Shown here: piece by piece, positions 1-64,000 of the stretch | How the letters are laid out: each line of letters starts with the position of its first letter | Numbering within the stretch: position 1 is the first letter of the stretch | Source: Terriglobia bacterium | GTDB taxonomy: Bacteria; Acidobacteriota; Terriglobia; 20CM-2-55-15 | Length of the DNA: 64,000 nt | NCBI GenBank assembly: GCA_963664115.2 | Contig: CAXWPJ010000009.1 | Span: 928,001 to 992,000 of the forward strand | Direction of reading: 5' to 3' | Program-made: the position numbers and the translations under genes | The notes under the pieces: generated by a model | Databases searched by the model: none | Seen by the model: the letters and a program-made list of their open reading frames with translations, nothing else | Told to the model about the DNA's origin: nothing

Positions 1-1
1 G

Positions 2-160
2 GAATTATCAATCCACCTGTACCTGAAGAACTGGCCAGCATTACGAACTTGGTTAAAGCTCGGATTTCGCACGATCGTAGAGTATCGGGGCGACGAAGTT
101 TTCATTAAGGAGGGTCATGCCAGCCTGATTCTTGAACGCCAACTTGACAGGGCTGGCTGA
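2..160 (+). CDS. 3' end of a probable GNAT acetyltransferase (truncated by window edge)
   Basis: Frame 2 reads ELSIHLYLKNWPALRTWLKLGFRTIVEY...RAG*; N-x-x-A-x-x-x-W-x-K-x-G-F resembles GNAT motif B. Confidence 0.55.
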   Translation, partial: ELSIHLYLKNWPALRTWLKLGFRTIVEYRGDEVFIKEGHASLILERQLDRAG

Positions 161-580
161 CAAAGCAACGAAGCTGGCAGTCGACAAAGGCGGCGTATAC
201 CGAACGCCGAAAGTGGATGGATAACGCCATGTTTCTATCGGAGATGATCCGGGGCATGTCGGATAGAACGGTTTGAAGTGAGCCGCTGGCGCGGCCGGGG
301 GCGGAAACGCGGAGCTGAACATCGCCCCGGTCGGCTCGTCCGAACCCTGATACGCCCATTATCTGGAATGCAGATGTGTGGTTGGGAGATTATTGTAAAT
401 CGATCCCATTTCGCGGTTGGCCACAACCCCTCCGGCAGTGTTCCTGAATTGCGGAAACGACCCGGCTTTGTGCTTGACAAGCCGGACCATGGATTCAATA
501 ATCGGCCGCAATAAGAGGGGTTTTTATTCAAACTGCGCTTCCGAGCGTGCCAAGGTAAAGGGCAGAACGGGGTTTAGCTA

Positions 581-1393
581 ATGAGGCAGTGCCCGATTTC
601 ACTCATTCGACGCGTGTCCGCATTGGGTGCGGTGGTCATGGTGGCCACGCTTGCTGCGGCACAGCAGAGCGCCCCCCCCGATTTGACCGGCCTTTACCTG
701 TCGTTTCCAGGTGGGGGTACCCAGCCGGACGGGGACTTGACCTCCAGGCTCGTTTCAGGAAGCGAGTTGATTCTGACCCCTTACGGCGCGGATCGCTATC
801 GGAATATGGATGTGGGCCCGGGGGATCCGGGAGCGCAGTGCCTGCCAGGAGGGCCGCTGCGCGGACTGTGGGGACTCGGGAACCCATTCCTGATCGTCCA
901 ACACCCGAATATCATCGTCATCAACTTCGAGACCCAGGGCGGCCCCCGCTTGATTTACACGGACGGCCGGGACCACCCCGGAGATATTCATGAACATCCG
1001 GAATTCTTTGGTAATTCAATCGGACGATGGGAGGGAGACACACTCGTCGTAGACACGATCGCTGTGGACGAACGGATCTGGCTTGACCCCTCCGGCCACG
1101 AGCACAGCGATCAACTGCGCATTACCGAGCGGTTCACGAAGACCGGTCCGAATACGATTGCGTGGGAAGCGACGATCGAGGACCCCGTGTTTTTCGTTCA
1201 ACCGTTCACGGTCAGCCGGACTTTCGAACGGCAGATCGGCGAGCGCCGCGACCGTATGCTGTCGTTTTCTTGCGTGGACAACGAGAACGATCTGGATTAC
1301 ATGGTGCCTGAAAAGGGAGGGACTGGGCACCCGCTGATGATGGGTACCGACGGCAGTGTGACCCGGTGGGACCGTCCCGATCCTTTTCAGTGA
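581..1393 (+). CDS. Exported hypothetical protein, DUF6152-partner family (copy 1)
   Basis: Signal peptide; DLTGLY, CLPGGP, GNSIGRWEGDTLVVDT and C-terminal Cys shared with 8 paralogs in window. Confidence 0.85.
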   Translation: MRQCPISLIRRVSALGAVVMVATLAAAQQSAPPDLTGLYLSFPGGGTQPDGDLTSRLVSGSELILTPYGADRYRNMDVGPGDPGAQCLPGGPLRGLWGLGNPFLIVQHPNIIVINFETQGGPRLIYTDGRDHPGDIHEHPEFFGNSIGRWEGDTLVVDTIAVDERIWLDPSGHEHSDQLRITERFTKTGPNTIAWEATIEDPVFFVQPFTVSRTFERQIGERRDRMLSFSCVDNENDLDYMVPEKGGTGHPLMMGTDGSVTRWDRPDPFQ

Positions 1394-1446
1394 AGGCTCA
1401 GGCGTTGGAGGCTTGACGACGGGGCATGCGGGATTCGCGCTGCGAC

Positions 1447-1833
1447 TCACAGGCCGTCGTCCGAACCGACAAAGACTTCCCGGCCATCGGCGAAGGTCAC
1501 CCTCCTGCCGTTGATGTGGTTTAGCCCCGGCATTCGCGCCAGGAAACCCGTAACGGTTATTTCATTTCCGATCTGTAGCGAATCCTTGCTTACTCCGCTT
1601 CTGTAGAAGCCATTCACCGACCCGTTTTCGATGGCGTAGTTCGTCACGTTCCCAGCCTCATTCGTCACATCGATATAGAAATAGATGTGGGGGTTCTTCC
1701 ACTCTACCCTCGTGACCGCCCCCGTTACCGTGATCGGCTTGTTGGAATCGTACTTTGCCGAGGCATTGTGGTGGGCTGACGCTGAACCCACTGTCATGAC
1801 ACAGAGAAATACTCCAAGCAAGAAACGTGACAT
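1447..1833 (-). CDS. DUF6152-like small exported protein (copy 1)
   Basis: Signal peptide ending ASA|HH; WKNPH motif. Confidence 0.85.
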   Translation of the reverse strand: MSRFLLGVFLCVMTVGSASAHHNASAKYDSNKPITVTGAVTRVEWKNPHIYFYIDVTNEAGNVTNYAIENGSVNGFYRSGVSKDSLQIGNEITVTGFLARMPGLNHINGRRVTFADGREVFVGSDDGL

Positions 1834-2022
1834 CTTTACACCCCCGGACCTTTGAGTTCTCAATCGAATAATTTGTCGAAGCATAAGAGCAACCCGTTGG
1901 GCCTGTCAAGGTCAGAAACTGGTTCCAGCGCCTGCGTGTTTAGCCGGTGGAACCGGGTTGAGAGCGAGTGGCGGATAAGCGGTTCATCGCGCCAAGCAAA
2001 GCTTGGGAAAGGGGAATTCGAT

Positions 2023-2325
2023 GTGAGCCGATGAAACCTTTCGAAAGGAATCTAACTGGTGACAGTCCAGTCCGGCCAAAGCCGTAGCGGGCAGGCCGGT
2101 AGCGAGTCTTGCCTGCGGCGGGTGACCGGCGGGAGAGAAGCGTAGACAGCGAGGGAGTGGGCCGCGAGGATTCAGCTCCGAAATTTATCAGGTTGCGGAT
2201 GCCGAAACTTTTGTTTTGGTCGAAGGCTGTATCCGGATGACCGATACGCTAGCTTGTCGGGAGCCGCCGGAGTCTCTAGCCCGGGGCACGCTTCCACAGG
2301 GATTCCTATGAAACTCCAGAATCTA
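2023..2325 (+). ncRNA. Group II intron 5' remnant (domain I-like), no RT ORF
   Basis: Starts GTGAG; contains CTAACTGGTGACAGTCCAG, TAGCGAGTCTTG, AAGCGTAGACAG, GCCGAAAC...GAAGGC and GCCGCCGGAGTC segments resembling bacterial group II intron domain I; no domain V or ORF seen. Confidence 0.55.
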
Positions 2326-2440
2326 GTGCCTCATTCTCGACCAGGGAATAGCCAAACTCTTTGGCACGGCGGGACAGGTTGTGGAGGCGGATAAGCGGTA
2401 CAAGCAGGGTCTGACGACTATGGCAAAACCACGCGCTTGC

Positions 2441-2497
2441 ATCAACATCGTCCTGAACTGGTTTGAAGAACTGAAGGAACGGGTGCCGGTTCCCTGA
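2441..2497 (+). pseudogene. 3' stub of Ser/Thr kinase (INIVLNWFEELKERVPVP*)
   Basis: Matches the C-terminus of the intact kinase at 17169-19820 (IRLVLNWFEELKQRVPLP*). Confidence 0.85.
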
Positions 2498-2506
2498 TTT
2501 TGAGGG

Positions 2507-2542
2507 TCAATTCCTGATATATCCTCTTCCCAGAGGTTGAGA
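2507..2542 (+). repeat. Dispersed quasi-palindromic site, degenerate copy A
   Basis: TCAATTCCTGATAT-ATCCTC-TTCCCAGAGGTTGAGA, 9 bp after the kinase stub, same spacing as other copies. Confidence 0.7.
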
Positions 2543-2876
2543 TCCTACCTGCTGAGTAAATGGCCCACATAACTGTAATTCCCTACGCTCGTGATACTCT
2601 TCCGGCAAGTATTCCAACTTCGACTACGTCTTTTTAGATCAAGGGCAGCAAGCACCTCACACTGGTTATGAGGACAACGAGATGAAGTTTTCGCTCCCCC
2701 ACAAACGAGCTGTCGTTGGCCATTCGCTCACTGTGAAAGTCCAAGCGGAGGGGGATTAACGGATCACCCTAAACAGCTCTAATAGAGAATACAAAAGAGG
2801 GTGTACGAAGGGCCAACACCCACCCCCGGGGCCAAATGGTTCTAGGCGAGGTTCGCAGGTGAGAGTGGTTTGTTTC

Positions 2877-2897
2877 CTGCCACAGTTTCTGCCACAG
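2877..2897. repeat. Direct repeat CTGCCACAG x2 (integrase arm-site-like)
   Basis: CTGCCACAG-TTT-CTGCCACAG, about 80 bp from the tRNA fragment. Confidence 0.5.
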
Positions 2898-2976
2898 AAT
2901 AGCCCAAGCAGCAGGTAAAACGAGGTGACACCAACCAGCTAAACGTTTGAGAGGGAAGAGCGAGCCATTATCAACT

Positions 2977-3019
2977 TGGTTTTCGAGACCACCGCCTTCG
3001 ACCGCTCGGCCATTCCTCC
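2977..3019 (-). pseudogene. 5' half of tRNA-Ser(CGA), probable att-site remnant
   Basis: Minus strand GGAGGAATGGCCGAGCGGTCGAAGGCGGTGGTCTCGAAAACCA gives acceptor 5' strand, D arm and anticodon arm (CGA); no variable arm, T arm or 3' acceptor follows. Confidence 0.8.
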
Positions 3020-3213
3020 GTGGGGACAGCTTATCACGTAAGGCGTCTGTTTTCTGTTACTTAATCGTTACCTTCAAACGACGTCACATGACGAGGTCAT
3101 TAATTAGGCGATCTGTTTCATTCATTGTTTATTGAATCCCGCGGGTTTGATACTTTGCCTGATTAAACCCGATCATATTCCATTCAATTGAAATTATTAC
3201 AAGAGGTATTCAC

Positions 3214-4011
3214 TTGGCTGAAGTCACGGTTTCGACCGGCAACCTGATCTCGTATCACGACAGCGGCAACGGCACGCCGATCCTGTTTTTGCACAGCTTT
3301 GGTCATAACAAGAATATGTGGTTTCCGCAGCTCACGCATTTCGTCGAGCTCGGCTATCGCGTCATCGCGCCAGACATGCCGGGCCACGGCAACTCGGCCT
3401 TCGATCCCGGCAATCATACTGTCGATGCAATCGGCGGCATGTACGGAGAATTTCTCGACCAGCTCGGCGTCGGCAAAGCGATCGTGGTGGGTATTTCCAT
3501 TGGCGGTTACATTGCGCTGCGCATGTGGGCGCGCCGTCCGGAGCAGATATCGGGCCTGGTTATGATCTGCAGCAAGGCCGACGCCGACAGCGATGAGATC
3601 AAGGAAAGGCGCCGGGCCCAGATTGAGAATATTCATACGAACGGCCTCGAGAACTTCGTTATTACGGGCGCACCCAAACGGGTCGCGCCAAAGACCGCTC
3701 GCGATCGGCCCTGGATCGTCGACTGGATCAAGATGATGAACTTTACCGTCAGTGCCGAGGCCAACGCGGCCACACTCGAGGCTATGGCGATCAAAGAAGA
3801 CGATACCGAGACATTGCAGACGATCGACGTGCCGGCGCTGATCCTCTCGGGCAGTGACGATATCTTCATTCCCAAAGACTCGCCGCATAGTCTCAATAAC
3901 GGCATCAAAAACTCGGTGCATCATGTCATCCAGGATGCCGGGCATGTCGCAAACCTGGAAAATCCGACTGCGGTAAACGAGTACATCGAAGATTTTCTAA
4001 AAACATTATGA
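3214..4011 (+). CDS. Alpha/beta hydrolase (PcaD/MhpC-like)
   Basis: DMPGHG, GISIGG nucleophile elbow, AGHVANLE; RBS GAGG upstream of TTG. Confidence 0.9.
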   Translation: MAEVTVSTGNLISYHDSGNGTPILFLHSFGHNKNMWFPQLTHFVELGYRVIAPDMPGHGNSAFDPGNHTVDAIGGMYGEFLDQLGVGKAIVVGISIGGYIALRMWARRPEQISGLVMICSKADADSDEIKERRRAQIENIHTNGLENFVITGAPKRVAPKTARDRPWIVDWIKMMNFTVSAEANAATLEAMAIKEDDTETLQTIDVPALILSGSDDIFIPKDSPHSLNNGIKNSVHHVIQDAGHVANLENPTAVNEYIEDFLKTL

Positions 4012-4048
4012 TATTAGCTGTAGCCGGTTAAGCAGAACGAGGTGCACT

Positions 4049-4984
4049 TTGAAACTGCTCACGTTTACGACCACACAACATTCGGCCCGGAAACTCGGCG
4101 CACATTTCGAAGGCAATATGATTGTCGACCTGGCTCGCGCCTACGAGGTGTATTGCGATGCGCGAGCACCGGATTGGTTTGACTCGGTTAGCAATCTGCT
4201 GAAAGGCGGCGACCGCGCGATGGCGCTGGCGCAGGAGATTCACGATCTCGCAAGCGGTAAAACCATTGCCGACGACTCCGTATTCCTGAGCATGGACGAC
4301 ATTGTCTTTCATCCGCCCGCGGGGGACAGCGCAAAGATTCTTTGCGTGACCATGAACTACAGCTCCCATGCCAAGGCGAGCGGTACTAAGCAATCCACCG
4401 AGCCCTATTTCTTTGTCAAGATGCCAACGCTGATGACGCCGCATCGGGCACCGATCTGCCACTCGAAAACGTCTGAGAAGCATGACAGCGAAATCGAACT
4501 CGCCGTCATTATCGGCAAACGTGGCAAATACATCTCCCGCGACGATGCATTTGACTACATTGCCGGCTACGCGATTATTAATGACTTCAGTTTCCGCGAT
4601 CGCCGATCGCTGTCTGAAGACCCTAATTCAGCGCGGCTGCACTGGTTTACGCTGAAAAACCTCGACAACGCGGCTCCGATCGGTCCGTGGCTCGTGACCA
4701 AGGACGAGATTCCTGACCCGTACGATCTGGAGATCACCTTGACGCTGGATAATGAGCCCGAGCTCAAACAAAGCGCCTCGACAGAGGGCATGATGCACAG
4801 AATCGAGGATCTCGTCATGTACGCGTCCAACGGACTGACGCTGGAACCCGGCGATGTTATCGCCACGGGCACACCGCATGATGTAGCGTTCGGCCAGCAA
4901 CGTTTCCTGCAAGACGGCGATATTCTCCGCGCCGAGATTTCAAAGATCGGCGCCCTTGTTAATCCGATCCGGAGCGAGGATTGA
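4049..4984 (+). CDS. Fumarylacetoacetate hydrolase family protein
   Basis: NYSSH, DSEIELAVIIGK, ND, IGPWLVT, LEPGDVIATGTP motifs. Confidence 0.92.
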   Translation: MKLLTFTTTQHSARKLGAHFEGNMIVDLARAYEVYCDARAPDWFDSVSNLLKGGDRAMALAQEIHDLASGKTIADDSVFLSMDDIVFHPPAGDSAKILCVTMNYSSHAKASGTKQSTEPYFFVKMPTLMTPHRAPICHSKTSEKHDSEIELAVIIGKRGKYISRDDAFDYIAGYAIINDFSFRDRRSLSEDPNSARLHWFTLKNLDNAAPIGPWLVTKDEIPDPYDLEITLTLDNEPELKQSASTEGMMHRIEDLVMYASNGLTLEPGDVIATGTPHDVAFGQQRFLQDGDILRAEISKIGALVNPIRSED

Positions 4985-4988
4985 GGCG

Positions 4989-6116
4989 ATGAGCGCTACA
5001 CCCGAACTCTCTCGAGAAGCTTTCATTGAGGACCTGATTGCCAACAATTTCACGACGTATTTTGTCGCGACGCACTGGAAGTCCGCTAACAGCAATCCGG
5101 CATTTCGTTTCACACCAAGCCCCGTCAGCATCGCCGTGCCCTATTCCTGGTCGTATAGCGATGCCAGGCAACGGCTGATGAGCCTGAGTTCACTTCTGAC
5201 TACGGAAGAGGCCGAACGGCGAAACATTAATTTTGTAAATCCAGCGCTTAAGGACTTCATGCCCGCCGCTGCATTACCGACGTTGCGCGGCGGTATTCAG
5301 TTGTTGTTACCCGATGAACAGGCGTACTCGCATCGGCACACCGCGAATGCATTCCGCCTGGTTTTCGAGGCATCCGAGTCCGGCGCGTACACCAACGTCG
5401 GAGGTAATCGGCTACCAATGTCGATGGGTGACTTGATACTGACACCCAACTGGACCTGGCACGACCATCACAATGAAGGTGATGCCCGCGTCATCTGGTA
5501 CGACGGTCTCGATGTGCCCCTGGCGCATTGGATTGGAGGCGTGTTTGCTGAAGAGATGCTTGACGTGACAGGCGAGAAGCACCAGGCAATCACGCACGAG
5601 GCGAATGCCGTAACGGACAATTTCGGCCCGGGCATGATCCATCGCAAGAAAATGTCCCCGGACAATATTCCGGCATCCAACAATCCCCTGATTTATTATC
5701 CCTACAGCAAGGCGCGGGCCTCGCTCGCCGACCTGGCTGCGCAAGGTGCCGGGGATCCGCACGAGGGCGTAGTCGTCGAGTACGTGAACCCGGTGACCGG
5801 TGGCCCGACTTTCCCCACCATGGGGACATCGCTACGACTGATTAAGGAACAGTCAACTGTCGAGGCAATGCACAGAACGGAAAACATATTATTCATTACG
5901 ATGGAAGGGTCGGTGACCTTTCATCTTCCCGACGGTGAAAAGTTCACAACCGAACCGCATGACGTCACCGCAATGCCATCGTGGGTGCCGTACAGCATCA
6001 CCAACAAAAGCGATACACCGGCCGTGCTGTTTTCACAGACTGACCGCCCGGTATTTGAAGCGCTAGGGTTTTATCGGGAACAGAAAGTCCGAGTCACATT
6101 TACAGAGTTGAGCTAA
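4989..6116 (+). CDS. Bicupin ring-cleavage dioxygenase (gentisate 1,2-dioxygenase-like)
   Basis: ERR, HRHT, GDLILTPNWTWHDH, DGLDVP, YVNPVTGGP, D.P..EALG motifs. Confidence 0.88.
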   Translation: MSATPELSREAFIEDLIANNFTTYFVATHWKSANSNPAFRFTPSPVSIAVPYSWSYSDARQRLMSLSSLLTTEEAERRNINFVNPALKDFMPAAALPTLRGGIQLLLPDEQAYSHRHTANAFRLVFEASESGAYTNVGGNRLPMSMGDLILTPNWTWHDHHNEGDARVIWYDGLDVPLAHWIGGVFAEEMLDVTGEKHQAITHEANAVTDNFGPGMIHRKKMSPDNIPASNNPLIYYPYSKARASLADLAAQGAGDPHEGVVVEYVNPVTGGPTFPTMGTSLRLIKEQSTVEAMHRTENILFITMEGSVTFHLPDGEKFTTEPHDVTAMPSWVPYSITNKSDTPAVLFSQTDRPVFEALGFYREQKVRVTFTELS

Positions 6117-6150
6117 ATCAGGCGTAATCAGGAGGCCGCCGGTGAGATCT

Positions 6151-6270
6151 TGGATTCTCCAGAAGGTCACCGGCAACGGCGGCACGGTGGACTTCATGAT
6201 GCAGGAGACCGCTAAATGCCCTAACTGCAAGCAAACACTGACTGATAAGACCCTGATCGAGCCAAAGTGA
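6151..6270 (+). pseudogene. 3' remnant of a small CxxC protein
   Basis: WILQKVTGNGGTVDFMMQETAKCPNCKQTLTDKTLIEPK*; stop codon abuts repeat site B. Confidence 0.4.
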
Positions 6271-6310
6271 TTCTCAACGTCCGACAAAATCGTTTATCAG
6301 GACCTGAGAA
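6271..6310 (-). repeat. Dispersed quasi-palindromic site, copy B (inverted)
   Basis: TTCTCAACGTCCGACAA-AATCGT-TTATCAGGACCTGAGAA is close to the reverse complement of the consensus. Confidence 0.85.
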
Positions 6311-6399
6311 TTTGAGTTGAGCTTCTGATTGCTTACAAACCCCTCCCTTAGTATTCTTTACCGAGTTTTTCACGGTTCAACTAGCAACACACTATAACG

Positions 6400-6477
6400 A
6401 TGGAATCCGGCACCAAACTCGGCCACTACGAGATCCTCTCTCCGCTCGGCAAAGGCGGTATGGGGAAAGTGTGGAAG
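6400..6477 (+). pseudogene. 5' stub of Ser/Thr kinase (MESGTKLGHYEILSPLGKGGMGKVWK)
   Basis: Near-identical to the N-terminus of the kinase at 17169; similarity ends after 26 codons. Confidence 0.88.
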
Positions 6478-6790
6478 ACCAATCAATCCGGGCAACGTTG
6501 GAGGTGTCTGGTCCGACGGTGGGTTACGGCGGCTTTGCGCCGTATGCTAGGAGCATTACGGAAGCGTGCGGTCCGGGAGAGACGTAACGGCAACGATAAT
6601 CGAGCTGCGTTGACAGATACTCTAGATGGTTCTATTTTGAGGCAATCCACTCGATCCCGATGACTGATAGGGTAAATTTTGTGGAGATCTACGTCGGCAT
6701 CTCTTCGGGAGCATGGAACGATGGACTGGGACACGGCTCCTGGTTCTAAGGCCAGTCTCGTAGTTGGAACCTTTTTTCAAATAGGGGGCT

Positions 6791-7201
6791 ATGATGAAGA
6801 AGCTGGGCACATTTTTCGCCTTGGTCGCGGGCATGGCGATCATCGCCGGGCCGCTATTCGCACATCACGGTACGGGAATTTCGTACGAATTGGACGCGCC
6901 ACTCCTCACGATGAAGGGCACAGTCACGGAATTTGCGTGGCGTAATCCTCATGTGACAATTTTTCTCGACGTAACGGAGGACAACGGCGATGTCGTTAGT
7001 TGGGCATTCGAACACAGCAACATAGCCAATCTAGCCAGGCAGGGGTATCACAGGAATACGTTGCAGGCTGGCCAAGAAGTCACCGTCGTTGGCCATCCTT
7101 CGAAATCAGGCGCGCCCGTTGGGCTTACGGTAGATGTCATACTTGCCGACGGGAGCAAAATACTCCAGAGGAGACAGGCGGGCGCTCCTCCTAGAAACTA
7201 A
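6791..7201 (+). CDS. DUF6152-like small exported protein (copy 2)
   Basis: PLFA|HHG, WRNPH. Confidence 0.88.
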   Translation: MMKKLGTFFALVAGMAIIAGPLFAHHGTGISYELDAPLLTMKGTVTEFAWRNPHVTIFLDVTEDNGDVVSWAFEHSNIANLARQGYHRNTLQAGQEVTVVGHPSKSGAPVGLTVDVILADGSKILQRRQAGAPPRN

Positions 7202-7243
7202 AAATTGAGGACGCGACGCAGAGAGTTGCGTAGGAGGATCAGA

Positions 7244-8107
7244 ATGCCGAATCTTTTCGTGGGCGTGCTGCTGTGGGTACTTTTTCTTCCGTCGCCAGCG
7301 TTCTCCGGCCACCCGGAGGGACAAGAACCGGGAACCGAGGGAGCTGCGAGTCAATTCGATCCACGTGATTTTTCGGGAATCTATATGCGGCGGGGCGGAG
7401 ACCGTGGCCTTAGCGCGGATATTCCTCCCATGACGCCGGAAGGTGAGGCAAGGCTCGACGACAACAGACCTGCCCGCGGAATCCCATTAGGCGACCCGCT
7501 GAACGGGGAACATCCCGGCCGCGCGAGGGCCGTTGTACCTGCGCTTTCAAACGATCCCATGATGGAGTGTAATCCGCAGGGTTTTCCTCGCCTCCTTCTC
7601 GATCCGGAGCTCGTCGAATTCGCTCACCTTGAGAGGCGGCTTCTGCAAATCTTCAACTGGGAAAACAGGATGCGCGAAGTCTGGCTGGACGGGCGAGAAG
7701 TGCCTTCGGGTGAGAACCTTGATAACCTGGGGCTGGCGTGGTACGGACACTCGGTTGGCGAATGGCAGGGAGACACCCTGGTTGTCCACACGGTCGGTCT
7801 TGATGATAGAGCGTGGGTCGATATCTTCGGTTTTCCGAAGAGCTCCGAAGCACGATTTGAAGAGCGCTACAGGAGGATCGACGCCGATACGATAGAGCTA
7901 CAAATTACGATGTATGACCCGAAGTACTACACAGAGCCTTGGGTGTCCGACACGAAGATTTTCGAGCGGCAGCCTGCCGAGAGTTACACGTTCTTTGGGT
8001 GGTCGGGCTTGTTCTCCGGGATTATAGACGGAATCTGCGCGCCGATGAACGAGGTCGATGACTTCAACTCCAGAGTTCGAGATCCTGCGGGCCTGGGTGC
8101 CCAGTGA
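7244..8107 (+). CDS. DUF6152-partner family protein (copy 2)
   Basis: RBS AGGAGG; FDPRDFSG, CNPQGFPR, WYGHSVGEWQGDTLVV, ICAP. Confidence 0.88.
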   Translation: MPNLFVGVLLWVLFLPSPAFSGHPEGQEPGTEGAASQFDPRDFSGIYMRRGGDRGLSADIPPMTPEGEARLDDNRPARGIPLGDPLNGEHPGRARAVVPALSNDPMMECNPQGFPRLLLDPELVEFAHLERRLLQIFNWENRMREVWLDGREVPSGENLDNLGLAWYGHSVGEWQGDTLVVHTVGLDDRAWVDIFGFPKSSEARFEERYRRIDADTIELQITMYDPKYYTEPWVSDTKIFERQPAESYTFFGWSGLFSGIIDGICAPMNEVDDFNSRVRDPAGLGAQ

Positions 8108-8218
8108 TCGCGATAGAGACCAGAAGGGGTTGAGGAGACACGGGGAATTTCACCCCGAGTAACGGGTCGCCGGAAGCGATCCGCAAGATTGCCGACATCC
8201 GGGCCTGCCCTCCCGCGC

Positions 8219-8272
8219 AACATCGTCCTCAACTGGTTTGAAGAACTGAAGGCGCGGGTGCCGGTACCTTGA
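8219..8272 (+). pseudogene. 3' stub of Ser/Thr kinase (NIVLNWFEELKARVPVP*)
   Basis: Matches the kinase C-terminus. Confidence 0.85.
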
Positions 8273-8281
8273 TTTTCAAGG

Positions 8282-8318
8282 TCAAGTCCTGAGAAATCAT
8301 CTTGTCGGACGTTGAGAA
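8282..8318 (+). repeat. Dispersed quasi-palindromic site, copy C
   Basis: TCAAGTCCTGAGAA-ATCATC-TTGTCGGACGTTGAGAA. Confidence 0.9.
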
Positions 8319-8611
8319 TTCACATCTCTGAATAGAAACAACCGAGTCCGACAGTCATCCCTTAAAACCAACAACTTAACGGCGAGATGTTGGAGCAAGT
8401 CGCTATCGAGTGGGTCTGACGTGGATTACGGGCTGTCAGGAGTTCGCGAAGTGCCCCAGGGAGGTTATGGAGAAGACGTGGAAGGAATAGTATGACTTAA
8501 AAACCGCTTCTTAGCAAAACGGCGCTTTTGTCCGAATTATTTTGACAACGTACAGTACTCGGACACGGGGCATGTTCGGATACATTGAAATTCTGATAGC
8601 CTCTTGGAACA

Positions 8612-9094
8612 ATGTCAAAATGGTTGATTCCAGTCCTGGTTATCCCGGTTATTACAGTGACCGTGATATGGCTTCTCGATCCAGGCTCGTCAGAAGATTT
8701 AGCGGCTGGTAGTCCGGAAGCCCGAATCGTTACGTATTTGGACGAGAATATCGCGCCAGGCCGGTTTGTGCTGGTCACGGACTTGTACAACAACGTCTTC
8801 ACGACTCCCGAGGAGCGTGAGGCATTGCAACGGCTCTACGACTCTTTGTTTGAGCTCCCAGCTTTCGCTGCCCAGGTCTACATTGAGACTGGCCGCATAC
8901 CGACAGCTCAGGACATATCGGACCACTTTGGTTTTCAGGTTCCCGGGACAACGATTGTGCTTCTTCGTGTCTTGGAATCCGATCCCCGCATTCCACCGTT
9001 TTTTGAGCGCGATCTCACTACGGGAGAAATCACACAAATCGACGTGGATGCCATCGCGGCTCACGATCGTTTTGGGCGGGCGCTTCGGAATTAG
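8612..9094 (+). CDS. Hypothetical protein with N-terminal membrane anchor
   Basis: 160-aa ORF, hydrophobic N-terminus, protein-like composition. Confidence 0.7.
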   Translation: MSKWLIPVLVIPVITVTVIWLLDPGSSEDLAAGSPEARIVTYLDENIAPGRFVLVTDLYNNVFTTPEEREALQRLYDSLFELPAFAAQVYIETGRIPTAQDISDHFGFQVPGTTIVLLRVLESDPRIPPFFERDLTTGEITQIDVDAIAAHDRFGRALRN

Positions 9095-9254
9095 CATTCT
9101 GTATGGATGTCCTGACTCATCTCCTAGCTGCCACTTCCCACGGCCACAAAAGTCTTTGGCTGGAAGATATCCTTCGGTAAGCTTAGGGATCGCACCGCAG
9201 TATGCACGCGGAGCAACCGCGAAAACTCGTGTCACGAATCAGAGGAGTTAAACA

Positions 9255-9626
9255 ATGCGTTTAGGATTCTCTCTCGCAGTCGGCGTGAGCGTTCTCGCGC
9301 TGTCGCTTTTGGCCGTTCCGGCGATTGCCCACCACGGTTGGGGCGGAAACCAGAGCGAGGAATTTGAAATCACGGGCACACTTCACAGGGCCGTGAGCCT
9401 TGCCGGACCGCACGCGACAATGCAGTTGATGGTCGAAGGCCAGGTGTGGGACGTCACTTTGGCACCGCCCGCTCGCACCAGTCGTTCGGGCCTGACTGAA
9501 GACATCATTCCGGTCGGGGCCGAGGTCACGCTACATGGTCACCGCAACCGCACGAGGTTCGAGGTCAAGACCGAACGTGTGATGTGGAACGGGCAGACGT
9601 TCGCCGTATATCCCAACCGCCAGTAA
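9255..9626 (+). CDS. DUF6152-like small exported protein (copy 3)
   Basis: RBS GAGGAG; AIA|HHGW; GPH in place of NPH. Confidence 0.85.
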   Translation: MRLGFSLAVGVSVLALSLLAVPAIAHHGWGGNQSEEFEITGTLHRAVSLAGPHATMQLMVEGQVWDVTLAPPARTSRSGLTEDIIPVGAEVTLHGHRNRTRFEVKTERVMWNGQTFAVYPNRQ

Positions 9627-9939
9627 ATTACTAATTGATGGTGTGGCTGGAAGTCGCCACCTTCGACCACGCCATCTTACTCTTGCCAGACCGACCCGTA
9701 GGTGCGCTTCGCACCGCAAGTCTGACAAGCCCAAATCTCGGCCAGGATTAGCCTCTCATTATTGGCGAATCGGAAAACGATTCGGGCGAAAGTCAGATTA
9801 TCGTTGTTCAGAACTGTTACGAAAATATGGTGTAAGTCCCTCAGGATCAGTCCAGGCGTTTCGGGCCCTCTTCCGCAGTATCGGGAGCGCGAAACTGCTT
9901 ATTTTCATCATTCGCCGGGTGAGCCACACTCATGAAGTC

Positions 9940-9978
9940 TGGTTTGAAGAACTGACCGAACGGGTGCCGGTGCCATAG
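9940..9978 (+). pseudogene. 3' stub of Ser/Thr kinase (WFEELTERVPVP*)
   Basis: Matches the kinase C-terminus. Confidence 0.8.
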
Positions 9979-9987
9979 TTTTTGAGT

Positions 9988-10004
9988 TCAAGTCCTGTTA
10001 AATC
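9988..10004 (+). repeat. Left half of site D (split by IS1111-like element)
   Basis: TCAAGTCCTGTTAA-ATC; the matching right half resumes at 13396. Confidence 0.85.
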
Positions 10005-10028
10005 GCAGTATGAAAGGACGCCCCTAGA

Positions 10029-11875
10029 CCCAAAACAAGCGCATAACCAGTCCGCCGAGGCCCAGTTCGCGCCGATAGAATTCGAGGCATAGAATCCCGT
10101 TCCCGGATGGCCTGTTCCAGGTATCGAGTTTCTGTTGAATCTGTTTCAGTTCAGCCTCGCTGGTGTTGGACGGTTGACAGAAACCGGGACCTCGATCGCC
10201 CGGGCTCAGAGTCATGATCGGGTCAACATCGCAGAGGCTGACGCAACACATCCACCCCGCGGAACAAGACCGGCAACCACCGGTTCCAGGCCAGGATCCG
10301 GAACAGAATGCGCCGCCCGGTGCGCACGAGTTGGCACGGCACAAGCATGAAAGCGTTCAAGAAGGTTTTGAACTCCATGCGCAGCACGGTTTGCTTCTCA
10401 GCCTGATATTTTTGGCCCCAACGTCCGGTTTCGGGAAGCAGCAATGCAAACCACGCTTTCAGTGTCCAGGCCAGTGACGCGATCACCATGTAGGCCCAGT
10501 TGCTGGTCTGATCTCCGACCGGCATCCGCAACGCCTGAACGCCGTTCTTCAACTGCTCAATGAGATTCTCCTGATTGCACCGTTGATTGGCACGCATCAC
10601 AATCTGGTCGGCCGGATCCGAACGGTTGGTAATGTAGAAGAAGTACCGGATGTCGTCAAACAACACCTGCTCTCCTTTGGCCACCGACAGATTCTTCCGC
10701 ACCACGACGACACGGTAGTCCCGATCGCAGGCTCCGGGTCGATACCGAAACTCGGCCACATCCTCACCCTGCAAGCGGATATTGTCGAAACCGCGCTGCC
10801 GAACGATCTCTTCCTTCACGTTGTCGGGACGTTGGCGCGGTTCGGTCGCCACGTCGTATTTCGCGGGCCGTTCCAGGCGCTTCCACTGGCGCGGCTCCAG
10901 TTCATCGGCCCGGGCCTTCAGGTTCGCCATCGCGTCAATCCCGAATATGAAACCCACCTGCTGGTCGTCCCATCCGTCCAGATGCCGGGTCTGGCTGAAG
11001 TCCGTGTCCCCGCGCAGCAGGATCTGGCGAAACCCCGCATGCCGGCACAATGCGATGGCTTGGTCGAACCGGACCGCGGCTCCTTCATGCGACGGCCGGT
11101 TGCCGCTACGATTGACCAGATACAGCGGTTCGGCGGTGTTGGCCAGCGAGATCATCAGCGGGTGATATCCCCACGTCCCGTCGTAGGCCACGTCCATCCC
11201 TTGCTTGCATTCCCCCGTGGTTTCGGCCAGTGTCCCGTCCGCGTCCAACACCGCTTCTTCGAAAAACGCCGCCGGTTGCTGTCGCCAGACTCCGAGCCGG
11301 ACTTGATTGGTTGCCTCCATCAGACACTCCACGTCGTCGGCCTCGAATCTTCGGCAGAAGTCTCCCGCCGTCGTCGGATCCGGAATCCGTTGCGCTCCCA
11401 GCGCATCCAGATACACCGCATCGTTGCGCCGCAGTTCGATGTCTTCCAGGCACGTTCCTCCGCTCAAGGCGTTGTAGGCGATGTTCAGCACGTGATCCGA
11501 CTCGTGATACGGCAGGTGCCGCTTCAACACATGCACGCCCTTGTCGATGGCTTCGATCAGCCCGGTCCGCCGCGCCACCCGTTGCATCGTCCCGATACCA
11601 CCAACCGATGTGCCCCGCGTCCGCTCTCCCATCTCGTACTGAATGTTGCTCGCCGAAAACATCGGCTCTACCTGATCCGTCCAATGCCGGTCCCCAAGCC
11701 GACGTTCGATTCGCCGCTTGCGGTTCCTCATGTTCTTGCGCGTATAATCGTTCATCTGAAATGCCTCCTTTTCCGAAGAATCTGTTCAAGGTTTTTTTCG
11801 CACGGAGAGGGGGCATTTCGGGTACTTCCGCTCTTATTGCACTATCATTTCCTCGTCAATCACGCTTGTTCAGGG
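10029..11875 (-). mobile_element. IS1380-family element, copy 1 (1847 bp)
   Basis: IRs CCCAAAACAAGCG and CGCTTGTTCAGGG; 6-bp direct repeat CCTAGA on both sides. Confidence 0.92.
10223..11755 (-). CDS. IS1380-family transposase
   Basis: LDADGT, GYHPL, LRGDTDF, R..QENLIEQLK, N.A motifs. Confidence 0.92.
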   Translation of the reverse strand: MNDYTRKNMRNRKRRIERRLGDRHWTDQVEPMFSASNIQYEMGERTRGTSVGGIGTMQRVARRTGLIEAIDKGVHVLKRHLPYHESDHVLNIAYNALSGGTCLEDIELRRNDAVYLDALGAQRIPDPTTAGDFCRRFEADDVECLMEATNQVRLGVWRQQPAAFFEEAVLDADGTLAETTGECKQGMDVAYDGTWGYHPLMISLANTAEPLYLVNRSGNRPSHEGAAVRFDQAIALCRHAGFRQILLRGDTDFSQTRHLDGWDDQQVGFIFGIDAMANLKARADELEPRQWKRLERPAKYDVATEPRQRPDNVKEEIVRQRGFDNIRLQGEDVAEFRYRPGACDRDYRVVVVRKNLSVAKGEQVLFDDIRYFFYITNRSDPADQIVMRANQRCNQENLIEQLKNGVQALRMPVGDQTSNWAYMVIASLAWTLKAWFALLLPETGRWGQKYQAEKQTVLRMEFKTFLNAFMLVPCQLVRTGRRILFRILAWNRWLPVLFRGVDVLRQPLRC

Positions 11876-11960
11876 CCTAGACTGGGGGTTGTTGAGAGAA
11901 GACTCACTCAACAACCTGATCAACGTATACAGCGTTGATCCCAGAAAAGGAGCGTTCGAG

Positions 11961-13025
11961 ATGAAACAAGACAAGTATATGGGTATGGATGTGCACCAGG
12001 CAACGACGGTGGTTGCGGTGAGAGACGGGAGCGGCAAACTGGTGTTTGAAACGATCGTGGAAACCGAGGCGGGGAGTATCACACGGCTGCTGGAGGGATT
12101 GAGTGGGCCGATGCACGTGGGGTTGGAGGAGACCACGCAAGCGGGCTGGTTATCGGAAGTGATCCGGCCGTGGGTGAGCGAGGTGGTGGTGTGCGATCCG
12201 CGACAGAACAAGTGGATGCAAGAAGGGTCGAAGGGGGATAAGCCGGATGCGCGGAAGCTGGCCGAGCTGTTGCGGGTGGGACTGTTGCGCTCGGTGTATC
12301 ACGGCCATGAAGCGACGCGAGAATTGAAGCAACTGGTGCAGGCCTATGACACGTTCCAGTTGGACACGCAACGGGTGATGTCGCGGATCAAAGCGATATA
12401 CCGGGGACGGGGGATCCCGACACCGAAGGACGGAGTCTATCGGCCGAGTCAGCGCGAACAGTGGTTGGAGAAGCTGACCGAGCCGGGGATGAGGCAGCGC
12501 GCCCGATGGTTGTATGCGGAACTGGACCAGGTCCAGTTGCTGCGGAAACAATCCAGAAAAGCGGTGCGAGTGGAGGGCCGGCACCATGAGGCGGTGAAAC
12601 TGCTCGAGACCATTCCACAACTGGGACCGGTTCGGGCGGCACAGATCGTCGCCATCGTGGACACGCCGTACCGATTCCGCACGACACCGCAGTTCTGGAG
12701 CTACAGTGGCCTGGGTGTGGTGACCCACATGAGCGCGGAGTATGAGATGCAGAGTGGACGTGTGGTGCGACGGAGGAAACCGGTGGCCACACGCGGATTG
12801 AATGCGAACTGCAACCGGCGATTGAAGTCGGTGTTCTTCTCAGCCGCGGCATCGGGAAAACAAAGCGAGCCGTATCGGATTTATCTGGAGAGTCTCCAGA
12901 TGCGTGGGATGCGGGAGGAAATGGCGCGGGTCACTCTGGCCCGTAAGATCGCCGCACTGGTGCTGACGCTTTGGAAGAAAGGAGAATCGTTCGATCCAAA
13001 GAAACTGAGCTGGATGACAACATAA
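11961..13025 (+). CDS. IS110-family transposase/recombinase
   Basis: GMDVH, E, K.DK.DA (DEDD RuvC-like domain), TIPQLG, SYSGL, LARK; RBS AAGGAG. Confidence 0.92.
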   Translation: MKQDKYMGMDVHQATTVVAVRDGSGKLVFETIVETEAGSITRLLEGLSGPMHVGLEETTQAGWLSEVIRPWVSEVVVCDPRQNKWMQEGSKGDKPDARKLAELLRVGLLRSVYHGHEATRELKQLVQAYDTFQLDTQRVMSRIKAIYRGRGIPTPKDGVYRPSQREQWLEKLTEPGMRQRARWLYAELDQVQLLRKQSRKAVRVEGRHHEAVKLLETIPQLGPVRAAQIVAIVDTPYRFRTTPQFWSYSGLGVVTHMSAEYEMQSGRVVRRRKPVATRGLNANCNRRLKSVFFSAAASGKQSEPYRIYLESLQMRGMREEMARVTLARKIAALVLTLWKKGESFDPKKLSWMTT

Positions 13026-13089
13026 GCCGTTTCGATCCGTGACCGGTAGAGCCGTACTGAGTCGTTAGACGGAGTCGGAACAACTGAGG

Positions 13090-13217
13090 ATCGAGGGTGA
13101 GGATCTGCACAAGATGTGGTCCCTGGATACGTCCAGAGGACACTTTTAAATCTCTATCCCCCCTCGCACGACCTGAAACAGCGATAGCCTTCGAGGCTCA
13201 GATAGATCCATGGTCGG
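13090..13217 (+). ncRNA. Candidate bridge/seek RNA core (two internal-loop stem-loops)
   Basis: Loop 1 carries ACAAGATG and TTAAATC (match the target site); loop 2 carries AAACAGCGAT and ATAGATC (match the IS junction). Confidence 0.65.
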
Positions 13218-13395
13218 CACATGCCGTCCCATATGCTGTTCAGTTTCTGAATCGACCGTCTTAAAGATGTACGATTTCGCTCCGGATTGCCGGAACCAGG
13301 GCTTCACATAACGGTAGAGGGGCTGGCTGTCACGACAAAAGTGTCCGTCTGGCCGGCCATCGGGGAGCTGTTTCTCTTGACATCCCCTTTCATAG

Positions 13396-13417
13396 ATCAT
13401 CTTGTCGGACCTTGAGA
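13396..13417 (+). repeat. Right half of site D
   Basis: ATCATC-TTGTCGGACCTTGAGA. Confidence 0.85.
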
Positions 13418-13521
13418 TTCCCACCGTCGGAAAGACACGCGCCATTGCATCCCCTAATTCGTCCATTTCCAGTGTTTAACTGGTTCGCCGATCAGATAGA
13501 TGCTTTCGGATCAATTCCGCA

Positions 13522-14250
13522 ATGCCATTAGGAGAACTTCCATATGACCGACTTGAGCCTCTCGTTCGCCACTATCTTTCAACGGAGGAGGACGAATCGA
13601 CAGCCGAACTGATTCAGCGAATGCGAGCTGCCAAGAGACGTGGTTGGCTCACGCGGTCGGAACTCGAGGCAGTATGCTATTGGAAATCGCCAAGGGTAAT
13701 CGGGCATATTCGGGCGAACACGCCGGGGCAGATCCGCTCCGCCACTAGGGTCGCTCTTCGCACTCGAAGTGAACGCCTCCGACTTGAAAACCTCACCCAA
13801 CTAAAAGGCGTGTCGGTTCCCATGGCCTCAGCGGTCCTCATGCTGCTAAATCCTAAACGCTACGGTGTGATCGACATCAGAGTTTGGCAGTTGCTGCACG
13901 AATTGGGAACAATCAAACAGAACGCATCAGGTGTCGGCTTTGGGTTCAACAACTGGTACCAATATCTGATGATAATTCGATATCTCGCAAAGAAACTTAA
14001 CGTCACGGCACGGAATATCGAACGGGCACTCTTCCTGGCACACCAAGGAGAATCAACAGGGCCGGTTATACAAGTAGATCACCTGTTCGACGAGGTGAAC
14101 CACAGCCTATTGAGTCGTCGAATCTGGAACGAAAAAGAGAGGTCAAGTCCTGACAAATCATCTTCTCGGACGTTGAGATTTCATTGCCTGCTATCCCACT
14201 CCTTCTATAGACTGCCCCTAGTATTACTATGTTATGTAGAATCGAAGTAA
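13522..14250 (+). CDS. Hypothetical helix-hairpin-helix (HhH-GPD-like) protein, C-terminus probably frameshifted
   Basis: WKSPR, LKGVSVPMASAVL, YGVIDIRVW, R.IERALF; ORF runs through site F into an IS end, while another frame ends ENQQGRLYK* near 14077. Confidence 0.65.
   Translation: MPLGELPYDRLEPLVRHYLSTEEDESTAELIQRMRAAKRRGWLTRSELEAVCYWKSPRVIGHIRANTPGQIRSATRVALRTRSERLRLENLTQLKGVSVPMASAVLMLLNPKRYGVIDIRVWQLLHELGTIKQNASGVGFGFNNWYQYLMIIRYLAKKLNVTARNIERALFLAHQGESTGPVIQVDHLFDEVNHSLLSRRIWNEKERSSPDKSSSRTLRFHCLLSHSFYRLPLVLLCYVESK
14143..14178 (+). repeat. Dispersed quasi-palindromic site, copy F
   Basis: TCAAGTCCTGACAA-ATCATC-TTCTCGGACGTTGAGA. Confidence 0.9.
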
Positions 14251-15590
14251 AGTTTCCTGAATTTACTGCCGCAACACGTGCAGGAGCCTGTCGACCTCAC
14301 CAGCCAGGGCCGGATCACCCGGAGAATCCGTTCCCAGGTGACACCAGAAGTTTTTTTTGGTGCGCAGGTAAACGGTGAGAATGAACAAGTAGGCAATGGC
14401 GGCCAACACCAGATGGTGGTGAAAGCCTCGCCAGGAACGACCTTCGAAGTGATCCAGGCCTAAATCATCCTTTGAGCGCTGGAAGTATTGCTCGATCTGC
14501 CAACGTGAGCGACTCAATTTGAGACATCGGGCTCGTCTGGGCGCTGTGTGGAAGTGCGCGAGATAGTAATGGTATGGCTCCGCATCGCCAGCCGGCCAGT
14601 CCACCACTAACCAGATCTGTTCGATGGATCCGTTCTGATGACGGAGGTTGTGCTGCAGGAACACTTCAAGCCATGCGATGCGTGTGGTACGGGTTTGACC
14701 GCCGGCTGTGGTCCAGGAGCAATCCTTCCATTGTTTGGAAGAGAGACTGGCCGCCAGCTGCTTTAACGTTTGTGACGGCGGCGTCCCCGGCACGACATGG
14801 CGCCGTTTCTGTTTCATGACCGTCTGAACTTCATGATCCCAGCCTTTGTGCTTGCCCGGATCCACCTGCAGAAAGAACTCCAGATTCAGATCGCGGAGGC
14901 GCTTGCGAAACCGCGCGTTGTCTCCGTAGACGGCGTCTGCCAGAACCGGAGCCGCCGGAATCCCATCCCGCAGAAGATGCTCCATCAGTTCCACCGCGAT
15001 CATGGGCTTCGTGGCGAAGGGGATGTCTTCGGGGACCCCCACCTGGTGACACCGTGCGCGATCACCGGCCCAGATTTCCGGCAGGTAGAGGCGACCGGCT
15101 ACAGGCGCCGCGATCCACCCGTCGCTGACCGCCACCTCCACACTCACCTGGCAGTTGGCTTTTTTACCCACTGCACCACAATACTGACGCGCCACGCCAA
15201 CCGAGTGCCGACCCTGTTTCAGCCAGCCGGTTTCGTCCACGATCCATGCTTCGATCGGTTCCAGGCTTGGAATCACTTCGCGACGTATGGCCGTCCACAT
15301 CGCCTCGTCACTCCATGGACTATCGGTGACGAACTGCTGCAGGCTTTGCGAATTCACCCCCAGCCGCTCCGCCATGGGTTCGATCGACTTGCGTTGGCCC
15401 GGGATCAGCAGGCCTTCGATATATCGTGTCGCCGCAACGCGCCGCTCTGTCCGTCCTACCGTCGCCGTCAGCGAGGTCATAAACCCGGTGAATTCCCTGA
15501 CGCTGTTCTTCCAGATCTTCTGATTCCATTCCATGACCACATCGTAATTCACAAGTCACGGAATCACAAGATTTACTTAACATAGTAATA
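14222..15590 (-). mobile_element. IS701-family element
   Basis: IRs TATTACTATGTTA and TAACATAGTAATA, each bounded by CTAG. Confidence 0.9.
14263..15552 (-). CDS. IS701-family transposase
   Basis: RKSIEPMA, IVDETG..KQG.HSVGV.RQYCG..GK.ANCQ, ADA.YG, RWQIEQ, GLDHFEGRSW.G.HHH. Confidence 0.93.
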   Translation of the reverse strand: MNYDVVMEWNQKIWKNSVREFTGFMTSLTATVGRTERRVAATRYIEGLLIPGQRKSIEPMAERLGVNSQSLQQFVTDSPWSDEAMWTAIRREVIPSLEPIEAWIVDETGWLKQGRHSVGVARQYCGAVGKKANCQVSVEVAVSDGWIAAPVAGRLYLPEIWAGDRARCHQVGVPEDIPFATKPMIAVELMEHLLRDGIPAAPVLADAVYGDNARFRKRLRDLNLEFFLQVDPGKHKGWDHEVQTVMKQKRRHVVPGTPPSQTLKQLAASLSSKQWKDCSWTTAGGQTRTTRIAWLEVFLQHNLRHQNGSIEQIWLVVDWPAGDAEPYHYYLAHFHTAPRRARCLKLSRSRWQIEQYFQRSKDDLGLDHFEGRSWRGFHHHLVLAAIAYLFILTVYLRTKKNFWCHLGTDSPGDPALAGEVDRLLHVLRQ

Positions 15591-15594
15591 CTAG

Positions 15595-17132
15595 GAGCCT
15601 GCGCGGCAGAAGGACCGAAATTGGGCGGATAAAGATCGAAGATAGGTCATGGCACGAACCTATCGGACTTATCGCCCAGAACAAACACTGCTGATACCAC
15701 CGTCGTTGAGAGATTGGTTGGCCGAAGATCACCTGTCGTACTTCATATCGGACGTGGTGGACGCGATGGATTTGAGCGCGTTCGAACAGCGGTATGGAAC
15801 CGACGGTCCGGGCAATCAGGCGTTTGATCCGCGGATGATGGTGAAGGTGTTGATTTATGGGTACGCGACCGGAGTGTTCTCGTCCAGGAAGATCGCGGCG
15901 AAGTTGACCGACGACGTGGCGTTCCGGATGTTGGGAGCGGAGAACTTTCCGGCGCACCGAACGATCTCGGATTTTCGCAAACTGCATCTTGAGGAGTTCG
16001 GAAACCTGTTTGTGCAAGTGGTGATGATGGCGCGGGAAGCGGGACTGGTGAAGATGGGAACCGTGGCGGTGGACGGGACCAAGATGCGGGCGAATGCAAG
16101 CAAACGCAAAGCGATGAGCTATGAACGGATGAAGAAGCAGGAGACCGAATTGGGTGAACAGATTCGGGATCTGTTGAACCGGGCCGAGGCGACCGATGAG
16201 GACGAAGACCAGCGATACGGCAAGGACCGGCGCGGAGACGAACTGCCCGAGGGGTTGTCGACCCGCAAGAAGCGATTGGCCACGATACAGGCGGCCATGA
16301 AGCGGCTCGAAGAACGTCAGATGGCCGCGGACAAGGAAGCGGGACGGAACACCAAAGATCACAAACCCGGATGCGGAAAGAAGCCATTCAAACGTCCCAT
16401 GGGGGAACCTAAACCTACGGCCCAGGACAACTTCACCGACCCGGAAAGCCGGATCATGAAGACCTCCACCGAAGGGTTCCAGCAATGCTACAACGCGCAA
16501 GCGGTGGTGGATTTCCAGGCCCGGATCATCGTGGCAACAACGGTGACTGACAATGCATCGGATGTGGGGCAGTTGGAACCCACGCTGGATGCGTTGAGCG
16601 ACAATCTGGGGGAGCGTCCCGACCGCGTACTGGCCGATGCGGGATATCGATCCGAGTCAAATCTGGGGATGTTGGAACAACGTCAGATTGACGGGTATGT
16701 GGCGATGGGTCGCGAGAAGGATCTCGCCCGTGCCCCACTCCCACCCAAAGACACCGCTGTTGGTCGGATGATGAGAAAGATGAAAACCAAGCGTGGGCGT
16801 GACCGCTACCGGGCCCGAAAGCACATTGGTGAGCCGCCCTTCGGGTGGATCAAGTCGCTGCTCGGATTCCGACAGTTCAGTCTACGCGGTTTGGACAACG
16901 TGACCGGGGAGTGGAATCTGGTCACTCTGGCGGTGAACTTACGACGGATGAATGGGAAGATCGAATGGGCATAATCCGGAAAACCGCAACCCGGCAGACC
17001 CGATACACGGCCAATTGGGGGGTGTCCGTACAACTCTGAATTCGTCGTATCGGAAGAATCGGTCGGTTCTCCTCCGAAGACCCTCTCAAATCCCAATCAA
17101 TCCGAGTTCTTTGCGCTCTGCCGCGCAGACTC
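15595..17132 (+). mobile_element. IS1182-family element
   Basis: IRs GAGCCTGCGCGGCAGA and TCTGCCGCGCAGACTC, flanked by CTAG on both sides. Confidence 0.9.
15649..16974 (+). CDS. IS1182-family transposase
   Basis: SSRKI, P.HRTISDFR, VDGTK..ANAS, TDPESRIMK, YNAQ, ADAGY, F.LRGL. Confidence 0.93.
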   Translation: MARTYRTYRPEQTLLIPPSLRDWLAEDHLSYFISDVVDAMDLSAFEQRYGTDGPGNQAFDPRMMVKVLIYGYATGVFSSRKIAAKLTDDVAFRMLGAENFPAHRTISDFRKLHLEEFGNLFVQVVMMAREAGLVKMGTVAVDGTKMRANASKRKAMSYERMKKQETELGEQIRDLLNRAEATDEDEDQRYGKDRRGDELPEGLSTRKKRLATIQAAMKRLEERQMAADKEAGRNTKDHKPGCGKKPFKRPMGEPKPTAQDNFTDPESRIMKTSTEGFQQCYNAQAVVDFQARIIVATTVTDNASDVGQLEPTLDALSDNLGERPDRVLADAGYRSESNLGMLEQRQIDGYVAMGREKDLARAPLPPKDTAVGRMMRKMKTKRGRDRYRARKHIGEPPFGWIKSLLGFRQFSLRGLDNVTGEWNLVTLAVNLRRMNGKIEWA

Positions 17133-17168
17133 CTAGCCTTCTAAACACTGTTCTGGCAACCCGTAATT

Positions 17169-19820
17169 ATGGAATCTGGCACCAAACTCGGCCATTACGA
17201 GATCTCAACGCTCTTGGGTAAGGGTGGAATGGGCGAAGTGTGGCGTGCCAAGGACACGAAGCTCGGGCGTGAAGTTGCTATCAAGACGCTGCCTGAAGAG
17301 TTTGCCAAAGATGCAGATCGTCTCGCACGTTTTGAACGTGAAGCTAGATTACTGGCCTCTCTAAATCATCCCCACATTGCAGCGATTCATGGTTTCGAGG
17401 AAGACAACGGCACTCCCTTTCTGGTCCTCGAACTCGTCGAAGGTGACACGCTCGCTGATCGGTTGAAACGTGGAGCCATCCCTGTAGAAGAAACTCTGAA
17501 ACTAGCCTTACAGATCGCTGAAGCCCTGGAAGCAGCACACGAGAAGGGTGTGATTCATCGTGATTTGAAACCGGCGAACATTAAAGTGACTCCCGACGGG
17601 AAAGTGAAGGTACTCGACTTTGGATTGGCAAAGGCATTCGCTGGCGACACCGATATAGACATTTCCAAGTCACCTACCCTGAGCATGCAGGCCACGCAAC
17701 AAGGAATCATTCTAGGTACTGCAGCATACATGTCACCGGAGCAGGCAAAGGGGCATAGCGTGGATAAACGCGCCGACGTGTGGGCGTTCGGATGCGTCCT
17801 GTACGAAATGCTGACGGGCCGTCGGGCGTTCGGAGGTGAAGAAGTTTCGGAAATACTTGCATCTGTACTTGCCCGAGACCCCGACTACACGAAGTTGCAG
17901 CCCAACCTCCATCCAAGACTGAGAGAGGTTCTGGAGAGGTGCCTGGAGAGGGATTTAAGGAAAAGATTCCAAGGCATCGGTGACGTGATTGTAGATATCG
18001 ATAAAGTGATTGCCAGTTCGGAAGGCGGTATCGTTTCATCCCGCGACATCGTCCCGACTTCACGATCCAAACTGGCCTGGGCTTTTGTGGCCGTTCCTTT
18101 AGTGATTGCTGGAACTCTTGCGTTTAACTTGAGCCGAGCTGTAGGTGTCTCGGCTCCGCCTGCGGTGATCCGTTCTTCGATCACCCTGTCACTTGACGAT
18201 AGTCTCAACTTGAACGGAAATCTAGCCTTCTCTCCGGACGGTAGCATGCTCGCTTTTAATCGTGTGCGCGATGGAAGCTCACAGATATGCGTCCGTGACA
18301 TGGACAATTGGGCAATCCGTTGTATCCCAGGCACAGAGGCCGCGACTCATTTTTTCTTCTCTCCAGACAGTCAGCAGATTGGTTACAGCGGAGGCGGCGC
18401 CTTAAGAGCTGTATCGGTGACTGGGGAATCGCCGATCGTACTTGCGGATTCGGCGGGATTGGGTGGAAGTTGGGGTAAAGATGGAAGCATCGTCTTCAAT
18501 TCGGGCTACAACCAGGGACTTTCTCGCATTGGAGCCGACGGGGGGCCAGTTACGGAATTGACTGTGCCGGACCCTGCGAATGACGAGCTGGGCCATTTCT
18601 ATCCTCAGTTGCTGGACGATGGGAACACGGTCATTTTTACGGTGTTTTCTCCGCTTCTGGAAAGGGCCTATGTTGCCGCACTCCGTTTGAGCGATGGGGA
18701 AATCCGGCCGTTGATTGCTAACGCTGTTTCTGGCCGCTATATTTCGAGCGGACATCTTCTGTTCGTGCGCTCGAACAACCTGATGGCCGTGCCCCTGGAC
18801 CTGTCCCGACTGGAAGTGAACGGCACACCCGTTGCGGTCGTCGATGATATGCCCCTGGATCCCGCTGAAGGAGACTCCGCGTTTGCAGTGTCTGGCGACG
18901 GTGCACTGGCCTATGTGCCGGAATCGGTGCTGAACCCGGAGCTGCAACTGGCCTGGATCGACCCTCAGGGAGACGAGGAGCTGCTTTCGGGAATCCGTGG
19001 TCCGTTTGGAAGTATCGCCTTGTCACCTGACGGTGAGAGGGTGGCGTTGACGAGGTTCCAGGCTAACCCGGATATCTGGCTCTATGAACTGGGGACCGGC
19101 AGAGGTATTCGCTTTACGTTCGGCGACGCAGGCGAAGGTAGTCCTGTGTGGATGCCGGATTCCAGCCGAATCGCGTTCTTCAGCGACCGGCCACCCTATG
19201 ATTTGTATTGGCAGCCGACGGATCGCAGCGATAGCGAGGCGGAACTGCGGTCGAGTCCTTACGACAAGGTCCCCACATCTGTTTCGCCCGACGGCACCCT
19301 GCTTGTGTTCCACGAGAATCGTGTCGACACAACCGGAGAAGACATCTGGTTGTTGCCGGTCAATGGTGACGAAGATCCACGCGTTTTTCTTCAGACCGAA
19401 TTCCACGAGTACGATGGGGTAGTGTCGCCGAACGGGGAGTGGATCGCCTACGTGTCCGACGAGTCCGGACAGGCAGAAGTTTATGTTCAGGCGTTTCCGC
19501 AGGGAGGTGACCAGCGGTCGGTTTCTAGCCAAGGAGGAGAGGAACCACGCTGGTCTCGAGACGGACGGACGCTGTATTACGTTTCTGGACAGTCGCTGAT
19601 GGCGGTGGAGGCCGAGCCGGGTCCGCCCATGAGGGTCGGCGAAGAAAGCGAATTGTTTGGAATTGAGACAGTCCGCCCAGCCAGGGATGGGACGCGCTAC
19701 GGCGTGGACGCAGAGGGACGCTTCCTGATAGTGAAATACCCGGCGGAATCTCAACCACGGGAAATCCGCCTCGTCCTGAACTGGTTTGAAGAACTGAAGC
19801 AACGAGTGCCGCTGCCTTGA
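17169..19820 (+). CDS. Hanks-type Ser/Thr protein kinase with TM segment and TolB/PD40 beta-propeller
   Basis: GKGGMG, VAIK, HRDLKPAN, DFG, YMSPE; TM near aa 302-320; repeated SPDG units. Confidence 0.95.
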   Translation: MESGTKLGHYEISTLLGKGGMGEVWRAKDTKLGREVAIKTLPEEFAKDADRLARFEREARLLASLNHPHIAAIHGFEEDNGTPFLVLELVEGDTLADRLKRGAIPVEETLKLALQIAEALEAAHEKGVIHRDLKPANIKVTPDGKVKVLDFGLAKAFAGDTDIDISKSPTLSMQATQQGIILGTAAYMSPEQAKGHSVDKRADVWAFGCVLYEMLTGRRAFGGEEVSEILASVLARDPDYTKLQPNLHPRLREVLERCLERDLRKRFQGIGDVIVDIDKVIASSEGGIVSSRDIVPTSRSKLAWAFVAVPLVIAGTLAFNLSRAVGVSAPPAVIRSSITLSLDDSLNLNGNLAFSPDGSMLAFNRVRDGSSQICVRDMDNWAIRCIPGTEAATHFFFSPDSQQIGYSGGGALRAVSVTGESPIVLADSAGLGGSWGKDGSIVFNSGYNQGLSRIGADGGPVTELTVPDPANDELGHFYPQLLDDGNTVIFTVFSPLLERAYVAALRLSDGEIRPLIANAVSGRYISSGHLLFVRSNNLMAVPLDLSRLEVNGTPVAVVDDMPLDPAEGDSAFAVSGDGALAYVPESVLNPELQLAWIDPQGDEELLSGIRGPFGSIALSPDGERVALTRFQANPDIWLYELGTGRGIRFTFGDAGEGSPVWMPDSSRIAFFSDRPPYDLYWQPTDRSDSEAELRSSPYDKVPTSVSPDGTLLVFHENRVDTTGEDIWLLPVNGDEDPRVFLQTEFHEYDGVVSPNGEWIAYVSDESGQAEVYVQAFPQGGDQRSVSSQGGEEPRWSRDGRTLYYVSGQSLMAVEAEPGPPMRVGEESELFGIETVRPARDGTRYGVDAEGRFLIVKYPAESQPREIRLVLNWFEELKQRVPLP

Positions 19821-19822
19821 TT

Positions 19823-19849
19823 TCAAATCATCTTGTCGGACGTTGAGAA
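19823..19849 (+). repeat. Site copy G (left arm deleted)
   Basis: TCAA-ATCATC-TTGTCGGACGTTGAGAA directly after the kinase stop. Confidence 0.85.
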
Positions 19850-20088
19850 TTCGTACTTCACAAGACGGCTACATCGGGCGCACTCAGCGCAGCGGCCTAT
19901 TTTGTGGCGATCCTCTTTCTTTAGAGCTGGTTAAGGCCTTGGACACCTTGTAGGAGGTCATCGGGTCTAGAAGCCCCCCTTTTTTCTCCCTGGCATTTGA
20001 ATTTGACAGTCCTACGACCCGACCGGATGCTGGTAAACAGACGGTAGGATACGTCGCTCTTTTCGATTGTAAGGAGGCCGACGTGGAC

Positions 20089-21245
20089 CTAGTGTACCCC
20101 GCTCGAAGTAATGTAACTAAAATAGCTTTCCAACGTCCAATAGAGAATGAGGAAAGCACCGACCATTGAATTGGATGACAAGCAGCGGATGGAGTTGGAG
20201 CGACTGAGTCGAAGCCGGAGTACATCGGTCCGGTTGGCGGAACGATCCCGAATTGTATTACTGGCCGCTGAAGGTCGGAACAATTATGAGATCGCCGCCC
20301 GCTTGGAGATCACGCGCCAGAAAGCGGGCCGCTGGCGCAATCGTTTTGTGGAACAGGGCTTGGCTGGGATCGAAAAGGATGCGCCGCGAAGCGGACGGAT
20401 TCCCACGATCAGTCGCCGGAAGCGAGCCCGGATCGTCAAGAAGACACTGGAAGAGAAGCCCCCGAACGCGACGCACTGGAGTCGGGCCTCGATGGCGAAG
20501 GCCGTTGGCGTGAGCGAGTCCACGGTCGGGAAAATCTGGCGGGTCCATGGACTGAAGCCTCATCTGTCACGAACCTTCAAACTATCCAACGACAAACGAT
20601 TCGCCGAAAAGCTGGAGGATGTGGTCGGTCTGTATCTGAGCCCACCGGAAAACGCCATTGTCTTGTCCTGCGATGAGAAGAGCCAGATGCAGGCCCTGGA
20701 CCGCACGCAACCCGGGTTACCTCTGAAGAAGGGGCGGTGTGGCACCATGACCCACGATTACAAACGTAACGGGACAACCACGCTTTTCGCCGCGCTCAAC
20801 ATCCTGGACGGTTCGGTCATCGGAACCTGCATGCCAAAGCATCGCCATCAGGAATGGATCCGGTTTCTGAATCAGATCAAACGCGCCATGCCGAAAGATA
20901 AGGAGATCCACATTATTTGCGACAACTATGCGACTCACAAACATCAGAAAGTCGTCAACTGGCTCAAGCGTAACAAGCGTTTTCATGTGCACTTCACGCC
21001 AACCAGTGCGTCGTGGCTCAACATGGTCGAGCGCTTTTTCCGGGATCTGTCCGAGCAACGACTCCGGCGTGGCGTTTTCCGCTCGGTCCCCGAGTTGATC
21101 CAGGCCGTGGAGGACTACCTCGCTCGTCACAATGAAGACCCGAAACCCTTCATCTGGACTGCAACGGCTTCCGACATCCTTGCTAAAGTCCAGCGCGGCC
21201 GGCGAAATCTTGATAAGTTACAGTCTGTTTAACGGGGACCACTAG
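20089..21245 (+). mobile_element. IS630-family element
   Basis: Ends CTAGTGTACCCCG and CGGGGACCACTAG; TA target within CTAG. Confidence 0.88.
20147..21232 (+). CDS. IS630-family transposase
   Basis: CDEKSQ.QALDR, HDYKRNGT, DNYATHK, HFTPTSASWLN.VE. Confidence 0.95.
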   Translation: MRKAPTIELDDKQRMELERLSRSRSTSVRLAERSRIVLLAAEGRNNYEIAARLEITRQKAGRWRNRFVEQGLAGIEKDAPRSGRIPTISRRKRARIVKKTLEEKPPNATHWSRASMAKAVGVSESTVGKIWRVHGLKPHLSRTFKLSNDKRFAEKLEDVVGLYLSPPENAIVLSCDEKSQMQALDRTQPGLPLKKGRCGTMTHDYKRNGTTTLFAALNILDGSVIGTCMPKHRHQEWIRFLNQIKRAMPKDKEIHIICDNYATHKHQKVVNWLKRNKRFHVHFTPTSASWLNMVERFFRDLSEQRLRRGVFRSVPELIQAVEDYLARHNEDPKPFIWTATASDILAKVQRGRRNLDKLQSV

Positions 21246-21516
21246 ACCTACTGGCCCTGATCCGTAACCATCCCTTTTTGTCCCTCATTGGCATCTTCAT
21301 GTTGTACGACACGTTCATTAGAAGGTGGCCGTCGGATTAGCACCCCGAAAGCCTCCTTCCTCTGCCATGCAGTATCCAGTTCGAGAACTTCTTTCATGCG
21401 ACCTTCCATTCCCGCGTAGCCTTACCCACCGCTAACACAATCGCGCCCGCTGCTGCGTGTACGTCGTCAGAATAATTCGGACAAAAAGGCCGTTTTGCTA
21501 AGAGACGGTTTTCAAG

Positions 21517-22500
21517 TTATACCACTCCAGTCCTAAGGTTCTCGAACCTGCGTTGAGCCAGCGTCGTTCGTTTGATCTGGTCACGACGTGAAAGGACCTG
21601 CTGATCCCTCCCAAAGAACACGTCTGCTGGTGTCACGTTGTTAAGAGATTCGTGATACCGATGGTGGTTGTAGTGTTCAACCCATTGCTCGATCGCATGC
21701 TCGAGTTCCCACGGATAATAGTAATGTTCCAGTTTGACCACGTTCTTCATCGAACGGTGATAGCGTTCGATCTTGCCCTGTGTCATCGGGTGATAGGGCG
21801 CACCCCGAGTGTGTTCCATACCGCAACGTTGTAAATAGTCTTTGAGTTCGTGCGACACGTAGCAGGGGCCATTGTCGCTCAACAGGCGCGGCCGGTGCCG
21901 GACCTGTATCTGGTCGACGCCGGTCGCGTGTAGCGCCAGGTCCAGCGTGTCCTGAACGTCGGAGGCGGCCATGGTCTGGAACAACGTCCAGGCGATGATG
22001 TAGCGGGAGTAATCGTCCAGGACCGTGGACAGGTAATACCAACCCCAACCAACGACCCGAAAATAGGTGAAGTCGGTCTGCCAGAGTTCGTTCACACGCC
22101 GGGTTGGATGCTGGAAGTGATCGCTGGCCGTCATCACGATGTAGGCTGGACTGGTGATCAGGTCGCACCGCTTCAGTATCCGATACACGCTGGATTCGGA
22201 GATGAAGTAGTCCTGGGTGTCGGTGATCTGCCAGGCCAACTCCCGGGGTGAGACTTCCGGATGCGTGAGCGCCGTCTCCACGACCTGTTCCCGCACCGGT
22301 CCCGGAATCCGGTTCCAGCAGAAGCCGGGGCCGGAATGCCGATCCAATAAACCGACAGCGCCACGCTCTTTGTATCGGCGATACCAACCGTAGAAGGTGC
22401 TGCGAGGGATTCCCAGTTCCCGCACCGTCGCTGTCACCGACAACTCCGAGTCTTCCACCACTCGGATCGTCTCCAGCTTCTCAGATCCCGATTGCCTCAT
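21517..22500 (-). CDS. Transposase OrfB (integrase core)
   Basis: WQTDFT, LDDYSR, SDNG, P.TQGKIER. Confidence 0.92.
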   Translation of the reverse strand: MRQSGSEKLETIRVVEDSELSVTATVRELGIPRSTFYGWYRRYKERGAVGLLDRHSGPGFCWNRIPGPVREQVVETALTHPEVSPRELAWQITDTQDYFISESSVYRILKRCDLITSPAYIVMTASDHFQHPTRRVNELWQTDFTYFRVVGWGWYYLSTVLDDYSRYIIAWTLFQTMAASDVQDTLDLALHATGVDQIQVRHRPRLLSDNGPCYVSHELKDYLQRCGMEHTRGAPYHPMTQGKIERYHRSMKNVVKLEHYYYPWELEHAIEQWVEHYNHHRYHESLNNVTPADVFFGRDQQVLSRRDQIKRTTLAQRRFENLRTGVV

Positions 22501-22862
22501 ATATCGATGCTCTCGGAGTCCGTTACGTTCAACGTTTTTTTCAGAAAACGATTCTTCAGCAGTATTTCGGCCACCACCTGCTTCAACTGGTCGTTCTCCT
22601 GGCGCAATTCGGTGACTTCACTCGACGTGGCTTCCCGCTTCGTGTCCCCGGCCAGTCGTTTCTTTCCGGCCTCCAGGAAGTCCTTGCTCCACCGGTAATA
22701 CAAATTCGATGGAATCCCTTCGCGTCGGCACAGCTCTGCGATGCTCTCTTCACCTCGCAGCCCTTCCAACACGATCCGCACTTTCTCTTCCGACGAGTAC
22801 TTCTGCCTCGTCTTCCGACGAATCTCCCGTACCCGATTCTCTGCCGACACTTTCTCTTTCAT
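22497..22862 (-). CDS. Transposase OrfA (HTH)
   Basis: YSSEEKVRIVLEG, CRREGI; A7 slippery run at 22535-22541 and ATGA overlap with OrfB. Confidence 0.88.
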   Translation of the reverse strand: MKEKVSAENRVREIRRKTRQKYSSEEKVRIVLEGLRGEESIAELCRREGIPSNLYYRWSKDFLEAGKKRLAGDTKREATSSEVTELRQENDQLKQVVAEILLKNRFLKKTLNVTDSESIDI

Positions 22863-23149
22863 TCGATCCTCCTTCAGATCGTTCTGATTAGAAAAGTGTC
22901 TCTTAGTTTTTTACGGGATTCTGTCCGAAATGCTCTGACGGGCTACAGTTGAGCCAATGTAGGTCGCCCGTCATATACCAGCGTCATCCGCGGTCGCCTC
23001 TTTCAAAAACGATGCGACAGTCTCAAACGCGCCCCTCCCTCCTCGAGCGGGCGCTTATGCCAACATCCGCGGTTCTGACATTGACAAGTTCCGCGTGGGA
23101 ATGCTAACTCTGAGCAGCTATTTCAAACAATTGCAGAGATGGAGAGACT

Positions 23150-23971
23150 ATGAAGTGTCCAAGCCGGGTTCTCATGCGAATCATGAAATACGGGACAAGC
23201 CTACTGGTTTTCATTTTACTGGTGGGAATTCCATTGTCGACCGAAGCCCAATCATCGCGTCCCACCCTGGAAGGCATGTGGAGTGATCCGCCCGCCACTG
23301 CAGTGGGAGACTTCTGCCATGGATGGTGTACCGACGCCGGACTTGACTACCTAGAAAGACTGTTGGACGACCCCGCAAACGACGCTCGTGGGTTCCGCGA
23401 ACTTCAGGCGGAGGCCGCCAAACATCAACAAGAGACATACATCGTCCCTCGACTAACAGCTGCGGCGCTAGAGACCTACCCGCTGGACCCAGCAGACGAT
23501 CCATCATTTCTTCGTTGTGAGCCGTATGGACTGGCCCGACAGATGCGAGTGAGGCACCAGCTTGAGATAAGGCAGCGCGGCAATGACCTAATCGAATTCC
23601 ATTACGGAGAATGGGACGCGCGGAGGACGATCTATCTGAATGGCCGCGAGCGCCCATCCAACCAGACGACGCTATTGGGACATTCTGTGGCCCACTGGGA
23701 TGGCGAGACGCTGGTTGTCGAGACGGCCGGTATTCAAGCAAACCGCCTCCCCTTTAACGCCGAACACAGCGACCAACTGCGGGTTGTAGAACGCTATGCC
23801 CGCTCGAAGGACGACGACACGTTAGTGCTTACGGCGACGATGGAGGATCCGTGGGGTTTGCGGGAGCCGGTGGTGATTAAGAGAATCTGGCGTTGGGCTC
23901 CGGAGAGCCGGATTGATCCGTATGAAGACTGCGAACTCCCGACCGAATTCACGAGAGGAGTGACGCCATGA
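23150..23971 (+). CDS. DUF6152-partner family protein (copy 3, divergent)
   Basis: LEGMWS, CEPYG, GHSVAHWDGETLVVET, terminal Cys; start may be 23183. Confidence 0.85.
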   Translation: MKCPSRVLMRIMKYGTSLLVFILLVGIPLSTEAQSSRPTLEGMWSDPPATAVGDFCHGWCTDAGLDYLERLLDDPANDARGFRELQAEAAKHQQETYIVPRLTAAALETYPLDPADDPSFLRCEPYGLARQMRVRHQLEIRQRGNDLIEFHYGEWDARRTIYLNGRERPSNQTTLLGHSVAHWDGETLVVETAGIQANRLPFNAEHSDQLRVVERYARSKDDDTLVLTATMEDPWGLREPVVIKRIWRWAPESRIDPYEDCELPTEFTRGVTP

Positions 23972-24414
23972 GACTGTTACGCTCGTGGTTTTTAGTTTTG
24001 CCGGTTCTGATGCTGTCTGCAGTAGAGGCCAGTTCGCATCATGCGTTTAGCCCGGTCTACGACGAAACGCAGCTGATCACGGTTGCAGGCATGGTGACTC
24101 AGTTCAGGTTCGTTAATCCGCACGCGATGATGTTGATGGAAATCACAGATGAGTCAGGTCAGATTGTGAAATGGACAGTCGAGTTTGCTGGAGTTCTCAA
24201 TCTGTCGGAGGTGGGTTGGACAGCCGACTCGATCAAGGCTGGCGAACTGGTGACGGTAACCGGCAACCCGACCCATACCGGCTCCCAGAGAATGTTCTTT
24301 CGTCGACTCGCCCGGCCAGATGGAACGGAACTCCTGCCGGCAGGCCCCCAACGTCTGAAAGCTATTGAAGAGGAGCGGAGGCAGCGTGCACTCCGGAGGA
24401 ATCAAGAAAATTAA
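23968..24414 (+). CDS. DUF6152-like small exported protein (copy 4)
   Basis: ASS|HHAF, FVNPH; ATGA overlap with the upstream partner gene. Confidence 0.87.
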   Translation: MRLLRSWFLVLPVLMLSAVEASSHHAFSPVYDETQLITVAGMVTQFRFVNPHAMMLMEITDESGQIVKWTVEFAGVLNLSEVGWTADSIKAGELVTVTGNPTHTGSQRMFFRRLARPDGTELLPAGPQRLKAIEEERRQRALRRNQEN

Positions 24415-24540
24415 TCCAACCTTTCGCCCGTACCGCTGTGCAGTTGGTCCTCCACGATTTCGCTAGGGGCGACGCAGGATTAATCGTGCCTTGGCACCTT
24501 GCGTTTAGGGATCAATCAAATCGGTCTGTGGCAGGTAAGA

Positions 24541-24607
24541 GAGCGCGTGCCGGTTCCCTGATTTCAAGTTCAAGGTAACGACAAATCATCTTCTCGGACC
24601 TTGAGAA
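24541..24607 (+). repeat. Kinase 3' tip (ERVPVP*) plus site copy H
   Basis: GAGCGCGTGCCGGTTCCCTGA-TTTCAAGT-TCAAGGTAACGACAA-ATCATC-TTCTCGGACCTTGAGAA. Confidence 0.85.
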
Positions 24608-24935
24608 TTGGAATTCCTAAAAAATTCTAAAAATCGGGCCCATTAATATGTCCCAAAAATACGCTCCCAGCCAGCCACCCAAACCTACCCTCACGCCTTT
24701 GTCGGTTCGATCCGACGCCATGTCAGCAAAAAGTAGCGCAACGTATCGGATTGCGGCTCTGTTCGGTCTGTAACGGTTATCGGCGGACGCGATGGGAAAA
24801 GCGCGTTACTCCGATTGTCGAAGCCGTCGTGCGCGGTAGGCGGCTGATCAAGATGGCTGACCCCCACCCAGCTCGATAGGCCCGGAAGAAGAACCGGGGC
24901 CGCGGACAGGACCTGGCTTTAGCAAGATCCGGAGA

Positions 24936-24963
24936 ACGTCGCATAATCAGTATCGTGCGAAGT
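24936..24963. other. Xer/dif-like 11-6-11 site of a second type
   Basis: ACGTCGCATAA-TCAGTA-TCGTGCGAAGT; both arms resemble XerC-type ACTTCGCATAA. Confidence 0.5.
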
Positions 24964-25151
24964 TACTTATTCACAATAAGTCTCAGCTCCTTTGGTTCGA
25001 ACCACCGATTGTGATCTATTCCGGTTGGGTCGGTCCAAGCACATAGGACGTTCGCTTTGATGTTTGGATCGGGATCTATCTCCATGACGGTCATTACGGC
25101 ATCGGTGATCTTGTCTATCACTTTGTCGCCGACTTTGCCTTTGAATGTCAT
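24963..25151 (-). CDS. Small YodC/DUF2158-like protein
   Basis: KVGD.V, MTV, C.W, F...EL pattern. Confidence 0.6.
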   Translation of the reverse strand: MTFKGKVGDKVIDKITDAVMTVMEIDPDPNIKANVLCAWTDPTGIDHNRWFEPKELRLIVNK

Positions 25152-25237
25152 TCAATGAGGGTAACAAATTGAACGGGCATATTCGGCGGCATGAGACAGC
25201 GGCTGTCGGATGTTGTGGTTTGACCAAGGAGCAATAA

Positions 25238-25411
25238 ATGAATCAGGTGTGACTGACCGGACACGTTGGACATCACGCCGAGTTGCGATACACCCAAAGC
25301 GGGACACCCATCCTGAATTTCTCCATCGCGACAAACGAATACTGGAAAGACGGCACCGGCCAAACGCAAATACGGACCGACTGGTACAAGTGCGTCTTGT
25401 GGGGCGTTTAA
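25238..25411 (+). pseudogene. ssb: Single-stranded DNA-binding protein pseudogene
   Basis: MNQV*LTGHVGHHAELRYTQSGTPILNFSIATNEYWKD...TDWYKCVLWG; stop at codon 5 and truncated; RBS AAGGAG. Confidence 0.8.
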
Positions 25412-25433
25412 GCCTCTCTCAGTGATCTCACCA

Positions 25434-25473
25434 TTCTCAAGTCCTGACAAATCATCTTCGCGGACATTGAGAA
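25434..25473 (+). repeat. Dispersed quasi-palindromic site, copy I
   Basis: TTCTCAAGTCCTGACAA-ATCATC-TTCGCGGACATTGAGAA. Confidence 0.9.
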
Positions 25474-25675
25474 TTGGGCGAGGCCCTCGCCAGACCTGCA
25501 CCTCAGCCGATCGCATTTTCTGGCTGACGAACGCGGCCCCGCCGAACGGTCCACCTGTCGGTGGGGGCCGACTGTCCGAATGGCCCTCACGACGTCCATA
25601 CACTCAATTTAGGTTTGATATAATCGGGCCGAACCAAACACAAAGCGACGCTATGTTCTGTGAGGAGGACGTGTC

Positions 25676-26764
25676 ATGCCTATGAAGCGCTATCTGGGGT
25701 CCGCATTCTGTGCTGTTTTGTTCGTGGCCGCTTGGAGCCCGGGTAACGTGAGCGCGCAGGACCTTCAGGTTACCGACGATTCCCCTATCGCGAGGGCCAG
25801 GGCGGCTGCATACCGGCCTGGGCATGACTTTACAAGGCTATTCAATCAGCTTTGTGGCGAGTTGCCTCCCCGTCGCACAAGGGTGGACGCAGGGACCTTA
25901 GTTCTGGAGTCTAGAACTGCACCACCCGCCGCCCGGACTATTCCAGCGCAGTCGGCGTGGCACACAGTGCCTGCGAAGGTGTTCGACAACCTGTATTACG
26001 TCGGGAGTCGTAACCAATCAATGTGGGCTGTGACGACGTCTGAGGGCATCATTCTGCATGACACGGCTTACGATTACATGGTTGAAGCTGAAATTGTCGA
26101 CGGGTTGCGGGAATTAGGTCTCGATCCGGCCCAGATCAAATATGTCATCATCAGCCACGGCCACGCCGACCACTACTTGGGAGCCAAACAACTCCAGGAC
26201 AGCTACGGTGCGCGTCTCATCATGTCCGAAGCGGATTGGGATCTGGTGGCCAACGATGGAAATCCCACCGAGCTTAAGCCCCAGAAAGATCTCGTGGCCA
26301 CCGATGGCATGGAACTGACGCTTGGCGATACTACGCTGACCCTCTACGTGACGCCGGGCCACACTCCAGGCACGATTTCGACGCTGTTTCCGCTTAGGGA
26401 TGGAGACCGATGGCACCTCGGCGCCTTGTGGGGAGGGACCGCTTTCGGGTTCAGGTATTTTGAGGATCCTTTCGACGCCTTGGGAACCTTCAGCGCGTCC
26501 GCAAGACGTTTTCAGGCAATCGCAGCGATGGCCCGAGCCGACGTTCACCTGTCGAGCCACACGATCTACGACAACACGCACGACAAACTCAACGCTCTGA
26601 AGTTTCGTAATCCGGGCGACGCCCATCCGTTCGTAAGCGCAGATGTTGTCGAGCGCTATCAGACAATAGTGAGCGAATGTACGGAGGTTATATTGGAGTG
26701 GTTGACGAATGCTCGCCGTGACGGTCTTTCCTTCAGGCACACCATCGAGAGTGGTCTTCGTTAA
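25676..26764 (+). CDS. Exported metallo-beta-lactamase-fold hydrolase (B3-like)
   Basis: SHGHADH, TPGHTPG, FDNLYYVG; signal peptide. Confidence 0.9.
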   Translation: MPMKRYLGSAFCAVLFVAAWSPGNVSAQDLQVTDDSPIARARAAAYRPGHDFTRLFNQLCGELPPRRTRVDAGTLVLESRTAPPAARTIPAQSAWHTVPAKVFDNLYYVGSRNQSMWAVTTSEGIILHDTAYDYMVEAEIVDGLRELGLDPAQIKYVIISHGHADHYLGAKQLQDSYGARLIMSEADWDLVANDGNPTELKPQKDLVATDGMELTLGDTTLTLYVTPGHTPGTISTLFPLRDGDRWHLGALWGGTAFGFRYFEDPFDALGTFSASARRFQAIAAMARADVHLSSHTIYDNTHDKLNALKFRNPGDAHPFVSADVVERYQTIVSECTEVILEWLTNARRDGLSFRHTIESGLR

Positions 26765-26938
26765 GCTGAGGAAACGGAAGAATGTGCGTGAGGGTTATCA
26801 GCTTCCTGAGTTGGAAGATTGCAGCATGAGGCTTTCCGCCCGATTCGATCCGGTGGTCTTCTTACCTTGACGCGGAACTGGAAGCACACGCCATGCCACG
26901 ATGTCGCACGAAATACCCGTCCTCTTCAAATACGAAGT

Positions 26939-28408
26939 TCATAGCGGAAATGGAAGCAGCTGGTCGGCAAGATAGAACACGAGCAGCGAGACCACAGGGA
27001 TTACCAGCACAGTAATTGCGACGCCTCCCTTCACCATCGTTCCCATTCGCACGTACCCGCTGGCGAACACCATTGCGTTGTAGGGTGTGCCGACCGGCAG
27101 CGGAAACGCCATCGAAGCGGCGACACCCACGGCCACCAGCAGCGCTATGGGATTAATACCCGTCGAGGCCCCCATGCCCTGGACCAACGCTCCAACCATG
27201 CTCACCGCCGCGATATTCGAAACAAAACTGGTCATCACTGCAGTGAACGTCACGACTCCAAACACGAAAATGAGCTGTGAACCCGCTGACGCACTGAAGG
27301 AAGTGATGCCTTCTTCTAAGAACTGGCCGAGCCCAAGCGTTCTGTTTGCTAGGGTGTTTCCGAGGGCGAGAGCCGCCGCAATCAGGGCCAGTGTGCCCCA
27401 TTCCACGCCTTTGACGGCTTCATCCCAGGTCATCACAAACTTGCGGTTCTTCCAGTCCACCGGAAGCAGGAAAAGGGAAGTCGCCATGATGAGAGCGGTC
27501 ACGGACCAATCCAGGTGCGTTGTTACCCAGGCACTCACGGGGTGTAGTCGACCACCCGCCAGGAAAAGCGGAAGTACATCCGGCAGCAACCAGAGGAACA
27601 TCGCAGTGAGGAACACGATCGCTGAAAGCTTTTCCCCGCGGTTCCATGGGCCGAGCTTTTTCAACTCTTCCTGCATAAATGAAGCAGACAGCCACCGTTC
27701 GGGTTTCTCGGGACGCAGGACGTAGCGGATCACGACGAACATCGCCATCAATCCGATGATGGTCATCGGAACGCAGATCATCATCCATTGCAGAAAGCCA
27801 ATGCGATATCCCATTGAGTTGGCAACGCCAATCGCGATCAAATTCGTCGGTGCACCGATCGGCGTCGCGATTCCCCCCATCGTTGCGCCCCAGGCGATTG
27901 AAAGGAACAGAACCTCGGGGTAGCGGGTGCCTGGCTCCAAATCGAGCGACTTAACCAGCCCGAGAGCAATAGAAAGAAAGACCACCGTTGTGATCACATT
28001 CGACAAAACCGGGCTCATTATGGCGGCGCCAATACCGAAAACCATCAGGAGCCGCCACGGATTTCCAGCGACCAGGGAAGAGCCCGCCATATGGTAGGCA
28101 ATTCTGCGCGCAAGCCCGTGGAGAGTCACGGCGTGGCCGATGATGAATGCTCCGAGGAGAAATATAACGATCCAGTTGGACCAGGTACTAAACGCCGACT
28201 GAACTGGAAGGACCCCACAGAGGACAAGCATCGCCAAGGCGAAAAACGATGTGGCCGGAATCGGAATCGCTTCTGTGAACCACCAGGTGGCGGTCCAGAG
28301 AAAGATCCCCAGAGTGCGCATGCCTATTTCTGTCACGCCCTCCAGGGGAGGGGACAAGACCGATACAGTAAACAGCAAAGGGCCAATCCAGAGCCCGATC
28401 ACCTTCAT
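26939..28408 (-). CDS. SLC13/DASS sodium:anion symporter
   Basis: EAIP, SN, GG..TPIG.P.N, F.LPVGTP.NA; multiple TM helices. Confidence 0.92.
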   Translation of the reverse strand: MKVIGLWIGPLLFTVSVLSPPLEGVTEIGMRTLGIFLWTATWWFTEAIPIPATSFFALAMLVLCGVLPVQSAFSTWSNWIVIFLLGAFIIGHAVTLHGLARRIAYHMAGSSLVAGNPWRLLMVFGIGAAIMSPVLSNVITTVVFLSIALGLVKSLDLEPGTRYPEVLFLSIAWGATMGGIATPIGAPTNLIAIGVANSMGYRIGFLQWMMICVPMTIIGLMAMFVVIRYVLRPEKPERWLSASFMQEELKKLGPWNRGEKLSAIVFLTAMFLWLLPDVLPLFLAGGRLHPVSAWVTTHLDWSVTALIMATSLFLLPVDWKNRKFVMTWDEAVKGVEWGTLALIAAALALGNTLANRTLGLGQFLEEGITSFSASAGSQLIFVFGVVTFTAVMTSFVSNIAAVSMVGALVQGMGASTGINPIALLVAVGVAASMAFPLPVGTPYNAMVFASGYVRMGTMVKGGVAITVLVIPVVSLLVFYLADQLLPFPL

Positions 28409-28564
28409 GCGCTTCTCCAGTTCGACTCTAGTGAGTCTGGTGCAGATTCCACGCCGCCCTTCATCTTCACGAAGAGCGGCGTTTCATATTTTAAATCGGG
28501 TTTTCGAGAGGGCCCTCACCCGCATTGGGCTCCGGCCGAATCGGACTTCAGTTGGAATTGACCT

Positions 28565-29443
28565 CTACGAACCGACTGCCACTGCATCGCGAAATGTATC
28601 GTTGTATCCATCAACCTCGTTTATCGGCGCGCAGATTCCTTCCGTGATTCCCGCAAACAGCCCTTCCCATCCAGAAAAGGTGTAGGCTTCGGGCGGCAGT
28701 CGTTCGAATGACTTCGTGTTTCCCACCCAGGTAGACGTATAGTACTCGGGGTCATCGAGCGTGAGTTGAAGCTCTAGGGTGTCGGAGTCAACACGTGTGT
28801 ACCGCTCTTCGATCCGGGCGTGGAAACTTTTCGGATGCCCAACGTTTTCGTCGAGCCAGGCTCTGGGTTCGAGACCGACCGTATTGACGACGAGCGTATC
28901 GCCCTGCCACTCGCCAACCGAGTGACCATACCAAGCAGGGCCCAGGTTCTCGAGGTTCTCACCCGAGGGCAGTTCCCTCCCGTCCAGCCACAGTATGCGC
29001 ACTCTGTGTTCCCACTGGAAGAATTGGATCAGCCTGTCCTCGAGCTGAAGGAATTCGATGGGTTCGGAATCGAGAAGAAGCCTTGGAAAACCCACCGGGT
29101 TACACGTCTTTTCGGGATCGTTTGAAAGCGCGGGTAGCGATACTTGAGGGGCTGGAATATTCTCGCTCATCCGTGCCTGTCCCTCCGGCGTCAATGCAGG
29201 AGCAGTTTCGCTCGGGCCGATCAGACCGGTGTTGGTGCTGAGAAGCCAGAACCCGGACAAATCACGCGGATCGAACGAGTCCGCCGCCGTTTGCTGTCCT
29301 GGCGGTGGAGGCGTTGCCGTGCAGCTTATCAACGAGAACAACAGCACTGATACCACCACGCCCATCATGGAACGTACGCAACGATCTTGCACGCTTGAAC
29401 CCCTCAATTCTGATATTGGCTTTCCGTATTCTACGCTGGCCAC
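28565..29443 (-). CDS. DUF6152-partner family protein (copy 4), possible lipoprotein
   Basis: LISC lipobox-like; CNPVGFPR, WYGHSVGEW, ICAP; true start may be downstream. Confidence 0.87.
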   Translation of the reverse strand: MASVEYGKPISELRGSSVQDRCVRSMMGVVVSVLLFSLISCTATPPPPGQQTAADSFDPRDLSGFWLLSTNTGLIGPSETAPALTPEGQARMSENIPAPQVSLPALSNDPEKTCNPVGFPRLLLDSEPIEFLQLEDRLIQFFQWEHRVRILWLDGRELPSGENLENLGPAWYGHSVGEWQGDTLVVNTVGLEPRAWLDENVGHPKSFHARIEERYTRVDSDTLELQLTLDDPEYYTSTWVGNTKSFERLPPEAYTFSGWEGLFAGITEGICAPINEVDGYNDTFRDAVAVGS

Positions 29444-30183
29444 ATTTGACCCGCCGAGCTCACCTTAGCCGTGAGCGAGGAGTCTTTTTTGATTCACTTC
29501 CACGGCCATCTCTTAAGTTCAAGACTTCAGGAATGATTCTTGAGAATCCTCTATTGGCGATTTCGCAGTGATGCTATTTAAGCTTCCACCCGGACCACTG
29601 TCAACTACAAACCATTGCGAATCAACGACTGGAAACGGACATCTTTCGGAAGCAAACCAAACCTGAATGGGACGATGTCTTCGTTACCATCGTGGGGCTG
29701 ACTTTCTGATTCGCATGGTACGACAAATACGAACGCGACAAGAGCACAGCTACGGGTGCCTGTGGCTTTTCTGCGAGAACCTGGACACCCTATTGCGAGA
29801 AGCAGTTTGTTATTTGTCCTTCGTTCTGCGAATTCACGCGGAGGTGTGCGGTAAGCAGATCGAACTTCGGGCGCCGGTCTGCCGGCATTTGTTCTCTCTA
29901 GTTCCCCAGAACGTCCTCGAAGAGGCAGGGTAGTCCGACCCGGAGCCGATCTCAGAGCCGTGCCCCGCGCCTCCTAAAATTCAAAACGGCAATGCAGCCA
30001 GCGCCCGCAGGGCGGGAATGCAATTGTCCATAGCGTCATCCAATTGTATACTGACGTGGAAAAAGGATTCTTAATCGATAATACGCGCGGGCGAATGAAT
30101 GGTCAGCAGGCGAACCCTGCCCTATTTCGCTCACAGGGTGACTCCATGTGCTTTGCGCGGCCCAATCAGAGGACAACGACCTG

Positions 30184-31275
30184 ATGAAATTAGGAAATAG
30201 ACGAACGATTATTGGCGTCATGGTGGCGATCATCTGCCTGCTACCTTTTGGCTACGCGGGCGCACAGAATGGGCGCCAGATGGCGGAAGACGTCTGGCCT
30301 GGCATCGACCTTCTCAGGGGAATGCCGGCGGACGAATTCTGGGACATCATGGGGATGTTTGCCGCTTCCCTGGGGAAAGACTGCGTGGATTGCCATGCGC
30401 TGGCAGCCGTCGACAACTGGGAAGCGTTCGCGGAAGACACACCCATGCTTCGGACTGCGCGCGGCATGATTAATATGGTAAACGCGATCAACAGAGATAA
30501 CTTTGGAGGCCTGCAGTACGTGACGTGCTTCACCTGCCATCGTGGGACCTCCATACCCGAGATCATCCCGGAGTTGGCTCTGCAATACGGTGTCCCTGCA
30601 GAAAAGCCCAATGCAATGGAGTTCTTTCCGAGTCGTTTTGCGCCTTCCGCTGACGAACTTTTCGATACCTATTTCGAGACGATTGGTGGAATCGAGGCCT
30701 TGTCGGAACTCACCAGTTTTGTCGCAACGGGGACTTACGCGGGGTATGAGACAGGTCACCTGGATGTGCCTGTGGAAATCTATGCCGAACCGGGTCGACG
30801 CGTGACCGTTAAGAGTGACAACGTCCGATACTTTGATGGAACCGACGGATGGATTACCTCGGAGAATTTTCCAATCCCGGTAATGGAGTTATCAGGCGGA
30901 AATCTGGATGCCGCCAGATTGGAGGCTCTCCTGTCTTTTCCGGCCATGATTCGGGATTCCTTTAGCGATTGGCGGGTCGGCATCACCATTATCGATGATC
31001 TTGATGTCCCGGTCGTCCAGGGAACCCGCGACGGACAGCCTCCCGTAAATTTCTATTTTGGTGAATCGGGTCTGTTAGACCGAGTGGTCTACTGGAACCA
31101 GACGACGATGGGCTTCGTTCCGGTCCAGCTCGACTATTCGGATTACCGCGAGGTTTCTGGAATCCGGATGCCTTTTACTACGTTGATGTCCTGGACGACA
31201 GGGCAGATAACATATAACTTGACCGACGTGCAGACGAACGTCGCGATCGACGAAGCCAGATTCGCACGACCGTAG
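30184..31275 (+). CDS. Diheme cytochrome c (photosynthetic RC cytochrome-like N-domain) with beta-rich C-domain
   Basis: CVDCH and CFTCH; M...SLG..C..CH and AR.M..M...IN pattern. Confidence 0.85.
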   Translation: MKLGNRRTIIGVMVAIICLLPFGYAGAQNGRQMAEDVWPGIDLLRGMPADEFWDIMGMFAASLGKDCVDCHALAAVDNWEAFAEDTPMLRTARGMINMVNAINRDNFGGLQYVTCFTCHRGTSIPEIIPELALQYGVPAEKPNAMEFFPSRFAPSADELFDTYFETIGGIEALSELTSFVATGTYAGYETGHLDVPVEIYAEPGRRVTVKSDNVRYFDGTDGWITSENFPIPVMELSGGNLDAARLEALLSFPAMIRDSFSDWRVGITIIDDLDVPVVQGTRDGQPPVNFYFGESGLLDRVVYWNQTTMGFVPVQLDYSDYREVSGIRMPFTTLMSWTTGQITYNLTDVQTNVAIDEARFARP

Positions 31276-31706
31276 CCGAGCGGCCCGAAGTTTGGACAAG
31301 ACAAGCCGGTGACCGGGTTGCTTCGACACACACAACGCCTGCGCGGCCGATTTAAACCCGGTCGCGTGGGGGTTGCAGTTAGCGTTCCTTCCATTTGAGT
31401 GCATTCGATTTTGCATTCGATTTGAGTGCATTCGAATAGATACCTCGACCTTCCCCCTCGATGAGCGTTCATCTAATTAGCATGGGAAGCACGGGCCTTC
31501 GGCTGGTTCTCCCATTGCTTAGCGCACAAACATATCCTAACCTTGTGCGGTCATTGGCCGCACTACAGAATAGGTAAGAGCCTACTCCCGGGCAGATCTC
31601 TGGATTCGTTGGAGAGTCATTGCATCGGATAGCCGTTGCGGCTCCTCCCCGGGGCTGACCGTGCCGCTCAACTGACTCAAGTTTTGTCCGGCGATCCCCA
31701 AAACCT

Positions 31707-31736
31707 TTGACACCTTAACCGAGAGCCTTCTATCAT
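31707..31736 (+). promoter_or_regulatory. Sigma70-like promoter
   Basis: TTGACA-N18-TATCAT; a similar AAAACCTTGACA-N18-TAGGAT precedes the next DUF6152 gene near 33306. Confidence 0.5.
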
Positions 31737-31826
31737 GAGCAGCGTCCGGTCAAATGGATAATTCGCCGAAGCTTGGAGTGTGGGTGATGCAGGACTCCGG
31801 GGTTTCTCTGATCGGTAGGGGGGTAT

Positions 31827-32261
31827 ATGAAACGGATCTTGATCGCATTTGCTTTCATCTTAGTCGTGGGGCTGTCCCTGGGCGCGGGGCCGCTGTTTGC
31901 GCATCACGGCCGGGGTAATGCATACGATACGGACCAGGAATTGGAGATAAGGGGAGTTGTCACCGAGGTGTCGTGGCGGAATCCCCATATCACAATCTTT
32001 CTCGAATCGACGGATGGCGAAACCTGGGCCATCGAACACAGCAATATCAGTCAGTTGGCAAGGCTGGGTTACGGCCGGAATTCCCTTCGCGTAGGGACTG
32101 AGGTGACGGCTCGTTTCAATCCCGGCACCGACGGGAACAAGATCGGCCTGTGTCAGGGATTTATTCTTCCAGACGGCACGGAAATCTTTCTGCGGAGCCG
32201 GTTGCCAGACAGCCAGGCAAGGGGTGCGAGGGGTCTCCGGCCCGGCGAGGTAGTTGACTAG
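31827..32261 (+). CDS. DUF6152-like small exported protein (copy 5)
   Basis: PLFA|HHG, WRNPH. Confidence 0.88.
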   Translation: MKRILIAFAFILVVGLSLGAGPLFAHHGRGNAYDTDQELEIRGVVTEVSWRNPHITIFLESTDGETWAIEHSNISQLARLGYGRNSLRVGTEVTARFNPGTDGNKIGLCQGFILPDGTEIFLRSRLPDSQARGARGLRPGEVVD

Positions 32262-32322
32262 CGCGCCCGATTGACGATTTGAATAGGCGAGTCGAAAGGA
32301 ACCCGGCTGGGCTGTAAGGAGA

Positions 32323-33159
32323 GTGAGGATGAGAAGCTATACCCTCGGTGGCACCTGTCTTTTGGTTTGCGTCATGTTGTGGTCATTGGTATTCGCCGGC
32401 GGTGTTTCAGCCTTCGAGCCGGGTCAGGTGGTCACGGGCGAATCGGATCCCCGGGATTTATCAGGAATATATATCCGGCGCGGTGGAAACCGCGGCTTTG
32501 GCCCACGGGGTAGCATGCCTCCCCTGACCCCCGCGGGTGAGGCGGTGATGGCGACGAGAATTCCGTCGCCTGGTTACAGCCGCCACCCTCTTGCCCAGGA
32601 AATTGACGATCAGGCGCTTTCGAACGATCCTACCTTCGCATGTAATCCGAAAGGCTTTCCCCGGATTCTCCTGGATACAGCCCACGACTTTCATGAGGTC
32701 ATGATGCTTCCTGACAGAGTGTTGCAGGTCTGGCAGGAGGCACGGGTGATGCGCGAAATCTGGCTCGACGGTCGGGAAGTGCCCTCGGGTGAGAACCTTG
32801 AAAACCTCGGGCCGGCCTGGTATGGCCACTCGGTTGCGGAGTGGGAAGGCGACACGCTTGTCGTCAACACGGTGGGTTTCGACGATAGAGAATGGCTTGA
32901 TCAATACGGATTTCCCATCAGTTTCGAAGCGCGAATTGAAGAACGTTACACTAAGGTTGACGCCGAAACGATAGAGCTTCAGTTGACGCTTAACGATCCA
33001 ACGCACTATACGCGCGCATGGGTATCCGATACCAAGATGTGGAAAAAAGAGCCGCGCGAGAACGTGACCTGGTATGGATGGTACGGATTGTTCTCAGGCT
33101 TGGGCGAATTGCTCTGCGCGCCGGTGAACGCAAGCCCCATCAATCCGCGCGGCGGCTGA
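32323..33159 (+). CDS. DUF6152-partner family protein (copy 5)
   Basis: CNPKGFPR, WYGHSVAEW, LCAP. Confidence 0.88.
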   Translation: MRMRSYTLGGTCLLVCVMLWSLVFAGGVSAFEPGQVVTGESDPRDLSGIYIRRGGNRGFGPRGSMPPLTPAGEAVMATRIPSPGYSRHPLAQEIDDQALSNDPTFACNPKGFPRILLDTAHDFHEVMMLPDRVLQVWQEARVMREIWLDGREVPSGENLENLGPAWYGHSVAEWEGDTLVVNTVGFDDREWLDQYGFPISFEARIEERYTKVDAETIELQLTLNDPTHYTRAWVSDTKMWKKEPRENVTWYGWYGLFSGLGELLCAPVNASPINPRGG

Positions 33160-33533
33160 TTCCGGAATTGGGTGATGTGACCGGAGAGGCCACCCGGCGA
33201 CACGCGGTCAGTGGCGTTTTCAAGCAGGTTCCCAAGACTTCCGACACCCCGCGGTCGTAGGTCGCCTCTTCAAGGATAGACGCCACGACCGGACCCCGTA
33301 AAACCTTGACAGCTCGACTGGCAGAAGCTTAGGATCACTGAGAGAATTCCAGCTTTCTTTTATAGGTGCAGGGCAGGGCGATCGGCCATCAAGCGAGAAT
33401 GTTATAGCGTTGGAGCGAAGGCGGTTAAGAGGCGTCGAGAAGAGGCAGCATCGTCGATAAGCCCGTCGTTGACAGGCAGAAACCAGAGTTGGGAACTTAT
33501 CCGCTATTCGAATTTCACATTATGGAGAGAAGC

Positions 33534-33920
33534 ATGAAAAAATTTCTCACTTTCTTTGTCGTCGTTGCAACGCTGTCGATGGTTGCCGCGCCTGTGTTCG
33601 CGCACCACGGTCGTGGGCAGACCTATGCGATGGATGAGGAAATTACCTTGAAGGGCACGGTATCTGAAGTGATCTGGCGCAATCCCCACGTCTTATACTA
33701 TGTGGACGTAGAGGACGCCGACGGCAAAGTTGTCAATTGGGCCTTTGAGAACGGAGGCGTCAGCCAGTTGGCCCGGGAAGGCTATCACCGGAATACACTC
33801 ACGGTGGGGCAGGAAATTACTGCGGTTGTCCATCCGGCACGCAACGGTGCGCCGACGTCGATCGTCGTGAGGGTTATTCTCCCCGACGGCACCGAGATGA
33901 TGTGTCGCGAGTGTGACTAG
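33534..33920 (+). CDS. DUF6152-like small exported protein (copy 6)
   Basis: PVFA|HHG, WRNPH; C-terminal CxxC (CREC). Confidence 0.87.
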   Translation: MKKFLTFFVVVATLSMVAAPVFAHHGRGQTYAMDEEITLKGTVSEVIWRNPHVLYYVDVEDADGKVVNWAFENGGVSQLAREGYHRNTLTVGQEITAVVHPARNGAPTSIVVRVILPDGTEMMCRECD

Positions 33921-34071
33921 CTCAGGCTTCTGAGGGAATTGAATTCCTTTGTTGGAGGAGAGCTTTGTACCATGACGTATATTCTTCTGCTTCTCCGGCG
34001 ACCGTAAAAGTAAGCCTCACTGAAAACCCGTACTGCTTTCCGTCAGGCGGGTGAGGTGGGGGTCTCAACAC

Positions 34072-34106
34072 AAACGTCCTCGAACCCAGGCGGTTCGAGG
34101 ACGTTT
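34072..34106. terminator. Bidirectional intrinsic terminator
   Basis: AAACGTCCTCGAACC-CAGGC-GGTTCGAGGACGTTT between convergent genes. Confidence 0.7.
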
Positions 34107-34121
34107 CGTCATTTAATACTA

Positions 34122-34943
34122 CTATTCAGGGGCTGAAGGATCCCGAAATCGTTCGTTGTAGCCCACGACCTCGTTCATGGGAGCGCAGATGGACTCTGTG
34201 ACTCCTGAAATTATCCCTGTCCACCCGAAAAAAGTGTAGTTCTCAGGCGGTTGGCGCGTGAAGACTCTCCGGGTAGCTTCCCATGGAGCGGTATAGTTCT
34301 CCGGGTCGTACAGGGTCATGAGAACTTCCAGGTTGTTGGCGTCGAGGAGCGTATAACGCTCTTCGATCCGTGCGCGTAAGCTTTTCGGATGCCCCGGCCT
34401 GTCGAGCCACGCTCTATCTTCGAGACCTGTAGTGTTGACGACAAGCGTGTTGCCTTCCCACTCACCCACTGAATGGCCGTACCAGGCTGGCCCTAGATTT
34501 TCCAGGTTCTCGCCCGAAGGCAGCTCTCGTCCGTCCAGCCAGATGTAGCGGAGCCGTCCTTCCCACTGGAAGACCTGGATCAGCCTGTCTTCAAGCTGCA
34601 TTATTTCCGTCGGCTCGGCGTCAAAAAATAGCTTTGGAAAGCCAGCCGGATTGCATTGGTATTCAGGGTCGTTCGAAAGATGCGGGTAGTCGACCGATCG
34701 TGGAGGAATGCGTCCACTCATAATTTCCTCGGCCTGCGCCGTCAGAGGCGGTCGAGTATCCGGGCCCCAGCCTGAAAACGCGTTCGTCCCTTCGGTTAAC
34801 ATCCACACTCCTGAGAAATCATGCGCATCATATTGGCCCGAACCCTGCGGTTCGGATGCCGTGCCGGCCACTGTGAACACGGCCAAGGCACAAAAGAGCG
34901 CCAGCCCCAAGGCAGTTACTAATCTGAAGAAGTAATTTTGCAT
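34122..34943 (-). CDS. DUF6152-partner family protein (copy 6)
   Basis: CNPAGFPK, WYGHSVGEW, ICAP. Confidence 0.88.
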   Translation of the reverse strand: MQNYFFRLVTALGLALFCALAVFTVAGTASEPQGSGQYDAHDFSGVWMLTEGTNAFSGWGPDTRPPLTAQAEEIMSGRIPPRSVDYPHLSNDPEYQCNPAGFPKLFFDAEPTEIMQLEDRLIQVFQWEGRLRYIWLDGRELPSGENLENLGPAWYGHSVGEWEGNTLVVNTTGLEDRAWLDRPGHPKSLRARIEERYTLLDANNLEVLMTLYDPENYTAPWEATRRVFTRQPPENYTFFGWTGIISGVTESICAPMNEVVGYNERFRDPSAPE

Positions 34944-35561
34944 TTGTTGAGATTCCTTGAACGGATGTTTGATCTTAATTGAGAAGAGGCAGGAGCGGTT
35001 CAAACTGGGAGGGCTTTAGCTCTCTTCACTTACCATTTTAGAGCGCCATTCGGCATTGTAGGGCCCACTATGCGGACGGTATATGATTACTCACCCCTAG
35101 ACCGGGTCAATGCTAATGGCATTGAAATCTTCTGCGTTCTGCGGCGCACGGATCGCCTGGGTGTCGCCATTGATACATCGTTACGTGGATCCAATTTCAC
35201 TGATTCTGTCCCAACGATAAGCTGCGATAATCTAGGTGTCAAACAATTTGCCGGGGCTGTTGGGCGACCATGCGGGCCGCGGGTCCCCAGCGGCAAAACT
35301 GTAGGCTTGGCGTAAAGACGGCCAGTGTCACTGGACCGGTTCGATTAATCTCAAAACGCTTCAACCCTCCGGCGGTCCTCCTATCGGCCCCTTCGCCTTG
35401 ATGATGAAAGGGGCAAAGGTCGTTCAGCCCCACGCTTTTAAGGCGACAGAGACGGTCGGCGGCATGAACGACCACGCAGTTTCTAAAGGGGGCCAATACA
35501 GGGCGTTCAACCAGGCTTGGCCGAATCATGGTATTCGCGGATAATGTCTGACTATACTAGC

Positions 35562-37408
35562 CCCAAAACAAGCGCATAACCAGTCCGCCGAGGCCCAGTT
35601 CGCGCCGATAGAATTCGAGGCATAGAATCCCGTTCCCGGATGGCCTGTTCCAGGTATCGAGTTTCTGTTGAATCTGTTTCAGTTCAGCCTCGCTGGTGTT
35701 GGACGGTTGACAGAAACCGGGACCTCGATCGCCCGGGCTCAGAGTCATGATCGGGTCAACATCGCAGAGGCTGACGCAACACATCCACCCCGCGGAACAA
35801 GACCGGCAACCACCGGTTCCAGGCCAGGATCCGGAACAGAATGCGCCGCCCGGTGCGCACGAGTTGGCACGGCACAAGCATGAAAGCGTTCAAGAAGGTT
35901 TTGAACTCCATGCGCAGCACGGTTTGCTTCTCAGCCTGATATTTTTGGCCCCAACGTCCGGTTTCGGGAAGCAGCAATGCAAACCACGCTTTCAGTGTCC
36001 AGGCCAGTGACGCGATCACCATGTAGGCCCAGTTGCTGGTCTGATCTCCGACCGGCATCCGCAACGCCTGAACGCCGTTCTTCAACTGCTCAATGAGATT
36101 CTCCTGATTGCACCGTTGATTGGCACGCATCACAATCTGGTCGGCCGGATCCGAACGGTTGGTAATGTAGAAGAAGTACCGGATGTCGTCAAACAACACC
36201 TGCTCTCCTTTGGCCACCGACAGATTCTTCCGCACCACGACGACACGGTAGTCCCGATCGCAGGCTCCGGGTCGATACCGAAACTCGGCCACATCCTCAC
36301 CCTGCAAGCGGATATTGTCGAAACCGCGCTGCCGAACGATCTCTTCCTTCACGTTGTCGGGACGTTGGCGCGGTTCGGTCGCCACGTCGTATTTCGCGGG
36401 CCGTTCCAGGCGCTTCCACTGGCGCGGCTCCAGTTCATCGGCCCGGGCCTTCAGGTTCGCCATCGCGTCAATCCCGAATATGAAACCCACCTGCTGGTCG
36501 TCCCATCCGTCCAGATGCCGGGTCTGGCTGAAGTCCGTGTCCCCGCGCAGCAGGATCTGGCGAAACCCCGCATGCCGGCACAATGCGATGGCTTGGTCGA
36601 ACCGGACCGCGGCTCCTTCATGCGACGGCCGGTTGCCGCTACGATTGACCAGATACAGCGGTTCGGCGGTGTTGGCCAGCGAGATCATCAGCGGGTGATA
36701 TCCCCACGTCCCGTCGTAGGCCACGTCCATCCCTTGCTTGCATTCCCCCGTGGTTTCGGCCAGTGTCCCGTCCGCGTCCAACACCGCTTCTTCGAAAAAC
36801 GCCGCCGGTTGCTGTCGCCAGACTCCGAGCCGGACTTGATTGGTTGCCTCCATCAGACACTCCACGTCGTCGGCCTCGAATCTCCGGCAGAAGTCTCCCG
36901 CCGTCGTCGGATCCGGAATCCGTTGCGCTCCCAGCGCATCCAGATACACCGCATCGTTGCGCCGCAGTTCGATGTCTTCCAGGCACGTTCCTCCGCTCAA
37001 GGCGTTGTAGGCGATGTTCAGCACGTGATCCGACTCGTGATACGGCAGGTGCCGCTTCAACACATGCACGCCCTTGTCGATGGCTTCGATCAGCCCGGTC
37101 CGCCGCGCCACCAGTTGCATCGTCCCGATACCACCAACCGATGTGCCCCGCGTCCGCTCTCCCATCTCGTACTGAATGTTGCTCGCCGAAAACATCGGCT
37201 CTACCTGATCCGTCCAATGCCGGTCCCCAAGCCGACGTTCGATTCGCCGCTTGCGGTTCCTCATGTTCTTGCGCGTATAATCGTTCATCTGAAATGCCTC
37301 CTTTTCCGAAGAATCTGTTCAAGGTTTTTTTCGCACGGAGAGGGGGCATTTCGGGTACTTCCGCTCTTATTGCACTATCATTTCCTCGTCAATCACGCTT
37401 GTTCAGGG
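35562..37408 (-). mobile_element. IS1380-family element, copy 2 (1847 bp)
   Basis: Near-identical to copy 1; 6-bp TSD ACTAGC. Confidence 0.93.
35756..37288 (-). CDS. IS1380-family transposase
   Basis: One amino-acid difference (R/L) from copy 1. Confidence 0.92.
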   Translation of the reverse strand: MNDYTRKNMRNRKRRIERRLGDRHWTDQVEPMFSASNIQYEMGERTRGTSVGGIGTMQLVARRTGLIEAIDKGVHVLKRHLPYHESDHVLNIAYNALSGGTCLEDIELRRNDAVYLDALGAQRIPDPTTAGDFCRRFEADDVECLMEATNQVRLGVWRQQPAAFFEEAVLDADGTLAETTGECKQGMDVAYDGTWGYHPLMISLANTAEPLYLVNRSGNRPSHEGAAVRFDQAIALCRHAGFRQILLRGDTDFSQTRHLDGWDDQQVGFIFGIDAMANLKARADELEPRQWKRLERPAKYDVATEPRQRPDNVKEEIVRQRGFDNIRLQGEDVAEFRYRPGACDRDYRVVVVRKNLSVAKGEQVLFDDIRYFFYITNRSDPADQIVMRANQRCNQENLIEQLKNGVQALRMPVGDQTSNWAYMVIASLAWTLKAWFALLLPETGRWGQKYQAEKQTVLRMEFKTFLNAFMLVPCQLVRTGRRILFRILAWNRWLPVLFRGVDVLRQPLRC

Positions 37409-37479
37409 ACTAGCGGGAATTCGAACCGACATTATTGGGTCTATCTCGGAAAGCCTGACGGACCTTGGGAGAACCGAAC

Positions 37480-38130
37480 ATGAAAAAGATGGCACGCATC
37501 TTTACCGCGGCTTTGATGTTACTAGTGGGCCCGGTATTAGTTGCACAGGCGCAGCAGTCGATGAGTTTTTTCGTCACCAGCGTGGGTCTGGATGACGGAG
37601 CCAATCTGGGCGGGCTGACGGGAGCCGATTTTCACTGCCAGACGCTGGCGGCGGCCGCGGGCAGTACCAGGACTTTTCAGGCCTATCTGAGCACCAAGGC
37701 GGGCGACAACGGGGTGACGGTGATCGATGCCCGCGACCGCATCGGCACGGGTCCCTGGTATAACGCGAGAGGGCAGAGAATCGCGCGAAGCGTTGACGAA
37801 TTGCATGGCGACAACAACGCGCTCAGCAAGGTGACAGCCTTCACGGAAAAAGGGGATGCGGTGAACGGGGTGGGTGACACGCCCAATATGCACGACATCA
37901 TGACGGGTTCTCAGCCAGACGGCCGCGCCTACCCCGACGACGGAATGGACCATACCTGCGTGAACTACACGAGTAACCGCGATACGGGCTCGGTTCAAGT
38001 GGGTCATTCCGATCGGACCGGCGGCGGTTTCACATCGTGGAATTCGGCACATGGCAGTCGAGGCTGCAGTCAGGACAACCTCGTGGGCACTGGCGGCGCG
38101 GGATTGTTCTACTGCTTCACGATCGATTAG
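37480..38130 (+). CDS. Exported lectin-like (endostatin/DUF1554-like) protein
   Basis: FFVTS, GANLGGL.GAD..CQ.LA, ARDRIG.GPW, LFYCF. Confidence 0.78.
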   Translation: MKKMARIFTAALMLLVGPVLVAQAQQSMSFFVTSVGLDDGANLGGLTGADFHCQTLAAAAGSTRTFQAYLSTKAGDNGVTVIDARDRIGTGPWYNARGQRIARSVDELHGDNNALSKVTAFTEKGDAVNGVGDTPNMHDIMTGSQPDGRAYPDDGMDHTCVNYTSNRDTGSVQVGHSDRTGGGFTSWNSAHGSRGCSQDNLVGTGGAGLFYCFTID

Positions 38131-38219
38131 TAGTTTCGCCGCGCGGCCCTCGAAACGGTGCTAAGGCCGCTTACGTTTTACTGCTCGATGAAATACCAGC
38201 TATAGGATGGGAGGTTCCG

Positions 38220-38609
38220 ATGACTATGCGATGGGTGTGGGTGGGGGCGGTGTATGCCACCCTGGCCGTGTTCCCGCAGCTCGGTGGCGGTGTGGTTCAA
38301 GCGCATCACAGCCAGGCGGGCTTCGCGACGGACAAAGAAGCGATAATACTGGAGGGCACGGTCGCAGAATACCGGTGGAGAAATCCGCATGTGTTGATCT
38401 TCTGGGACGTCGCAGGCGAGAACGGAGAGGTCGTGCGCTGGGTGGGCGAACTTGGCTCTGTAAATACATGTATTGCTAACGGCATGACTAAGACTTCGCT
38501 CATACCGGGAGACAAGATTACTGTCCACGCGATTCCATCGCGGGCAGGTACGCCGGTAAGTCTGATTGAAGGGTTGGTGAAAGAGGACGGAACCGTCCTG
38601 TCAGACTGA
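38220..38609 (+). CDS. DUF6152-like small exported protein (copy 7)
   Basis: VQA|HHS, WRNPH. Confidence 0.86.
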   Translation: MTMRWVWVGAVYATLAVFPQLGGGVVQAHHSQAGFATDKEAIILEGTVAEYRWRNPHVLIFWDVAGENGEVVRWVGELGSVNTCIANGMTKTSLIPGDKITVHAIPSRAGTPVSLIEGLVKEDGTVLSD

Positions 38610-38700
38610 AGCGGAGCGTAGCTGAGGCAAGCAGAACGGAACCCGACCAGGGAGTCCCAATTAGGGAGCCCACCTAGGGAGAACTAGGGAGTAAGGAAGA

Positions 38701-39584
38701 ATGCGAAATGAATTCAGGGCTATCGAGGCGACCAAAGCGATTAAAGCATTGATACTCGCTGGTGTGGTGGTACTGGCCGTCTCGTCGGTTGCGTCCGCGC
38801 AGGGTGCGCCCCCACCGGAGGGCTGGCGGACCTGTCCGCGGTGCCAGGGCGGTGTACTCGGTGCCGCGGTGAGGACAGAGCTACAGCGCTTGCTGAAGTG
38901 GAGGGGCAGTCGTTTGATCCACGAGACGTGTCTGGAGTATGGGGCTTCAACGGCGTCGAGTTGGACGTGTACTCGGTGCCGCCGCTGACACCCTATGGAA
39001 AGGAACTCTACGATGCAACGCGTTCGGAGGAAACCCCCGACGGGACGCCGATATCCAATTCGAAAGACGGCATGCTGATTTGCGATCCGCTCGGCTATCC
39101 ACGGCTGTTCGCCTACAACTACGGATTTCAGTTCGTGACGCTGCCCGACCGCGTAGTCCAGTTCTTCGAGTGGGGTCATACATGGCGTGATATCTGGATC
39201 GACGGCCGAGAACTCCCCGACGATCCTCCAGCGCCCCGGTGGATGGGTTGGGCCGTCGGCGAGTGGGAGGGAGACACCTTCGTCATCGAGTCGAACGGTT
39301 ACGACGACAGATCGTGGCTATCAGAGGACCGCAGGGACCGCAGGTGGGGTTTCCCGCATACAGGCGATTTGCGGGTGGTGGAGCGTTATCGGCGCACGAG
39401 CTATACGACGCTTGAGGCCTCGCTGACGATCATCGACCCGGAGGTTTACAAGACGCCTTGGACGACCGAAGCCACCATCAACATGAGTGCGGACACCGAG
39501 CTGTGGGAATACATGTGCGCACCATCCGAGTCGGAGTTGTTTAACGAACAATATCTGCGGCCGGCTGCGGGCGCGATTCCCTAG
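38701..39584 (+). pseudogene. DUF6152-partner family protein (copy 7), frameshifted near 38850
   Basis: Signal peptide and CPRC are in one frame; FDPRDVSG, CDPLGYPR and MCAP are in another. Confidence 0.75.
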
Positions 39585-39627
39585 CCGGCAAGCGTCCGTC
39601 CCCTTCCCGCCCACAAAGGAGTATTCC

Positions 39628-40539
39628 ATGAAGAATTTTATCGCGATGGCAGGTATCGTCCTGGCTCTCGGCGCGAACGCTATTGGCCAGGCAAGAAACG
39701 ATGAATACGAGATCACCCACTTTGCCGCGCCCTATCCCGGAGCAACAGGTAACGCGCGGGACACGGTGTCGGTGGCGACCGACAGCAAGGGATCGATTCT
39801 CATCCTGAGGCGTTCCGATCCTCCCGTCCTTATCTACAACCGTGAGGGAGAGCTCGAGGACTCCTGGGGAACGGGTTTGTTCGTCGACACGCACAACATC
39901 GATGTTGACCCGGAGGGCTACGTCTGGATCGGAGACCGGAACGGCCAGATGGCCTACAAGTTCACGATGGACGGCACAGAAGTCATGTCGATCGGGACAA
40001 AGGGAGTCGCCGGGGACAACAGCTCCGAATATGCTTTTAACCGTGCCAGCGATATTCTGGTGACGCCGGCCGGCGATATATTCATTGCAGATGGCTACGA
40101 AAACAACCGCATCGTCCACTATTCGAAGGACGGGGAATTTATCAATATTATCGGAGGTATCGCGGGAACGGGTCCTGGACAATTTGATGCGATCCACGCC
40201 GTTCAGATGGATTCCAGGGGCCGCCTGGTCGTCTTGGACCGGCATACCAACGACCCGCGTGTCCAGGTCTGGGATACCGACGGCACGTTTATTGAAGAGT
40301 GGTCCGGTCTCGAACTGACCAATGGCTCCGGTTTCACGGTGGACGACAGTGACACGTTCTACATTGGCGATACTGTGGGTCACCAAATCTTGATAATCAA
40401 GGATGGGGAAATTCTCCAGCGGATCTCTGACCTGGAGGTCGAAACGCACCAGATGACCCGAGACACCGAAACTGGCGCTTTCTACCTTGCAGATACCGGC
40501 GCGCCTGGCGGAATGATCTGGAAAGTTGTAAAGAAATAG
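39628..40539 (+). CDS. Exported NHL-repeat beta-propeller (PAL-like)
   Basis: H.I.VD..G.VW, FN...D, IADGY.N.RI, GPGQF..IH. Confidence 0.87.
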   Translation: MKNFIAMAGIVLALGANAIGQARNDEYEITHFAAPYPGATGNARDTVSVATDSKGSILILRRSDPPVLIYNREGELEDSWGTGLFVDTHNIDVDPEGYVWIGDRNGQMAYKFTMDGTEVMSIGTKGVAGDNSSEYAFNRASDILVTPAGDIFIADGYENNRIVHYSKDGEFINIIGGIAGTGPGQFDAIHAVQMDSRGRLVVLDRHTNDPRVQVWDTDGTFIEEWSGLELTNGSGFTVDDSDTFYIGDTVGHQILIIKDGEILQRISDLEVETHQMTRDTETGAFYLADTGAPGGMIWKVVKK

Positions 40540-40615
40540 CCGGCGCTTGCTTCCACGCCATCGCTTGAGAAGCAAAGAGTGTTTCCGTGGACATCCGACT
40601 CGAAAGGGAGAAGGT

Positions 40616-41038
40616 ATGAAACGTATTCTGAGTACATTTTGGGGATCCGCTTTCTTTCTGGTTGCGGGCTTGTCGTTTGTAGCCGAACCGCTACTCGCCC
40701 ATCACGGGAGGGGAAACAGTTATGACACCTCCCGTCAGGTCGAAATCGAAGGCACGATAACGGAGGTCCTTTGGCGCAATCCGCATATATCAATTTTTGT
40801 AGATGTGACCGACGACGATGGTCTGGTCACCAATTGGAGGATAGAACACAGCCCGATCCACCGGCTGGCACAGCAGGGATACAACAGAAATACGCTCAAA
40901 CCCGGCATGGAAGTAACCGTCATCATCAATCCCGGCACTGACGGCGTACCCGTGGGGCTTTGCTACGGGGTAATTCTTGAGGACGGCACACTGATCATGA
41001 ATTTGCGGGGTCGGGGCCGCGGTCGGGGGGCTGAGTAA
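40616..41038 (+). CDS. DUF6152-like small exported protein (copy 8)
   Basis: PLLA|HHG, WRNPH. Confidence 0.88.
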   Translation: MKRILSTFWGSAFFLVAGLSFVAEPLLAHHGRGNSYDTSRQVEIEGTITEVLWRNPHISIFVDVTDDDGLVTNWRIEHSPIHRLAQQGYNRNTLKPGMEVTVIINPGTDGVPVGLCYGVILEDGTLIMNLRGRGRGRGAE

Positions 41039-41155
41039 GGCGACCCGTTATCGCGGTCGTGAGACAGTAAATGTGCGGGTCATCTTTAAAGAGTTTACGC
41101 GCCGAACGCAGTCGATCAGTGAAGCCTTAGGAGAGGGTATTCAGGAGATTCAAAT

Positions 41156-41992
41156 ATGCGAAATTCTATTTTCCGTTTGATGGTCGTCTTCGTGTCGACG
41201 CTCTTGATATTGTTGGCGACCTCAGCAGAGGCCGGTCAGAGGGCACCAGCGAGCCCAGAGTCCACTGAGGCCGGATTCGATCCACGAGATTTTTCCGGAA
41301 TCTGGGACCGGGATGGCGGAGATCGTGGCTTTGGCCCGGCAGACTCGATGCCTCGCCTGACACCGGCGGGTGAGGAAAGGGCGAGCGTCATGCTGAGTCC
41401 TGGCCGCAGTCGTCTGCCCGACATTATAAAAAACGTCGACCGGCCCGAACTTTCGAACGACCCTGCCTTTTCGTGTAATCCAATGGGTTTTCCGAGGCTC
41501 ATCCTTGATATCGCCCATGACTATCATGAGTGGCACCATCTTCCGGACAGGATGATGCAAGTTATCCAGGAGTCACGAATGCTTCGCGAAATTTGGATGG
41601 ACGGGCGGGCGGTGCCTTCGGCTGAGGAGATCGATAATCTTGGGCCGATGTGGTACGGACATTCGGTTGGCCGTTGGGAAGGGGACACGCTTGTGATCAC
41701 TACGGTCGGCCTCGACGATAGAGCGTTACTGGATTCTTTTCTTTTACCGAAAAGTTTTAACGCGAGAATCGAAGAACGCTACAGGCGGGTCGACGCCGAC
41801 ACTCTGGAGCTTCAATTGACGCTCTCAGACCCGGACTACTATACGGAGACCTGGGTGTCTGACGTGAAGAGGTGGAGAAGAGTGCCGCGCGAGAACATGA
41901 CGTTTTATGGATGGTTTGGGATGTTGTCGGGGCTCGGGGAGTTGATCTGTGCGCCCATGAATGCGGGTGGAACCAATGCACGTGGCGGATGA
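41156..41992 (+). CDS. DUF6152-partner family protein (copy 8)
   Basis: CNPMGFPR, WYGHSVGRW, ICAP. Confidence 0.88.
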   Translation: MRNSIFRLMVVFVSTLLILLATSAEAGQRAPASPESTEAGFDPRDFSGIWDRDGGDRGFGPADSMPRLTPAGEERASVMLSPGRSRLPDIIKNVDRPELSNDPAFSCNPMGFPRLILDIAHDYHEWHHLPDRMMQVIQESRMLREIWMDGRAVPSAEEIDNLGPMWYGHSVGRWEGDTLVITTVGLDDRALLDSFLLPKSFNARIEERYRRVDADTLELQLTLSDPDYYTETWVSDVKRWRRVPRENMTFYGWFGMLSGLGELICAPMNAGGTNARGG

Positions 41993-42271
41993 GCTTGGCA
42001 ACAGATATATGTGTAAGCCCCTTTTGGAGGGATTGGAGTGCGGGCTTGGAGTAATGATAGCCACAGAGCGACAGACTTCCGTTCACAGGCAGGCCGGCGT
42101 TTACACCTTGACCGGGGGCATTGCGGGGCAAGTTTCAACACTATGGTCAGACAGAAAACCGAGCCACTTCCGATGGATCGCACCCGGATGAAGTGGGTTG
42201 TTTATGGATGCAGTTCTTTCCTAATAAAATGTTATTCCCTCATAATCTGAACGTGTAGGAGGTAGGGAGCA

Positions 42272-43210
42272 GTGCCAAACAAGATTCTAATCACAGTACT
42301 CGTTATTTGCCTTGGCATATTTTTCGCACGGACGGAGATCACCGCGCCGATGGCCTTGGGTACCGACCCGGTGGGGATGGCCTTTGATGGAGAAAACATT
42401 TGGGTGGCAAACTCTGGCACCGGCACCTTGGAAAAGCTAAGAGCCAGTGACGGTACCTTGGTGGACAGTTACCAGCTCGGAGGAGTCCCTCTTCGATTGG
42501 TCTATGACGACACCAACATTTGGGTCGCTCACGCATCAGGCTCGTTGACCAAGATCCAGGCCAGTGACGGATCAATTCTGGGAACGTATGCTGTGCGTTC
42601 TCCCCAGGGAATTGCTCACGAGGGCGAAAGCATCTGGTTGAGCAACGTTTCGGCGGACACAGTGACCCAATTACGCACTATTGATGGATCAATCGTCGGT
42701 GTTTACCGGGTCGGCGAGCAGCCGGAGGGCCTATTGTTTGACGGACAGTTCATCTGGGTGGCCAATTCGGGCAGCAATACTGTTTCTAAATTAAGTCCGA
42801 CTGACGGATCCATTGTCGGCACTTACGGCGTCGGAGACCGCCCGTCCCAACTTGTTTCTGACGGATTAAGTGTCTGGGTGACCAACTATGGCAGCAACGA
42901 TGTCACAAAATTGAATGCGAACAACGGTTCCACGATTGGGACATATTCTGTTGGTTCTTTCCCACTGGGAATTGCCTTCGACAGCTCAAACATCTGGGTG
43001 TCCAACTACGGCAGTAACGACGTCAGCAAGCTGAGCCTGGATGGCACACAAGTGGACACCTATCCGGTAGGAAACAGTCCGGCTGATCTTCTGTTCGACG
43101 GAACCAACATTTGGGTGACGAACGTTCGTAGCGACGATTTGATGAAGCTTAGCGTGAGCGATGGCTCGACGCTTGTTACGTACTCCTCTGTGCAACCCGT
43201 CGCCGAATAA
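42272..43210 (+). CDS. YVTN/YncE-like 7-bladed beta-propeller
   Basis: Seven ~40-aa repeats P.G..FDG..IWV.N.GS..V.KL...DG..VGTY.VG. Confidence 0.87.
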   Translation: MPNKILITVLVICLGIFFARTEITAPMALGTDPVGMAFDGENIWVANSGTGTLEKLRASDGTLVDSYQLGGVPLRLVYDDTNIWVAHASGSLTKIQASDGSILGTYAVRSPQGIAHEGESIWLSNVSADTVTQLRTIDGSIVGVYRVGEQPEGLLFDGQFIWVANSGSNTVSKLSPTDGSIVGTYGVGDRPSQLVSDGLSVWVTNYGSNDVTKLNANNGSTIGTYSVGSFPLGIAFDSSNIWVSNYGSNDVSKLSLDGTQVDTYPVGNSPADLLFDGTNIWVTNVRSDDLMKLSVSDGSTLVTYSSVQPVAE

Positions 43211-43296
43211 CGACTGAACCCAGGTACTAACTAAATGCTGGGGACTTAAACATTACCCCCAGTCCGCACCGCATCAGACAAGGTCTCGGCAGATAA

Positions 43297-44976
43297 GTGA
43301 TGATAGCGCCCTTCTCACGCATTGCGCACGGCTTGTCGGCATTAATCCTGCCCCTCCTGGTCCTTTCTTTCCACGGATGCGGGTCATCCGAGCAGCAGCC
43401 GTCTGGAGGCGTATTCCGATCGGCAGCTCCTGCCCCAGCCACGCTGAGGGACGGCATGGGGGAGGTCGCGTTCAGCATCACGACAAACTCCACTGAAGCT
43501 CAGGCATTTTTCAACCAGGGAGTCGCCCAGCTCTACGCGTTCTGGCACTCAGAGGCGGAGCGGTCGTTTCTCGAGGCCGCTCGACTCGATCCGGACGCGG
43601 CGATGGCTTATTGGGGTATTGCCATGGCTGCACCCGGCGACTTTGTTCCCATGTATCAACTCGCCTTCACTCCCAATCGGAGACCGCCTGTTGCTGTCCC
43701 ACCCAACTCTCCTGAAGCGCGGGCGCGTGATGCGATCGTCAGGGCCCAGGCCTTCGGCGACTCCGTCACTCCACGTGAGCGGATGTACATCAGCGCCGTG
43801 GCCGCACGCCACAATCCCTTTTTGTCAGATCCAGAAGCCGCCTACATTGCGGCAATGAGGGAAATCGTCGAAGCATTTCCTGAGGATCTCGAAGCCAAGG
43901 TGTTGCTGGCGCTAATCCTCGAGAATGGCTACGAAGGATCCACGAAGTTGCCGAGAGACGGGACAGCTGAGAGCGTCACGTTGTTACGCGAGGTCCTGGC
44001 GACGGATTCGGATCATGTGGGCGCCATGCACTTTTTTATTCACGCGCTTGAGGGAGGCGGCGATATCGGGGATGCTCTGCCGATTGCCAACCGGTATGCC
44101 GCGCTGGTGGCCAATATCCCCCACGCACTGCACATGCCCGGCCACGTCTATGGACTGACGGGAAGGTTCGATGAAGCCGTGGGAGCCTTCCTGACGGCCG
44201 CGGCTAAGGAACGCGAATACATGTCGGCGGATCCGTTCTACCCGAAACAGCCATACCTGCATAACGAAATGCTATTCATTCATGTGCTTGGGCTGCAGGG
44301 CAACTACCGGGAAGCGATGTCCCGCATTTCCGATCTGATGTCGGTAGAGGAGAGTTCCATCGAGCCCGATATGGCCACCCTGTATTACCGCGTCGGCTGG
44401 TTTGCTCTGATGAAGACGCTGGTACGATTTGAGAAGTGGGAGGAAATTCTGGACGGGGAAACACTTCCCGTGGTCGACGAGCCGTTTGAATCCGTTTGGT
44501 TCCCTTGGGCTCAGGGTCTTGCGCATGCGTCTACCTCTGATGCCACTGGCGCCGAGGATTCGCTCATGCGGATGGAACAGGCGATCCAATCGTTAAGCCG
44601 CTTCGTAAGTCCGACTCCGCTCCCGTTCCAGATCGCCCGTTCCGAACTTCAGGATTACATTGATGCGAAGACCGGAAACCTGGAAAGAGGGCTCGATGGA
44701 CTTAACCGTGGGGCCACGCTCGAGGCCGAGCTGCCTTACACCGAGCCTACGGTATATCCACGCCCTGTGCTCGAGTTGCTGGGTAGAACTGCGCTGGACG
44801 CGCGTGATTTCCAAACCGCCGAATCTGCTTATCGTCGCGCTCTCGAGAATGAACCCGGCAGTGGCCGCGCTCTGTGGGGTCTGGCCAGGGCACTCGAAGG
44901 TTTGGGGGAAAATGATGCAGCGGAAGAAATGCTGAATGAATTTCGACAGGTATGGCGGGGGGAAGATCCGAGATGA
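43297..44976 (+). CDS. TPR-containing putative lipoprotein
   Basis: FHGC lipobox-like; AQ.FF.QG, AMAYWG.A, H.GA.H..IH, HA.HMP.H. Confidence 0.83.
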   Translation: MMIAPFSRIAHGLSALILPLLVLSFHGCGSSEQQPSGGVFRSAAPAPATLRDGMGEVAFSITTNSTEAQAFFNQGVAQLYAFWHSEAERSFLEAARLDPDAAMAYWGIAMAAPGDFVPMYQLAFTPNRRPPVAVPPNSPEARARDAIVRAQAFGDSVTPRERMYISAVAARHNPFLSDPEAAYIAAMREIVEAFPEDLEAKVLLALILENGYEGSTKLPRDGTAESVTLLREVLATDSDHVGAMHFFIHALEGGGDIGDALPIANRYAALVANIPHALHMPGHVYGLTGRFDEAVGAFLTAAAKEREYMSADPFYPKQPYLHNEMLFIHVLGLQGNYREAMSRISDLMSVEESSIEPDMATLYYRVGWFALMKTLVRFEKWEEILDGETLPVVDEPFESVWFPWAQGLAHASTSDATGAEDSLMRMEQAIQSLSRFVSPTPLPFQIARSELQDYIDAKTGNLERGLDGLNRGATLEAELPYTEPTVYPRPVLELLGRTALDARDFQTAESAYRRALENEPGSGRALWGLARALEGLGENDAAEEMLNEFRQVWRGEDPR

Positions 44977-45288
44977 CAACCAATGCGCGGGTTCCACCAG
45001 CATGCTTCCGTTGACATCACATACTCTCAAAGGTGCGCGGGCGAATCTCCGTAGCCCCCGCTTCGATGGAAACCACTTACACTGATCGATCCTTCGCGAA
45101 CATTCTTGATGAGCCGGCTGACAGATTTCGGTAGAATCGTTCGGATTCCGTAACACGAACGGAAGCTATGATTGACGCTCGGTCCCTGTTTTCAGGTGCG
45201 CGGGTGGACTGGAAGCGGTCACCACGACTTTGAACACCGGTGCTATACTACGCCCTGTTTTTTTAACCGTGATCTGGAGGATCGATTG

Positions 45289-46464
45289 ATGAAGCGTGAG
45301 TTTGGAGTGTGTGCTGCTGGACTATTGTTGGCGATCACCTTCGGTTGCAGCCCGGGAGAGCCCGACTCGACGTCAGTCCTCCCACCCGCGCCGGAGGCCC
45401 CCGCCGCGTCTCCAACCGACGGGTCCGAAGTTGGTGCGGTCATTGACGGCGGGGCAATCGCTGGAACGATAAGCGTTTCGGGTTCGATTCCGACCCTACC
45501 CCCACGACTGACAGGGCGGGATCCGGAAGTATGCGGTACGGAGGATCGGCCATCGGAAAGCCTGCTCGTAAACAGCGCCGGCGGCCTGAGAAATGCTGTG
45601 GTGATTGTAGAAGGCGTGTCTGGCGGCAAGCCCATGCCCGCCGACGTTCAGAGCGCACAACTGGAGCAGAGCAACTGTGATTATTCGCCGCATCTAGCGA
45701 TCATGGCAGCGAACACCGAAATTGCCATCGTGAACAACGACCCGATTTTGCATAACGTTCAGTTCTTCCAGGACAACGACACCCTGTTCAACATTGCGCA
45801 ACCTGTTCAAGGTCAGGTCAATACGACCCTAGTGGAGAACGCCGGCATCATCGATGTGGAGTGTGCCGTCCATGCGTGGATGCGCTCAAGCGTCGTGGTC
45901 GTGGACAATCCGTATTACGCGGTGACGGATGAGAACGGCGCGTTCTCGATTACGGACCTGCCTGCGGGAACCTACCAAGTTAAGATTTGGCATGAATATC
46001 TGGGAGAAGAAATCCGTGAGATCACGGTCACCGGTGGAGTTGAGACGACGCTCGATATGGACCTCGAACCTCTGCTCGCAGAGCTGACTGCGCCTCCAGC
46101 GGACATCACTTCAGTCGGTGCGGACGAGAGTGGAACAGCAGCCGATGAAGTGATCGTGGAGATGATCGTCGAAACCGCGGGAACCACGTTCAGATTTGAC
46201 CCGGCCGAGCTCACGATCCCTGTCGGTACCACGGTCAGGTGGGTCAATCGTTCCGAACCCCGGCACACGTCGACGGCCGATCCCGAGTGGGAGACGCCCC
46301 AATCGCCAGTCATCCTGCCTCCAGGCGCCATGACATGGAGGACGCCATTTCTTAGGATGAATGATTCGGGGACTCACACCTTTACAGTGCCCGGGGAGTA
46401 CCAATACTTTTGCGAGACTCACGGCCCCTATGGAATGATCGCGACCATTACGGTCGTACCGTAG
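45289..46464 (+). CDS. Lipoprotein with two cupredoxin-like domains and a carboxypeptidase-regulatory-like domain
   Basis: TFGC lipobox; HNV...CAVHAWM and HTS...CETHGPYGM. Confidence 0.82.
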   Translation: MKREFGVCAAGLLLAITFGCSPGEPDSTSVLPPAPEAPAASPTDGSEVGAVIDGGAIAGTISVSGSIPTLPPRLTGRDPEVCGTEDRPSESLLVNSAGGLRNAVVIVEGVSGGKPMPADVQSAQLEQSNCDYSPHLAIMAANTEIAIVNNDPILHNVQFFQDNDTLFNIAQPVQGQVNTTLVENAGIIDVECAVHAWMRSSVVVVDNPYYAVTDENGAFSITDLPAGTYQVKIWHEYLGEEIREITVTGGVETTLDMDLEPLLAELTAPPADITSVGADESGTAADEVIVEMIVETAGTTFRFDPAELTIPVGTTVRWVNRSEPRHTSTADPEWETPQSPVILPPGAMTWRTPFLRMNDSGTHTFTVPGEYQYFCETHGPYGMIATITVVP

Positions 46465-47006
46465 TTTGTTCATCTGTCTGTAGGGTAGGGAAGTTGGCAG
46501 TGTCCTAATTACCAGAGCATTCTTTCACAGAACTGCGGTCGTGGTCGCTGTGGCGCAAACCGCTGAAGTTCTTTGTCCGGCCGAACCCTTCCCTCGGGAC
46601 GGCTTGGCGGTTTCTTCCGAATCAAACCGAAGGGATAGGATCGTCTCACGACTCGCCGCGACACCCCATAGATTTCCCCACCATTTCGTCCTTTATCAAC
46701 AGTGCGTCTGTGGTGATGTAATTCCCAAGTTGTAATTGCAAAGTGGTCTGGAGGAAGCTGCCAGACCTTTCCAGTTCGCGTATTTTCTTTGGTTCTGACG
46801 GACCCGAGGAAACGTTAGTCCTACCAGCATCTTAGGGTGGGGGACACAGTCGCTCGGAATAGCTTGACAGAAGTTCCGTAGCAGCGTAAAAACAAAGGAT
46901 TAAAATAAATTGTCATTAATAGATGTAAATAGCCATAAATAGCTAATTTGTATCAGTTTGTACTGAGGCTTTGTCGGCCAGATCACCCGAAGTCGAGGAG
47001 GAACTA

Positions 47007-48872
47007 ATGAAATCCGCAAAGTTGGTGCTTGTGCTAATGAGCACGATGGTTCTATGTCTGTCGCTCGTCGTCGTTGCACAGCAAGACCAACCGGCGCCAC
47101 GTCCGCAATCGGATCCCGATATGGGTGCGGTGCATCAGGATCTTTTGAATCCTGAGGATAGGGCCGAGGACGCCAACCGGCTAACGGAAGCTGTGGCTGC
47201 AGCACTGCCTGACGTCACGCCTTCGGGGCCAATAGCTCGAAAGAACTTCGTCGACGAATTCATCTTTGGCCGGATGGAGCGGGAAAATATTCCACATGCG
47301 CCGCTCTCGAGTGATGAAGAGTTTTTGAGACGGGCGTACCTGGATGCAACCGGTCTTTTGCCGGAGGCCGACAAGGTCCGTTCGTTCAAGAGCGACACGG
47401 ATCCCGATAAGCGGGACCAGCTTATCGACGAGTTGATTGGCTCGGAGCCATTCCTGGACCAGTGGGCGTATCACTGGGGAGAGCTGATGAGGGCGGGAGG
47501 CGATTTTCACCTTTGGACAAAAGAGTGGCTCAGGGTAGACCGCCCCTACGACGAAGTTTTCTATGACATCGTTACGCCAACCGCCAGGAACGCGGGCACG
47601 TTTCCGACGAGCGCCGCCTTCTACAACCCCATCAGCTACCTTTCGACCCGCTGTGGATTCTGGATGGATTCCGACGATTACAAAGGCTTCAACCGTCTGG
47701 ACTTTATTGATGAGGTCACGACCGATATCGGGAGGGTCTTTATGGGCCTTCAGGTGGAGTGCATTTCCTGTCATAACGGCGCGGGTCACGCCGACAGCTT
47801 CAACCTTTGGTTGGGCAGCAAGAGGAGAACGGACTTTTGGAGGCAATCGGCTTTCTTTGGGGATATGCGGGTCGTAGGGTACACCCGGGGCGCCGCCAAT
47901 ACCTGGGGCAGGGCCGCCATCTGGGACGACACGGCCGTCGGCTATAACACGGCCATTGACGGATACTACACGCCGGCGGAGAATCGATTTCCGCGCGATG
48001 GCAACACCTACGAACCCGCTTTTCTGCTGACAGGAGAGAAACCGAAACCGGGCGAGACTTCGCGCGAGGCTCTAGGCCGAATCCTGCCGACTCACATCCA
48101 GTTTTCGCGAGCGGCCGTCAACCTGATTTGGCAAAAGTTGATGGTGATCGGTTTGGTCGAGCCCTACTCCGGTTTTGACCTGATGCGCGTGGATCCCAAC
48201 ATTCCGCCGCCTGAGGGGTGGGACTATCAGCCGTCCAATCCCGAACTCTTGCAGGCGCTGGCTGAAGACTTCCGCGACAACAACTTCAGCATCCATCGTG
48301 TAATCAGAACGATCATGAAATCCAACGCCTATCAACTTTCCACCAGCTTTCCGGGTGAATGGACGGAGGCCTATGTCCCGTACCATGCGCGACGGTTCGC
48401 CCGTACGTTCACGCCGGTGGAAGCAATCGATGTCGTTGCCCAGGCGACCGCATCGGGGCTCGGGCTCCGGCAATTCGGCGAGTCCCTGTCCTACATGAAA
48501 GAGATGAACAGTCCTACTAGAGGCGGGGGTGATATCGCGCCTTTCCTGGCCGCGTATTACCAGAGCGACCGGAGGCTGGCACCGCAAAATGTCAATGTGT
48601 CCAGTGCTGTGCAAGCGATGATGATGATGAGTTCGCCGATTGTAAACGACAGGGTGGTGGCCGAAGGCACGACACGGGTGGCGACCCTGATTGAGGCGGG
48701 CAGTTCGGACGATGAAATCATCGAAGAGCTGTTCCTGGCCAGTCTGTCGCGCTGGCCGACCCCCGAGGAGGTGACGGTGGCCAAGCGTCTGCTCGCAGAA
48801 GACACGCGGACGGGTGCCGAAGACATTCAGTGGGCGCTGTTGAATTCCGTGGAATTTGTGGTGAATCATTAA
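47007..48872 (+). CDS. DUF1549/DUF1553 (PSD1-type) protein
   Basis: N.VD.FI, D.EFLRR..LD..G..P, CISCH, PSNPELL.ALA, I..S.AYQ, D..WAL.NS.EF..NH. Confidence 0.9.
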   Translation: MKSAKLVLVLMSTMVLCLSLVVVAQQDQPAPRPQSDPDMGAVHQDLLNPEDRAEDANRLTEAVAAALPDVTPSGPIARKNFVDEFIFGRMERENIPHAPLSSDEEFLRRAYLDATGLLPEADKVRSFKSDTDPDKRDQLIDELIGSEPFLDQWAYHWGELMRAGGDFHLWTKEWLRVDRPYDEVFYDIVTPTARNAGTFPTSAAFYNPISYLSTRCGFWMDSDDYKGFNRLDFIDEVTTDIGRVFMGLQVECISCHNGAGHADSFNLWLGSKRRTDFWRQSAFFGDMRVVGYTRGAANTWGRAAIWDDTAVGYNTAIDGYYTPAENRFPRDGNTYEPAFLLTGEKPKPGETSREALGRILPTHIQFSRAAVNLIWQKLMVIGLVEPYSGFDLMRVDPNIPPPEGWDYQPSNPELLQALAEDFRDNNFSIHRVIRTIMKSNAYQLSTSFPGEWTEAYVPYHARRFARTFTPVEAIDVVAQATASGLGLRQFGESLSYMKEMNSPTRGGGDIAPFLAAYYQSDRRLAPQNVNVSSAVQAMMMMSSPIVNDRVVAEGTTRVATLIEAGSSDDEIIEELFLASLSRWPTPEEVTVAKRLLAEDTRTGAEDIQWALLNSVEFVVNH

Positions 48873-48979
48873 TTCCGGTGAATCAATGATATTGACGGGA
48901 GCCGGGCGGTGGGAACAACGCCGCCCCCCGGTCCTGGATCTCGGATAGTTCGGTTTCATAGAAAGTTTTGGAGGGGAAG

Positions 48980-50449
48980 ATGCTAAAGCCACTCGGGAAT
49001 ATGACCCGCCGCGAATTGCTGAAAGTAATTGGCCTTGGTGTGGGGGCCACGGCCACTTTCGGAGCTCAGGCTGCTTGGCCGCGTAAGGTTCGAGCACAGA
49101 GCAGGACGGTGACGCCTCGAGCGAATGTGCGCAACGTCATTGTGATTCAGAACGTGGGAGCGATGAGTCCGGCTGAGACCCTGGACTTCAAGGAGTCGAA
49201 GTGGACGCCGAAGGATTTCGACATTCAGAGAGTCAATTCCGAATTCAATATCTCCAAAACTCTTTTTCCGAATTACGAAAAGTGGGCGCCCCGAGCGTCT
49301 CTGGTGCGCTCGATGTACGAGAACGGACTGGTCCACTTTCCGGCGCAGTACCATACGCAGTGTGGACGTGCGTTGAACCCGGCTATTGTGAGGGAAGTTC
49401 CGGCCATGGGCAGCATCGTCGCTTACGAGCTCGAATCCGAGCGTCGAGAGTCCGACACCTTTCCGACATATATCAGCATGGATTTGTGGAACGCGAATTG
49501 TAGTCAGATCGGGCAGGGGATGTTGCCCGCCCAATTTGCAGGATTGGACCTCAACACCAGCACCGTGTTTCAGACCTTCGGGGGTGAAGCAGGCGAAGAA
49601 GATGGGATCGATCCGGTGTTGGCCCGAAGGTGGGAGGCCCTACAGAGAATGTCGGAGGTTTCACCCATAGGACAGAATCCAATCGGAGGGAAAGCCTCCG
49701 AGTACCAGTCGCACTATCAGTACGCCTACAGACTTCTCCAGGACGCTCGGTTTAAGGGAGCGCTCCAGTTGACGGAAGAGGAAAAGGTGCGTTACATGGG
49801 GGATCCCGCCCCTCCAGGTACATGTAAGATCGGTCTTCAGGCATTGCTGGCGCGGAATATACTGGCCGCCGATGCCGGTGCACGATTTCTATGGTTATGC
49901 AACTGCTACTATGGCGGCAATGGTTGTTTCGATAACCACGAGTGGATGTACAGCCGGGACCGCTTAGCGCTGACGAACGGAAGAATATCCATTTACGACA
50001 GCGCCCCGATGCTGGATCGAGCCTTGGGTAATCTCGTCGAGGATCTTTCGACCATGCCCGGCCATGACCCTGAGAAGACACTCCTGGATGAAACGATGAT
50101 TGTCGTGGCCCATGAATTCGGGCGCGATCCTGTCATGAACTCCAACGAGGGCCGGGATCATTGGGGACTGTGTTTCACGGATATGTGGCTCGGCGGAGCC
50201 GTCCAGCCGGGACGGGTGATCGGACGTACGGACGATAGGGGCTGGAAGGTTGTCGACAACGGTTGGAAATATAACGAACAACCGATGCATGATCACGACA
50301 CGTCCACGATTTACTCGTGTTTGGGCATCGATTACTCCAAGGTAATCGAAGATACGCCCTCGGGCCGAGTTTTTGAATACCAGCAGACGGCTCCCCTTGG
50401 AGGCCCGGAATTTATTCCGCTGACCGACATCGAGGAGTTGTTCGTGTAG
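48980..50449 (+). CDS. DUF1501 protein with Tat signal
   Basis: TRRELLK; ET.D.K, DNH, EFGR.P..N...GRDHW. Confidence 0.9.
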   Translation: MLKPLGNMTRRELLKVIGLGVGATATFGAQAAWPRKVRAQSRTVTPRANVRNVIVIQNVGAMSPAETLDFKESKWTPKDFDIQRVNSEFNISKTLFPNYEKWAPRASLVRSMYENGLVHFPAQYHTQCGRALNPAIVREVPAMGSIVAYELESERRESDTFPTYISMDLWNANCSQIGQGMLPAQFAGLDLNTSTVFQTFGGEAGEEDGIDPVLARRWEALQRMSEVSPIGQNPIGGKASEYQSHYQYAYRLLQDARFKGALQLTEEEKVRYMGDPAPPGTCKIGLQALLARNILAADAGARFLWLCNCYYGGNGCFDNHEWMYSRDRLALTNGRISIYDSAPMLDRALGNLVEDLSTMPGHDPEKTLLDETMIVVAHEFGRDPVMNSNEGRDHWGLCFTDMWLGGAVQPGRVIGRTDDRGWKVVDNGWKYNEQPMHDHDTSTIYSCLGIDYSKVIEDTPSGRVFEYQQTAPLGGPEFIPLTDIEELFV

Positions 50450-50452
50450 GCT

Positions 50453-51325
50453 ATGGGGCGCAAAGTAATATTGACTCTGCTCTGCTGCGTCTGCGCCGCA
50501 TTACCAAGCGCGCCGGCAGCAGCGCAGGCAGCTACCACGCAAACAACGGCTCCCGAAGACATGGCCTTGATCCCTGCAGGTAAGTTCTGGATGGGCCGCA
50601 CCTTCTTCATGATTCTGGAAACGATGGGTGTCCTGGCCCGGGACAGAATGGACACCATTCCCGCCAACCACATTTACTTGGATGCCTTCTATATCGACAG
50701 GTACGAAGTGATTCAAGCGGACTATGCACGATTCCTTGCCGACACGGGCCTTCGGCCGCCGTGGAACTGGCCTCAAGGCGAGATCCCGGAAGGGGAAGGA
50801 CAGGTTCCGGTTTATAACGTCAACTGGTTTGAAGCAAGCGACTACTGCAGGTGGGTCGGCAAACGTCTCCCCACGGAAGCGGAATGGGAGAAAGCCGCGC
50901 GAGGCGGACTCGATCGGGTCCGTTACTCCTGGGGGGACGACGACATCGATGAAAGCGAGTTCAGGCGGAACCCTCCACAAAATTCTGGAACCAAATACGA
51001 CGTCGACCTTCCTGCGGTCCTGGGCGGCGTGCCCCGTCCTCAGCCCGGCGGAACATTTCCGCCCAATGGCTACGGTCTCTACGACATGATTGGAAACGTC
51101 GCGGAGTGGACAAATGATTGGTACTACGACAATTATTATCCCTTCATGCCGAAAGTGAATCCACGGGGACCGGAGACCGGTTTGTACAAGAGTCTTCGAG
51201 GTTCCAGTTTTGCGGGGGGCGGCGCGTTCGGAAATATGTCCGTTTCGAACCATATGCGCGACTTCAGCGATCCTGAACTCCGTACCTCCGGGATAGGTTT
51301 TCGCTGCGCGAGAGACGCGGGCTAG
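50453..51325 (+). CDS. Formylglycine-generating enzyme (FGE-sulfatase) domain protein
   Basis: RLPTEAEWEKAARGG, PNGYGLYDM.GNV.EW, GFRC. Confidence 0.9.
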   Translation: MGRKVILTLLCCVCAALPSAPAAAQAATTQTTAPEDMALIPAGKFWMGRTFFMILETMGVLARDRMDTIPANHIYLDAFYIDRYEVIQADYARFLADTGLRPPWNWPQGEIPEGEGQVPVYNVNWFEASDYCRWVGKRLPTEAEWEKAARGGLDRVRYSWGDDDIDESEFRRNPPQNSGTKYDVDLPAVLGGVPRPQPGGTFPPNGYGLYDMIGNVAEWTNDWYYDNYYPFMPKVNPRGPETGLYKSLRGSSFAGGGAFGNMSVSNHMRDFSDPELRTSGIGFRCARDAG

Positions 51326-51459
51326 GAAGCTTCGAATACAGAATCACCCCTGGTGACTGACATAAGTTCCAGCCGGTTCTTCGGCGAACGAGTCGAAGAC
51401 ACGACTGCCCACGTTGTGACCAGGAACAATAGGAAAATGGAAGATAAGGATTGGGTTCT

Positions 51460-52032
51460 ATGCGTAAACTGGTATTCATTTTAACTTTCATTGGATTCTT
51501 GGGCCCGTGCGAGCTGCGAGCTCAGAGACCCGAGGTCGAGATAGGCGAAGCCGAACTTTTGGCCACGGAATGGCTGGATAGGCTGAACGCTCTCGACGAT
51601 TGGCATTTGACACCGGAAGGAGAGGAAGTCGGGCTCGAAGAAGTAATCGACGATATGATGGAGCTCTACACTCCCGATGTGATGTCCGAGTTGACGCCTT
51701 ACGACGAAGAACAGATTGGAGCGGTGGTGCTCCGCGGGAGTGGTCAACTTCGGAAATGGGTTGAGACGATTGCGAGAACTCAGGTCAGGATTCAATATAT
51801 CCAGGTCCGTCAGACCGCAGAAGAATACCAGGGAATAGAACTGGTCTATTCCGTGGAATTGCCCTGGGGCGGACTGGGCATTGCCGTCCCGATCATTGCA
51901 GCCTATTCTCAGCGTGAGGATCGTGAGCGGTTTGGGGCGCCGGGAATGTTGGTTCTACAGACGAACGAGGAGGGGAAAATCCACCGGTTCCGTCTCTATC
52001 TGGAAGAGAGGTTCCAGGTTTCAGCGATATAG
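51460..52032 (+). CDS. Exported hypothetical protein, possibly SnoaL/NTF2-like
   Basis: Signal peptide; LY.PD, G...LR.W and GKI...R pattern. Confidence 0.65.
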   Translation: MRKLVFILTFIGFLGPCELRAQRPEVEIGEAELLATEWLDRLNALDDWHLTPEGEEVGLEEVIDDMMELYTPDVMSELTPYDEEQIGAVVLRGSGQLRKWVETIARTQVRIQYIQVRQTAEEYQGIELVYSVELPWGGLGIAVPIIAAYSQREDRERFGAPGMLVLQTNEEGKIHRFRLYLEERFQVSAI

Positions 52033-52139
52033 ACTTGAGACTTTACGCGTGGCGAGAACGTGTTGCGATGGTGATTTTGCAATCGAGTTATTAGCGAGTC
52101 AGGGCAAGATTGGATGGCAGAGAAGGAGTGAGGGACGAC

Positions 52140-52661
52140 ATGAATCGACACTTTGTTCTAAGCATGATAGTAGTCGCGGGAATATTCGCCAGCATAACGA
52201 CGTTTGCACAAAACCGGCCCTATGATCAGGTCATGAAGGACATCGGAGCGACGTCGGAAAGCTTGGGGATTAATCTGGATGGGACCGGCGCCGAGAGCTA
52301 CCAGCCGGTTCGTCTGGACGAGCGGGGCGGCATACTGAGAAATCAAGGAGGAAGGCGCCGGCCCACTGGACCTCGAACTGATGAGGAAATTCAGGCCAGC
52401 GCAGCTGCAGCCGTTGAAGATGCAACCAAACTCGACGGGCTATTCAGGGAAATCGAAGAGTTTTGGACTTCTTTAAATACCCAAGATGCGGTCACGTTGT
52501 CGAAAACCTCGCATGAAAGCGCCGCGGCCATCGTCGAGAAACTCAACGACAACGATTTCGACGGGGCCCAGATCGCCTTCAGAGATGTTCAGCAAGCGTG
52601 CATCCATTGCCACTTCACACACCGCCAACGAACCATTGACGGCTTCTTCATTAGACCGTAA
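52140..52661 (+). CDS. Cytochrome c'-like monoheme protein
   Basis: Signal peptide, helical composition, C-terminal CIHCH. Confidence 0.8.
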   Translation: MNRHFVLSMIVVAGIFASITTFAQNRPYDQVMKDIGATSESLGINLDGTGAESYQPVRLDERGGILRNQGGRRRPTGPRTDEEIQASAAAAVEDATKLDGLFREIEEFWTSLNTQDAVTLSKTSHESAAAIVEKLNDNDFDGAQIAFRDVQQACIHCHFTHRQRTIDGFFIRP

Positions 52662-52735
52662 GCAGCGTGTTGCGCAAAGTTCACTGTGAAATCGTTTCAT
52701 CCTTTTGGTCGAGTTTAAGGGGGGGGGGGGGGGAG

Positions 52736-53566
52736 ATGCAAGGTCAATTGGTCAGAGTGATTGGGGTCCTGATGTTGGTGCTCGTGAGTACCGTGGCGGC
52801 CGAGGCACAGGAGGGCGCGAACCAATTTGATCCACATGATTTCACAGGGATCTGGCTTATGGAACAGGGTGGTGGGCGAATGGGTGGCACTGTGCCTGAG
52901 CTGACACCTCAGGGCGCGGAGATTCTCAGCACGCGTATTCCATCACGAAGTGATGACAGAATTACGGTCACCAACCCGAGCCTTTCGAACTACCCGACTT
53001 ACCAATGCAACCCCGATGGTTTTCCGAATCTGCTTTTGGATGCCGAGCCCATCGAGTTCCTCATGCATGACGACAGGATCCTGCAACTCATCCAGTGGGA
53101 AGGCAGAACACGAGTACTCTGGACGGATGGGCGGGCCGTGCCCTCGGGCGAGAACCTCGAAAACCTTGGACCGGCGTGGTACGGACATTCGGTCGGCGTG
53201 TGGGAAGATGACACCCTTGTCGTCAACACGGTGGGTCTCGAACCCAGAGCCTGGCTCGACAGGCGGGGGCATCCCAAGAGCTTCCACGCGCGGTTCGAGG
53301 AGCGCTATCGTCGCGTCGATGCCAACACCATAGAACTTCAAATTACGGCGTATGATCCGGAAAACTACACCGCCCCCTGGGTCGGTAGTCTGAAAGTCTT
53401 CAAGCTCCTCCCACCCGAAGATTACACCTTTTTTGGGTGGACAGGGTTGTACTCCGGAATCACGGAATCCATCTGCGCGCCGATGGACGAGGTGCAGACT
53501 TACAACGACCGGTTTCGTGATCCTGGGGGCTCTGGAGTCGGGGAAGCAACGATAAACCAGCCATGA
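52736..53566 (+). CDS. DUF6152-partner family protein (copy 9)
   Basis: CNPDGFPN, WYGHSVGVW, ICAP. Confidence 0.88.
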   Translation: MQGQLVRVIGVLMLVLVSTVAAEAQEGANQFDPHDFTGIWLMEQGGGRMGGTVPELTPQGAEILSTRIPSRSDDRITVTNPSLSNYPTYQCNPDGFPNLLLDAEPIEFLMHDDRILQLIQWEGRTRVLWTDGRAVPSGENLENLGPAWYGHSVGVWEDDTLVVNTVGLEPRAWLDRRGHPKSFHARFEERYRRVDANTIELQITAYDPENYTAPWVGSLKVFKLLPPEDYTFFGWTGLYSGITESICAPMDEVQTYNDRFRDPGGSGVGEATINQP

Positions 53567-53641
53567 TTTCAGACAATGAATGTATGTGCGTCTCTGCCAC
53601 AGTGAGCTATAGGTGGAGTGACCTAAACGTGAGGAAGGGAT

Positions 53642-54130
53642 ATGAAGCTTGAAAAACGGATCGTGTTCATGGCCGCGCTGGTGCTCGCAGTGGCCATGCC
53701 GGCATTGGCACAGGTCGAGAAGGCCGCGATGCGGACCACGGGAATCTCCTGCGGTGTTTGCGCTGTCGTATCGGAGGTGAATATCCGACGCATCGAGGGT
53801 GTGGACGAAATCACCATCAGCATGTCCAACGAAACGCTGATGATTTCATATGAGCCTGACGCTCTTTTCGAATCCGTGGAGATTCGCAAGGTTCTCGAAT
53901 CGCTTGACGTTGAAATCACCGTGTTCCAGATCAGCGCGCGCGGCCGTGTCGAGGATCAGGGCGAAAAGCGAATTTTTGTCGCCGGCAGGAACCGGTTTGT
54001 CCTGGCAGCTCCCACTGGAAATGCACCCCGGGTTCCATCCGACACGCCGGTCGTGGTTGAAGCCGTCCTCAACGATCAACTCGATCCCATGGAACTGACC
54101 GTCATGGCCTTCAAGACGGTCCCGCAGTAA
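53642..54130 (+). CDS. Exported HMA-domain protein
   Basis: Signal peptide; GISCGVC followed by I.GV..I. Confidence 0.8.
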   Translation: MKLEKRIVFMAALVLAVAMPALAQVEKAAMRTTGISCGVCAVVSEVNIRRIEGVDEITISMSNETLMISYEPDALFESVEIRKVLESLDVEITVFQISARGRVEDQGEKRIFVAGRNRFVLAAPTGNAPRVPSDTPVVVEAVLNDQLDPMELTVMAFKTVPQ

Positions 54131-54305
54131 GCGCAAACCAGCAATAGACGCCACGCTGATTTCTCATGGGTGCGCGACATGCAAATAGAGCCGCGACGTG
54201 CAAATAGAGCAATCTAGAGCAATGAAGGCGATGGAGTCGGGACCGACTCGGGCACAAGCGAAAAAACAGGCCACCAGTTCTGCGTATTGTTTGGGTAGGA
54301 TTCCG

Positions 54306-54343
54306 AAACCGGCCCTTCCTCCGATTGGAGAAGGGCCGGTTTC
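54306..54343. terminator. Intrinsic terminator (paralog near 56846-56880)
   Basis: GAAACCGGCCCTT...AAGGGCCGGTTTC hairpin. Confidence 0.7.
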
Positions 54344-54387
54344 GTTTTATACGACGGACAGACCGAAAGCGGCCTCGGCGGTGGAAG

Positions 54388-56559
54388 CTACTGGAAGGCC
54401 TCCGGGACGTTGAAGGTAAATATCGCGTTGTGCGTCTTGTCGGACACGATTACGTTCTGATTCCTGACATCGAGCGTGATGCCGCGTACGTCCTTCAAAA
54501 GGAAGTTCGGCCCGCCGATCGTCAACCGGGGCTCCACGGGACCGTCATCGAAGACACTCCACACACCCACGTAATCGTCCAGCCCGAATCGTCCGCCGCC
54601 TCCGACGTTTCCGAAAATCATCCCGCTCTCCGGATTGACGGTCATCCTCGAAGCTCCGGTATCCGTGATGACCCGGAGCGGCGGCGTGTTGCCCGAAGCC
54701 CTGCGGTCGAATATTCGGAGGTCACCCCCGCCTGAGACGATCATGAGATCGTGCACGGGGTCTATTGTTACCCGGCCCTCCCCACGCAAGCCCGTGTCGG
54801 GTCCTTCCAGGATACGGATGGGCGCCACGTCGCCGTCCGCGTCCCGGTCGAAGACCAGCACCCGGCGGACTTGAGGCACATAAATTTCTCCATTTACGGG
54901 ATCGATGGCCACCCGCTGACTGTTCACCAGTTGCGTGCGGGGTCCCATAATCTGTCGGACGGGCGCCGCGTCGCCATCCGCGTCCCCACGGAAAGTGAGA
55001 ATAGAAAAGTTATACCAACCGGGAACGAGAATTTCATCCCGCACCGGGTCGTAGGCCATGTCGTGAATGGTGCGCGTGAAATTTGTATTCTGTCCGGCAA
55101 TGGAGCGCGTCGCGTCTGTACTTCCATCCGCCAGCCTGGCGAATGCCGCAATCTGCGGGTGGCCCACTCAGTTGGAGCCCAGGATTTCTTCCCTCAGGGT
55201 GTCGTACGCGATCGTATGGACATTGGCGAGCATGGGCCCACGGGAGTCGGCCGGACCACTGCGAATCACGCGCTTGGGAGTGGCATCCCCATCCGCCGTG
55301 ATGTCATACACGGTTGCTGAGTGACTGCCCAGATTGGCGACCCACAGCTCGTCGTTTATCAGGTCTACCTTCACCCCGACAGGGTTTTTGATCAAGGAGT
55401 TGGGACCCTGGAGGACTCGAATAGGCGCGGCGTCGCCGTTCGCATCGGCGCTGTAAACCGTCACGGTGTGGCCGGTGTCGTTCGCGACGAAAATCTCGCC
55501 CCGGTCCGGATGCACCGCAATATCGGTCGGCCAGTTCAGCAAGGTGTTGGGACCCTGGATCACTCGTATTGGCGCGACATTACCGGCCCCATCCTTGCGG
55601 TAGACGGTAATGGAGGGCGGTTCGGTCCGTCCCGATCCCGGAATGTTGGCCAAGCGCGAGACGGGCCAGTTGGGTTTTCCAGTGCCACGATTGAAGACGG
55701 CCGGCGTGTCTTCGTCATAATAGCGATCCGCCGCCGTGCCCCAGTTGCTGACATAAAGCAGGCCCGTGTTCGGGTCCAGGGCGATCCCATGGGGATCGGC
55801 CATTCGGGTGGCCGGCCCCTGGATCAACCGCACCGGCGGCTCTTCGTCCTGGGCCGCTTTCCGAAAGACCGAGACCGCATGATCATCCTGGACGGTCATG
55901 AAGATTTCCTGGGTGGCTTCATCGATGGCCATCCGGACGGTCGTATGCGGCGTGGCGAGTTTCCGCTTCGGCGCCACATTGCCCTGGGCATCACGGCCCC
56001 ACACCGTCATCCAGTTCAAGGTGTCATTGTTGATGGCATAGATGTCGCCGCTTCCGGGGTCGACATAGATACCGCAAACGTATTCCAGGAAGGTGTCTTC
56101 TCCCTGAATGACCCGTCTGGGTTCGCTGAACGCTGCGGTTGGCGGTGTATTCGTATTTCGGTCGTAGACGACGATGCTGAAATTGTTCTCGTCCCCAGCG
56201 ACAAGTTCATTCCGGATGGGGTCGATGTCAATGGCTGCAAACACATGACGGGAGTCATGAATCGTACGGATCGGCGGCCTTGTCGCCACCGCCGCCTTGA
56301 CCGCTTCACTCGGCCGGGGGGGCGGGTCCGTAGCTGCCGCCGCTTGCCCGGCGCCTTGCACCAGTGCCATCAGATTCTCTGGCGTGCGGGCCCCAGCCAT
56401 CAGAGTTTCCGGGCCGACTTCGGGCGTTCGTTCCTCCCCAATTAAATTCGTCTGCCCGTTTCCGTCCGGCCCCAGCTGCTCGTGTTGAGGCAGCGCGCCC
56501 ACGGTCACCGACAGACATAAAATCAGTGTGATCACTAAAACCCACTGCCGTGCTTTCAT
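54388..56559 (-). CDS. Exported repeat beta-propeller, candidate selenoprotein (UGA at 55168-55170), copy 1
   Basis: Two abutting same-frame ORFs separated only by TGA (LGSN-*-VGHPQ); repeat unit continues across the stop; 723 aa if read through. Confidence 0.8.
55125..55145 (-). promoter_or_regulatory. Candidate bacterial SECIS hairpin, copy 1
   Basis: CAUUCGCCA-GGC-UGGCGGAUG; G-starting loop 31 nt after UGA. Confidence 0.6.
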
Positions 56560-56612
56560 CTCAGTCCTCCGCAATTCCCGAGGGTTAATTTTGTGGACAC
56601 TTCGTGTTGCTG

Positions 56613-56642
56613 ACCTTAGGGTCTTTCAATCTTTTCTGTCAA
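56613..56642 (-). promoter_or_regulatory. Sigma70-like promoter conserved in both duplicates
   Basis: TTGACA-N18-TAAGGT here and at 59193-59222. Confidence 0.6.
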
Positions 56643-56925
56643 GCACTATGGAGTGACCTTTGTTCAAGATGGCAAGGCGTTCAGCGATGCGCTCAGTGAC
56701 TGCGGCTACCTCGGCATTCCCGGGCGGAACCTGTAGCAGCACGCGGACGAATGAAATCAGATACGTGTGCTTTTCCTACGCGTTATCAGGTGGGAAGCAC
56801 CGGGAAACAACGCTACGAAGCGCCATCCGTGATTGGAAGGTGGGAGACCGGCCCCGCCTCCGATTGGAGACGGGCCGGTTTCTTTTTAGACAACGGCAAA
56901 CCGAAAGCGGCCTCGGTGGCGGAAG

Positions 56926-59142
56926 CTACTGGAAGGCCTCCGGGACGTGGAAGGTAAATATCGCGTTGTGGGTCTTATCGGACGCGATTACGTTCTGATT
57001 ACTGACATCGACGGCAATGCCACGGACGTCCTTCAGGAGGACGTTCGGACCGCCGATCGTCCACCGGGGCGGAACGGGACCGTCATCGAAGACGCTCCAC
57101 ACACCCACATAGTCTGACAGGCTGTATCGCCCCATGAGGGATCGGACTTCGGGAGGCAGTTCAGGATCTGGCTCGATATCCATAGATCCAGTTGCGAACA
57201 TCATCCCGCTCTCCGGATCGATAGCCCGGACCCCACCGCCACCTTCGATGAACCGGAGCGGCGGGGTGTTTCCCGAAGCTGTGCGATCGAAGATTCGGAT
57301 GCCGCCGCCACCCGAGACGACCAGGAAACCGTGCACGGGGTCGACCGCTACCCGGCCCTCCCCACGCAAGCCCGTGTCGGGTCCCTCCAGGATCCGGATG
57401 GGCGCCACATCGCCGTCCGCGTCCCGGTCGAAGACCAGCACCCGGCGAGGTTGAGGAACGAAAATCTCTCCGTTTACGGGATCGACGGCCACGCGCTGAC
57501 TATTCACCAGTTGCGTGCGGGGTCCCATAATCTGGCGGACGGGCGCCGCATCGCCATCCGCGTCCGCGCTGAATGTGAGAATAGAAAAGTTATACCAACC
57601 CGGTACGACGATTTCATCCCTCACCGGGTCGTAGTCCATGCCGTGAATCGTACGGCTGAAGAGCGTGTTTTGTCCTGCAATGGACCGTGTCGCCTGTGTG
57701 CTTCCATCCGCCAGCCTGGCGAATGCCGCAATCTGCGGGTGGCCCACTCAGTTGGAGCCCAGTATCTCCCCTCTCCGGGAGTCGAACGTGATCGTATGGA
57801 CGTTGGCGAGCATGGGTCCGCGGGAGTCGGCGGGACCGCTGCGAATCACGCGCTTCGGGGTGGCGTCCCCGTTGGCCGTAATGTCGTACACGGTCGCGGA
57901 GTGACTGCCCAGATTCGCAACCCACAGCTCGTTGTTCGTCAGGTCGACCTTCACGCCGACAGGGTGTTGGATCAAGGTGTTGGGACCCTGGAGGACTCGA
58001 ATAGGAGTGGCGTTGCCGTCCGCACCGGCGCTGTAAACCGTCACGGTGTGGCCGGTGTCATTCGCGACGAAGATCTCGCCCCGTTCCGGATGCACCGCTA
58101 TATCGGTCGGCCAGTTCAGCAAGGTGTCGGGACCCTGGATCACTTGCAATGGGGCGACGTTGCCGGTCGCGTCCTTGCGGTACACGGTAATGGAGGGCGG
58201 CTCGTTCCTTCCCGATCCCGGAATGTTGCCTTCGCGCCCGGCCGGCCAGTTGGCTTTTCCATCTCCCTGACCTCTCGTGGTCAACCCAAGGTCATAGTAG
58301 CGGTCCGCCACCGTGCCCCAGTTGGTGACGTAAAGCAGGCCCGTGTTCGAGTCCACGGCGATCCCGTGAGGATCGGCCAATTGGGTGGCCGGCCCCTGGA
58401 TCAGCCGCAGCGGCGACTCGTCGTCCTGAGCCGTTTTCCTGAAGACCGAGACCGCATGGTCATCCTGGACCGTCATGAAGATTTCCTGGGTGGCTTCATC
58501 GATGGCCATCCGGACCGTCGTGTGGGGGGTGGCGAGTTTCCGCTTCGGCTCCGCATTGCCCTGGGCGTCACGGCCCCACACCGTCATCCAATTCAAGGTG
58601 TCATTGTTGATGGCATAGATGTCGCCGCTCCCCGGGTCGACATAGATGCCGCACACGTATTCCAGGAAGGTGCTGTCTCCCTGTATGACCCGTCGGGGTT
58701 CGCTGAACGCCGCGGTCGGAGGTGTATCCGTCATCCGGTCGTAGACGACGATGCTGAAATTATTCTCGTCGCCGGCTATCAGTTCATTCCGGACGGGATC
58801 GATGTCGATGGCGGCAAACACATGCCGGGCGTCATGGATAGTCCGGATCGGAGGTCGTTGCGCCACCGCGGCCCTTTCCGCCTCACTGGGCCGGGGGGGA
58901 GGCCCCGTTGCTGCTCCCGTTTGCCCGGCGCCTTGAACGAGCGCCATCGGATTCTCTGGAGCGCGGGCCGCAGCTATGAGAGTTTCCGGGGCGGCCATCG
59001 GCTCCGCGGAAACGAGGCTGGCCTCCCCTGTCATTGTTGTCTGCCCGTCTCCGCCCGGCTGCAGCTGCTCGTGTTGCGGCAGCGCGGCCACGGCCACCGA
59101 CAGACATAAAACCAGTGAGATCATTAGAACGCACTGTTTCAT
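56926..59142 (-). CDS. Exported repeat beta-propeller, candidate selenoprotein (UGA at 57748-57750), copy 2
   Basis: Same in-frame TGA at the same position; 738 aa if read through. Confidence 0.8.
57705..57725 (-). promoter_or_regulatory. Candidate bacterial SECIS hairpin, copy 2
   Basis: Identical to copy 1. Confidence 0.6.
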
Positions 59143-59652
59143 CTCGGTCCTCCTGAATTCCTGGTAGTTAATTTGTTTTCACTTGGTTGCCGACCTTAGG
59201 TTGTTTCAATCTGTCCTGTCAAGGATTATGGCCTGTGGCGCAAAGACCCTGAGCTCAGCCCCTCGAAATACGATCCCCGCGCCACCGCTTACCGTAGAAA
59301 CGGCATCCGAGGCAATACGCCTGGCCGAACCCCATCGTCTCCGGTGCTAAACCCTCAGGGCCACCGAGTTTTTCAGGATTTGCTACGTTCAAACTGTTGC
59401 GATTACTTGCCTCAAAATCTGAGAGTCGGGAAGTAGCGTCTCTGGTAGCGTCTCTGATCGCTTCTTTTTCAGTCCTGACTATGATATACGATACCCAGGT
59501 ACCACGATGTATCCGGCTTTTCGTGGACCGCCACCGCCATGGTGGGCGTGTGGTCTCTCCCTGATCGCATCAGTTGTCCCAATGGGGGGCACAGGTTGGG
59601 GGAGCTTGAGTATTTGGTTCTTAAATTGAGTAGATGGAGTTAAGGAGGAGGA

Positions 59653-62600
59653 ATGAGAATGCGACCGATTAGATTGATGTTTGGGATGATCGCCGTCCTT
59701 GCGCTGAGTTCGACTGCGTTTGGACAGGCCACAGCTCAAATTAGCGGCACCGTGCAAGACGCGACGGGCGCGCTAATTCCGGGCGCGGAAGTGACAGTGA
59801 CTCAAATTGACACCGGTGCGAACCGCCTGGCGGTGACCAACGAAACCGGATCCTACGTTCTAACCAGTCTGCCAATTGGCCCCTATCGGCTTGAAGCAGT
59901 CTTGCCGGGGTTCCAGACCTTTGTCCAGACGGGAATCGTCCTGCAGGTCAATGGCGCACCTGTCGTCAATGTCACCCTCAATGTGGGTCAGGTCACGCAA
60001 ACCATCGAGGTGCAGGCGAACGCGGCCATGGTCGAGACCCGCACCGTCGGGGTCGGCCAGATGATGGCTGGCGCGCAGCTGCTGGAACTGCCCCTCAACG
60101 GGCGCAACGCCACCGAGCTGATTCTGCTCTCGGGGGGCGCCGTCGACATGGGGGAGACTTCCAACACGTCTTTCGCCGGCAGGCTGCGGGTCTCGGTCGG
60201 GGGTAGCCAGGGTTATGGAACGATGTACAGTCTCGACGGAATCCAGCACTATTCTCCCTACGACGGCGTGGGCCTGCCCCTGCCGTTTCCCGATGCGCTG
60301 GAGGAGTTCCGGGTCGAAACCAGCGGGCTCACGGCAAAGAACGGGCGATCCGCCTCGGTGGGCGCGGTGACAAAGTCTGGGACGAATCAATATCACGGCG
60401 ACCTGTTCTGGTTTGTCCGCAACGACCTGTTCAATGCCCGACATTATTTTGCGGACAAGGGCAGCACGCTCAAGCGCAACCAGTATGGCGGCACGATCGG
60501 CGGACCCATTCTCCAGAACAAGCTCTTTTTCTTTGGTGGCTACCAGGGCACCATCACCGTACAAGACCCGGCGGACACGCGGTCCTTCGTTCCTACTGCG
60601 GCGATGATGGCCGGCGATTTCACAGAGTACGCTTCCGCGGCTTGTGCGGGCGGGGGGGGGACCACTCTCAATGCACCTTTCGTCAACAACCGGATCGATC
60701 CGGCACTGTTCAGCCCGGCGGCGGTGAACCTTGCTGGGCGTATTCCGAGGTCAACCGACCCTTGCGGTGAAATTACCTACGGGCAAAGGGAAGACATTGA
60801 CCTGGCGCAGCTCGTTTCGCGGGTGGACTATGAAATTAACGACTCGCATTCCATGTTCGGGCGGTTTCTATATGACTACGATGACCGACCCAGCGCCTTA
60901 TCGCACACCCCGGACTTCGCCTTGAACTCAAACACGAGGAGCTTCAACAACCACGCCACGGCGTTCGCCTTCGGCGTCACCTCTCTGTTCGGTGGGACTA
61001 CAGTGAACTCGTTCCGTATAGCGGCCAGCAAGACGAACGTCCAGCGCGGCGGGGAGGAGTTTTTCAGCGCCTCCGATCTTGGGGTTCAAAATCACTTCAC
61101 CTATGTCCCGAATTTCATGACCATAGTGATGGACGACGGGTTTGATATCGGCGGCAGGAGCATCGCGAGGGCCCGCTTCAGGACTACCTTCCTCCAGCTG
61201 GCTGACGATGTGCAAATGGTCAAGGGCAACCATCAGGTTTCGTTCGGCGGAAGCATCGGGCATGCGCATCTGGTCTATCGACCCACTCCGAATGCCCCGG
61301 GCATTTTCGAGTTCGACGGTGGGACTACCGGCTTGGTCCTGGGGGACTTCCTCCTCGGGAACTTGGCCGAATACAGGCAGGGCGCCCCCACCAACAATGT
61401 TCTCAGGCAGACCCAGACTAACCTGTATGTGCAGGACGTCTGGCAATTGACACCCCGGTTGACGGCCAATTATGGCATCCGCTGGGCGCCCAATATACCG
61501 ATGCGGGATCAGACCAATCCGGTGGCGGCCGTGATGACGTTCAATATGGACAATTACCGGGCGGGGATCGTGAGCACCACCTACCCGAATGCTCCGGCGG
61601 GTCTGCTCTACTCTGGCGACGCCGGTTATGAGCTTTCGAATAGGGAGGTCATGCTGCCGAATTGGACAAATTTTGGACCGCGTCTGGGCCTGGCCTGGGA
61701 CGTGACCGGAGACGGCCGCACATCGCTCAGGGCATCTTACGGGATCACTACAGACGAATTCCCTCTGCGGTTGCGGGGCGGGAACTCGACCGGGCAAGCG
61801 CCGTTTGGTAATGACATCAGACAGGATACACCGGGGGGGGGCTTCGACAATCCATGGCGGGACTATCCGGGCGGGAATCCATTCCCGACATCACTGGGCC
61901 CCGATGCGCTATTTCCGTTCGAGGACGCGGACTATGAATCGCAGCCAGCTCGTGTTCCGCCGACCACCGTGGGTTCGTGGAATATCAGTCTCCAGAGGGA
62001 GCTTGCGACAGACTGGCTTCTGTCGGCGAGCTATACGGGAAGCCAGATTTACCATCTCTGGGGCATGAACGCTCTCAATGACGGAATCTTCGTTCCGGGC
62101 GAAACTGATGCGAACGGAAACTGTACTTTTGGAACCTATACGTTCAAGGCGGATAGCCGCGGCCGGGAAGGCCGCGATTGCTCCACCCGGAGTGGGAGCA
62201 ATGTTGATCTGCGGCGGACCTTGCGCATGATAGATCCGGTGGAGGGAGTGCAAATTGGACAACTGGGGGAATATGACTATGGCAACACCCAGAGCTACAA
62301 CGCCATGATCGTCTCCCTCGAGCGTCGCGCCGCGGACGGCGTGACCATGACCGGCAACTATACCTGGTCTCACTGCGTCGGTTACTTCGGGGGCCGGGCC
62401 GCCACCGGGACCAGTTTAAGAGTTCGGGACACCTTCCGGATCAACAACGACCGCAGTTTCGATCGCGGCAATTGCGTTCAGGACGTGCGGCACACCATGA
62501 ACCTCAGAGGCGTGGCCGAAACTCCCGAATTCGCTAATTCAACGCTGCGAGCCGTGGGGTCGGGTTGGCGGATGGCGCTGATCTACCGGGTGAGGTCAGG

Positions 62601-63003
62601 CTCCACACTTGCCACAAGCACGGGTACTGACCGCGCCTTGACCGGCCAGCACCGAACAATCCAACGGCCCGACGTGGCCGGGTCACCGTACACCGGCGAT
62701 TCCGGGCCCGGTGCTCGATACCTGAGCACGGATGCGATCACGCAGCCGGCTAGTGGCACGCATGGCAATTTGGGCTGGAACGCCCTCTATGGCCCCACGC
62801 AATGGCAATTCGACGTGGCCTTGACCCGGTCATTCCAGCTCACCGAGGCGCAGAGTGTTGAGTTCCGAGTCGAAGCGTACAACCTGACCAATAGCTTCCG
62901 GGCCTCGAATCCGGCGGTTCGCCTCAACATAAGCACTTTCGGAGTAATCCGAGACTCTGATGACCCGAGGATCTTGCAGTTCGCGATTAAGTACGTCTTC
63001 TAA
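59653..63003 (+). CDS. TonB-dependent receptor (Oar-like, N-terminal carboxypeptidase-regulatory domain)
   Basis: G.V.D.TGA.IPGA.V, LPLNGRN, TKSGTN..HG, PR.G.AWD, C-terminal PR.LQ...K..F. Confidence 0.93.
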   Translation: MRMRPIRLMFGMIAVLALSSTAFGQATAQISGTVQDATGALIPGAEVTVTQIDTGANRLAVTNETGSYVLTSLPIGPYRLEAVLPGFQTFVQTGIVLQVNGAPVVNVTLNVGQVTQTIEVQANAAMVETRTVGVGQMMAGAQLLELPLNGRNATELILLSGGAVDMGETSNTSFAGRLRVSVGGSQGYGTMYSLDGIQHYSPYDGVGLPLPFPDALEEFRVETSGLTAKNGRSASVGAVTKSGTNQYHGDLFWFVRNDLFNARHYFADKGSTLKRNQYGGTIGGPILQNKLFFFGGYQGTITVQDPADTRSFVPTAAMMAGDFTEYASAACAGGGGTTLNAPFVNNRIDPALFSPAAVNLAGRIPRSTDPCGEITYGQREDIDLAQLVSRVDYEINDSHSMFGRFLYDYDDRPSALSHTPDFALNSNTRSFNNHATAFAFGVTSLFGGTTVNSFRIAASKTNVQRGGEEFFSASDLGVQNHFTYVPNFMTIVMDDGFDIGGRSIARARFRTTFLQLADDVQMVKGNHQVSFGGSIGHAHLVYRPTPNAPGIFEFDGGTTGLVLGDFLLGNLAEYRQGAPTNNVLRQTQTNLYVQDVWQLTPRLTANYGIRWAPNIPMRDQTNPVAAVMTFNMDNYRAGIVSTTYPNAPAGLLYSGDAGYELSNREVMLPNWTNFGPRLGLAWDVTGDGRTSLRASYGITTDEFPLRLRGGNSTGQAPFGNDIRQDTPGGGFDNPWRDYPGGNPFPTSLGPDALFPFEDADYESQPARVPPTTVGSWNISLQRELATDWLLSASYTGSQIYHLWGMNALNDGIFVPGETDANGNCTFGTYTFKADSRGREGRDCSTRSGSNVDLRRTLRMIDPVEGVQIGQLGEYDYGNTQSYNAMIVSLERRAADGVTMTGNYTWSHCVGYFGGRAATGTSLRVRDTFRINNDRSFDRGNCVQDVRHTMNLRGVAETPEFANSTLRAVGSGWRMALIYRVRSGSTLATSTGTDRALTGQHRTIQRPDVAGSPYTGDSGPGARYLSTDAITQPASGTHGNLGWNALYGPTQWQFDVALTRSFQLTEAQSVEFRVEAYNLTNSFRASNPAVRLNISTFGVIRDSDDPRILQFAIKYVF

Positions 63004-63021
63004 GAAACTGGAAGAGATCCA

Positions 63022-63095
63022 TAGCCGGTTATCCGGGGCTCTGGCGAGAGTTCGAAAAACTTCGGTCTCGCTAGGGCCGGATAACCGGCTTTTTT
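63022..63095 (+). terminator. Terminator-like long hairpin
   Basis: AGCCGGTTATCCGG...CCGGATAACCGGCT followed by a T run. Confidence 0.65.
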
Positions 63096-63789
63096 AGTTC
63101 AATCGTTCTAACGCGGACAGCAGTGATCGATCCGCGGCTCTCGCCCATTGCGTCATCGGGCGGGCGAGTCCGGGCGAACGAGCGTAGAAAGCGCCACCTC
63201 ACTCGCAGTTGTGAACTTCCTCTCGCAATCGGGCGAATGCCTCGCACCACAACGCCACAGCGCAAAACTTTTACGCATTGCAAGAATTGAATGCGGCGAC
63301 ATACAAGACGAGACCCTCCTGGTTCTTCTGGCAAGTTTGCAGCCACTTTTGAAACTCGAAAACAGAACCCGAAAAGTGAGAAATTGAACTGCGATAGGCG
63401 GCTGTGGTATTTCGAAGGCGAATTCTGATCGATTAAAACTGCACCGCCATTCCTGAAAGTTATTTTCGAATCCGACTCACTCAAATCAGAAGTTTCGAAA
63501 CTTAAATCAGCATGCCTCAAGGTGGCTTCGACATTTTGAAAGATGGCAACACGATTCTGAAACCGCAAACCGTTCCTGAAATACAACAAACCATCCGCGC
63601 ACAGGTGTAAATTAAGAATTTTTACCCAGCTTCGAAGCATGAGTGCCTCGATGAGACAACGGGAGGTCTAATACGACACCTGGGCCCTGAAAAGCAGGTT
63701 GATCGGCGTCTGATCCGTTTAAAGCATACATTGCGAAAGGTTTGTAGAAGCGGCCACGTGGTAGGGACGCGACTTGTGATGCCGGCTGA

Positions 63790-63825
63790 TTCTCACTGTC
63801 CGACAATCTTGTCGGACGTTGAGAA
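63790..63825. repeat. Site copy K (two right arms head-to-head)
   Basis: TTCTCACTGTCCGACAA-TC-TTGTCGGACGTTGAGAA. Confidence 0.8.
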
Positions 63826-63941
63826 ATCCCGTATTCAGTGAAAAATTGTTATCTAGTTCCAGATAATTGTAGTTATCCCGCCGAATACTGACAACGTAAG
63901 ACACGTTCTAAATAACATGACATCCGTGCTATCGTGGTAAC

Positions 63942-64000
63942 GTGATCCATTCGTTTCGCGACGGCGGCACGGAAGATATTTTCAATGGAGCGGAAACCAA
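63942..64000 (+). CDS. Start of a HigB-like (RelE/ParE) toxin, truncated by window edge
   Basis: MIHSFRDGGTEDIFNG matches the typical HigB N-terminus MI.SF....TE..F.G. Confidence 0.65.
   Translation, partial: MIHSFRDGGTEDIFNGAET

Follow-up and report, generated by a model that had tools for sequence, protein, structure and literature searches.

Repeated sites and gene modules in the window

The window is the whole 64,000-bp stretch of DNA analysed here; its host is an uncultured acidobacterium. It contains repeated copies of a site of about 40 bp, built from imperfect inverted arms with AA/TT ends around an asymmetric 6-bp spacer, and the copies fall into two spacer classes (A and B). In the following description, features lie on the forward strand unless stated otherwise. 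A kinase 3' stub leads into a degenerate class-A-like site (2443–2540, site at 2507–2540; profile score 20), and two right arms flank the cargo at 3214–6116, which encodes a PcaD-like alpha/beta hydrolase, an FAH-family protein, and a gentisate-dioxygenase-like protein. A complete class-B site on the reverse strand (6271–6307; score 42) turns its left arm toward a kinase leader and 5' stub (6308–6474; ATG at 6400, about 75 nt of kinase homology), a leader copy in which a strict promoter scan found nothing. These are followed by a DUF6152 protein with its partner (6791–8107), a kinase 3' stub with a complete class-A site (8218–8318; left arm 8282–8295, spacer 8296–8301, right arm from 8302; score 45), an orphan ORF with a DUF6152 protein (8612–9626), and another kinase 3' stub with the left half of a class-A site (9939–10004). 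The spacer and right half of that site (13396–13419) are displaced by an IS110-family element within the spacer (10005–13395; ORF 11889–13025), into which an IS1380 is nested (ORF 10223–11755); the same IS110 element splits sites elsewhere in the genome.

The next cargo ORF (13522–14250) has a weak OGG/HhH-like match (E 7e-4), and its frame continues through a complete class-A site (14143–14179; score 43). IS701 and IS1182 elements, inserted into a kinase leader (14214–17138, no strand assigned), precede an intact 883-aa Ser/Thr kinase with PD40 repeats (17169–19820), the founder-type gene whose ends form the stubs, and a class-A site with a deleted left arm (19821–19850, previously listed as copy 19823). 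Beyond IS630 and IS481/IS3-like transposase genes (20147–22862, no strand assigned) lie a partner protein and a DUF6152 protein (23150–24414), a short kinase 3' stub with a class-A site whose left arm is aberrant (24541–24607, copy 24570; score 15), a reverse-strand 62-aa cargo ORF without a family match (24963–25151) that is followed by an ssb-like remnant seen by eye, and a complete class-A site (25434–25474, copy 25434/25437; score 41). An MBL-fold protein and a DASS transporter are located beyond the last site of this array (25676–28408, no strand assigned); the former is B3-like and falls under every named beta-lactamase cut-off. Near the end of the window, two right arms meet around a 2-bp centre (63790–63825) and start a HigBA-like cassette, with HigB from 63942 and HigA just beyond the window end (translation read by eye); the class-A site at its far end lies 860 bp on, past the window end.

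Complete copies in the window have profile scores of 41–45, compared to a peak of 12.6 in 20 shuffled windows. Nine of the ten copies listed in the first-pass annotation were recovered; the tenth, a trace at 29513, scored below 3 and did not rise above shuffles. Its description of the geometry was accurate, as were its readings of 9988/13396 as a single split site and of 6271 as an inverted copy, which is complete and of the second spacer class. Among its cargo labels, aromatic catabolism, the DUF6152 pairs, the kinase, the MBL-fold protein, and the DASS transporter were supported (most below curated cut-offs) and HigB was present by eye, whereas 'HhH' was reduced to the weak OGG-like match and 'YodC' had no Pfam or NCBIfam match. 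The two spacer classes, the kinase stubs, about four transposase genes besides the IS110/IS1380 pair in the interval, and the wider set of about 30 islands had gone unreported.

Chromosomal islands and a two-class spacer grammar

A profile scan of the genome (G000) identified 273 sites (152 full, 87 right-arm only, and 34 left-arm only), compared to 1+1 matches in each of two control genomes, one reversed and one complemented. Arms are conserved over 14–17 bp each in G000 (13–17 bp overall). Thirty clusters, jointly covering 14% of the genome, hold 251 of the 273 sites, and the median site-to-site gap is 2,356 bp, compared to 11,952 bp expected under random placement. The array noted in the window is not a single local array: it is one of about 30 islands of a genome-wide family. 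A second Terriglobia family and metagenome contigs contain the site too, with the same grammar, and the site arms are more similar between the two families than are the dif arms of their hosts. The three bases beside the left arm set the spacer class (ATC or ACG here; GTC or ACG in the second family).

Neighboring sites follow a strict pairing rule. All 178 pairs of direct neighbors share a class (129/129 in genus g1; 49/49 in the second family and metagenome contigs), with no direct mixed-class pair among them, whereas 128 of 136 inverted neighbors differ in class (45/49 and 83/87, respectively). The association of class with orientation is highly significant in both sets (Fisher p-value 6e-38 in g1; 1e-32 in the second family and metagenome contigs). 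Right-arm-inside pairs are spaced at 37–42, 47–50, 57–62, 68, or 148 bp, and recurring families of 58 and 147 bp lie outside right arms. Polymorphisms in the left arm are unlinked to those in the right arm (p-value 0.1–0.8), whereas right-arm positions are mutually linked in four of six pairs (p-value 0.005–0.02).

Kinase shells and module turnover

In the genus of this genome, many cassettes are shells of one Ser/Thr-kinase gene, consisting of promoter, 5' stub, cargo, and 3' stub. A site lies within 90 bp of 58 of 97 kinase 3' stubs, and 22 of 60 kinase 5' stubs have an inverted site upstream, 21 of these at 96–113 bp. The kinase homology retained ranges from 29–164 nt in 3' stubs and from 29–800 nt in 5' stubs. 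A sigma-70-like motif is present in 41 of 60 kinase leaders, compared to 0.9% of random 100-mers, and was confirmed in one copy. Four unrelated mobile elements insert into the site (two IS110s, one IS30, and one group II intron, the last in the right arm), and homologues of the IS30 and of one IS110 are also contained in the arrays of the second family. Integron cassette repeats reportedly attract IS110-family elements and group II introns, and attC and pdif sites are likewise targets of mobile elements.

Module turnover ends at the sites both within and between genomes. Among 101 low-copy duplicated pairs in G000, 22 of 202 ends fall on a site in both copies; six pairs, representing four distinct cassettes (1289, 715, 683, and 389 bp), have both ends at sites and different neighbors. 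Other processes also move this DNA, because the remaining 180 ends are not at sites. To compare genomes, 400 kb of site-rich loci from the congener G002 were aligned to G000 (alignments of at least 300 bp and at least 88%). Alignment reached 24 of 121 sites and crossed none, 18 of the 24 also ending at a G000 site, whereas 66 of 90 control gene ends were crossed and 24 ended alignments. Of 148 alignment ends in total, 21 fall on a site in G002 as well as in G000 (null mean 0.3, maximum 3). Two results count against exchange at the site: no circle or deletion junctions with unique flanks were found in contigs from public runs, which break at the 40-bp repeat, and no crossover point emerged, since positions -3, +3, +4, and +10 track neither flank well. 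The pattern allowed for as a counter-case in the first-pass annotation, a genome-wide scatter with turnover ending elsewhere, is not what these genomes contain, and its proposal of a pdif/integron-analogous cassette system with an unrecognised site is supported.

Proposed mechanism and relation to known systems

The location of the site at the joints of variable modules, and its two versions with their strict pairing, suggest that an enzyme which cuts and rejoins DNA likely acts on it. We infer with reasonable confidence that the window samples one of about 30 chromosomal islands in which the two-armed 40-bp site marks the joints of exchangeable modules of 1–3 genes, and that a tyrosine recombinase, most likely the host XerC/XerD, likely cuts and rejoins DNA there. 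In an alternative that we regard as unlikely, amplification of the kinase intergenic region would have multiplied the site as an operator bound by a protein or as a boundary motif, and module exchange would run through ordinary homologous or single-strand-annealing recombination in the 40–100 bp repeat of stub plus site. This would fit several observations: 66 of 124 complete class-A sites follow a conserved kinase stub that adds homology, class-B sites lie immediately upstream of a promoter-like motif, and G004 and genus g4 have many kinase stubs (27–64 in three of them) with few sites. It would also fit the polymorphisms, which are scrambled over both arms without a single switch point. However, the second family and metagenome contigs share site and grammar without kinase stubs (found in 2 of 124 loci), unrelated sequence directly abuts both arms of many sites, and homologous recombination would ignore a 3-bp spacer class, yet direct neighbors never mix classes.

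That the sites are transposon-like ends, or targets recombined by resident IS110 or IS30 enzymes, with the modules as transposase-less units, is improbable: it draws on the IS110 and IS30 insertions in the site, on the homologues of the IS30 and of one IS110 in the arrays of the second family, and on left-arm-inside inverted pairs, which resemble terminal inverted repeats and include a solitary module in G007, but 76 left-arm-inside modules carry no target-site duplication. Flank repeats of 4 bp occur on 17 of them, compared to a mean of 9.6 and a maximum of 19 in shuffles, those of 5 bp on 4 (shuffle mean 2.6), and those of 6 or 8 bp on none; MITEs and mobile insertion cassettes were rejected on the same shuffle-range result. 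Moreover, in three of the four duplicated cassettes the cargo follows a right arm and precedes a left arm, with the sites in direct orientation, a layout that inverted-end transposition would not give, the recurring families outside right arms are not random target DNA, and the IS elements destroy the sites that they enter. It is likewise improbable that the site acts as a folded single-strand hairpin, like attC (IntI) or REP (RAYT). Predicted folding exceeds that of shuffles in two of three window copies (z about -2.6 to -3.6), the group II intron inserts in the right arm, and G000 encodes an integron integrase as well as two genes resembling Y1 transposases, of which one lies 300 bp from a site, but the consensus-like copy at 8282 folds no better than shuffles (z -0.6 and 0.2) and paired variable positions do not covary (p-value 0.42). 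The integrase lies 105 kb from the nearest site, with none found in G003, G293, or G095, and Y1 genes also occur in the site-poor G004; one Y1 gene adjoins one atypical site in G000, and the Y1 loci of four congeners have no site. Of the 227 genes in direct cassettes, no more than 147 point towards the site, a biased rather than strict orientation with about one third opposite (simple self-made gene caller). The criteria for attC are core inverted repeats, a length of at least 55 bp, and conservation of fold rather than sequence; the site here is 40 bp long, lacks the attC core (no core triplet in the left arm) and any Rfam match, and is conserved in sequence, not fold.

The site core has the architecture of a tyrosine-recombinase core. 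Among PF00589 proteins, G000, G003, G293, and G095 share only XerC and XerD (11 of 12 matches examined in G003, 6 of 7 in G293, and 3 of 3 in G095), which is weak evidence because both are found in nearly all relatives; no XerD residue pattern marks the site-bearing genomes. Comparison of the right arm with the host XerC arm gives 7.1 matching bases of 11 in G000 and 5.5–7.0 of 11 in the second family. Identity with dif or pdif by sequence does not hold, since host dif sites score -13 to -26 on the profile. Chromosomal dif, a single-copy site at the replication terminus, was rejected given the 273 copies; the sequence of the true dif differs, maps to a GC-skew switch at G000:C2:108,1xx, and is single-copy in each of the eight genomes that matched. 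A near-copy of the host XerD arm was also rejected (only 5.1 and 5.3 of 11 bases in G000; 4.0–5.5 of 11 against three second-family dif sites). The inner motif, which according to PMC11705084 determines Xer binding and cutting, is not conserved on both sides of the spacer: in G000 it is carried by 23% of left and 0% of right arms, which counts against Xer, whereas in the second family and metagenomes it is carried by 32% of left and 56% of right arms, which counts in its favor. Arm conservation that extends past 11 bp, and the greater between-family similarity of these arms than of host dif arms, point away from XerC/XerD, and about 270 live Xer targets on one chromosome would require tight control, which also counts against them. 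XerC/XerD as the acting enzyme is nonetheless a plausible, if doubtful, assignment; a dedicated tyrosine recombinase, overlooked or lost from several genomes, is a more tentative one. No linked or dedicated recombinase was found, and a relaxed search of G000 with a self-built recombinase profile returned only known-type genes and fragments.

With a recombinase acting at the site, a cassette between direct sites of one class could be cut out and inserted elsewhere at a site of the same class, producing tandem runs, whereas a module between inverted, incompatible sites would be neither inverted nor lost and would move by double crossover, a route already suggested for the dif modules of Acinetobacter. 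Because the class is set by the left three spacer bases and the right three are free to vary in the second family, homology would be required for a single strand exchange only. The Holliday junction may then be finished by replication or repair, such that cassettes would be copied rather than cut and arm polymorphisms scrambled, and the short right-arm-to-right-arm pairs, with their helical-step spacing, may form a double site that aids synapsis. The likely origin of new cassettes in this genus is a founder kinase cassette whose interior is replaced illegitimately, which would yield the order kinase promoter and 5' stub, cargo, 3' stub, and site. The gene-swapping system is likely previously undescribed. 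It is possible, though we put this forward speculatively, that it represents a third natural gene-cassette system, in Terriglobia, besides integrons and dif modules, with a putative dedicated recombinase on a two-key site, excision and insertion at same-class direct sites, double-crossover swaps between incompatible inverted sites, and a kinase gene as a reusable, promoter-bearing shell.

If cassettes are indeed exchanged at these sites, about one-seventh of the chromosome would be a reshufflable gene bank invisible to integron and pdif searches, in an abundant and poorly cultured class. Either XerC/XerD would tolerate hundreds of chromosomal sites that differ strongly from dif, with no ill effect, or a new recombinase would have two natural orthogonal sites, which would be a lead for genome engineering. 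Through its strict two-class grammar, the system would also allow the double-crossover model for the movement of modules to be put to a simple, falsifiable test. For integrons and dif modules, the first assembly of a cassette has yet to be explained, and here the graded-length kinase stubs would be a readable record of cassette birth by replacement of an older cassette's interior.

The long series of small cargo units in one orientation, with a repeat at the end of each unit and no adjacent recombinase, resemble integron arrays and CALINs. Compared to integron cassettes, there is an inverted partner class here and a promoter travels inside many cassettes; integron identity was rejected in the absence of an adjacent intI or attI. 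Heterospecific lox/FRT sites are engineered for double-crossover cassette exchange, and here too two spacer variants that apparently do not cross-recombine bracket a module; unlike lox/FRT, this system is natural and has a 6-bp spacer and asymmetric arms. REP/REPIN elements and Neisseria dRS3/NIME are lineage-restricted intergenic near-palindromes present in hundreds of copies and targeted by IS110-family enzymes, and share inverted pairs around short spacers; REP/REPIN was rejected for sites that are confined to variable islands, mark module borders, obey a strict spacer grammar, and lack hairpin covariation.

The organisation matches that of dif modules: inverted sites with different spacers flank modules, two module types alternate, and direct sites with the same spacer bound fused modules. 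The Acinetobacter dif modules (pdif/xrs cassettes, XerC/XerD; PMC13141974, PMC11705084, PMC12907356) share these features, with modules that have one arm type inside alternating with other-arm-inside modules, and likewise have an asymmetric two-arm site with a 6-bp spacer, short empty modules, HigBA-type cargo, IS elements that target sites, and chromosomal islands on record. Acinetobacter pdif arms are near-copies of host dif arms, whereas the arms here are not and are longer (13–17 bp conserved); there are just two spacer classes here, which three bases determine, direct runs dominate, and the kinase-derived shells have no counterpart. The 273 chromosomal copies compare to 22 in the Acinetobacter chromosome described in PMC12907356. 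IS elements here insert inside the site, whereas, as described in 10.1101/2022.12.17.520857, the IS1202 subgroup inserts 5 bp beside pdif.

Extent and spacer grammar of the site

The ~40-bp site, two arms around a 6-bp spacer, occurs in the window wherever the first-pass annotation had placed it, except at 29513. Two-arm profile scores are 41–45 for the copies at 8282, 14143, 25437, and 6271 (inverted), and 20 and 15 for those at 2507 and 24570, all above the top score over 20 shuffled windows (12.6), whereas the trace at 29513 falls below this baseline (<3). The copies at 9988 and 13396 are indeed a single site, the spacer of which was opened by an IS110-family element carrying a nested IS1380; the site at 19823 is without its left arm, and that at 63790 is two right arms joined. 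The sole match in an Rfam search of the window was a group II intron fragment (2062–2282). Two gene families are also repeated here: at least seven paralogues of a DUF6152-partner gene (family D5; 581–53566), several of them beyond the site-bounded modules, and tandemly duplicated NHL-repeat beta-propeller genes (54359–59142; ~2.58 kb period, 83–91% identity), with no site near.

The window corresponds to G000:C9:928001–992000. Using a genome-wide profile scan, we found 273 sites in the source genome G000 (152 complete, 87 right-arm only, 34 left-arm only) and 1 + 1 matches in each control genome. The sites group into 46 clusters that together occupy 673 kb, or 14% of the genome, with a median gap of 2,356 bp compared to 11,952 bp under random placement, and 12 of the 273 lie within called genes. 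The dispersal expected of a REP-like repeat was not seen: 251 sites belong to 30 clusters of three or more. Congeners contain 82, 39, 9, and 0 copies (allowing up to 3 mismatches), the last of these bearing a degenerate variant. Among 401 Terriglobia genomes, 24 carry the site (each of two looser patterns matched 17), mainly members of the family of G000 and of a single genus in a second family. None of 272 genomes sampled across the phylum outside Terriglobia matched, and the titles of sequence records with exact matches give the class Terriglobia. Metagenomes yielded at least 129 site-bearing stretches; no match was found in viral contigs (two exact patterns) or in the plasmids searched.

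Spacers in G000 are of class A (ATCATC, 163), class B (ACGACA or ACGACC, 34), or other or broken types (76). Second-family spacers start with ACG or GTC and their final three bases vary widely, therefore class is defined by the three bases adjoining the left arm. When sites <8 kb apart were compared, excluding pairs with an unclassified spacer, direct neighbors were always of the same class (129/129 in the genus of G000; 49/49 in the second family and metagenomes) and inverted neighbors were mostly of different classes (45/49 and 83/87, respectively). The metagenome set was retrieved by an ACG pattern, which inflates the ACG class and cannot create mixed inverted pairs. Inverted pairs whose right arms lie inside are for the most part empty, with spacings (37–42, 47–50, 57–62, 68, or 148 bp) that step by about one helical turn.

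Module boundaries and mode of exchange

The site family is real and genome-wide, and it delimits modules. To compare synteny, G000 was aligned with 20 site-rich stretches of its congener G002, containing 121 sites. Alignments reached 24 of these sites and crossed none, and at 18 of the 24 the alignment also ends at a site in G000; control positions 3′ of stop codons in the same comparison gave 66 crossings and 24 alignment ends. Overall, 21 of 148 alignment ends coincide with sites in both genomes (null mean 0.3). Within G000, 101 low-copy duplicated pairs provide 202 ends, 22 of which fall at a site in each copy. Four duplicated cassettes (1289, 715, 683, and 389 bp) have sites at both ends and different neighbors; one of the four is flanked by direct sites in one copy, and its second copy has a site that is inverted and IS-split. 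In eight public sequencing runs, contigs break at the repeat and the joints stem from paralogous copies, making them uninformative on circle junctions.

Site-specific recombination by a tyrosine recombinase is the probable explanation of this turnover. Polymorphisms of the left and right arms are unlinked. Positions −3, +3, +4, and +10 track neither flank well, so that the crossover is resolved only to the site; this pattern suggests branch migration or gene conversion inside the site. Homologous exchange at an operator-like repeat is an unlikely alternative reading. Movement of modules by a transposase is slightly less likely still, given that target-site duplications did not exceed those of shuffles in 76 modules, and a hairpin-based function of the site is the least probable of these readings, with no covariation found at paired arm positions.

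The proposed likeness to pdif modules and integrons holds for organization and not for sequence. In PMC13141974, Acinetobacter dif modules show the same alternation of module types, direct sites around fused modules, and empty modules, with exchange between sites of matching spacer, and PMC12907356 describes chromosomal islands of such modules; the arm sequence of our site, however, places it outside them. The system also resembles integrase-free attC arrays but differs in core sequence, length, and fold (further comparison literature: 10.1101/2022.12.17.520857, PMC3025954, PMC8138268). It behaves as a dif-module or integron cassette system would, and is a member of neither. The comparison used the customary criteria for attC, REP, IS30, IS1111-type ends, and dRS3, together with the tyrosine-recombinase rule of three-base homology. 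No description of the site was found in the literature searched, which lay largely outside the subscription journals; new points are a grammar of two classes shared by two families, the spacing in helical steps, a synteny test without crossings, and the proposed kinase-shell origin.

Kinase stubs, cargo, and inserted elements

In the genus of G000, the site is associated with one Ser/Thr kinase family with PD40 repeats, an intact member of which lies at 17169–19820 in the window. A site is found within 90 bp of 58 of 97 kinase 3′ stubs, and 22 of 60 5′ ends have an upstream inverted site (21 of these at 96–113 bp); many other 5′ ends are preceded at 95–120 bp by a class-A site, and the interval contains a decayed partner. 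The stubs retain 29–164 nt of the 3′ end and 29–800 nt of the 5′ end with scattered breakpoints, and a length peak at ~60 nt may merely reflect the point of paralogue divergence. A sigma-70-like motif is present in 41 of 60 kinase leaders compared to 0.9% of random 100-mers, and a stricter promoter tool confirmed one leader copy and missed that of the window. A founder cassette (site, promoter, kinase, and site) has probably had its interior replaced by cargo again and again. The shell is not required because the second family bears the site without kinase stubs; genus g4 and genome G004 have many kinase stubs and few sites. Tandem kinase arrays without the canonical site were also observed: long arrays of intact 880–915 aa kinases and stubs (G098:C35:102001–142000; L212, L213) and a similar array with a different conserved intergenic repeat (G004:C21:325001–345000; L147).

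Direct cassettes (n = 117) mostly hold 1–3 genes, and 147 of 227 genes are oriented towards the site. In four other islands, cargo includes hydrolases, MBL-fold proteins, glyoxalase, GNAT, DUF6152 pairs, Fic, PQQ proteins, and many orphans. One cargo gene between two class-A sites (L184:3969–5510) encodes a ribosomal protein S1-like product of 513 aa in which three S1 domains score strongly. Several site-bounded cassettes, such as HigBA beyond the window end, bear attC-like half repeats by eye, suggesting that some cargo may derive from integron cassettes.

Mobile elements have also entered the site itself, with the following counts as minimum values: one IS110-family element in the spacer (at least seven copies), a second in the left arm (at least five clear junctions), an IS30-family element at the spacer center in both orientations with a 2-bp duplication (at least eight junctions), and a group II intron in the right arm (at least three copies). 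Three copies of this intron, ORF-less and ~700 nt long, occupy the identical right-arm position (G000:C12:17042, C12:20179, and C12:564497 [L465]). Eight IS91-linked recombinase elements lie at a site or site remnant or within ~30 bp of one. Six identical elements, each with a 293-aa tyrosine recombinase and an IS91-type transposase, start 20–30 bp from a site or remnant (G000:C1:92965, C1:107675, C2:196490, C12:35350, C12:158198, and C12:487026).

Candidate recombinases and the host dif site

G000 encodes XerC, XerD, IntI, IS91-linked recombinases, phage-type integrases, and a 316-aa recombinase. XerC and XerD alone are common to the four genomes compared (G000, G003, G293, G095) and, with the others excluded, are the leading candidate, tentatively and by exclusion only; a different recombinase, outside PF00589 or lost from several genomes, is possible and somewhat less likely. 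Site-bearing and site-free genomes cannot be told apart by their XerD sequences, and the recognition-helix residues, variable in all Terriglobia and unlinked to the site, were rejected as a marker. In this helix, the residue after the conserved arginine varies strongly across the class (G, A, M, V, I, H, C, or D), and the predicted XerD arms of Terriglobia dif sites are conventional despite this variability.

The 316-aa recombinase (G000:C5:52079–53250, L019; ORF 52189–53139) is flanked by two inverted class-B sites, with a kinase leader and 5′ stub on the outer side of each, and scores below every named NCBIfam cut-off. Its distribution does not track the site: the family is present in 90 of 401 Terriglobia genomes (7/24 site-bearing vs. 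83/377 others, with five candidates scored per genome), and scoring of all candidates in the site-rich genomes G002 and G003 revealed no member. A weak site is present at 1 of 35 homologue loci; we treat the protein as cargo. IS91-linked recombinases adjoin sites in G000, G002, and G004, but not in five examined copies of the ~20 related elements in G001, and none were found in G003, G293, or G095. IntI is patchy and distant from sites; the complete integron integrase of G000 lies far from them at C9:713,000–715,800 (L012), with an apparent attC-type cassette upstream by eye. Invertase-like recombinases of ~200 aa, catalytic-domain-only and FimB/FimE-like in size (L230, L232, L273, L277), occur in two site-bearing second-family genomes (G293, G385) and two site-bearing metagenome contigs, and no counterpart was found in the genus of G000. 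Counts of serine recombinases and Y1 transposases do not track site counts in five genomes.

Host dif differs from the site in sequence and is present in a single copy, probably G000:C2:108,116–108,143, at a GC-skew switch ~42 kb from xerD. Host dif sites score negatively on the site profile; the right arm of the site shares 7.1 of 11 bases with the host XerC arm, and the host XerD arm resembles neither site arm (~5.2/11). The inner motif, linked to Xer activity in PMC11705084, is mostly missing in G000 sites and common in the second family. Candidate dif sites likewise lie 33–46 kb from xerD in G004, G095, G229, and G293, and on another count a weaker second dif-like copy occurs near G000:C2:111,5xx.

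Follow-up and report, generated by a model that had tools for sequence, protein, structure and literature searches.

The genome under study appears to carry genome-wide arrays in which a putative 38-bp recombination site bounds mobile modules, and in which the ends of a kinase gene may act as short homology handles for capture and re-joining. From the comparisons described below, we give this reading a probability of about 0.6. The window is the whole stretch of DNA analysed, 64,000 nucleotides long, and corresponds to C9:928001-992000 of G000 (G000 is the genome under study, C-numbers are its contigs, and other G-numbers are genomes compared with it).

A kinase-flanked cassette and its surroundings

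Between two sites of the window, B and C, lies a cassette for which a preliminary description had named site B, a promoter-like segment, the first 26 codons of a kinase, a DUF6152 gene with a partner, a kinase tip of about 18 codons and site C. All of these parts are present, as are the further kinase tips that had been placed ahead of other sites. The features are:

2441..2542, + strand: kinase tip (ending at 2497) and degenerate site
6112..6270, + strand: a further type of tip, the 3' end of a small zinc-finger gene family, which stops at the R arm of site B; like ends adjoin B-class sites at other loci of G000 and G002, and longer forms occur elsewhere
6272..6309, - strand: site B, found by the site profile, a palindrome of layout 16-6-16 that belongs to the second spacer class and turns its L arm towards the kinase promoter
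6329..6357, + strand: predicted promoter-like hexamer pair with 17-nt spacing, recognized by eye, member of a 23-copy flank family
6400..6477, + strand: kinase 5' stub, codons 1-26, 58 of 78 nt identical to an intact kinase; putative homology handle
6478..8217, + strand: cargo, made up of a non-coding leader, the DUF6152 gene (6791-7201) and the partner gene (7205-8107)
8218..8272, + strand: kinase 3' tip, 18 codons including the stop, untranslated; putative homology handle
8280..8317, + strand: site C, first spacer class (ATCATC), its L arm 7 nt past the kinase stop
9939..10004, + strand: kinase tip (ending at 9978), cut upstream by a MITE-like insert of about 120 bp, and the L arm of a site whose spacer an IS110 interrupts
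13396..13417, + strand: spacer and R arm of the IS110-split site
14141..14178, + strand: site F, of the first class; the kinase promoter flank after it is broken by IS701 and IS1182
17169..19820, + strand: Ser/Thr kinase of 883 aa with a PD40 propeller, one of four copies that are intact
19827..19848, + strand: site G, of which the R arm and spacer remain and the L arm is deleted
24538..24606, + strand: short kinase tip (ending at 24561) and a site with a variant L arm
25435..25472, + strand: first-class site closing an 866-bp unit that is present on C2 too

Sites B and C form an inverted pair, 87% complementary and with unlike spacers. Reversed-pattern controls for the site gave 0 matches against 121 real ones, indicating that the pattern does not arise by chance. 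The promoter-like pair at 6329 was missed by a sigma-70 scan of 6200-8500, and the promoter-like segments on the B and F sides were compared by eye alone. No Pfam family matched the partner gene, and two RNA runs (X14 and X19) hold only low-depth fragments that are uninformative on expression. At least eight DUF6152-plus-partner pairs occur between 581 and 53566 of the window, within as well as outside site-bounded modules. A group II intron fragment (Rfam RF02005, 2062-2282) lies 160 nt upstream of a kinase tip, and this piece is the only match of an Rfam scan of the window, which yielded no attC.

The stretch from site F through the kinase to site G had been taken as the intact counterpart of the cassette. 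The kinase there is intact and IS701 and IS1182 do lie between it and site F, but the match is not exact. Site B, of the second class and reversed, has the promoter on the side of its L arm; site F, of the first class and forward, has it on the side of its R arm. The exact counterpart is a near-intact module at C5:155691-158490, running from a second-class (B) site through the kinase to a first-class (A) site, with its frames broken into 235 and 669 aa.

Orthologues of the cargo (DUF6152 plus partner) are 75-78% identical in G001, G002 and G004, and a partial second copy on C6, 99% identical, has the same 3' junction and differs in its tip and in the region past the site. The 5' junction, where stub meets cargo, recurs in G002 and G004. 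In G000 it is bridged by more than 60 nt in single contigs from four runs of four studies, which extend from 6408/6410 to 8229-8247. At the 3' junction the best two read contigs enter the tip by 30 nt, where the rule required 31 nt; joints with sides of 50 nt or less in read contigs were treated as repeat artefacts, and no rearrangement was observed in the reads. Because contigs of four studies bridge the 5' junction and two relatives have it in common, misassembly of the cassette is unlikely.

The 38-bp site and its two spacer classes

The site profile makes 221 calls in G000 (216 once reverse self-matches are removed), which fall into 41 clusters with a total of 543 kb. In 154 of 174 two-armed sites a spacer of 6 scored best, giving the layout 16-6-16, and the outer TCA/TGA and inner AA/TT are kept in G001, G002, G004, G007, G017 and G044 as well. 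Class A, with spacer ATCATC, accounts for 145 of the 221 calls, and class B, of the ACGACA/ACGACC type, for about 33. Orientation follows class: among neighbours no more than 8 kb apart, same-class (A-A) pairs are direct in 92 of 94 cases and mixed A-B pairs are inverted in 37 of 37, 19 with the L arms and 18 with the R arms inside. R-inside modules often measure 50-52 bp (13 modules) or 141 bp (5), and L-inside modules mostly 1.4-7 kb. A kinase start lies within 140 nt of 18 of the 24 intact B sites. Starts stand 100 nt away where the site is of class B and often 117-118 nt away where it is of class A, which would fit a 52-bp doublet whose B site has lost about 34 nt. Site strand stands to local skew as 98 to 58, counts in which clusters are not independent.

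Segments 95-99.7% identical recur at separate loci with ends that coincide with site boundaries, the site-ended duplicates measuring 1327 bp (99.3% identical), 423 bp, 612 bp, 692 bp and 1017 bp. Cassettes range from 0.5 to 6 kb, with a median of 2.0 kb. Pairs within G000 that have one flank in common still differ in the arm on that same side, in 4 of 7 and 5 of 10 cases. Crossover within the spacer alone cannot produce such differences, and so crossovers or conversion span the whole site.

Matches to the site number 121 in G000, 83 in G002, 33 in G003, 9 in G001 and one each in G007 and G017; the other 35 of the 41 genomes compared have none, and neither 300 further genomes of the phylum nor viral contigs gave a match. 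G004 has a variant with spacer ATCCGG, and 13 metagenome contigs match the site, most of them with tip-like DNA upstream. The site is lineage-specific, found only in two genera of one family.

Several insertion sequences target the site. IS30 right ends abut a site arm in 11 of 11 cases; so does every one of the 7 ends of one IS110, and for a second IS110 the figure is 8 of 9. In both spacer classes the 2 bp that IS30 duplicates are the central ones. Eight elements combine an IS91-family transposase with a tyrosine integrase, six of the copies being identical, and in 6 of the 8 cases a site lies no more than 150 nt away; their integrases were considered as the site enzyme and rejected, as they look like passengers. 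A reverse-transcriptase-like family with three members also lies near sites.

Several further repeats accompany the arrays. The 3' ends of the small CxxC zinc-finger family adjoin the R arm of B-class sites and so mirror the kinase tips on the opposite arm, with about 20 related pieces across G000 and its relatives. Another palindromic family, also with a 6-bp spacer (CCCATAA-N6-TTATGGG type), is present in G000 (C2:322771-322800), G002, G004 and G007 and clusters in G030 (C3:308163-353241), where one copy lies just upstream of a Cre-like recombinase. Long near-identical segments join contigs (C6:1699-46165 against C11:1-81294; C2:1-14093; C5:1-11221), some of them rearranged at sites or IS; these may be strain alleles or assembly overlaps, in which case the counts are slightly inflated.

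Kinase ends as candidate homology handles

Intact kinase genes and remnants had been singled out for counting genome-wide, and the count is lopsided: G000 holds 4 intact genes against 69 kinase starts and 158 tip calls, a few of them weak, or about 150 tips. An L arm lies within 60 nt of 105 of the 158, at exactly 7 nt in 71, and none is nearby for 53. Tips also occur in relatives (103 in G002, 25 in G003, 64 in G004, 26 in G007 and 11 in G017). Upstream homology to the propeller is undetectable for 128 of 152 tips tested, the junctions of these tips being spread over the last 21 to 66 or more nt, and 5' stubs have a median length of 95 nt; empty stub-tip fusions exist as well. Remnant lengths cluster at the gene ends, contrary to simple random decay. 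Among nine intact genes, DNA identity is 77-80% at the ends against 50% in the middle. Tandem intact kinases, some with overlapping stop and start codons and no intervening site, are found in the sister genus (G017:C1:4720000-4739999; G007).

It had been suggested that a site-kinase-site unit was amplified and its interior replaced. The near-intact module on C5 and seven hollow versions speak for such a unit: 8 of 19 inverted B-A modules keep both kinase ends. Stub and tip, however, co-occur in a cassette at the level of chance (11/21 versus 38/91, p=0.47; across sites p=1.0), so one kinase need not have been hollowed once. Modules that start at a B site end in a tip in 10 of 19 cases, and A sites overall have one in 64 of 122.

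The same description had offered the kinase-terminal DNA as a recombination or targeting signal, and had asked whether the tip is conserved at the nucleotide rather than the codon level. It is not: stub tips fall into 75 distinct haplotypes among 79, and 153 of 237 differences are at third codon positions. Variants that also occur in intact genes comprise 116 synonymous and 11 non-synonymous changes, and singleton changes 51 non-synonymous and 4 synonymous. Judged by these substitutions, the tips are descendants of coding paralogues and are no longer read. Being untranslated, decaying and variable at third codon positions, they are not a fixed DNA signal; the kinase-terminal DNA does take part in recombination, as the comparison of species below indicates, and likely acts there by homology rather than as a specific sequence. 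A role as C-terminal tags was rejected, since just 5 of 128 tips are in frame with an ORF of at least 80 aa.

Two other elements are found at the tips. A MITE-like element of about 120 bp sits at one fixed tip position with a 3-bp duplication in at least six tips here and also in G004 (for example at 9815-9938 of the window and at C6:31700-31830), and a multi-copy element of at least about 60 bp, starting with CGGATAAGCG, is present at several stub or tip junctions, at 2386-2430 of the window and in about 30 other places.

Comparison of orthologous loci in relatives shows junctions that are kept and kinase ends that are exchanged. We compared 192 junction flanks with the part of the relatives' genomes that was covered and found 27 counterparts at 94% identity or more over 180 nt; three had stubs longer than 120 nt and were left unscored, seven were set aside for a differing junction or for an indel or insert within it, and 17 were scored. 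In these 17, cargo differs at 78 of 3398 positions (2.3%) and tip or stub at 104 of 870 (12.0%), with differences distributed 25/21/58 over the codon positions; the associated significance figures treat linked positions as independent. Mismatch in tip or stub climbs from 6% beside the junction to 16% at 30-40 nt, and the flank past it is replaced in 7 of the 17. Exchange therefore falls inside the kinase ends. In one cassette the tip turns into that of a quite different paralogue about 12 nt past the junction. The cargo of the window behaves alike: its stub in G002 differs at 14 positions, 10 of them third positions, behind another promoter context, and in G001, G002 and G004 it ends in a different tip of 7 codons. 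As the orthologues share the 5' junction and differ in the 3' junction, the two ends of this cassette were acquired and exchanged separately.

Microhomology between kinase and cargo measures 9, 10 and 8 nt at three junctions where another copy has the cargo with no stub; at two other 5' and five 3' junctions it was either not clearly present or could not be judged. No clean pair of empty and filled loci appeared at two isolated loci in four congeners, where synteny broke near the sites. ComEC is present in all four congeners and was not found in G000 (97% complete), MutS is present in all five genomes and Ku in one of them.

We infer that the kinase module is the founder, and that its ends recombine as interchangeable homology rather than marking one hollowed gene or a fixed signal. 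The founder would be an inverted module, site B-promoter-kinase-site A, alternating with tiny modules of 51 or 141 bp much as C and D modules do in dif arrays, and direct A-A cassettes would be fusions that have lost site B. Amplification of the kinase family, with the propeller diversifying between conserved ends, would have placed many homologous copies next to the site. Homology-anchored illegitimate recombination would then likely have joined foreign DNA to the kinase ends at microhomologies, first at one end and separately at the other, with deletion of most of the kinase. Later, homologous or homeologous crossover at any point of stub, tip or site would move the cargo, and site-specific recombination between sites of matching spacer probably does so too.

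Candidate enzymes and likeness to known systems

No recombinase gene accompanies the arrays in G000 or the relatives compared. G000 has 27 tyrosine-recombinase matches; of those compared, XerC and XerD alone have orthologues in both G002 and G003. A profile search of G000 for divergent tyrosine recombinases returned fragments only, and the genome has three serine resolvases. The recombinase at C5:52189-53154, between two B sites, is a candidate cognate enzyme that the comparisons do not support: it has no close homologue in G002 or G003, which carry 83 and 33 sites. A relative lies beside kinases in G007, but of the loci of its 55 relatives only 7 gave kinase-like hits and only 9 any site-like match (13 matches in all versus 2 in shuffles). 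The IntI gene at C9:714590 has no site within 4 kb and stands about 200 kb from the nearest clear site cluster, and none of the 12 tyrosine-recombinase matches of G003 is IntI-like. Our own split assigns about 45% to an undetected or transient tyrosine-type recombinase, about 35% to host XerC/XerD and about 20% to no recombinase.

The arrays might instead be chromosomal islands of dif modules, run by host XerC/XerD on divergent sites with the kinase ends as passive hitch-hikers. The 38-bp site is not the chromosomal dif itself: it has about 216 copies, and a separate, single canonical dif lies at C2:108118-108145, 8 kb from the skew maximum, where the polarity of GGGNAGGG flips, with counterparts in relatives. 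In line with XerC/XerD action, the 6-bp spacer between AA and TT is uniform within each class, L-inside and R-inside modules appear to alternate, the two enzymes are the conserved ones noted above, and the reversed R arm matches the XerC arm of this dif at 8/11 in consensus (mean 7.1/11) and a dif-like arm in G038 at 10/11. Neither arm, though, is XerD-like (5.1-5.3/11), the arms are 16 bp long with conserved outer TCA/TGA, and the variant R arm of G004 is not XerC-like either (4.8/11 over 8 pattern hits, some of them one site read on both strands). Most neighbours are moreover direct, and exchanges occur inside tips and across arms. We regard host-run dif modules as unlikely.

Nor do we favour an account with no dedicated recombinase, which seems improbable. 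Here the site would be an operator or a selfish palindrome, and RecA-type shuffling would act among tip-plus-site repeats of about 90 bp in IS-rich islands. Crossovers scattered over tip and site agree with it, as do the 64 tips of G004 beside another site variant, the third of the tips (53/158) that lack an L arm nearby and the fruitless search for a linked recombinase. It leaves unexplained, however, the uniform spacers within each class, the invariable inversion of mixed pairs, the fixed R-inside modules of 51 and 141 bp and the insertion of IS30 at the exact centre of both spacer classes.

That an expanded kinase family left the stubs behind as ordinary pseudogene debris, IS-truncated or misassembled, is largely refuted and very improbable: private non-synonymous and stop changes in tips, the fifth or so of junctions that adjoin repeated elements and the IS-rich islands fit it, but repeats at junction flanks are not enriched (14/64 and 29/128 versus 87/299 in controls), lengths cluster at gene ends, junctions are common to several species with one bridged in contigs of four studies, and decay cannot yield third-position-biased replacement in untranslated DNA.

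Beyond the arrays with kinase-end handles proposed here, we put forward only tentatively a new gene-capture platform, in which a lineage-specific recombinase would act on a site that is neither dif nor attC, sensor kinase ends would be universal handles, about 11% of the chromosome (543 kb) would be shuffled in two genera, and cassettes would be born by microhomology capture. To our knowledge, how integron cassettes and dif modules first gain genes is unresolved; if the platform is real, microhomology capture answers, for this system, how cassettes arise. At about 200 junctions the ends of the founder gene would survive as a fossil record, one and the same cargo being present both captured and uncaptured, and in several species, and so capture by microhomology and spread by short homology are directly testable. 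The site would define a new type of array, and its use by IS30 and two IS110 elements makes it a natural object for studies of IS targeting. The literature searched, which covers few subscription papers, held no description of the site or of kinase-end handles.

Integron arrays and CALINs consist of tandem direct cassettes with attC core ends, a stem kept by pairing, and targeting by the IS110 family. The arrays described here resemble CALINs in their tandem direct order, cassettes of 0.5-6 kb, the lack of a linked integrase and IS110-family targeting, and differ from integrons in the 38-bp site, its second, inverted class and the many cassettes with their own promoter flank. The site was rejected as an attC because its arms have no compensatory pairing (50 paired versus 54.4 expected, of 120) and no hairpin covariation. 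Attention is also drawn to attC-like left halves that end just before an L arm (C2:771597, C6:39797, C11:7910 and C11:55504), which suggest that some cargo came from integron cassettes. A transposon or MITE with 38-bp terminal inverted repeats was likewise rejected, as most neighbours are direct and the spacers of sites B and C differ, with no flanking duplication. Variable middles are also swapped by way of conserved ends in polymorphic-toxin orphan modules and antigenic-variation cassettes; here, by contrast, unrelated cargo takes the place of the middle, and the proposed handles are remnants that are untranslated and tied to a palindromic site.

Closer in architecture are the dif (pdif) arrays of Acinetobacter, in which C and D modules alternate, modules can be fused and spacers match (PMC13141974); dif-module islands on chromosomes (PMC12907356) and IS that target the module sites (PMC10132070) are described as well. 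Both systems have two-armed sites with a 6-bp spacer that bound modules, putative fusions between direct sites, matched spacers, chromosomal islands and site-targeting IS. Alternation of opposite-arm module types is shared in part, since mixed-class pairs here are all inverted but same-class pairs nearly all direct. The arms here are, however, 16 bp long and pseudo-symmetric, with none XerD-like; there are about 200 sites per chromosome, with neighbours mostly direct; the centre of the spacer is where IS insert, not a position 5 bp outside the XerC arm as in dif modules; and exchange also falls inside the flanking kinase ends. The proposed capture step, with its homology anchor and microhomology, resembles homology-facilitated illegitimate recombination (HFIR), in which a RecA homology anchor and a short microhomology join foreign DNA, a rare event in transformation experiments (PMC6382021). 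Unlike HFIR so described, capture here would be a standing, genome-wide route with more than 200 built-in anchors from one gene family.

Follow-up and report, generated by a model that had tools for sequence, protein, structure and literature searches.

A 1541-bp IS110-family element split by an IS1380 element, and a predicted guide RNA likely directing it into a 40-bp acidobacterial repeat

What is inserted between positions 10005 and 13398 of a 64,000-nucleotide stretch of Terriglobia bacterium DNA (the whole of which we call the window), and what brought it to that exact point? We consider it very probable that an IS110-family insertion sequence of 1541 bp lies here, split by an IS1380 element. 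Its downstream non-coding region is predicted to make a two-loop bridge/seek RNA that likely brings the element's DEDD recombinase to the center of a repeated 40-bp sequence, and this repeat is itself likely to be a recombination site at the borders of mobile gene modules.

Two elements make up the 3394-bp region: 24 bp into the left end of the IS110-family element (1541 bp) sits an IS1380 element of 1847 bp. The IS110-family left end occupies 10005..10028 on the forward strand, with a predicted −10 box at 10006-10011 and a subterminal inverted repeat at 10009-10017, and resumes at 11882..11960 (+). The right end (13377..13398, +) carries a predicted −35 box at 13377-13382, a subterminal inverted repeat at 13386-13394 and the donor core at 13397-13398. 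Between the two parts of the left end, the IS1380-family element runs on the reverse strand from 10029 to 11875, with its transposase ORF at 10223-11755 and a 6-bp target duplication at 10023-10028 and 11876-11881; it scored above cut-off with NF033539, and 73 near-full copies were found among 81 matches. A preliminary description had taken the region for a single 3.4-kb element, overlooking the nested IS1380, whereas the six other full IS110-family copies in the genome, the one at C10:417486-419026 among them, are 1541 bp each. Mobility of 10005-13398 as one 3.4-kb composite, an IS110 element carrying IS1380, seems unlikely to us: the window copy does have both ends intact, and a second left end with IS1380 at the same position occurs at a different site (C12:161239), but that copy has no right part and swapped IS1380 flanks, the composite is complete in only one of the seven full copies, and the preference of IS1380 for CTAG would allow an independent insertion or an assembly join. 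The IS1380-free joint was present in three of four DNA runs.

Excising 10005-13398 restored an intact target site, in agreement with the preliminary description, from the left arm with the first half of a 6-bp spacer (9986..10004, +; TC core at 10003-10004) and the second half of the spacer with the right arm (13399..13419, +). Copies elsewhere might have entered unrelated targets; instead, all seven full copies in the genome interrupted copies of one 40-bp repeat, always at an identical bond and in one orientation. One of the seven (C11:1095-2635) had an empty allele (C6:45054) with both 240-nt flanks 100% identical, and neither this allele nor any of the seven copies revealed a duplication beyond the short core. 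Two relatives, L146 (94%) and L189 (97%), were likewise inserted in the 40-bp site.

The IS110-family element encodes a 354-aa DEDD recombinase/transposase (11961..13025, +), which matched PF01548 and PF02371 above cut-off and, when aligned to ISPa25 and IS4321, retained D10, E56, D93, D96 and S258; these DEDD and serine residues were invariant in nine of nine sequences. The NCBIfam IS110 model NF033542 also matched (score 122, below its cut-off of 140), a search of a phage collection returned a single match at 25%, and an AlphaFold model built from a nine-row alignment had a mean pLDDT of 54. Together with a specific target and target-covarying guides (below), the two domains and the catalytic residues are broad IS110-family traits. 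The IS1111-type assignment made previously stood for the layout, with 373 bp of non-coding sequence downstream of the transposase gene versus approximately 100 bp upstream, and a top-strand guide preceding the bottom-strand guide. Excerpts of PMC11187229 describe the same downstream position and guide order in the IS1111 seekRNA elements ISEc11, ISKpn4, ISPst6, ISPa25 and ISPa11, along with a DEDD recombinase, subterminal inverted repeats, a junction promoter, one target and orientation, and no duplication beyond the core. Strict membership did not stand: identity was 22% over 152 aa to ISPa25 and 19% over 268 aa to IS4321 (partial alignments to two named references, with a tree lacking an IS110-group outgroup), and the GL-P----SG motif was altered, the serine being kept and followed by A or S. 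The subterminal inverted repeat is a perfect 9 bp here (9-11 bp in 17 of 22 families), shorter than the usual 11-13 bp of IS1111 elements, although its inner 8 bp match their spacing of 7 and 3 bp from the ends (PMC11187229, excerpts); 9 bp falls within the 7-17 bp span of IS110 inverted repeats (PMC11208160, excerpts). The target, moreover, is neither attC nor REP, unlike those in PMC11187229 as excerpted. On sequence comparison, the element belongs with the bridge/seek-RNA elements, shares the IS1111 layout and represents a divergent clade from acidobacteria; its mechanism is already known. The clade apparently corresponds to row 19 of the Fig. 1C table in the excerpted PMC11208160, where it carries no ISfinder name.

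The non-coding region contains a predicted target-binding loop (13092..13166, +), with an outer stem, two guides and an inner hairpin, followed by a predicted donor-binding loop (13169..13216, +). Both target guides were present as first reported, the right one ACAAGATG at 13109..13116 (+), complementing the target top strand, and the left one TTAAATC at 13146..13152 (+), including the core, and both covaried with targets. Across 22 related families, the left guide matched cognate targets at 4.06 of 5 positions versus 1.26, and the right guide at 5.81 of 7 versus 2.21 (0/20,000 permutations), with the core base agreeing in all 22 families. Applying the same rule to held-out metagenome loci, from which 21 of 49 were dropped, gave 5.93 of 7 versus 3.0 for the right guide (n = 28) and 4.41 of 5 versus 1.74 for the left (n = 17), again with 0/20,000 permutations; kin are not independent in these held-out statistics or in the guide and donor statistics of the 22 families. 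Four close families shared identical donor ends and carried different guides, each fitting its own target. The shared core is 2 nt, TC, and not the ATC proposed earlier, because in close relatives the target reads GTC where the donor reads ATC. Within the genome, T at arm position 13 was found in seven of seven occupied sites versus 41/142 empty ones, and G at position 24 in six of seven versus 42/142; the putative guide thus predicts which site variants are occupied.

Recognition by protein would offer a different account, in which the transposase recognizes the palindrome directly, or recognizes a host protein sitting on it, and the non-coding matches arise by chance. Targeting of the host-protein type has been proposed for IS1202-family elements at Xer sites (bioRxiv 10.1101/2022.12.17.520857, excerpts), an IS30 element lacking a guide RNA enters the same palindrome (21/26 ends beside an arm), and the single-sequence fold of the RNA is not significant. 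We nevertheless regard this account as very improbable, since guides change with targets in the 22 families and 28 held-out loci, same-genus relatives 64-70% identical use other targets though their genomes hold the site, and the occupied variants follow the guide. The covariation check suggested at the outset favors RNA guidance.

Evidence for the donor loop and the RNA scaffold was uneven. The left donor guide, ATAGATC at 13202-13208, was confirmed and is strong, being exact in 21 of 22 families. The right donor guide, AAACAGCGAT at 13176-13185, does match at 8 of 10 positions, but the long pairing claimed for it was not sustained: the match is partial, consisting mostly of invariant A-rich letters, and averaged 5.09 of 10 for cognate versus 4.63 for non-cognate ends, with a permutation result inflated by five near-identical relatives. 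The two stem/loop units were upheld by the scaffold alignment, with 96.4% of cells paired and compensatory, two-sided changes in 8 of 20 pairs, but not by the single-sequence fold, which was no better than shuffles (z −0.89) and in which the right target guide was partly paired (unpaired probability approximately 0.6). The register of the donor loop varied between alignment subsets. An Rfam search matched nothing but a fragment of a group II intron (2062-2282) and yielded no model for this RNA. The predicted architecture resembles the IS621 bridge RNA (PMC11208160 and PMC11208158, excerpts) in its two stem/internal-loop/hairpin units, with the target loop placed before the donor loop, in a 2-nt core at which the guides overlap, and in a DEDD plus serine recombinase; it differs in that the RNA lies in the right end, the guide order is reversed, the core is TC or AC where IS621 has CT, and the right donor pairing is short.

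TTGACA (13377-13382) and CAGTAT (10006-10011) come to lie 17 nt apart once the ends are joined, as the preliminary description had noted, and 21 of the 22 families have TTGAC at their right end. By analogy with IS621 and ISEc11, excision would produce a circle, and its joined ends would form a sigma-70-type promoter that drives recombinase and RNA; loop 1 would base-pair to each strand of a 13-bp target, loop 2 to the joined ends, and strand exchange would occur at the TC core, leaving no duplication beyond it. Because IS1380 sits between the −10 box and the transposase gene, the junction promoter of the window copy is cut off from that gene; this copy is probably not expressed from its junction and would rely on the six others, which are intact. 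No circle junction was seen in four of four DNA contig sets (contigs drop rare forms), and four metatranscriptome contig sets from one study reached a depth of only approximately 2-4 over stretches of the gene and of the non-coding region, defining neither the strand nor the ends of an RNA. Insertion in the spacer would inactivate the target site until excision.

The element represents a divergent, uncharacterized bridge-recombinase clade with a natural reprogramming series readable from sequence, and its long target guides (7-nt and 8-nt) and TC or AC core make it a candidate for programmable DNA insertion. With the guiding mechanism already known, the larger value may lie in the guide's target, the likely novel part: the repeat, with 193 copies in the genome, was directly confirmed to be abundant, as had been supposed. 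Being targeted by an IS does not in itself show that it is functional, because IS110 elements also target REP repeats; other, indirect evidence comes from site arrays and module borders. The site consists of fixed arms around a 6-bp spacer (6 bp in 156/178 sites, altered in 22/178), with arms constant and the spacer differing between genomes. Spacers fall into two fixed classes and were identical in 23 of 23 flank-swapped site pairs, and neighboring sites were direct repeats in 97/110 same-class cases and inverted in 34/35 mixed-class cases. Duplicated modules of at least 300 bp started exactly at IS-free sites in nine pairs, and many sites adjoined unrelated genes in four other genomes. These observations point to the repeat as a candidate, and probably a genuine, recombination site bordering gene modules. 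Inverted arms, an asymmetric 6-bp spacer and spacer identity are traits of tyrosine-recombinase sites, and we give this type (arm, 6-bp spacer, arm) roughly an even chance; arm polymorphisms were mixed and did not fix the crossover point.

The repeat might instead be a protein-binding operator or the terminator-like end of a kinase family, spread passively with duplications, the rearrangements being caused by landing IS elements. A 3'-end remnant of a Ser/Thr kinase-PD40 gene family, which precedes many site copies, lies at 9940..9978 (+) in the window; in 88/131 cases a left arm lay no more than 50 bp beyond such a family end, and a second count linked 31/49 ends to the site. In 10 of 14 upstream-only pairs the shared sequence was the second IS itself, and IS30 copies with mismatched spacer halves, like the altered spacer lengths, fit this reading. 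We judge it improbable, however, given the module starts at IS-free sites, the unrelated genes bordering sites in other genomes, the directional class arrangement, and arms that stay fixed while the spacer varies.

A single-strand hairpin substrate, for an attC-like integrase or a REP-like HUH transposase, is somewhat more plausible than an operator yet still unlikely. Each strand folds into a hairpin that has two bulged bases (−9.6 and −9.9 kcal/mol), and G243 again shows the one-base offset of the arms. Five of six copies of an IS91-plus-integrase element start approximately 25 bp from a clear site, one of the two Y1 transposase genes is approximately 300 bp away from a site, the right arm differs in 4/9 downstream-sharing pairs, and tail-to-tail site pairs are spaced 17 or 107 bp apart, a spacing reminiscent of REPIN doublets. 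REP and REPIN sequences are marked by a conserved tetranucleotide beside the hairpin and by a flanked RAYT gene; here, no conserved flanking tetranucleotide and no compensatory change between arms were found across 146 sites, and a site lay near just that one of the two Y1 genes. The attC analogy drawn earlier likewise failed, as the core triad was not conserved (AAC in 6/146 and GTT in 69/146 sites) and the integron integrase had no site nearby; the spacer identity and two fixed classes also argue against a hairpin substrate. The REP targets of the IS110 elements IS621, ISPa11 and ISPpu9 are similarly multi-copy, extragenic imperfect palindromes; this repeat differs in having neither a conserved flanking tetranucleotide nor arm covariation, and in its directional arrays, two spacer classes and module breakpoints. 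A dif/pdif site was rejected too, since the host dif is single-copy and of different sequence, with only one arm of the repeat partly like its XerC side; a dif search in a second family gave chance-level matches only.

Returning to the probable recombination site, we considered which enzyme might act on it. A 316-aa recombinase (C5:52192-53139) lies between two inverted sites but was not established as the site enzyme; it was not found in three site-bearing genus-mates, and its homologs had site-like matches at 5/30 loci. The 306-aa integrases beside sites belong to IS91-type elements, and the integron integrase, Y1 transposases and serine resolvases showed no convincing link.

If it is a true recombination site, the repeat, present in approximately 190 copies and bordering variable gene modules in several acidobacteria, would mark the junction of an undescribed gene-shuffling system; none built on such a repeat was found in the literature searched. 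More specifically, we propose, at somewhat less than even chance, that acidobacteria possess an integron-like module-shuffling system whose crossover site is this repeat, distinct from attC, dif and REP, and which has two spacer classes and centers on the Ser/Thr kinase family. Two unrelated lineages of RNA-guided IS110 elements, each programmed by a separate guide, would have colonized this site convergently, together with IS30, and related guides in another family would have been re-aimed at such sites with other spacers. The ISAba32/ISAjo2 subgroup of IS1202 also homes on an arm/6-bp/arm site bordering one- or two-gene modules (bioRxiv 10.1101/2022.12.17.520857, excerpts); those elements, however, are of DDE type and insert 5-6 bp beside an Xer/pdif site without an RNA guide, whereas insertion here is inside the spacer of a site unlike the host dif and lacking an XerD-type arm. 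At least three IS types enter the repeat, a canonical IS1111 element and IS30 in addition to the element described here.

The interval 10005-13398 had been described as one IS110-family insertion; the motifs quoted in that preliminary description were all found in place and its ends held, but the interval contains two transposase genes, one IS1380-type (10223-11755, minus strand; PF13701 and NF033539 above cut-off) and one IS110-type (11961-13025, plus strand; PF01548 and PF02371). The IS1380 part (10029-11875, with a 6-bp duplication) had 81 matches in the genome, 73 of them near-full copies and nearly all flanked by CTAG. The IS110 part occurred as seven full copies, six of which lack IS1380. 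Since these six measure 1541 bp each and the IS1380-free joint was seen in three of four public DNA contig sets, the IS110-family element was assigned to 10005-10028 plus 11882-13398. An eighth left end (host contig C12:161239) carries IS1380 in the same position next to a foreign right flank, and DNA run X8 also contains a relative of the element that differs at several positions in and near the target guides (13115-13146).

A search for copies at unrelated targets found all seven IS110 copies in one orientation at a single bond within one family of 40-bp repeats. One of the seven has an empty allele with both 240-nt flanks 100% identical, which fixes the boundaries of the element and shows that nothing beyond the core is duplicated. 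The repeat was counted by weight matrix at 193 copies in 4.9 Mb, with none in the shuffled plus strand; the 14-mer defined by the guides of the predicted bridge/seek RNA occurred 10 times at up to one mismatch, 8 of these within the repeat family. Within the genome, the guide is also predictive of the site variants that are filled (7/7 filled vs 41/142 other sites at one variable arm position, 6/7 vs 42/142 at a second).

Of 301 genomes of the class, 44 contained relatives of the element; those with names are acidobacterial, which makes Acidobacteriota the probable phylum of the host. We kept the 22 element families in which the scaffold and both ends were readable, omitting loci without a scaffold or with an end missing, and used the scaffold rather than the targets to set guide positions; this rule mis-anchored one family (G108), which was retained. 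The left target guide matched its own targets at 4.06/5 non-core positions vs 1.26 for other targets, and the right guide at 5.81/7 vs 2.21, neither score being reached in 20,000 permutations of these families, whose kin are not independent. Under the same rule, 28 of 49 new metagenome loci were kept (13 were dropped for lack of a scaffold, 8 for lack of an anchor), and gave 5.93/7 vs 3.0 for the right guide (n = 28, 14 distinct guides) and 4.41/5 vs 1.74 for the left (n = 17, 10 distinct), kin again not being independent. Target guides thus follow their own targets in both sets, which is the covariation that had been proposed as a check. Four closely related families share identical donor ends yet have different guides, each fitting its own target. 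A relic of a related element (C12:530997-531600) has a decayed transposase with guide scaffold and right end intact; its right guide fits its own flank at 7/8 positions.

The shared core is only two bases (TC here, AC in most relatives) rather than the ATC first proposed, and in 22/22 families the left guide follows it. Of the two donor guides proposed, the left was exact in 21/22 families; the right averaged 5.09/10 vs 4.63, with consistent pairing only at two core-adjacent bases, so the 8/10 match reported earlier was overstated. The central claim of an RNA-guided element aimed at the repeat is right, and well supported at the sequence level.

The suggested single-sequence fold of the non-coding region was no better than shuffles and paired part of the right target guide, whereas the consensus of 21 relatives recovered the two predicted units and placed most of each of the four guides within loops. 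In this consensus 96.4% of cells were paired, 8 of 20 pairs had two-sided changes, and covariation was 0.311, compared with 0.129 after shuffling and no more than 0.066 after sliding, for a structure derived from the same alignment. When subgroups were folded apart, the inner hairpin of unit 1 (predicted to bind the target) recurred, and the register of unit 2 (predicted to bind the donor) varied between them. A 9-bp subterminal inverted repeat, together with the TTGAC that 21/22 families have at the right end, supports the predicted junction promoter. Scanning the linear element revealed no strong plus-strand promoter; in the window copy, IS1380 separates the predicted −10 box from the gene. 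The circle junction was not seen in the four DNA contig sets. In one study, four metatranscriptome contig sets contained near-identical pieces of the 3' part of the gene and the non-coding region at a depth of ~2-4; contigs of this kind do not report strand, ends or level, and they could derive from DNA. A contig in two of four RNA contig sets from one study joins 13152 to 12951 (L003:1371 and 1572, locus numbering), which places the last position of the left target guide next to a donor-end-like ATC-GC stretch 202 bp back inside the transposase gene; this joint was absent from the four DNA sets and could be self-targeting recombination, circular RNA or a library artefact.

In layout and guide order the element matches the IS1111-type seekRNA elements, as described in PMC11187229 and PMC11208160, and its catalytic set matches that of IS621 (PMC11208158); judged by these features, it would work like IS1111. 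Aligned as protein, it stands well apart from named members of IS1111: identity is 22% to ISPa25 (152 aa aligned) and 19% to IS4321 (268 aa aligned), and the closest plasmid match reaches 29%. Strict IS1111 membership fails on this protein test. The Fig. 1C table of PMC11208160 lists a close relative without an ISfinder name, and the RNA-guided mechanism itself is already known.

The target repeat is a more interesting object than the element. Its imperfect inverted arms of ~16 bp flank a 6-bp spacer in 156/178 sites, with two spacer classes, ATCATC (142/193) and ACGACA/C (21/193). Neighbours of the same class are direct repeats in 97/110 cases, and mixed-class neighbours are inverted in 34/35; the repeat follows 88 of 131 kinase 3' ends, and stands in inverted form before 31 of 49 kinase starts. 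A 25-nt pattern matched 41/301 genomes, five of which have 135, 71, 32, 31 and 8 matches (reversed control ≤3). Across genomes the arms are constant and the spacers differ, and in other genomes, too, the sites lie at the edges of modules of one or two genes. Among duplicated stretches of at least 300 bp, 9 pairs begin at a site and 14 pairs terminate at one, 10 of the latter being another IS. All 23 pairs agree in their spacers, but the right arm differs in 4 of the 9 that begin at a site, so these differences do not fix the crossover point. Two right arms stand back to back at 63786-63829 and at C2:253776, with 2- and 4-bp spacers, and 12 sites have 3-bp spacers; these are joins made in the spacer. 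A degenerate site has a group II intron fragment (RF02005, 2062-2282) ~220 bp upstream, and two adjacent DDE transposases (PF13546 and PF05598; 14263-16974) directly follow the site at 14141-14180.

We rejected attC and host dif as the identity of the repeat, and REP hallmarks were absent. No compensatory change was found between the arms, which favours protein-bound half-sites; a single-strand substrate is possible, given a conserved two-bulge hairpin. None of the candidate enzymes examined was pinned down, and no prior description of the repeat was found in the literature searched, which was largely open-access, or in passages of PMC3469429. A true integron integrase with apparent cassettes of its own (C9:710574-715714) is unlinked to the repeat.

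Other elements also enter the site. A canonical IS1111-type element with 11-bp subterminal repeats, present in ~8 near-full copies (one at C12:332431-333900), inserts into the arm, on the opposite strand; its homolog in G123 is 48% identical to ISPa25, and one site in that genome (L189) contains both this type and the present clade. Read by eye only, the region downstream in this canonical element has 8-nt and 6-nt matches to its target. IS30 enters the spacer centre, with 21/26 of its ends next to an arm and five insertions that are full: the 1249-bp element lies at the exact centre, is flanked by a 2-bp duplication and occurs in sites of both spacer classes (e.g. C12:23337, C2:317948). Elements with an integrase and an IS91-type transposase (C1:92986 and five identical copies, in either orientation) have a clear site ~25 bp from their start in 5/6 copies. 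In G243 and its relatives, members of the present clade are directed to sites of this kind that carry other spacers. At C5:52060-53269 (L073), a single 316-aa tyrosine recombinase gene lies between two inverted ACGACA-type sites, both leading outward to a kinase start, and could form an invertible segment.

Follow-up and report, generated by a model that had tools for sequence, protein, structure and literature searches.

A 64,000-nucleotide stretch of a Terriglobia bacterium genome (hereafter the window) contains two adjacent reverse-strand genes, each broken by a single in-frame TGA. This TGA is very likely read as selenocysteine (Sec) in both genes, each of which would then yield one exported double beta-propeller of ~730 residues. 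The features of the locus are as follows.

53642..54130, forward strand: exported HMA/CopZ-like protein with C37-x-x-C40, convergent with gene 1
54388..56559, reverse strand: double beta-propeller gene 1, a single 723-aa CDS with predicted Sec464; hydrophobic N-terminal export signal (~residues 1-22), disordered linker and 12 NHL-like blades
55125..55145, reverse strand: gene 1 main SECIS-type hairpin, 9-bp stem and GGC loop 31 nt after the UGA
55146..55158, reverse strand: gene 1 smaller proximal hairpin, 5 bp
55168..55170, reverse strand: gene 1 in-frame TGA, predicted Sec464 in the motif N-U-V-x-H-P
56074..56076, reverse strand: gene 1 Cys162 (LEYVCG), possible second thiol, at the propeller 1 mouth
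56926..59142, reverse strand: double beta-propeller gene 2, a single 738-aa CDS with predicted Sec465
57705..57725, reverse strand: gene 2 main SECIS-type hairpin, identical to that of gene 1
57726..57738, reverse strand: gene 2 smaller proximal hairpin
57748..57750, reverse strand: gene 2 in-frame TGA, predicted Sec465
58651..58653, reverse strand: gene 2 Cys164 (LEYVCG)
59653..63003, forward strand: TonB-dependent-receptor-like outer membrane protein, divergent from gene 2

Sequence context and hairpins at the TGA

As the initial annotation proposed, a single TGA lies at the same position of both paralogs, in the context EILGSN-TGA-VGHPQIAAF; read-through gives proteins of 723 and 738 aa, and the break falls inside a repeat blade (blade 7). 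The 62-nt identity described there (55121-55182 and 57701-57762) was likewise found and is the longest identical run between the two genes, the next being 44 nt. Because genes 1 and 2 are so alike (1844 of 2230 alignment columns match), this run alone is modest evidence; constraint around the UGA is also kept in copies far more distant than these two. Gene conversion or recent duplication was ruled out as its cause, since codons are fixed even between paralogs of 38-47% identity and between genomes. Nor is the gene 2 TGA an assembly error, because an independent RNA-library contig (X7, 57663-57817) spans it without difference; small shares of the window (0.05-0.16) were present in the RNA-library runs. 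Scanning for promoters and terminators gave matches at chance level only.

The main hairpin, previously drawn as CAUUCGCCA-GGC-UGGCGGAUG with a G-starting loop 31 nt past the UGA, was recovered in that form. Its spacing of 31 nt, 9 bp, GGC loop and energy of -11.3 (own stem evaluation) agree with the bSECIS model, which, as summarized in PMC13188914, has G in the first two loop positions, 16-37 nt after the UGA, a stem of 4-16 bp and an energy <= -7.5. A 4-bp core with a G[G/U] loop occurs in 79/83 TGA genes of the family versus 1/12 Cys genes. Within this genome, the SECIS rule is satisfied at 12/13 family TGAs versus 8/959 other TGAs, and at 20/602 TAGs and 6/490 TAAs, the background being the stops of ORFs >=350 codons. 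Codon usage follows the same pattern: an AGG Arg codon is found in 80/83 TGA genes and 0/12 Cys genes (AGG makes up 7.6% of the Arg codons in this genome), and only one codon is used at 5/6 degenerate invariant columns inside the element, compared with 0/62 outside it.

RNA covariation was among the checks suggested at the outset. One stem pair occurs as four Watson-Crick types, with both sides changed in 29/77 aligned TGA genes; the covariation score was reached by 0/500 shuffles, and slid controls scored lower. Most of the remaining stem pairs are invariant and therefore uninformative on structure by themselves. The smaller CCGCA-GAU-UGCGG hairpin was also confirmed: 76-77 of 77 aligned TGA genes retain its three core pairs, and no compensatory change was seen in it. 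Rfam gave no family for the hairpin, only one chance miRNA match (E 2.3). These genes share with bacterial bSECIS genes a UGA aligned to the Cys of homologs, a 3-nt loop starting with GG, a 9-bp stem and the selABCD set; they differ from the catalogued ones in having 13 same-family paralogs in a genome and an extra small hairpin between the UGA and the main stem. SelB with Sec-tRNA would bind the GG-loop hairpin, 31 nt beyond the UGA, and place Sec at position 464/465, a step strongly supported by the sequence; were recoding to fail, the product would stop half a blade past propeller 1.

The Sec/Cys column and the selenium machinery

While both genes described in the initial annotation stand, the family is larger than a pair: 13 copies, 38-97% identical, occur in this genome, with the TGA at one column in 13/13, and the family is linked to the neighbouring HMA-type protein. 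Among the matches listed, 148 of 150, in 11 of 41 related genomes, each contain exactly one TGA; in one relative (G001), at least 27 places among the matches listed each have one in-frame TGA. The 120 best database matches comprise 71 full-length homologs, all 71 with Cys at the column, and 49 short records, all 49 stopping just before it. A profile search of the loci gave 269 rows, other blades included, 98 of which were kept by a column-blind context filter; three of these 98 came from another region (ACG, AAG) and were left out, with no TGA, Cys, TAA or TAG row lost. Across the 83 fetched loci, the column was TGA (83) or TGC/TGT (12), and TAA or TAG in 0. At least 15 Sec/Cys switches are distributed along the family tree, and Cys and TGA paralogs are found together in one genome. 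At least 2332 database proteins match the propeller family, from Acidobacteriota and from records titled Binatia, Planctomycetota, Verrucomicrobiia and Gemmatimonadaceae.

The search for selA, selB, selC and selD retrieved all four from this genome above curated cut-offs, with the tRNA-SeC also detected by ARAGORN; the SelD gene is likewise interrupted by an in-frame TGA, accompanied by a GGA-loop hairpin. selA is present in 36/41 genomes of the group, 22/24 TGA genomes and 5/6 genomes picked for a Cys copy, and was not found in G015 (81% complete) or two small genomes. Being common in both, selA poorly discriminates TGA from Cys genomes.

Could the two halves instead be separate products? A GTG directly follows the TGA in 79/83 loci and 12/13 paralogs, and gene callers annotate both halves, as expected of coupled genes in which a GTG start follows the TGA; a pseudogene stop or another genetic code would likewise dispense with recoding. 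Translational coupling was rejected because the next codon is GTC, GTA or GTT in 4/83 loci and CTG in one paralog, the break lies inside a blade, and fused homologs have Cys exactly there. The absence of TAA and TAG from the column and a hairpin that tracks TGA also speak against any explanation without recoding. An alternative code is excluded by the 959 other ORFs of >=350 codons ending in TGA, which closes more long ORFs here than either other stop, and by the coexistence of Cys and TGA paralogs. We consider such explanations, taken together, very improbable. The proposal that the UGA encodes Sec was upheld by homologs with Cys or TGA only, the complete sel gene set and a hairpin associated with TGA but not Cys, and on this comparative evidence Sec is very likely inserted at the UGA of both genes.

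Fold and possible roles of the Sec residue

The predicted model (pLDDT 89.6, pTM 0.87) consists of two six-bladed NHL-like propellers with 12 repeats, and an N-terminal strand is predicted to close the second. In structure it is matched best by six-bladed NHL domains (Z 29). Each half resembles NHL propellers (TRIM71/TRIM2 NHL, SOQ1, NHLRC2, PknD sensor, PAL) at Z 25-29 and rmsd 2-3 A over ~250 residues with 10-19% identity, and structural neighbours include PAL, lactonases, phytase and PON1. Sequence-based matches are weaker: PF01436 (NHL) gave 37.9 and 47.1 bits against a cut-off of 20, and a PDB sequence search retrieved 15 sequences, all weak generic propellers (best E 3e-7). Foldseek with the whole model returned tandem WD40 proteins at TM ~0.3, and the Atlas only clusters of the propeller family itself, automatically named or without a name. 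Labels of 6-phosphogluconolactonase or YncE, which are seven-bladed single propellers, were rejected as below equivalog cut-offs (27-30 bits vs 370 for NF008258; 10-12 bits vs 400 for NF052280). Unlike single NHL propellers, the present proteins are a tandem pair with Sec/Cys on the propeller itself; in SOQ1 and NHLRC2, the redox Cys is located in a separate thioredoxin domain.

Blade register and conservation would put Sec on the top face, close to the hinge, within the b-c loop of blade 7; the top faces of the two propellers may face each other in the model. Conserved top-face residues of the Sec-containing propeller would be H467, N446, R496, H499 and K708, and the top of propeller 1 would be lined by D123, E124, N177-N178-D179, Q224, D255, H257, N272, W343, N360 and H413. 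H257 and H499 are invariant and H413 and H467 near-invariant, while conservation by blade gave no conserved top-face residue in blades 9-11. Co-evolution of Sec with H448 was not significant in independent pairs (p 1). In all probability the Sec is functional, as a catalytic residue or a metal ligand.

A purely structural or regulatory Sec, either as a Se-S clamp in the oxidising periplasm or as a means of making full-length synthesis selenium-dependent, would suit the near-constant presence of a second Cys and the ability of Cys to substitute, seen in the Sec/Cys switches. It is nonetheless quite improbable, given that a column occupied by Cys or Sec in 100% of cases, and costly recoding retained by 13 paralogs as little as 38% identical, fit catalysis better.

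The Cys of LEYVCG had been put forward as a redox partner of Sec, and this part of the initial annotation stands only partially. C162, located at the channel mouth of propeller 1 in the same slot as H257, is present in 70/81 Sec forms and 13/81 Cys forms. It is thus not invariant (11/81 Sec forms are without it), and after correction for kinship the link is not significant, with ~4 independent pairs changing the same way, 0 the opposite way and 9 without difference (p 0.125). Of 162 proteins, all but two have C162, a Cys in the N-terminal region or both, the two exceptions being records short at the N-terminus, and every protein without the N-terminal Cys has C162, so that a second Cys is nearly always available at either of two places. 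These distributions, along with the view in PMC13188914 that most catalogued selenoproteins are redox proteins, would suit a metal-free thiol oxidoreductase in which Sec464 is the catalytic selenol, C162 or the N-terminal-arm Cys resolves it as a selenenyl-sulfide, and the HMA-fold CxxC/UxxC protein acts as electron shuttle. C162 is reachable only with the propellers closed face to face, however, and the many invariant His, Asp and Asn residues would be left unexplained; we regard this chemistry as possible rather than probable.

Six-bladed propellers often bear hydrolase, lyase or transferase sites on their top face. Sec could accordingly be conceived as the nucleophile of such an enzyme, in a dyad with H467 or H499, with the paralogs processing cargo of nearby TonB-dependent receptors. 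The N-U/C-V-x-H-P motif, the PAL, lactonase, phytase and PON1 neighbours in structure and the amidohydrolases (10/86 loci) and TonB-dependent receptors (32/86) in the flanks are compatible with this, although the receptor link may be unspecific because that family is abundant in these genomes. H467 is replaced in 15/162 proteins and the Pfam lactonase match is weak and partial (E 4e-7), and we judge a nucleophilic Sec unlikely.

The favoured mechanism places Sec in a metal site. After periplasmic export or anchoring predicted from the hydrophobic N-terminus, Sec would likely serve as the reactive selenolate of a His/Asp/Asn-lined site between the propellers. In the weakest step of the scheme, this site may bind a soft metal, for which copper is the likeliest candidate and the co-inherited HMA-type CxxC/UxxC protein would be the donor, and might act on small substrates by redox or thiol chemistry in the periplasm. 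The paralogs, at least 13, would keep this chemistry but vary in their loops, and would therefore differ in substrate. The metal-site mechanism is offered tentatively, at somewhat less than an even chance. No metal-binding motif of known enzymes was matched, and the fold matches show no function.

The HMA-type CxxC protein is likely a partner of the propeller protein, judging from genome context. A homolog adjoins the propeller in 9/86 loci, in three different arrangements, and is a UxxC form in 4/9; flanks were 4-5 kb, many contigs are short, and the other 77/86 loci had no HMA neighbour there. A TGA replaces the first Cys of HMA CxxC homologs in several genomes. Strong HMA matches are found in 10/11 propeller genomes versus 1/30 others, and a control neighbour family is distributed differently (18/41 genomes); the genomes are kin, and HMA genes number 1-2 per genome versus 13-30 propeller matches. 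Loci L065 and L077 encode a cytochrome c-PCuAC-SCO1-HMA-propeller run, and L060 SCO1-HMA. The co-occurrence with HMA and the copper-chaperone operons elsewhere suggest the soft-metal site. The full picture of a periplasmic copper-selenolate system, in which a double-propeller selenoenzyme of 13-30 paralogs per genome in some Acidobacteriota would be loaded by its own exported HMA chaperone, itself UxxC in several lineages, is less likely than not.

Relation to known selenoproteins and significance

MtoX/SBP56 is a periplasmic, His-ligated Cu enzyme whose gene accompanies an SCO1/SenC copper chaperone gene, and it is not reported as Sec-containing in the available sections of PMC5739008. Its likeness to the propellers is an analogy only: some propeller loci contain SCO1, PCuAC and cytochrome c (SCO1 context in 3/86), SBP56 had no match in Pfam (E <= 0.01) or NCBIfam (E <= 1), and no MauG neighbour was seen at propeller loci. 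The HMA neighbour resembles known HMA-type selenoproteins (the NF041115 UxxU metal-binding protein, a putative mercuric transport protein and a UxxC cation-transporting ATPase) in its HMA-like N-terminal domain and Sec/Cys in a metal-binding xxC motif. It differs in being exported and propeller-linked, with an extra ~70-residue C-terminal domain and a UxxC form, and matches NF041115 at only 32 bits (E 1e-7; cut-off 95).

Characterized selenoproteins catalogued in PMC13188914 are mostly thioredoxin-fold redox proteins. Its 119-family table includes no beta-propeller, NHL or lactonase family and no N-U-V-x-H-P motif, two recent papers lying outside the comparison. NCBIfam (E <= 1) gave no selenoprotein model for either propeller protein, and a literature check for an 'NHL repeat' selenoprotein of an Olavius symbiont returned 0 occurrences. 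While the recoding mechanism is known, the propeller family is thus new relative to the 119 families tabulated there.

The record whole selenoproteomes given in PMC13188914 comprise 57 and 63 genes; here, one family alone accounts for 13 Sec genes, and for at least 27 places in G001. If true, 13-30 paralogs per genome would be among the largest single-family selenoprotein expansions in bacteria. The taxa in which the family occurs are not among the anaerobic groups described as the richest in Sec. Because annotation splits the Sec forms into two fragments, the gene catalogues of these bacteria, and likewise their selenium demand, are mis-stated. With Cys homologs occurring naturally, the chemistry is easy to assay, and the Sec/Cys switches allow the reasons for retaining Sec to be tested.

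Probable recoding of an in-frame TGA in tandem propeller genes

Two paralogous genes, each split by a single TGA within the common context EILGSN-TGA-VGHPQIAAF, lie in tandem in the window, and their coordinates and context bear out the initial annotation:

54388-56559, minus strand: propeller gene 1, in-frame TGA at 55168-55170, read-through product of 723 residues
56926-59142, minus strand: propeller gene 2, in-frame TGA at 57748-57750, read-through product of 738 residues

The 62-nt identical run reported between them is real and is the longest they share (runner-up, 44 nt). Their close relatives are Terriglobia/Acidobacteria database records. The host genome (G000; 4.89 Mb, 12 contigs, completeness 97%) encodes 13 paralogs by tblastn with identities of 38-97%, all 13 carrying the TGA at one column within the motif N-TGA-[V/L]-x-[H/F/Y]-P.

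Past the 3′ end of the window, right after the TonB-dependent receptor gene, comes a third close paralog (contig C9:993839-995965; identity 81-84%), with a fourth about 10 kb beyond. Two others on separate contigs (C2:357230-359266 and C9:1077054-1079282) are 97% identical, reflecting recent duplication or assembly redundancy. A GC-rich inverted repeat ~45 nt 3′ of each tandem gene (54304-54344 and about 56848-56885) was duplicated along with the gene; its T-run is on the plus-strand side, and it may terminate an opposing transcript or work bidirectionally.

Propeller matches occur in 11 of 41 related genomes, with at least 27 places in one of them (G001). Exactly one in-frame TGA was present in 148 of the 150 matches listed, out of 215 (one had two, one had none), its position being confirmed for fetched loci only. 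Over the 83 fetched loci L009-L091, 83 genes had TGA in the column and 12 had TGC or TGT; TAA and TAG were absent. Of 7998 candidates scored in a protein search, 2332 matched at E <= 1e-10; the best 120 comprise 71 full-length proteins, every one with Cys in that position, and 49 that stop one residue short of it. TGA and Cys paralogs coexist in three of five genomes checked, and a FastTree tree of 162 proteins, built with the Sec column, the hairpin element and Cys162 masked, implies at least 15 Sec/Cys changes; being unrooted, it does not tell gains from losses. Translationally coupled genes, in which TGA would end one frame and GTG open the next, were also considered. GTG is indeed the usual codon after the TGA, but 4 of the 83 loci have a non-start codon there and one paralog has CTG; together with the fused Cys forms, these codons rule out coupling.

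The 15-mer TTCGCCAGGYTGGCG has 13 copies in G000, every one 24 nt 3′ of a family TGA. At degenerate amino acids invariant among the 13 paralogs, a single codon is used in 5 of 6 columns inside the SECIS-type element versus 0 of 62 outside, where the mean is 3.5 codons; the element's Arg is encoded by AGG in all, a triplet that long ORFs of this genome use for 7.6% of their Arg residues. Of 83 TGA genes, 79 have the 4-bp core and its G[G/U] loop, versus 1 of 12 Cys genes, a clear internal control, and the Cys gene of locus L060 retains the FARLA peptide using different codons. In the alignment of 77 TGA genes, 95% of the cells are paired, and the stem pair joining two third-codon positions is AU in 34, GC in 17, CG in 6, and UA in 6. 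The covariation score was matched by 0 of 500 shuffles and slid controls scored lower, with most pairs invariant and the shuffle retaining kinship signal. RNAalifold recovered the same two helices, and the element fits the published bSECIS model (PMC13188914). The SECIS-like hairpin of the initial annotation is conserved with the TGA.

The Sec machinery is in place: selA, selB, tRNA-Sec, and selD of G000 each score above curated cut-offs. Within selD itself, an in-frame TGA precedes a GGA-loop hairpin. The presence of selA adds little as a test: it is in 22 of 24 TGA-bearing genomes, but also in 36 of the 41 relatives and in 5 of 6 genomes chosen because they hold a Cys copy. What the sequence shows directly is the TGA, Cys in its place in homologs, a hairpin that depends on the TGA, and the machinery. 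Reading of UGA as Sec is very likely, and it is highly improbable that the TGA is not recoded.

A rough scan of G000 for further TGA sites returned 67 candidates, for the most part noise. Motifs judged by eye point to DUF3179-like, peroxiredoxin-like (two), deiodinase-like (three), OsmC-like, and rhodanese-like proteins:

C2:360043, C2:701068, C9:74840, C2:768686, C5:131175, C12:268903, C2:786105, C10:288080: probable other Sec codons with hairpins

Predicted fold and putative site

An AlphaFold2 model built on a 73-row alignment (pLDDT 89.6, pTM 0.87) begins with an N-terminal helix, which a disordered linker connects to 12 blades of four strands each. A strongly hydrophobic N-terminal stretch occurs in 146 of 161 members; export and a double-propeller fold are predicted. 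Each half resembles six-bladed NHL domains (TRIM71, TRIM2, SOQ1, NHLRC2, PknD, PAL; Z 25-29, identity 10-19%); known tandem propellers match the whole model with a TM of only about 0.3.

With the blades in register, residue 464 (predicted Sec of gene 1) is the first b-c loop residue of blade 7, a slot common to E124, N178, and K708, while C162, H257, T345, H448, and H499 occupy the start of strand a; both slots are top-face positions in propellers. Conserved top-face polar residues occur in blades 1-8 and 12 and are absent from blades 9-11. Examples include D179 (100%), H257, N272, W343, and N360 (99% each), H413 (93%), N446 (98%), H467 (91%), R496 and H499 (100% each), and K708 (90%). Such a pattern fits one putative site, to which propeller 1 would contribute its top and propeller 2 its hinge-side blades. 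A structural role for Sec seems quite improbable, and a hydrolase using Sec as its nucleophile is improbable, if less so.

The initial annotation had proposed C162, the LEYVCG Cys, as a possible redox partner of Sec. Of the 81 Sec forms, 70 have C162, as do 13 of the 81 Cys forms; with kinship removed, the association is not significant (p 0.125): about 4 pairs favor it, 0 oppose it, and 9 are silent. Most proteins lacking C162 have a Cys in the N-terminal arm instead, which the products of genes 1 and 2 lack; two records, both N-terminally short, are the only ones with neither. The partnership is possible, not established; a metal-free Sec/Cys oxidoreductase is a somewhat unlikely reading of the family.

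Gene neighborhoods and a tentative function

Among 86 loci surveyed (74 fetched and 12 from G000), TonB-dependent receptors flank the propeller most often, in 32. Other recurrent neighbors are an unnamed exported family in 14 loci, amidohydrolase 3 in 10, and an HMA-type CxxC protein, also exported, in 9.

53642-54130, plus strand: exported HMA-type CxxC gene, adjoining gene 1 and convergent with it
L065:1869-3740, L077:1869-3767, L060:126-1480: cytochrome c, PCuAC, SCO1, and HMA gene run immediately upstream of the propeller
L047:2767-3180, L049:855-1256, L055:2048-2476, L087:2641-3042, minus strand, and L101, L102: HMA-like genes of UxxC lineages

The HMA gene is divergent from the propeller in L047, L049, L055, L087, and L088; in L060, L065, and L077 it shares the propeller's strand and lies just upstream. 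SCO1 precedes it in all three of the latter, as do PCuAC and cytochrome c in L065 and L077. Strong HMA matches (E < 1e-15) occur in 10 of 11 propeller genomes versus 1 of 30 others, plus two weak ones, the genomes being kin; a control family from the same region occurs in 18 of 41, nine of which lack the propeller, and two propeller genomes do not have it.

The favored but tentative reading makes Sec a reactive selenolate within a cleft lined by His/Asp/Asn. This cleft would bind a soft metal, with copper the likely one, which the HMA protein would deliver, and would perform periplasmic redox or thiol chemistry. The choice of copper is borrowed, by analogy and not membership, from methanethiol oxidase, a periplasmic, His-ligated Cu enzyme with SCO1 encoded alongside (PMC5739008).

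In L047, L049, L055, L087, and loci of two further genomes (G030 and G038), the first HMA Cys is itself a TGA (UxxC). A GG-loop hairpin could form in a sequence that these genes share 3′ of the TGA, at a distance of about 39 nt, slightly beyond the bSECIS model range. The HMA-like protein has an extra C-terminal domain and 281 database homologs, and scores under the NF041115 cut-off; it possibly represents a second uncatalogued selenoprotein subfamily. One copy in G030 lies about 6 kb from selA.

Other neighbors were also recorded. A second propeller, convergent, divergent in sequence, and of the Cys form, follows the run in L065 and L077. In three genomes the propeller is flanked by gene pairs for a molybdopterin oxidoreductase (SoxC-like domains) and a cytochrome c; L034 and L076 have two such pairs each:

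L034:1926-3840 and 6164-7967, L062:6278-8165, L076:1811-5058: molybdopterin oxidoreductase/cytochrome c pairs

Upstream of the HMA gene, DUF1501, FGE-sulfatase-domain, cytochrome c′-like, and unnamed exported genes cluster at 46971-52661. An exported protein of about 300 aa (52667-53566, plus strand), without a Pfam match, belongs to a very large uncharacterized expansion, a single family with at least 57 matches in G000 and in each of four relatives and found in 18 of 41 genomes.

Catalogue status

No propeller, NHL, or lactonase family is listed in Table 1 of a 2026 review (119 families, including those of Haft and Tolstoy 2025; PMC13188914). Term searches found no such family in the main text and part of one supplement of BSepDB, in the main text and four supplements of deep-Sep ('NHL' occurring inside sequences only), or in the Olavius paper and SelCysML, and NCBIfam 20.0 contains no model of it as a selenoprotein. 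Titles and abstract beginnings in the wider literature revealed no paper on such a protein; the unvalidated candidates of Deng et al. 2026 could include the family. Very probably, the propellers are an uncatalogued family of selenoproteins whose fold has no precedent in the class, using a recoding mechanism of a known kind.
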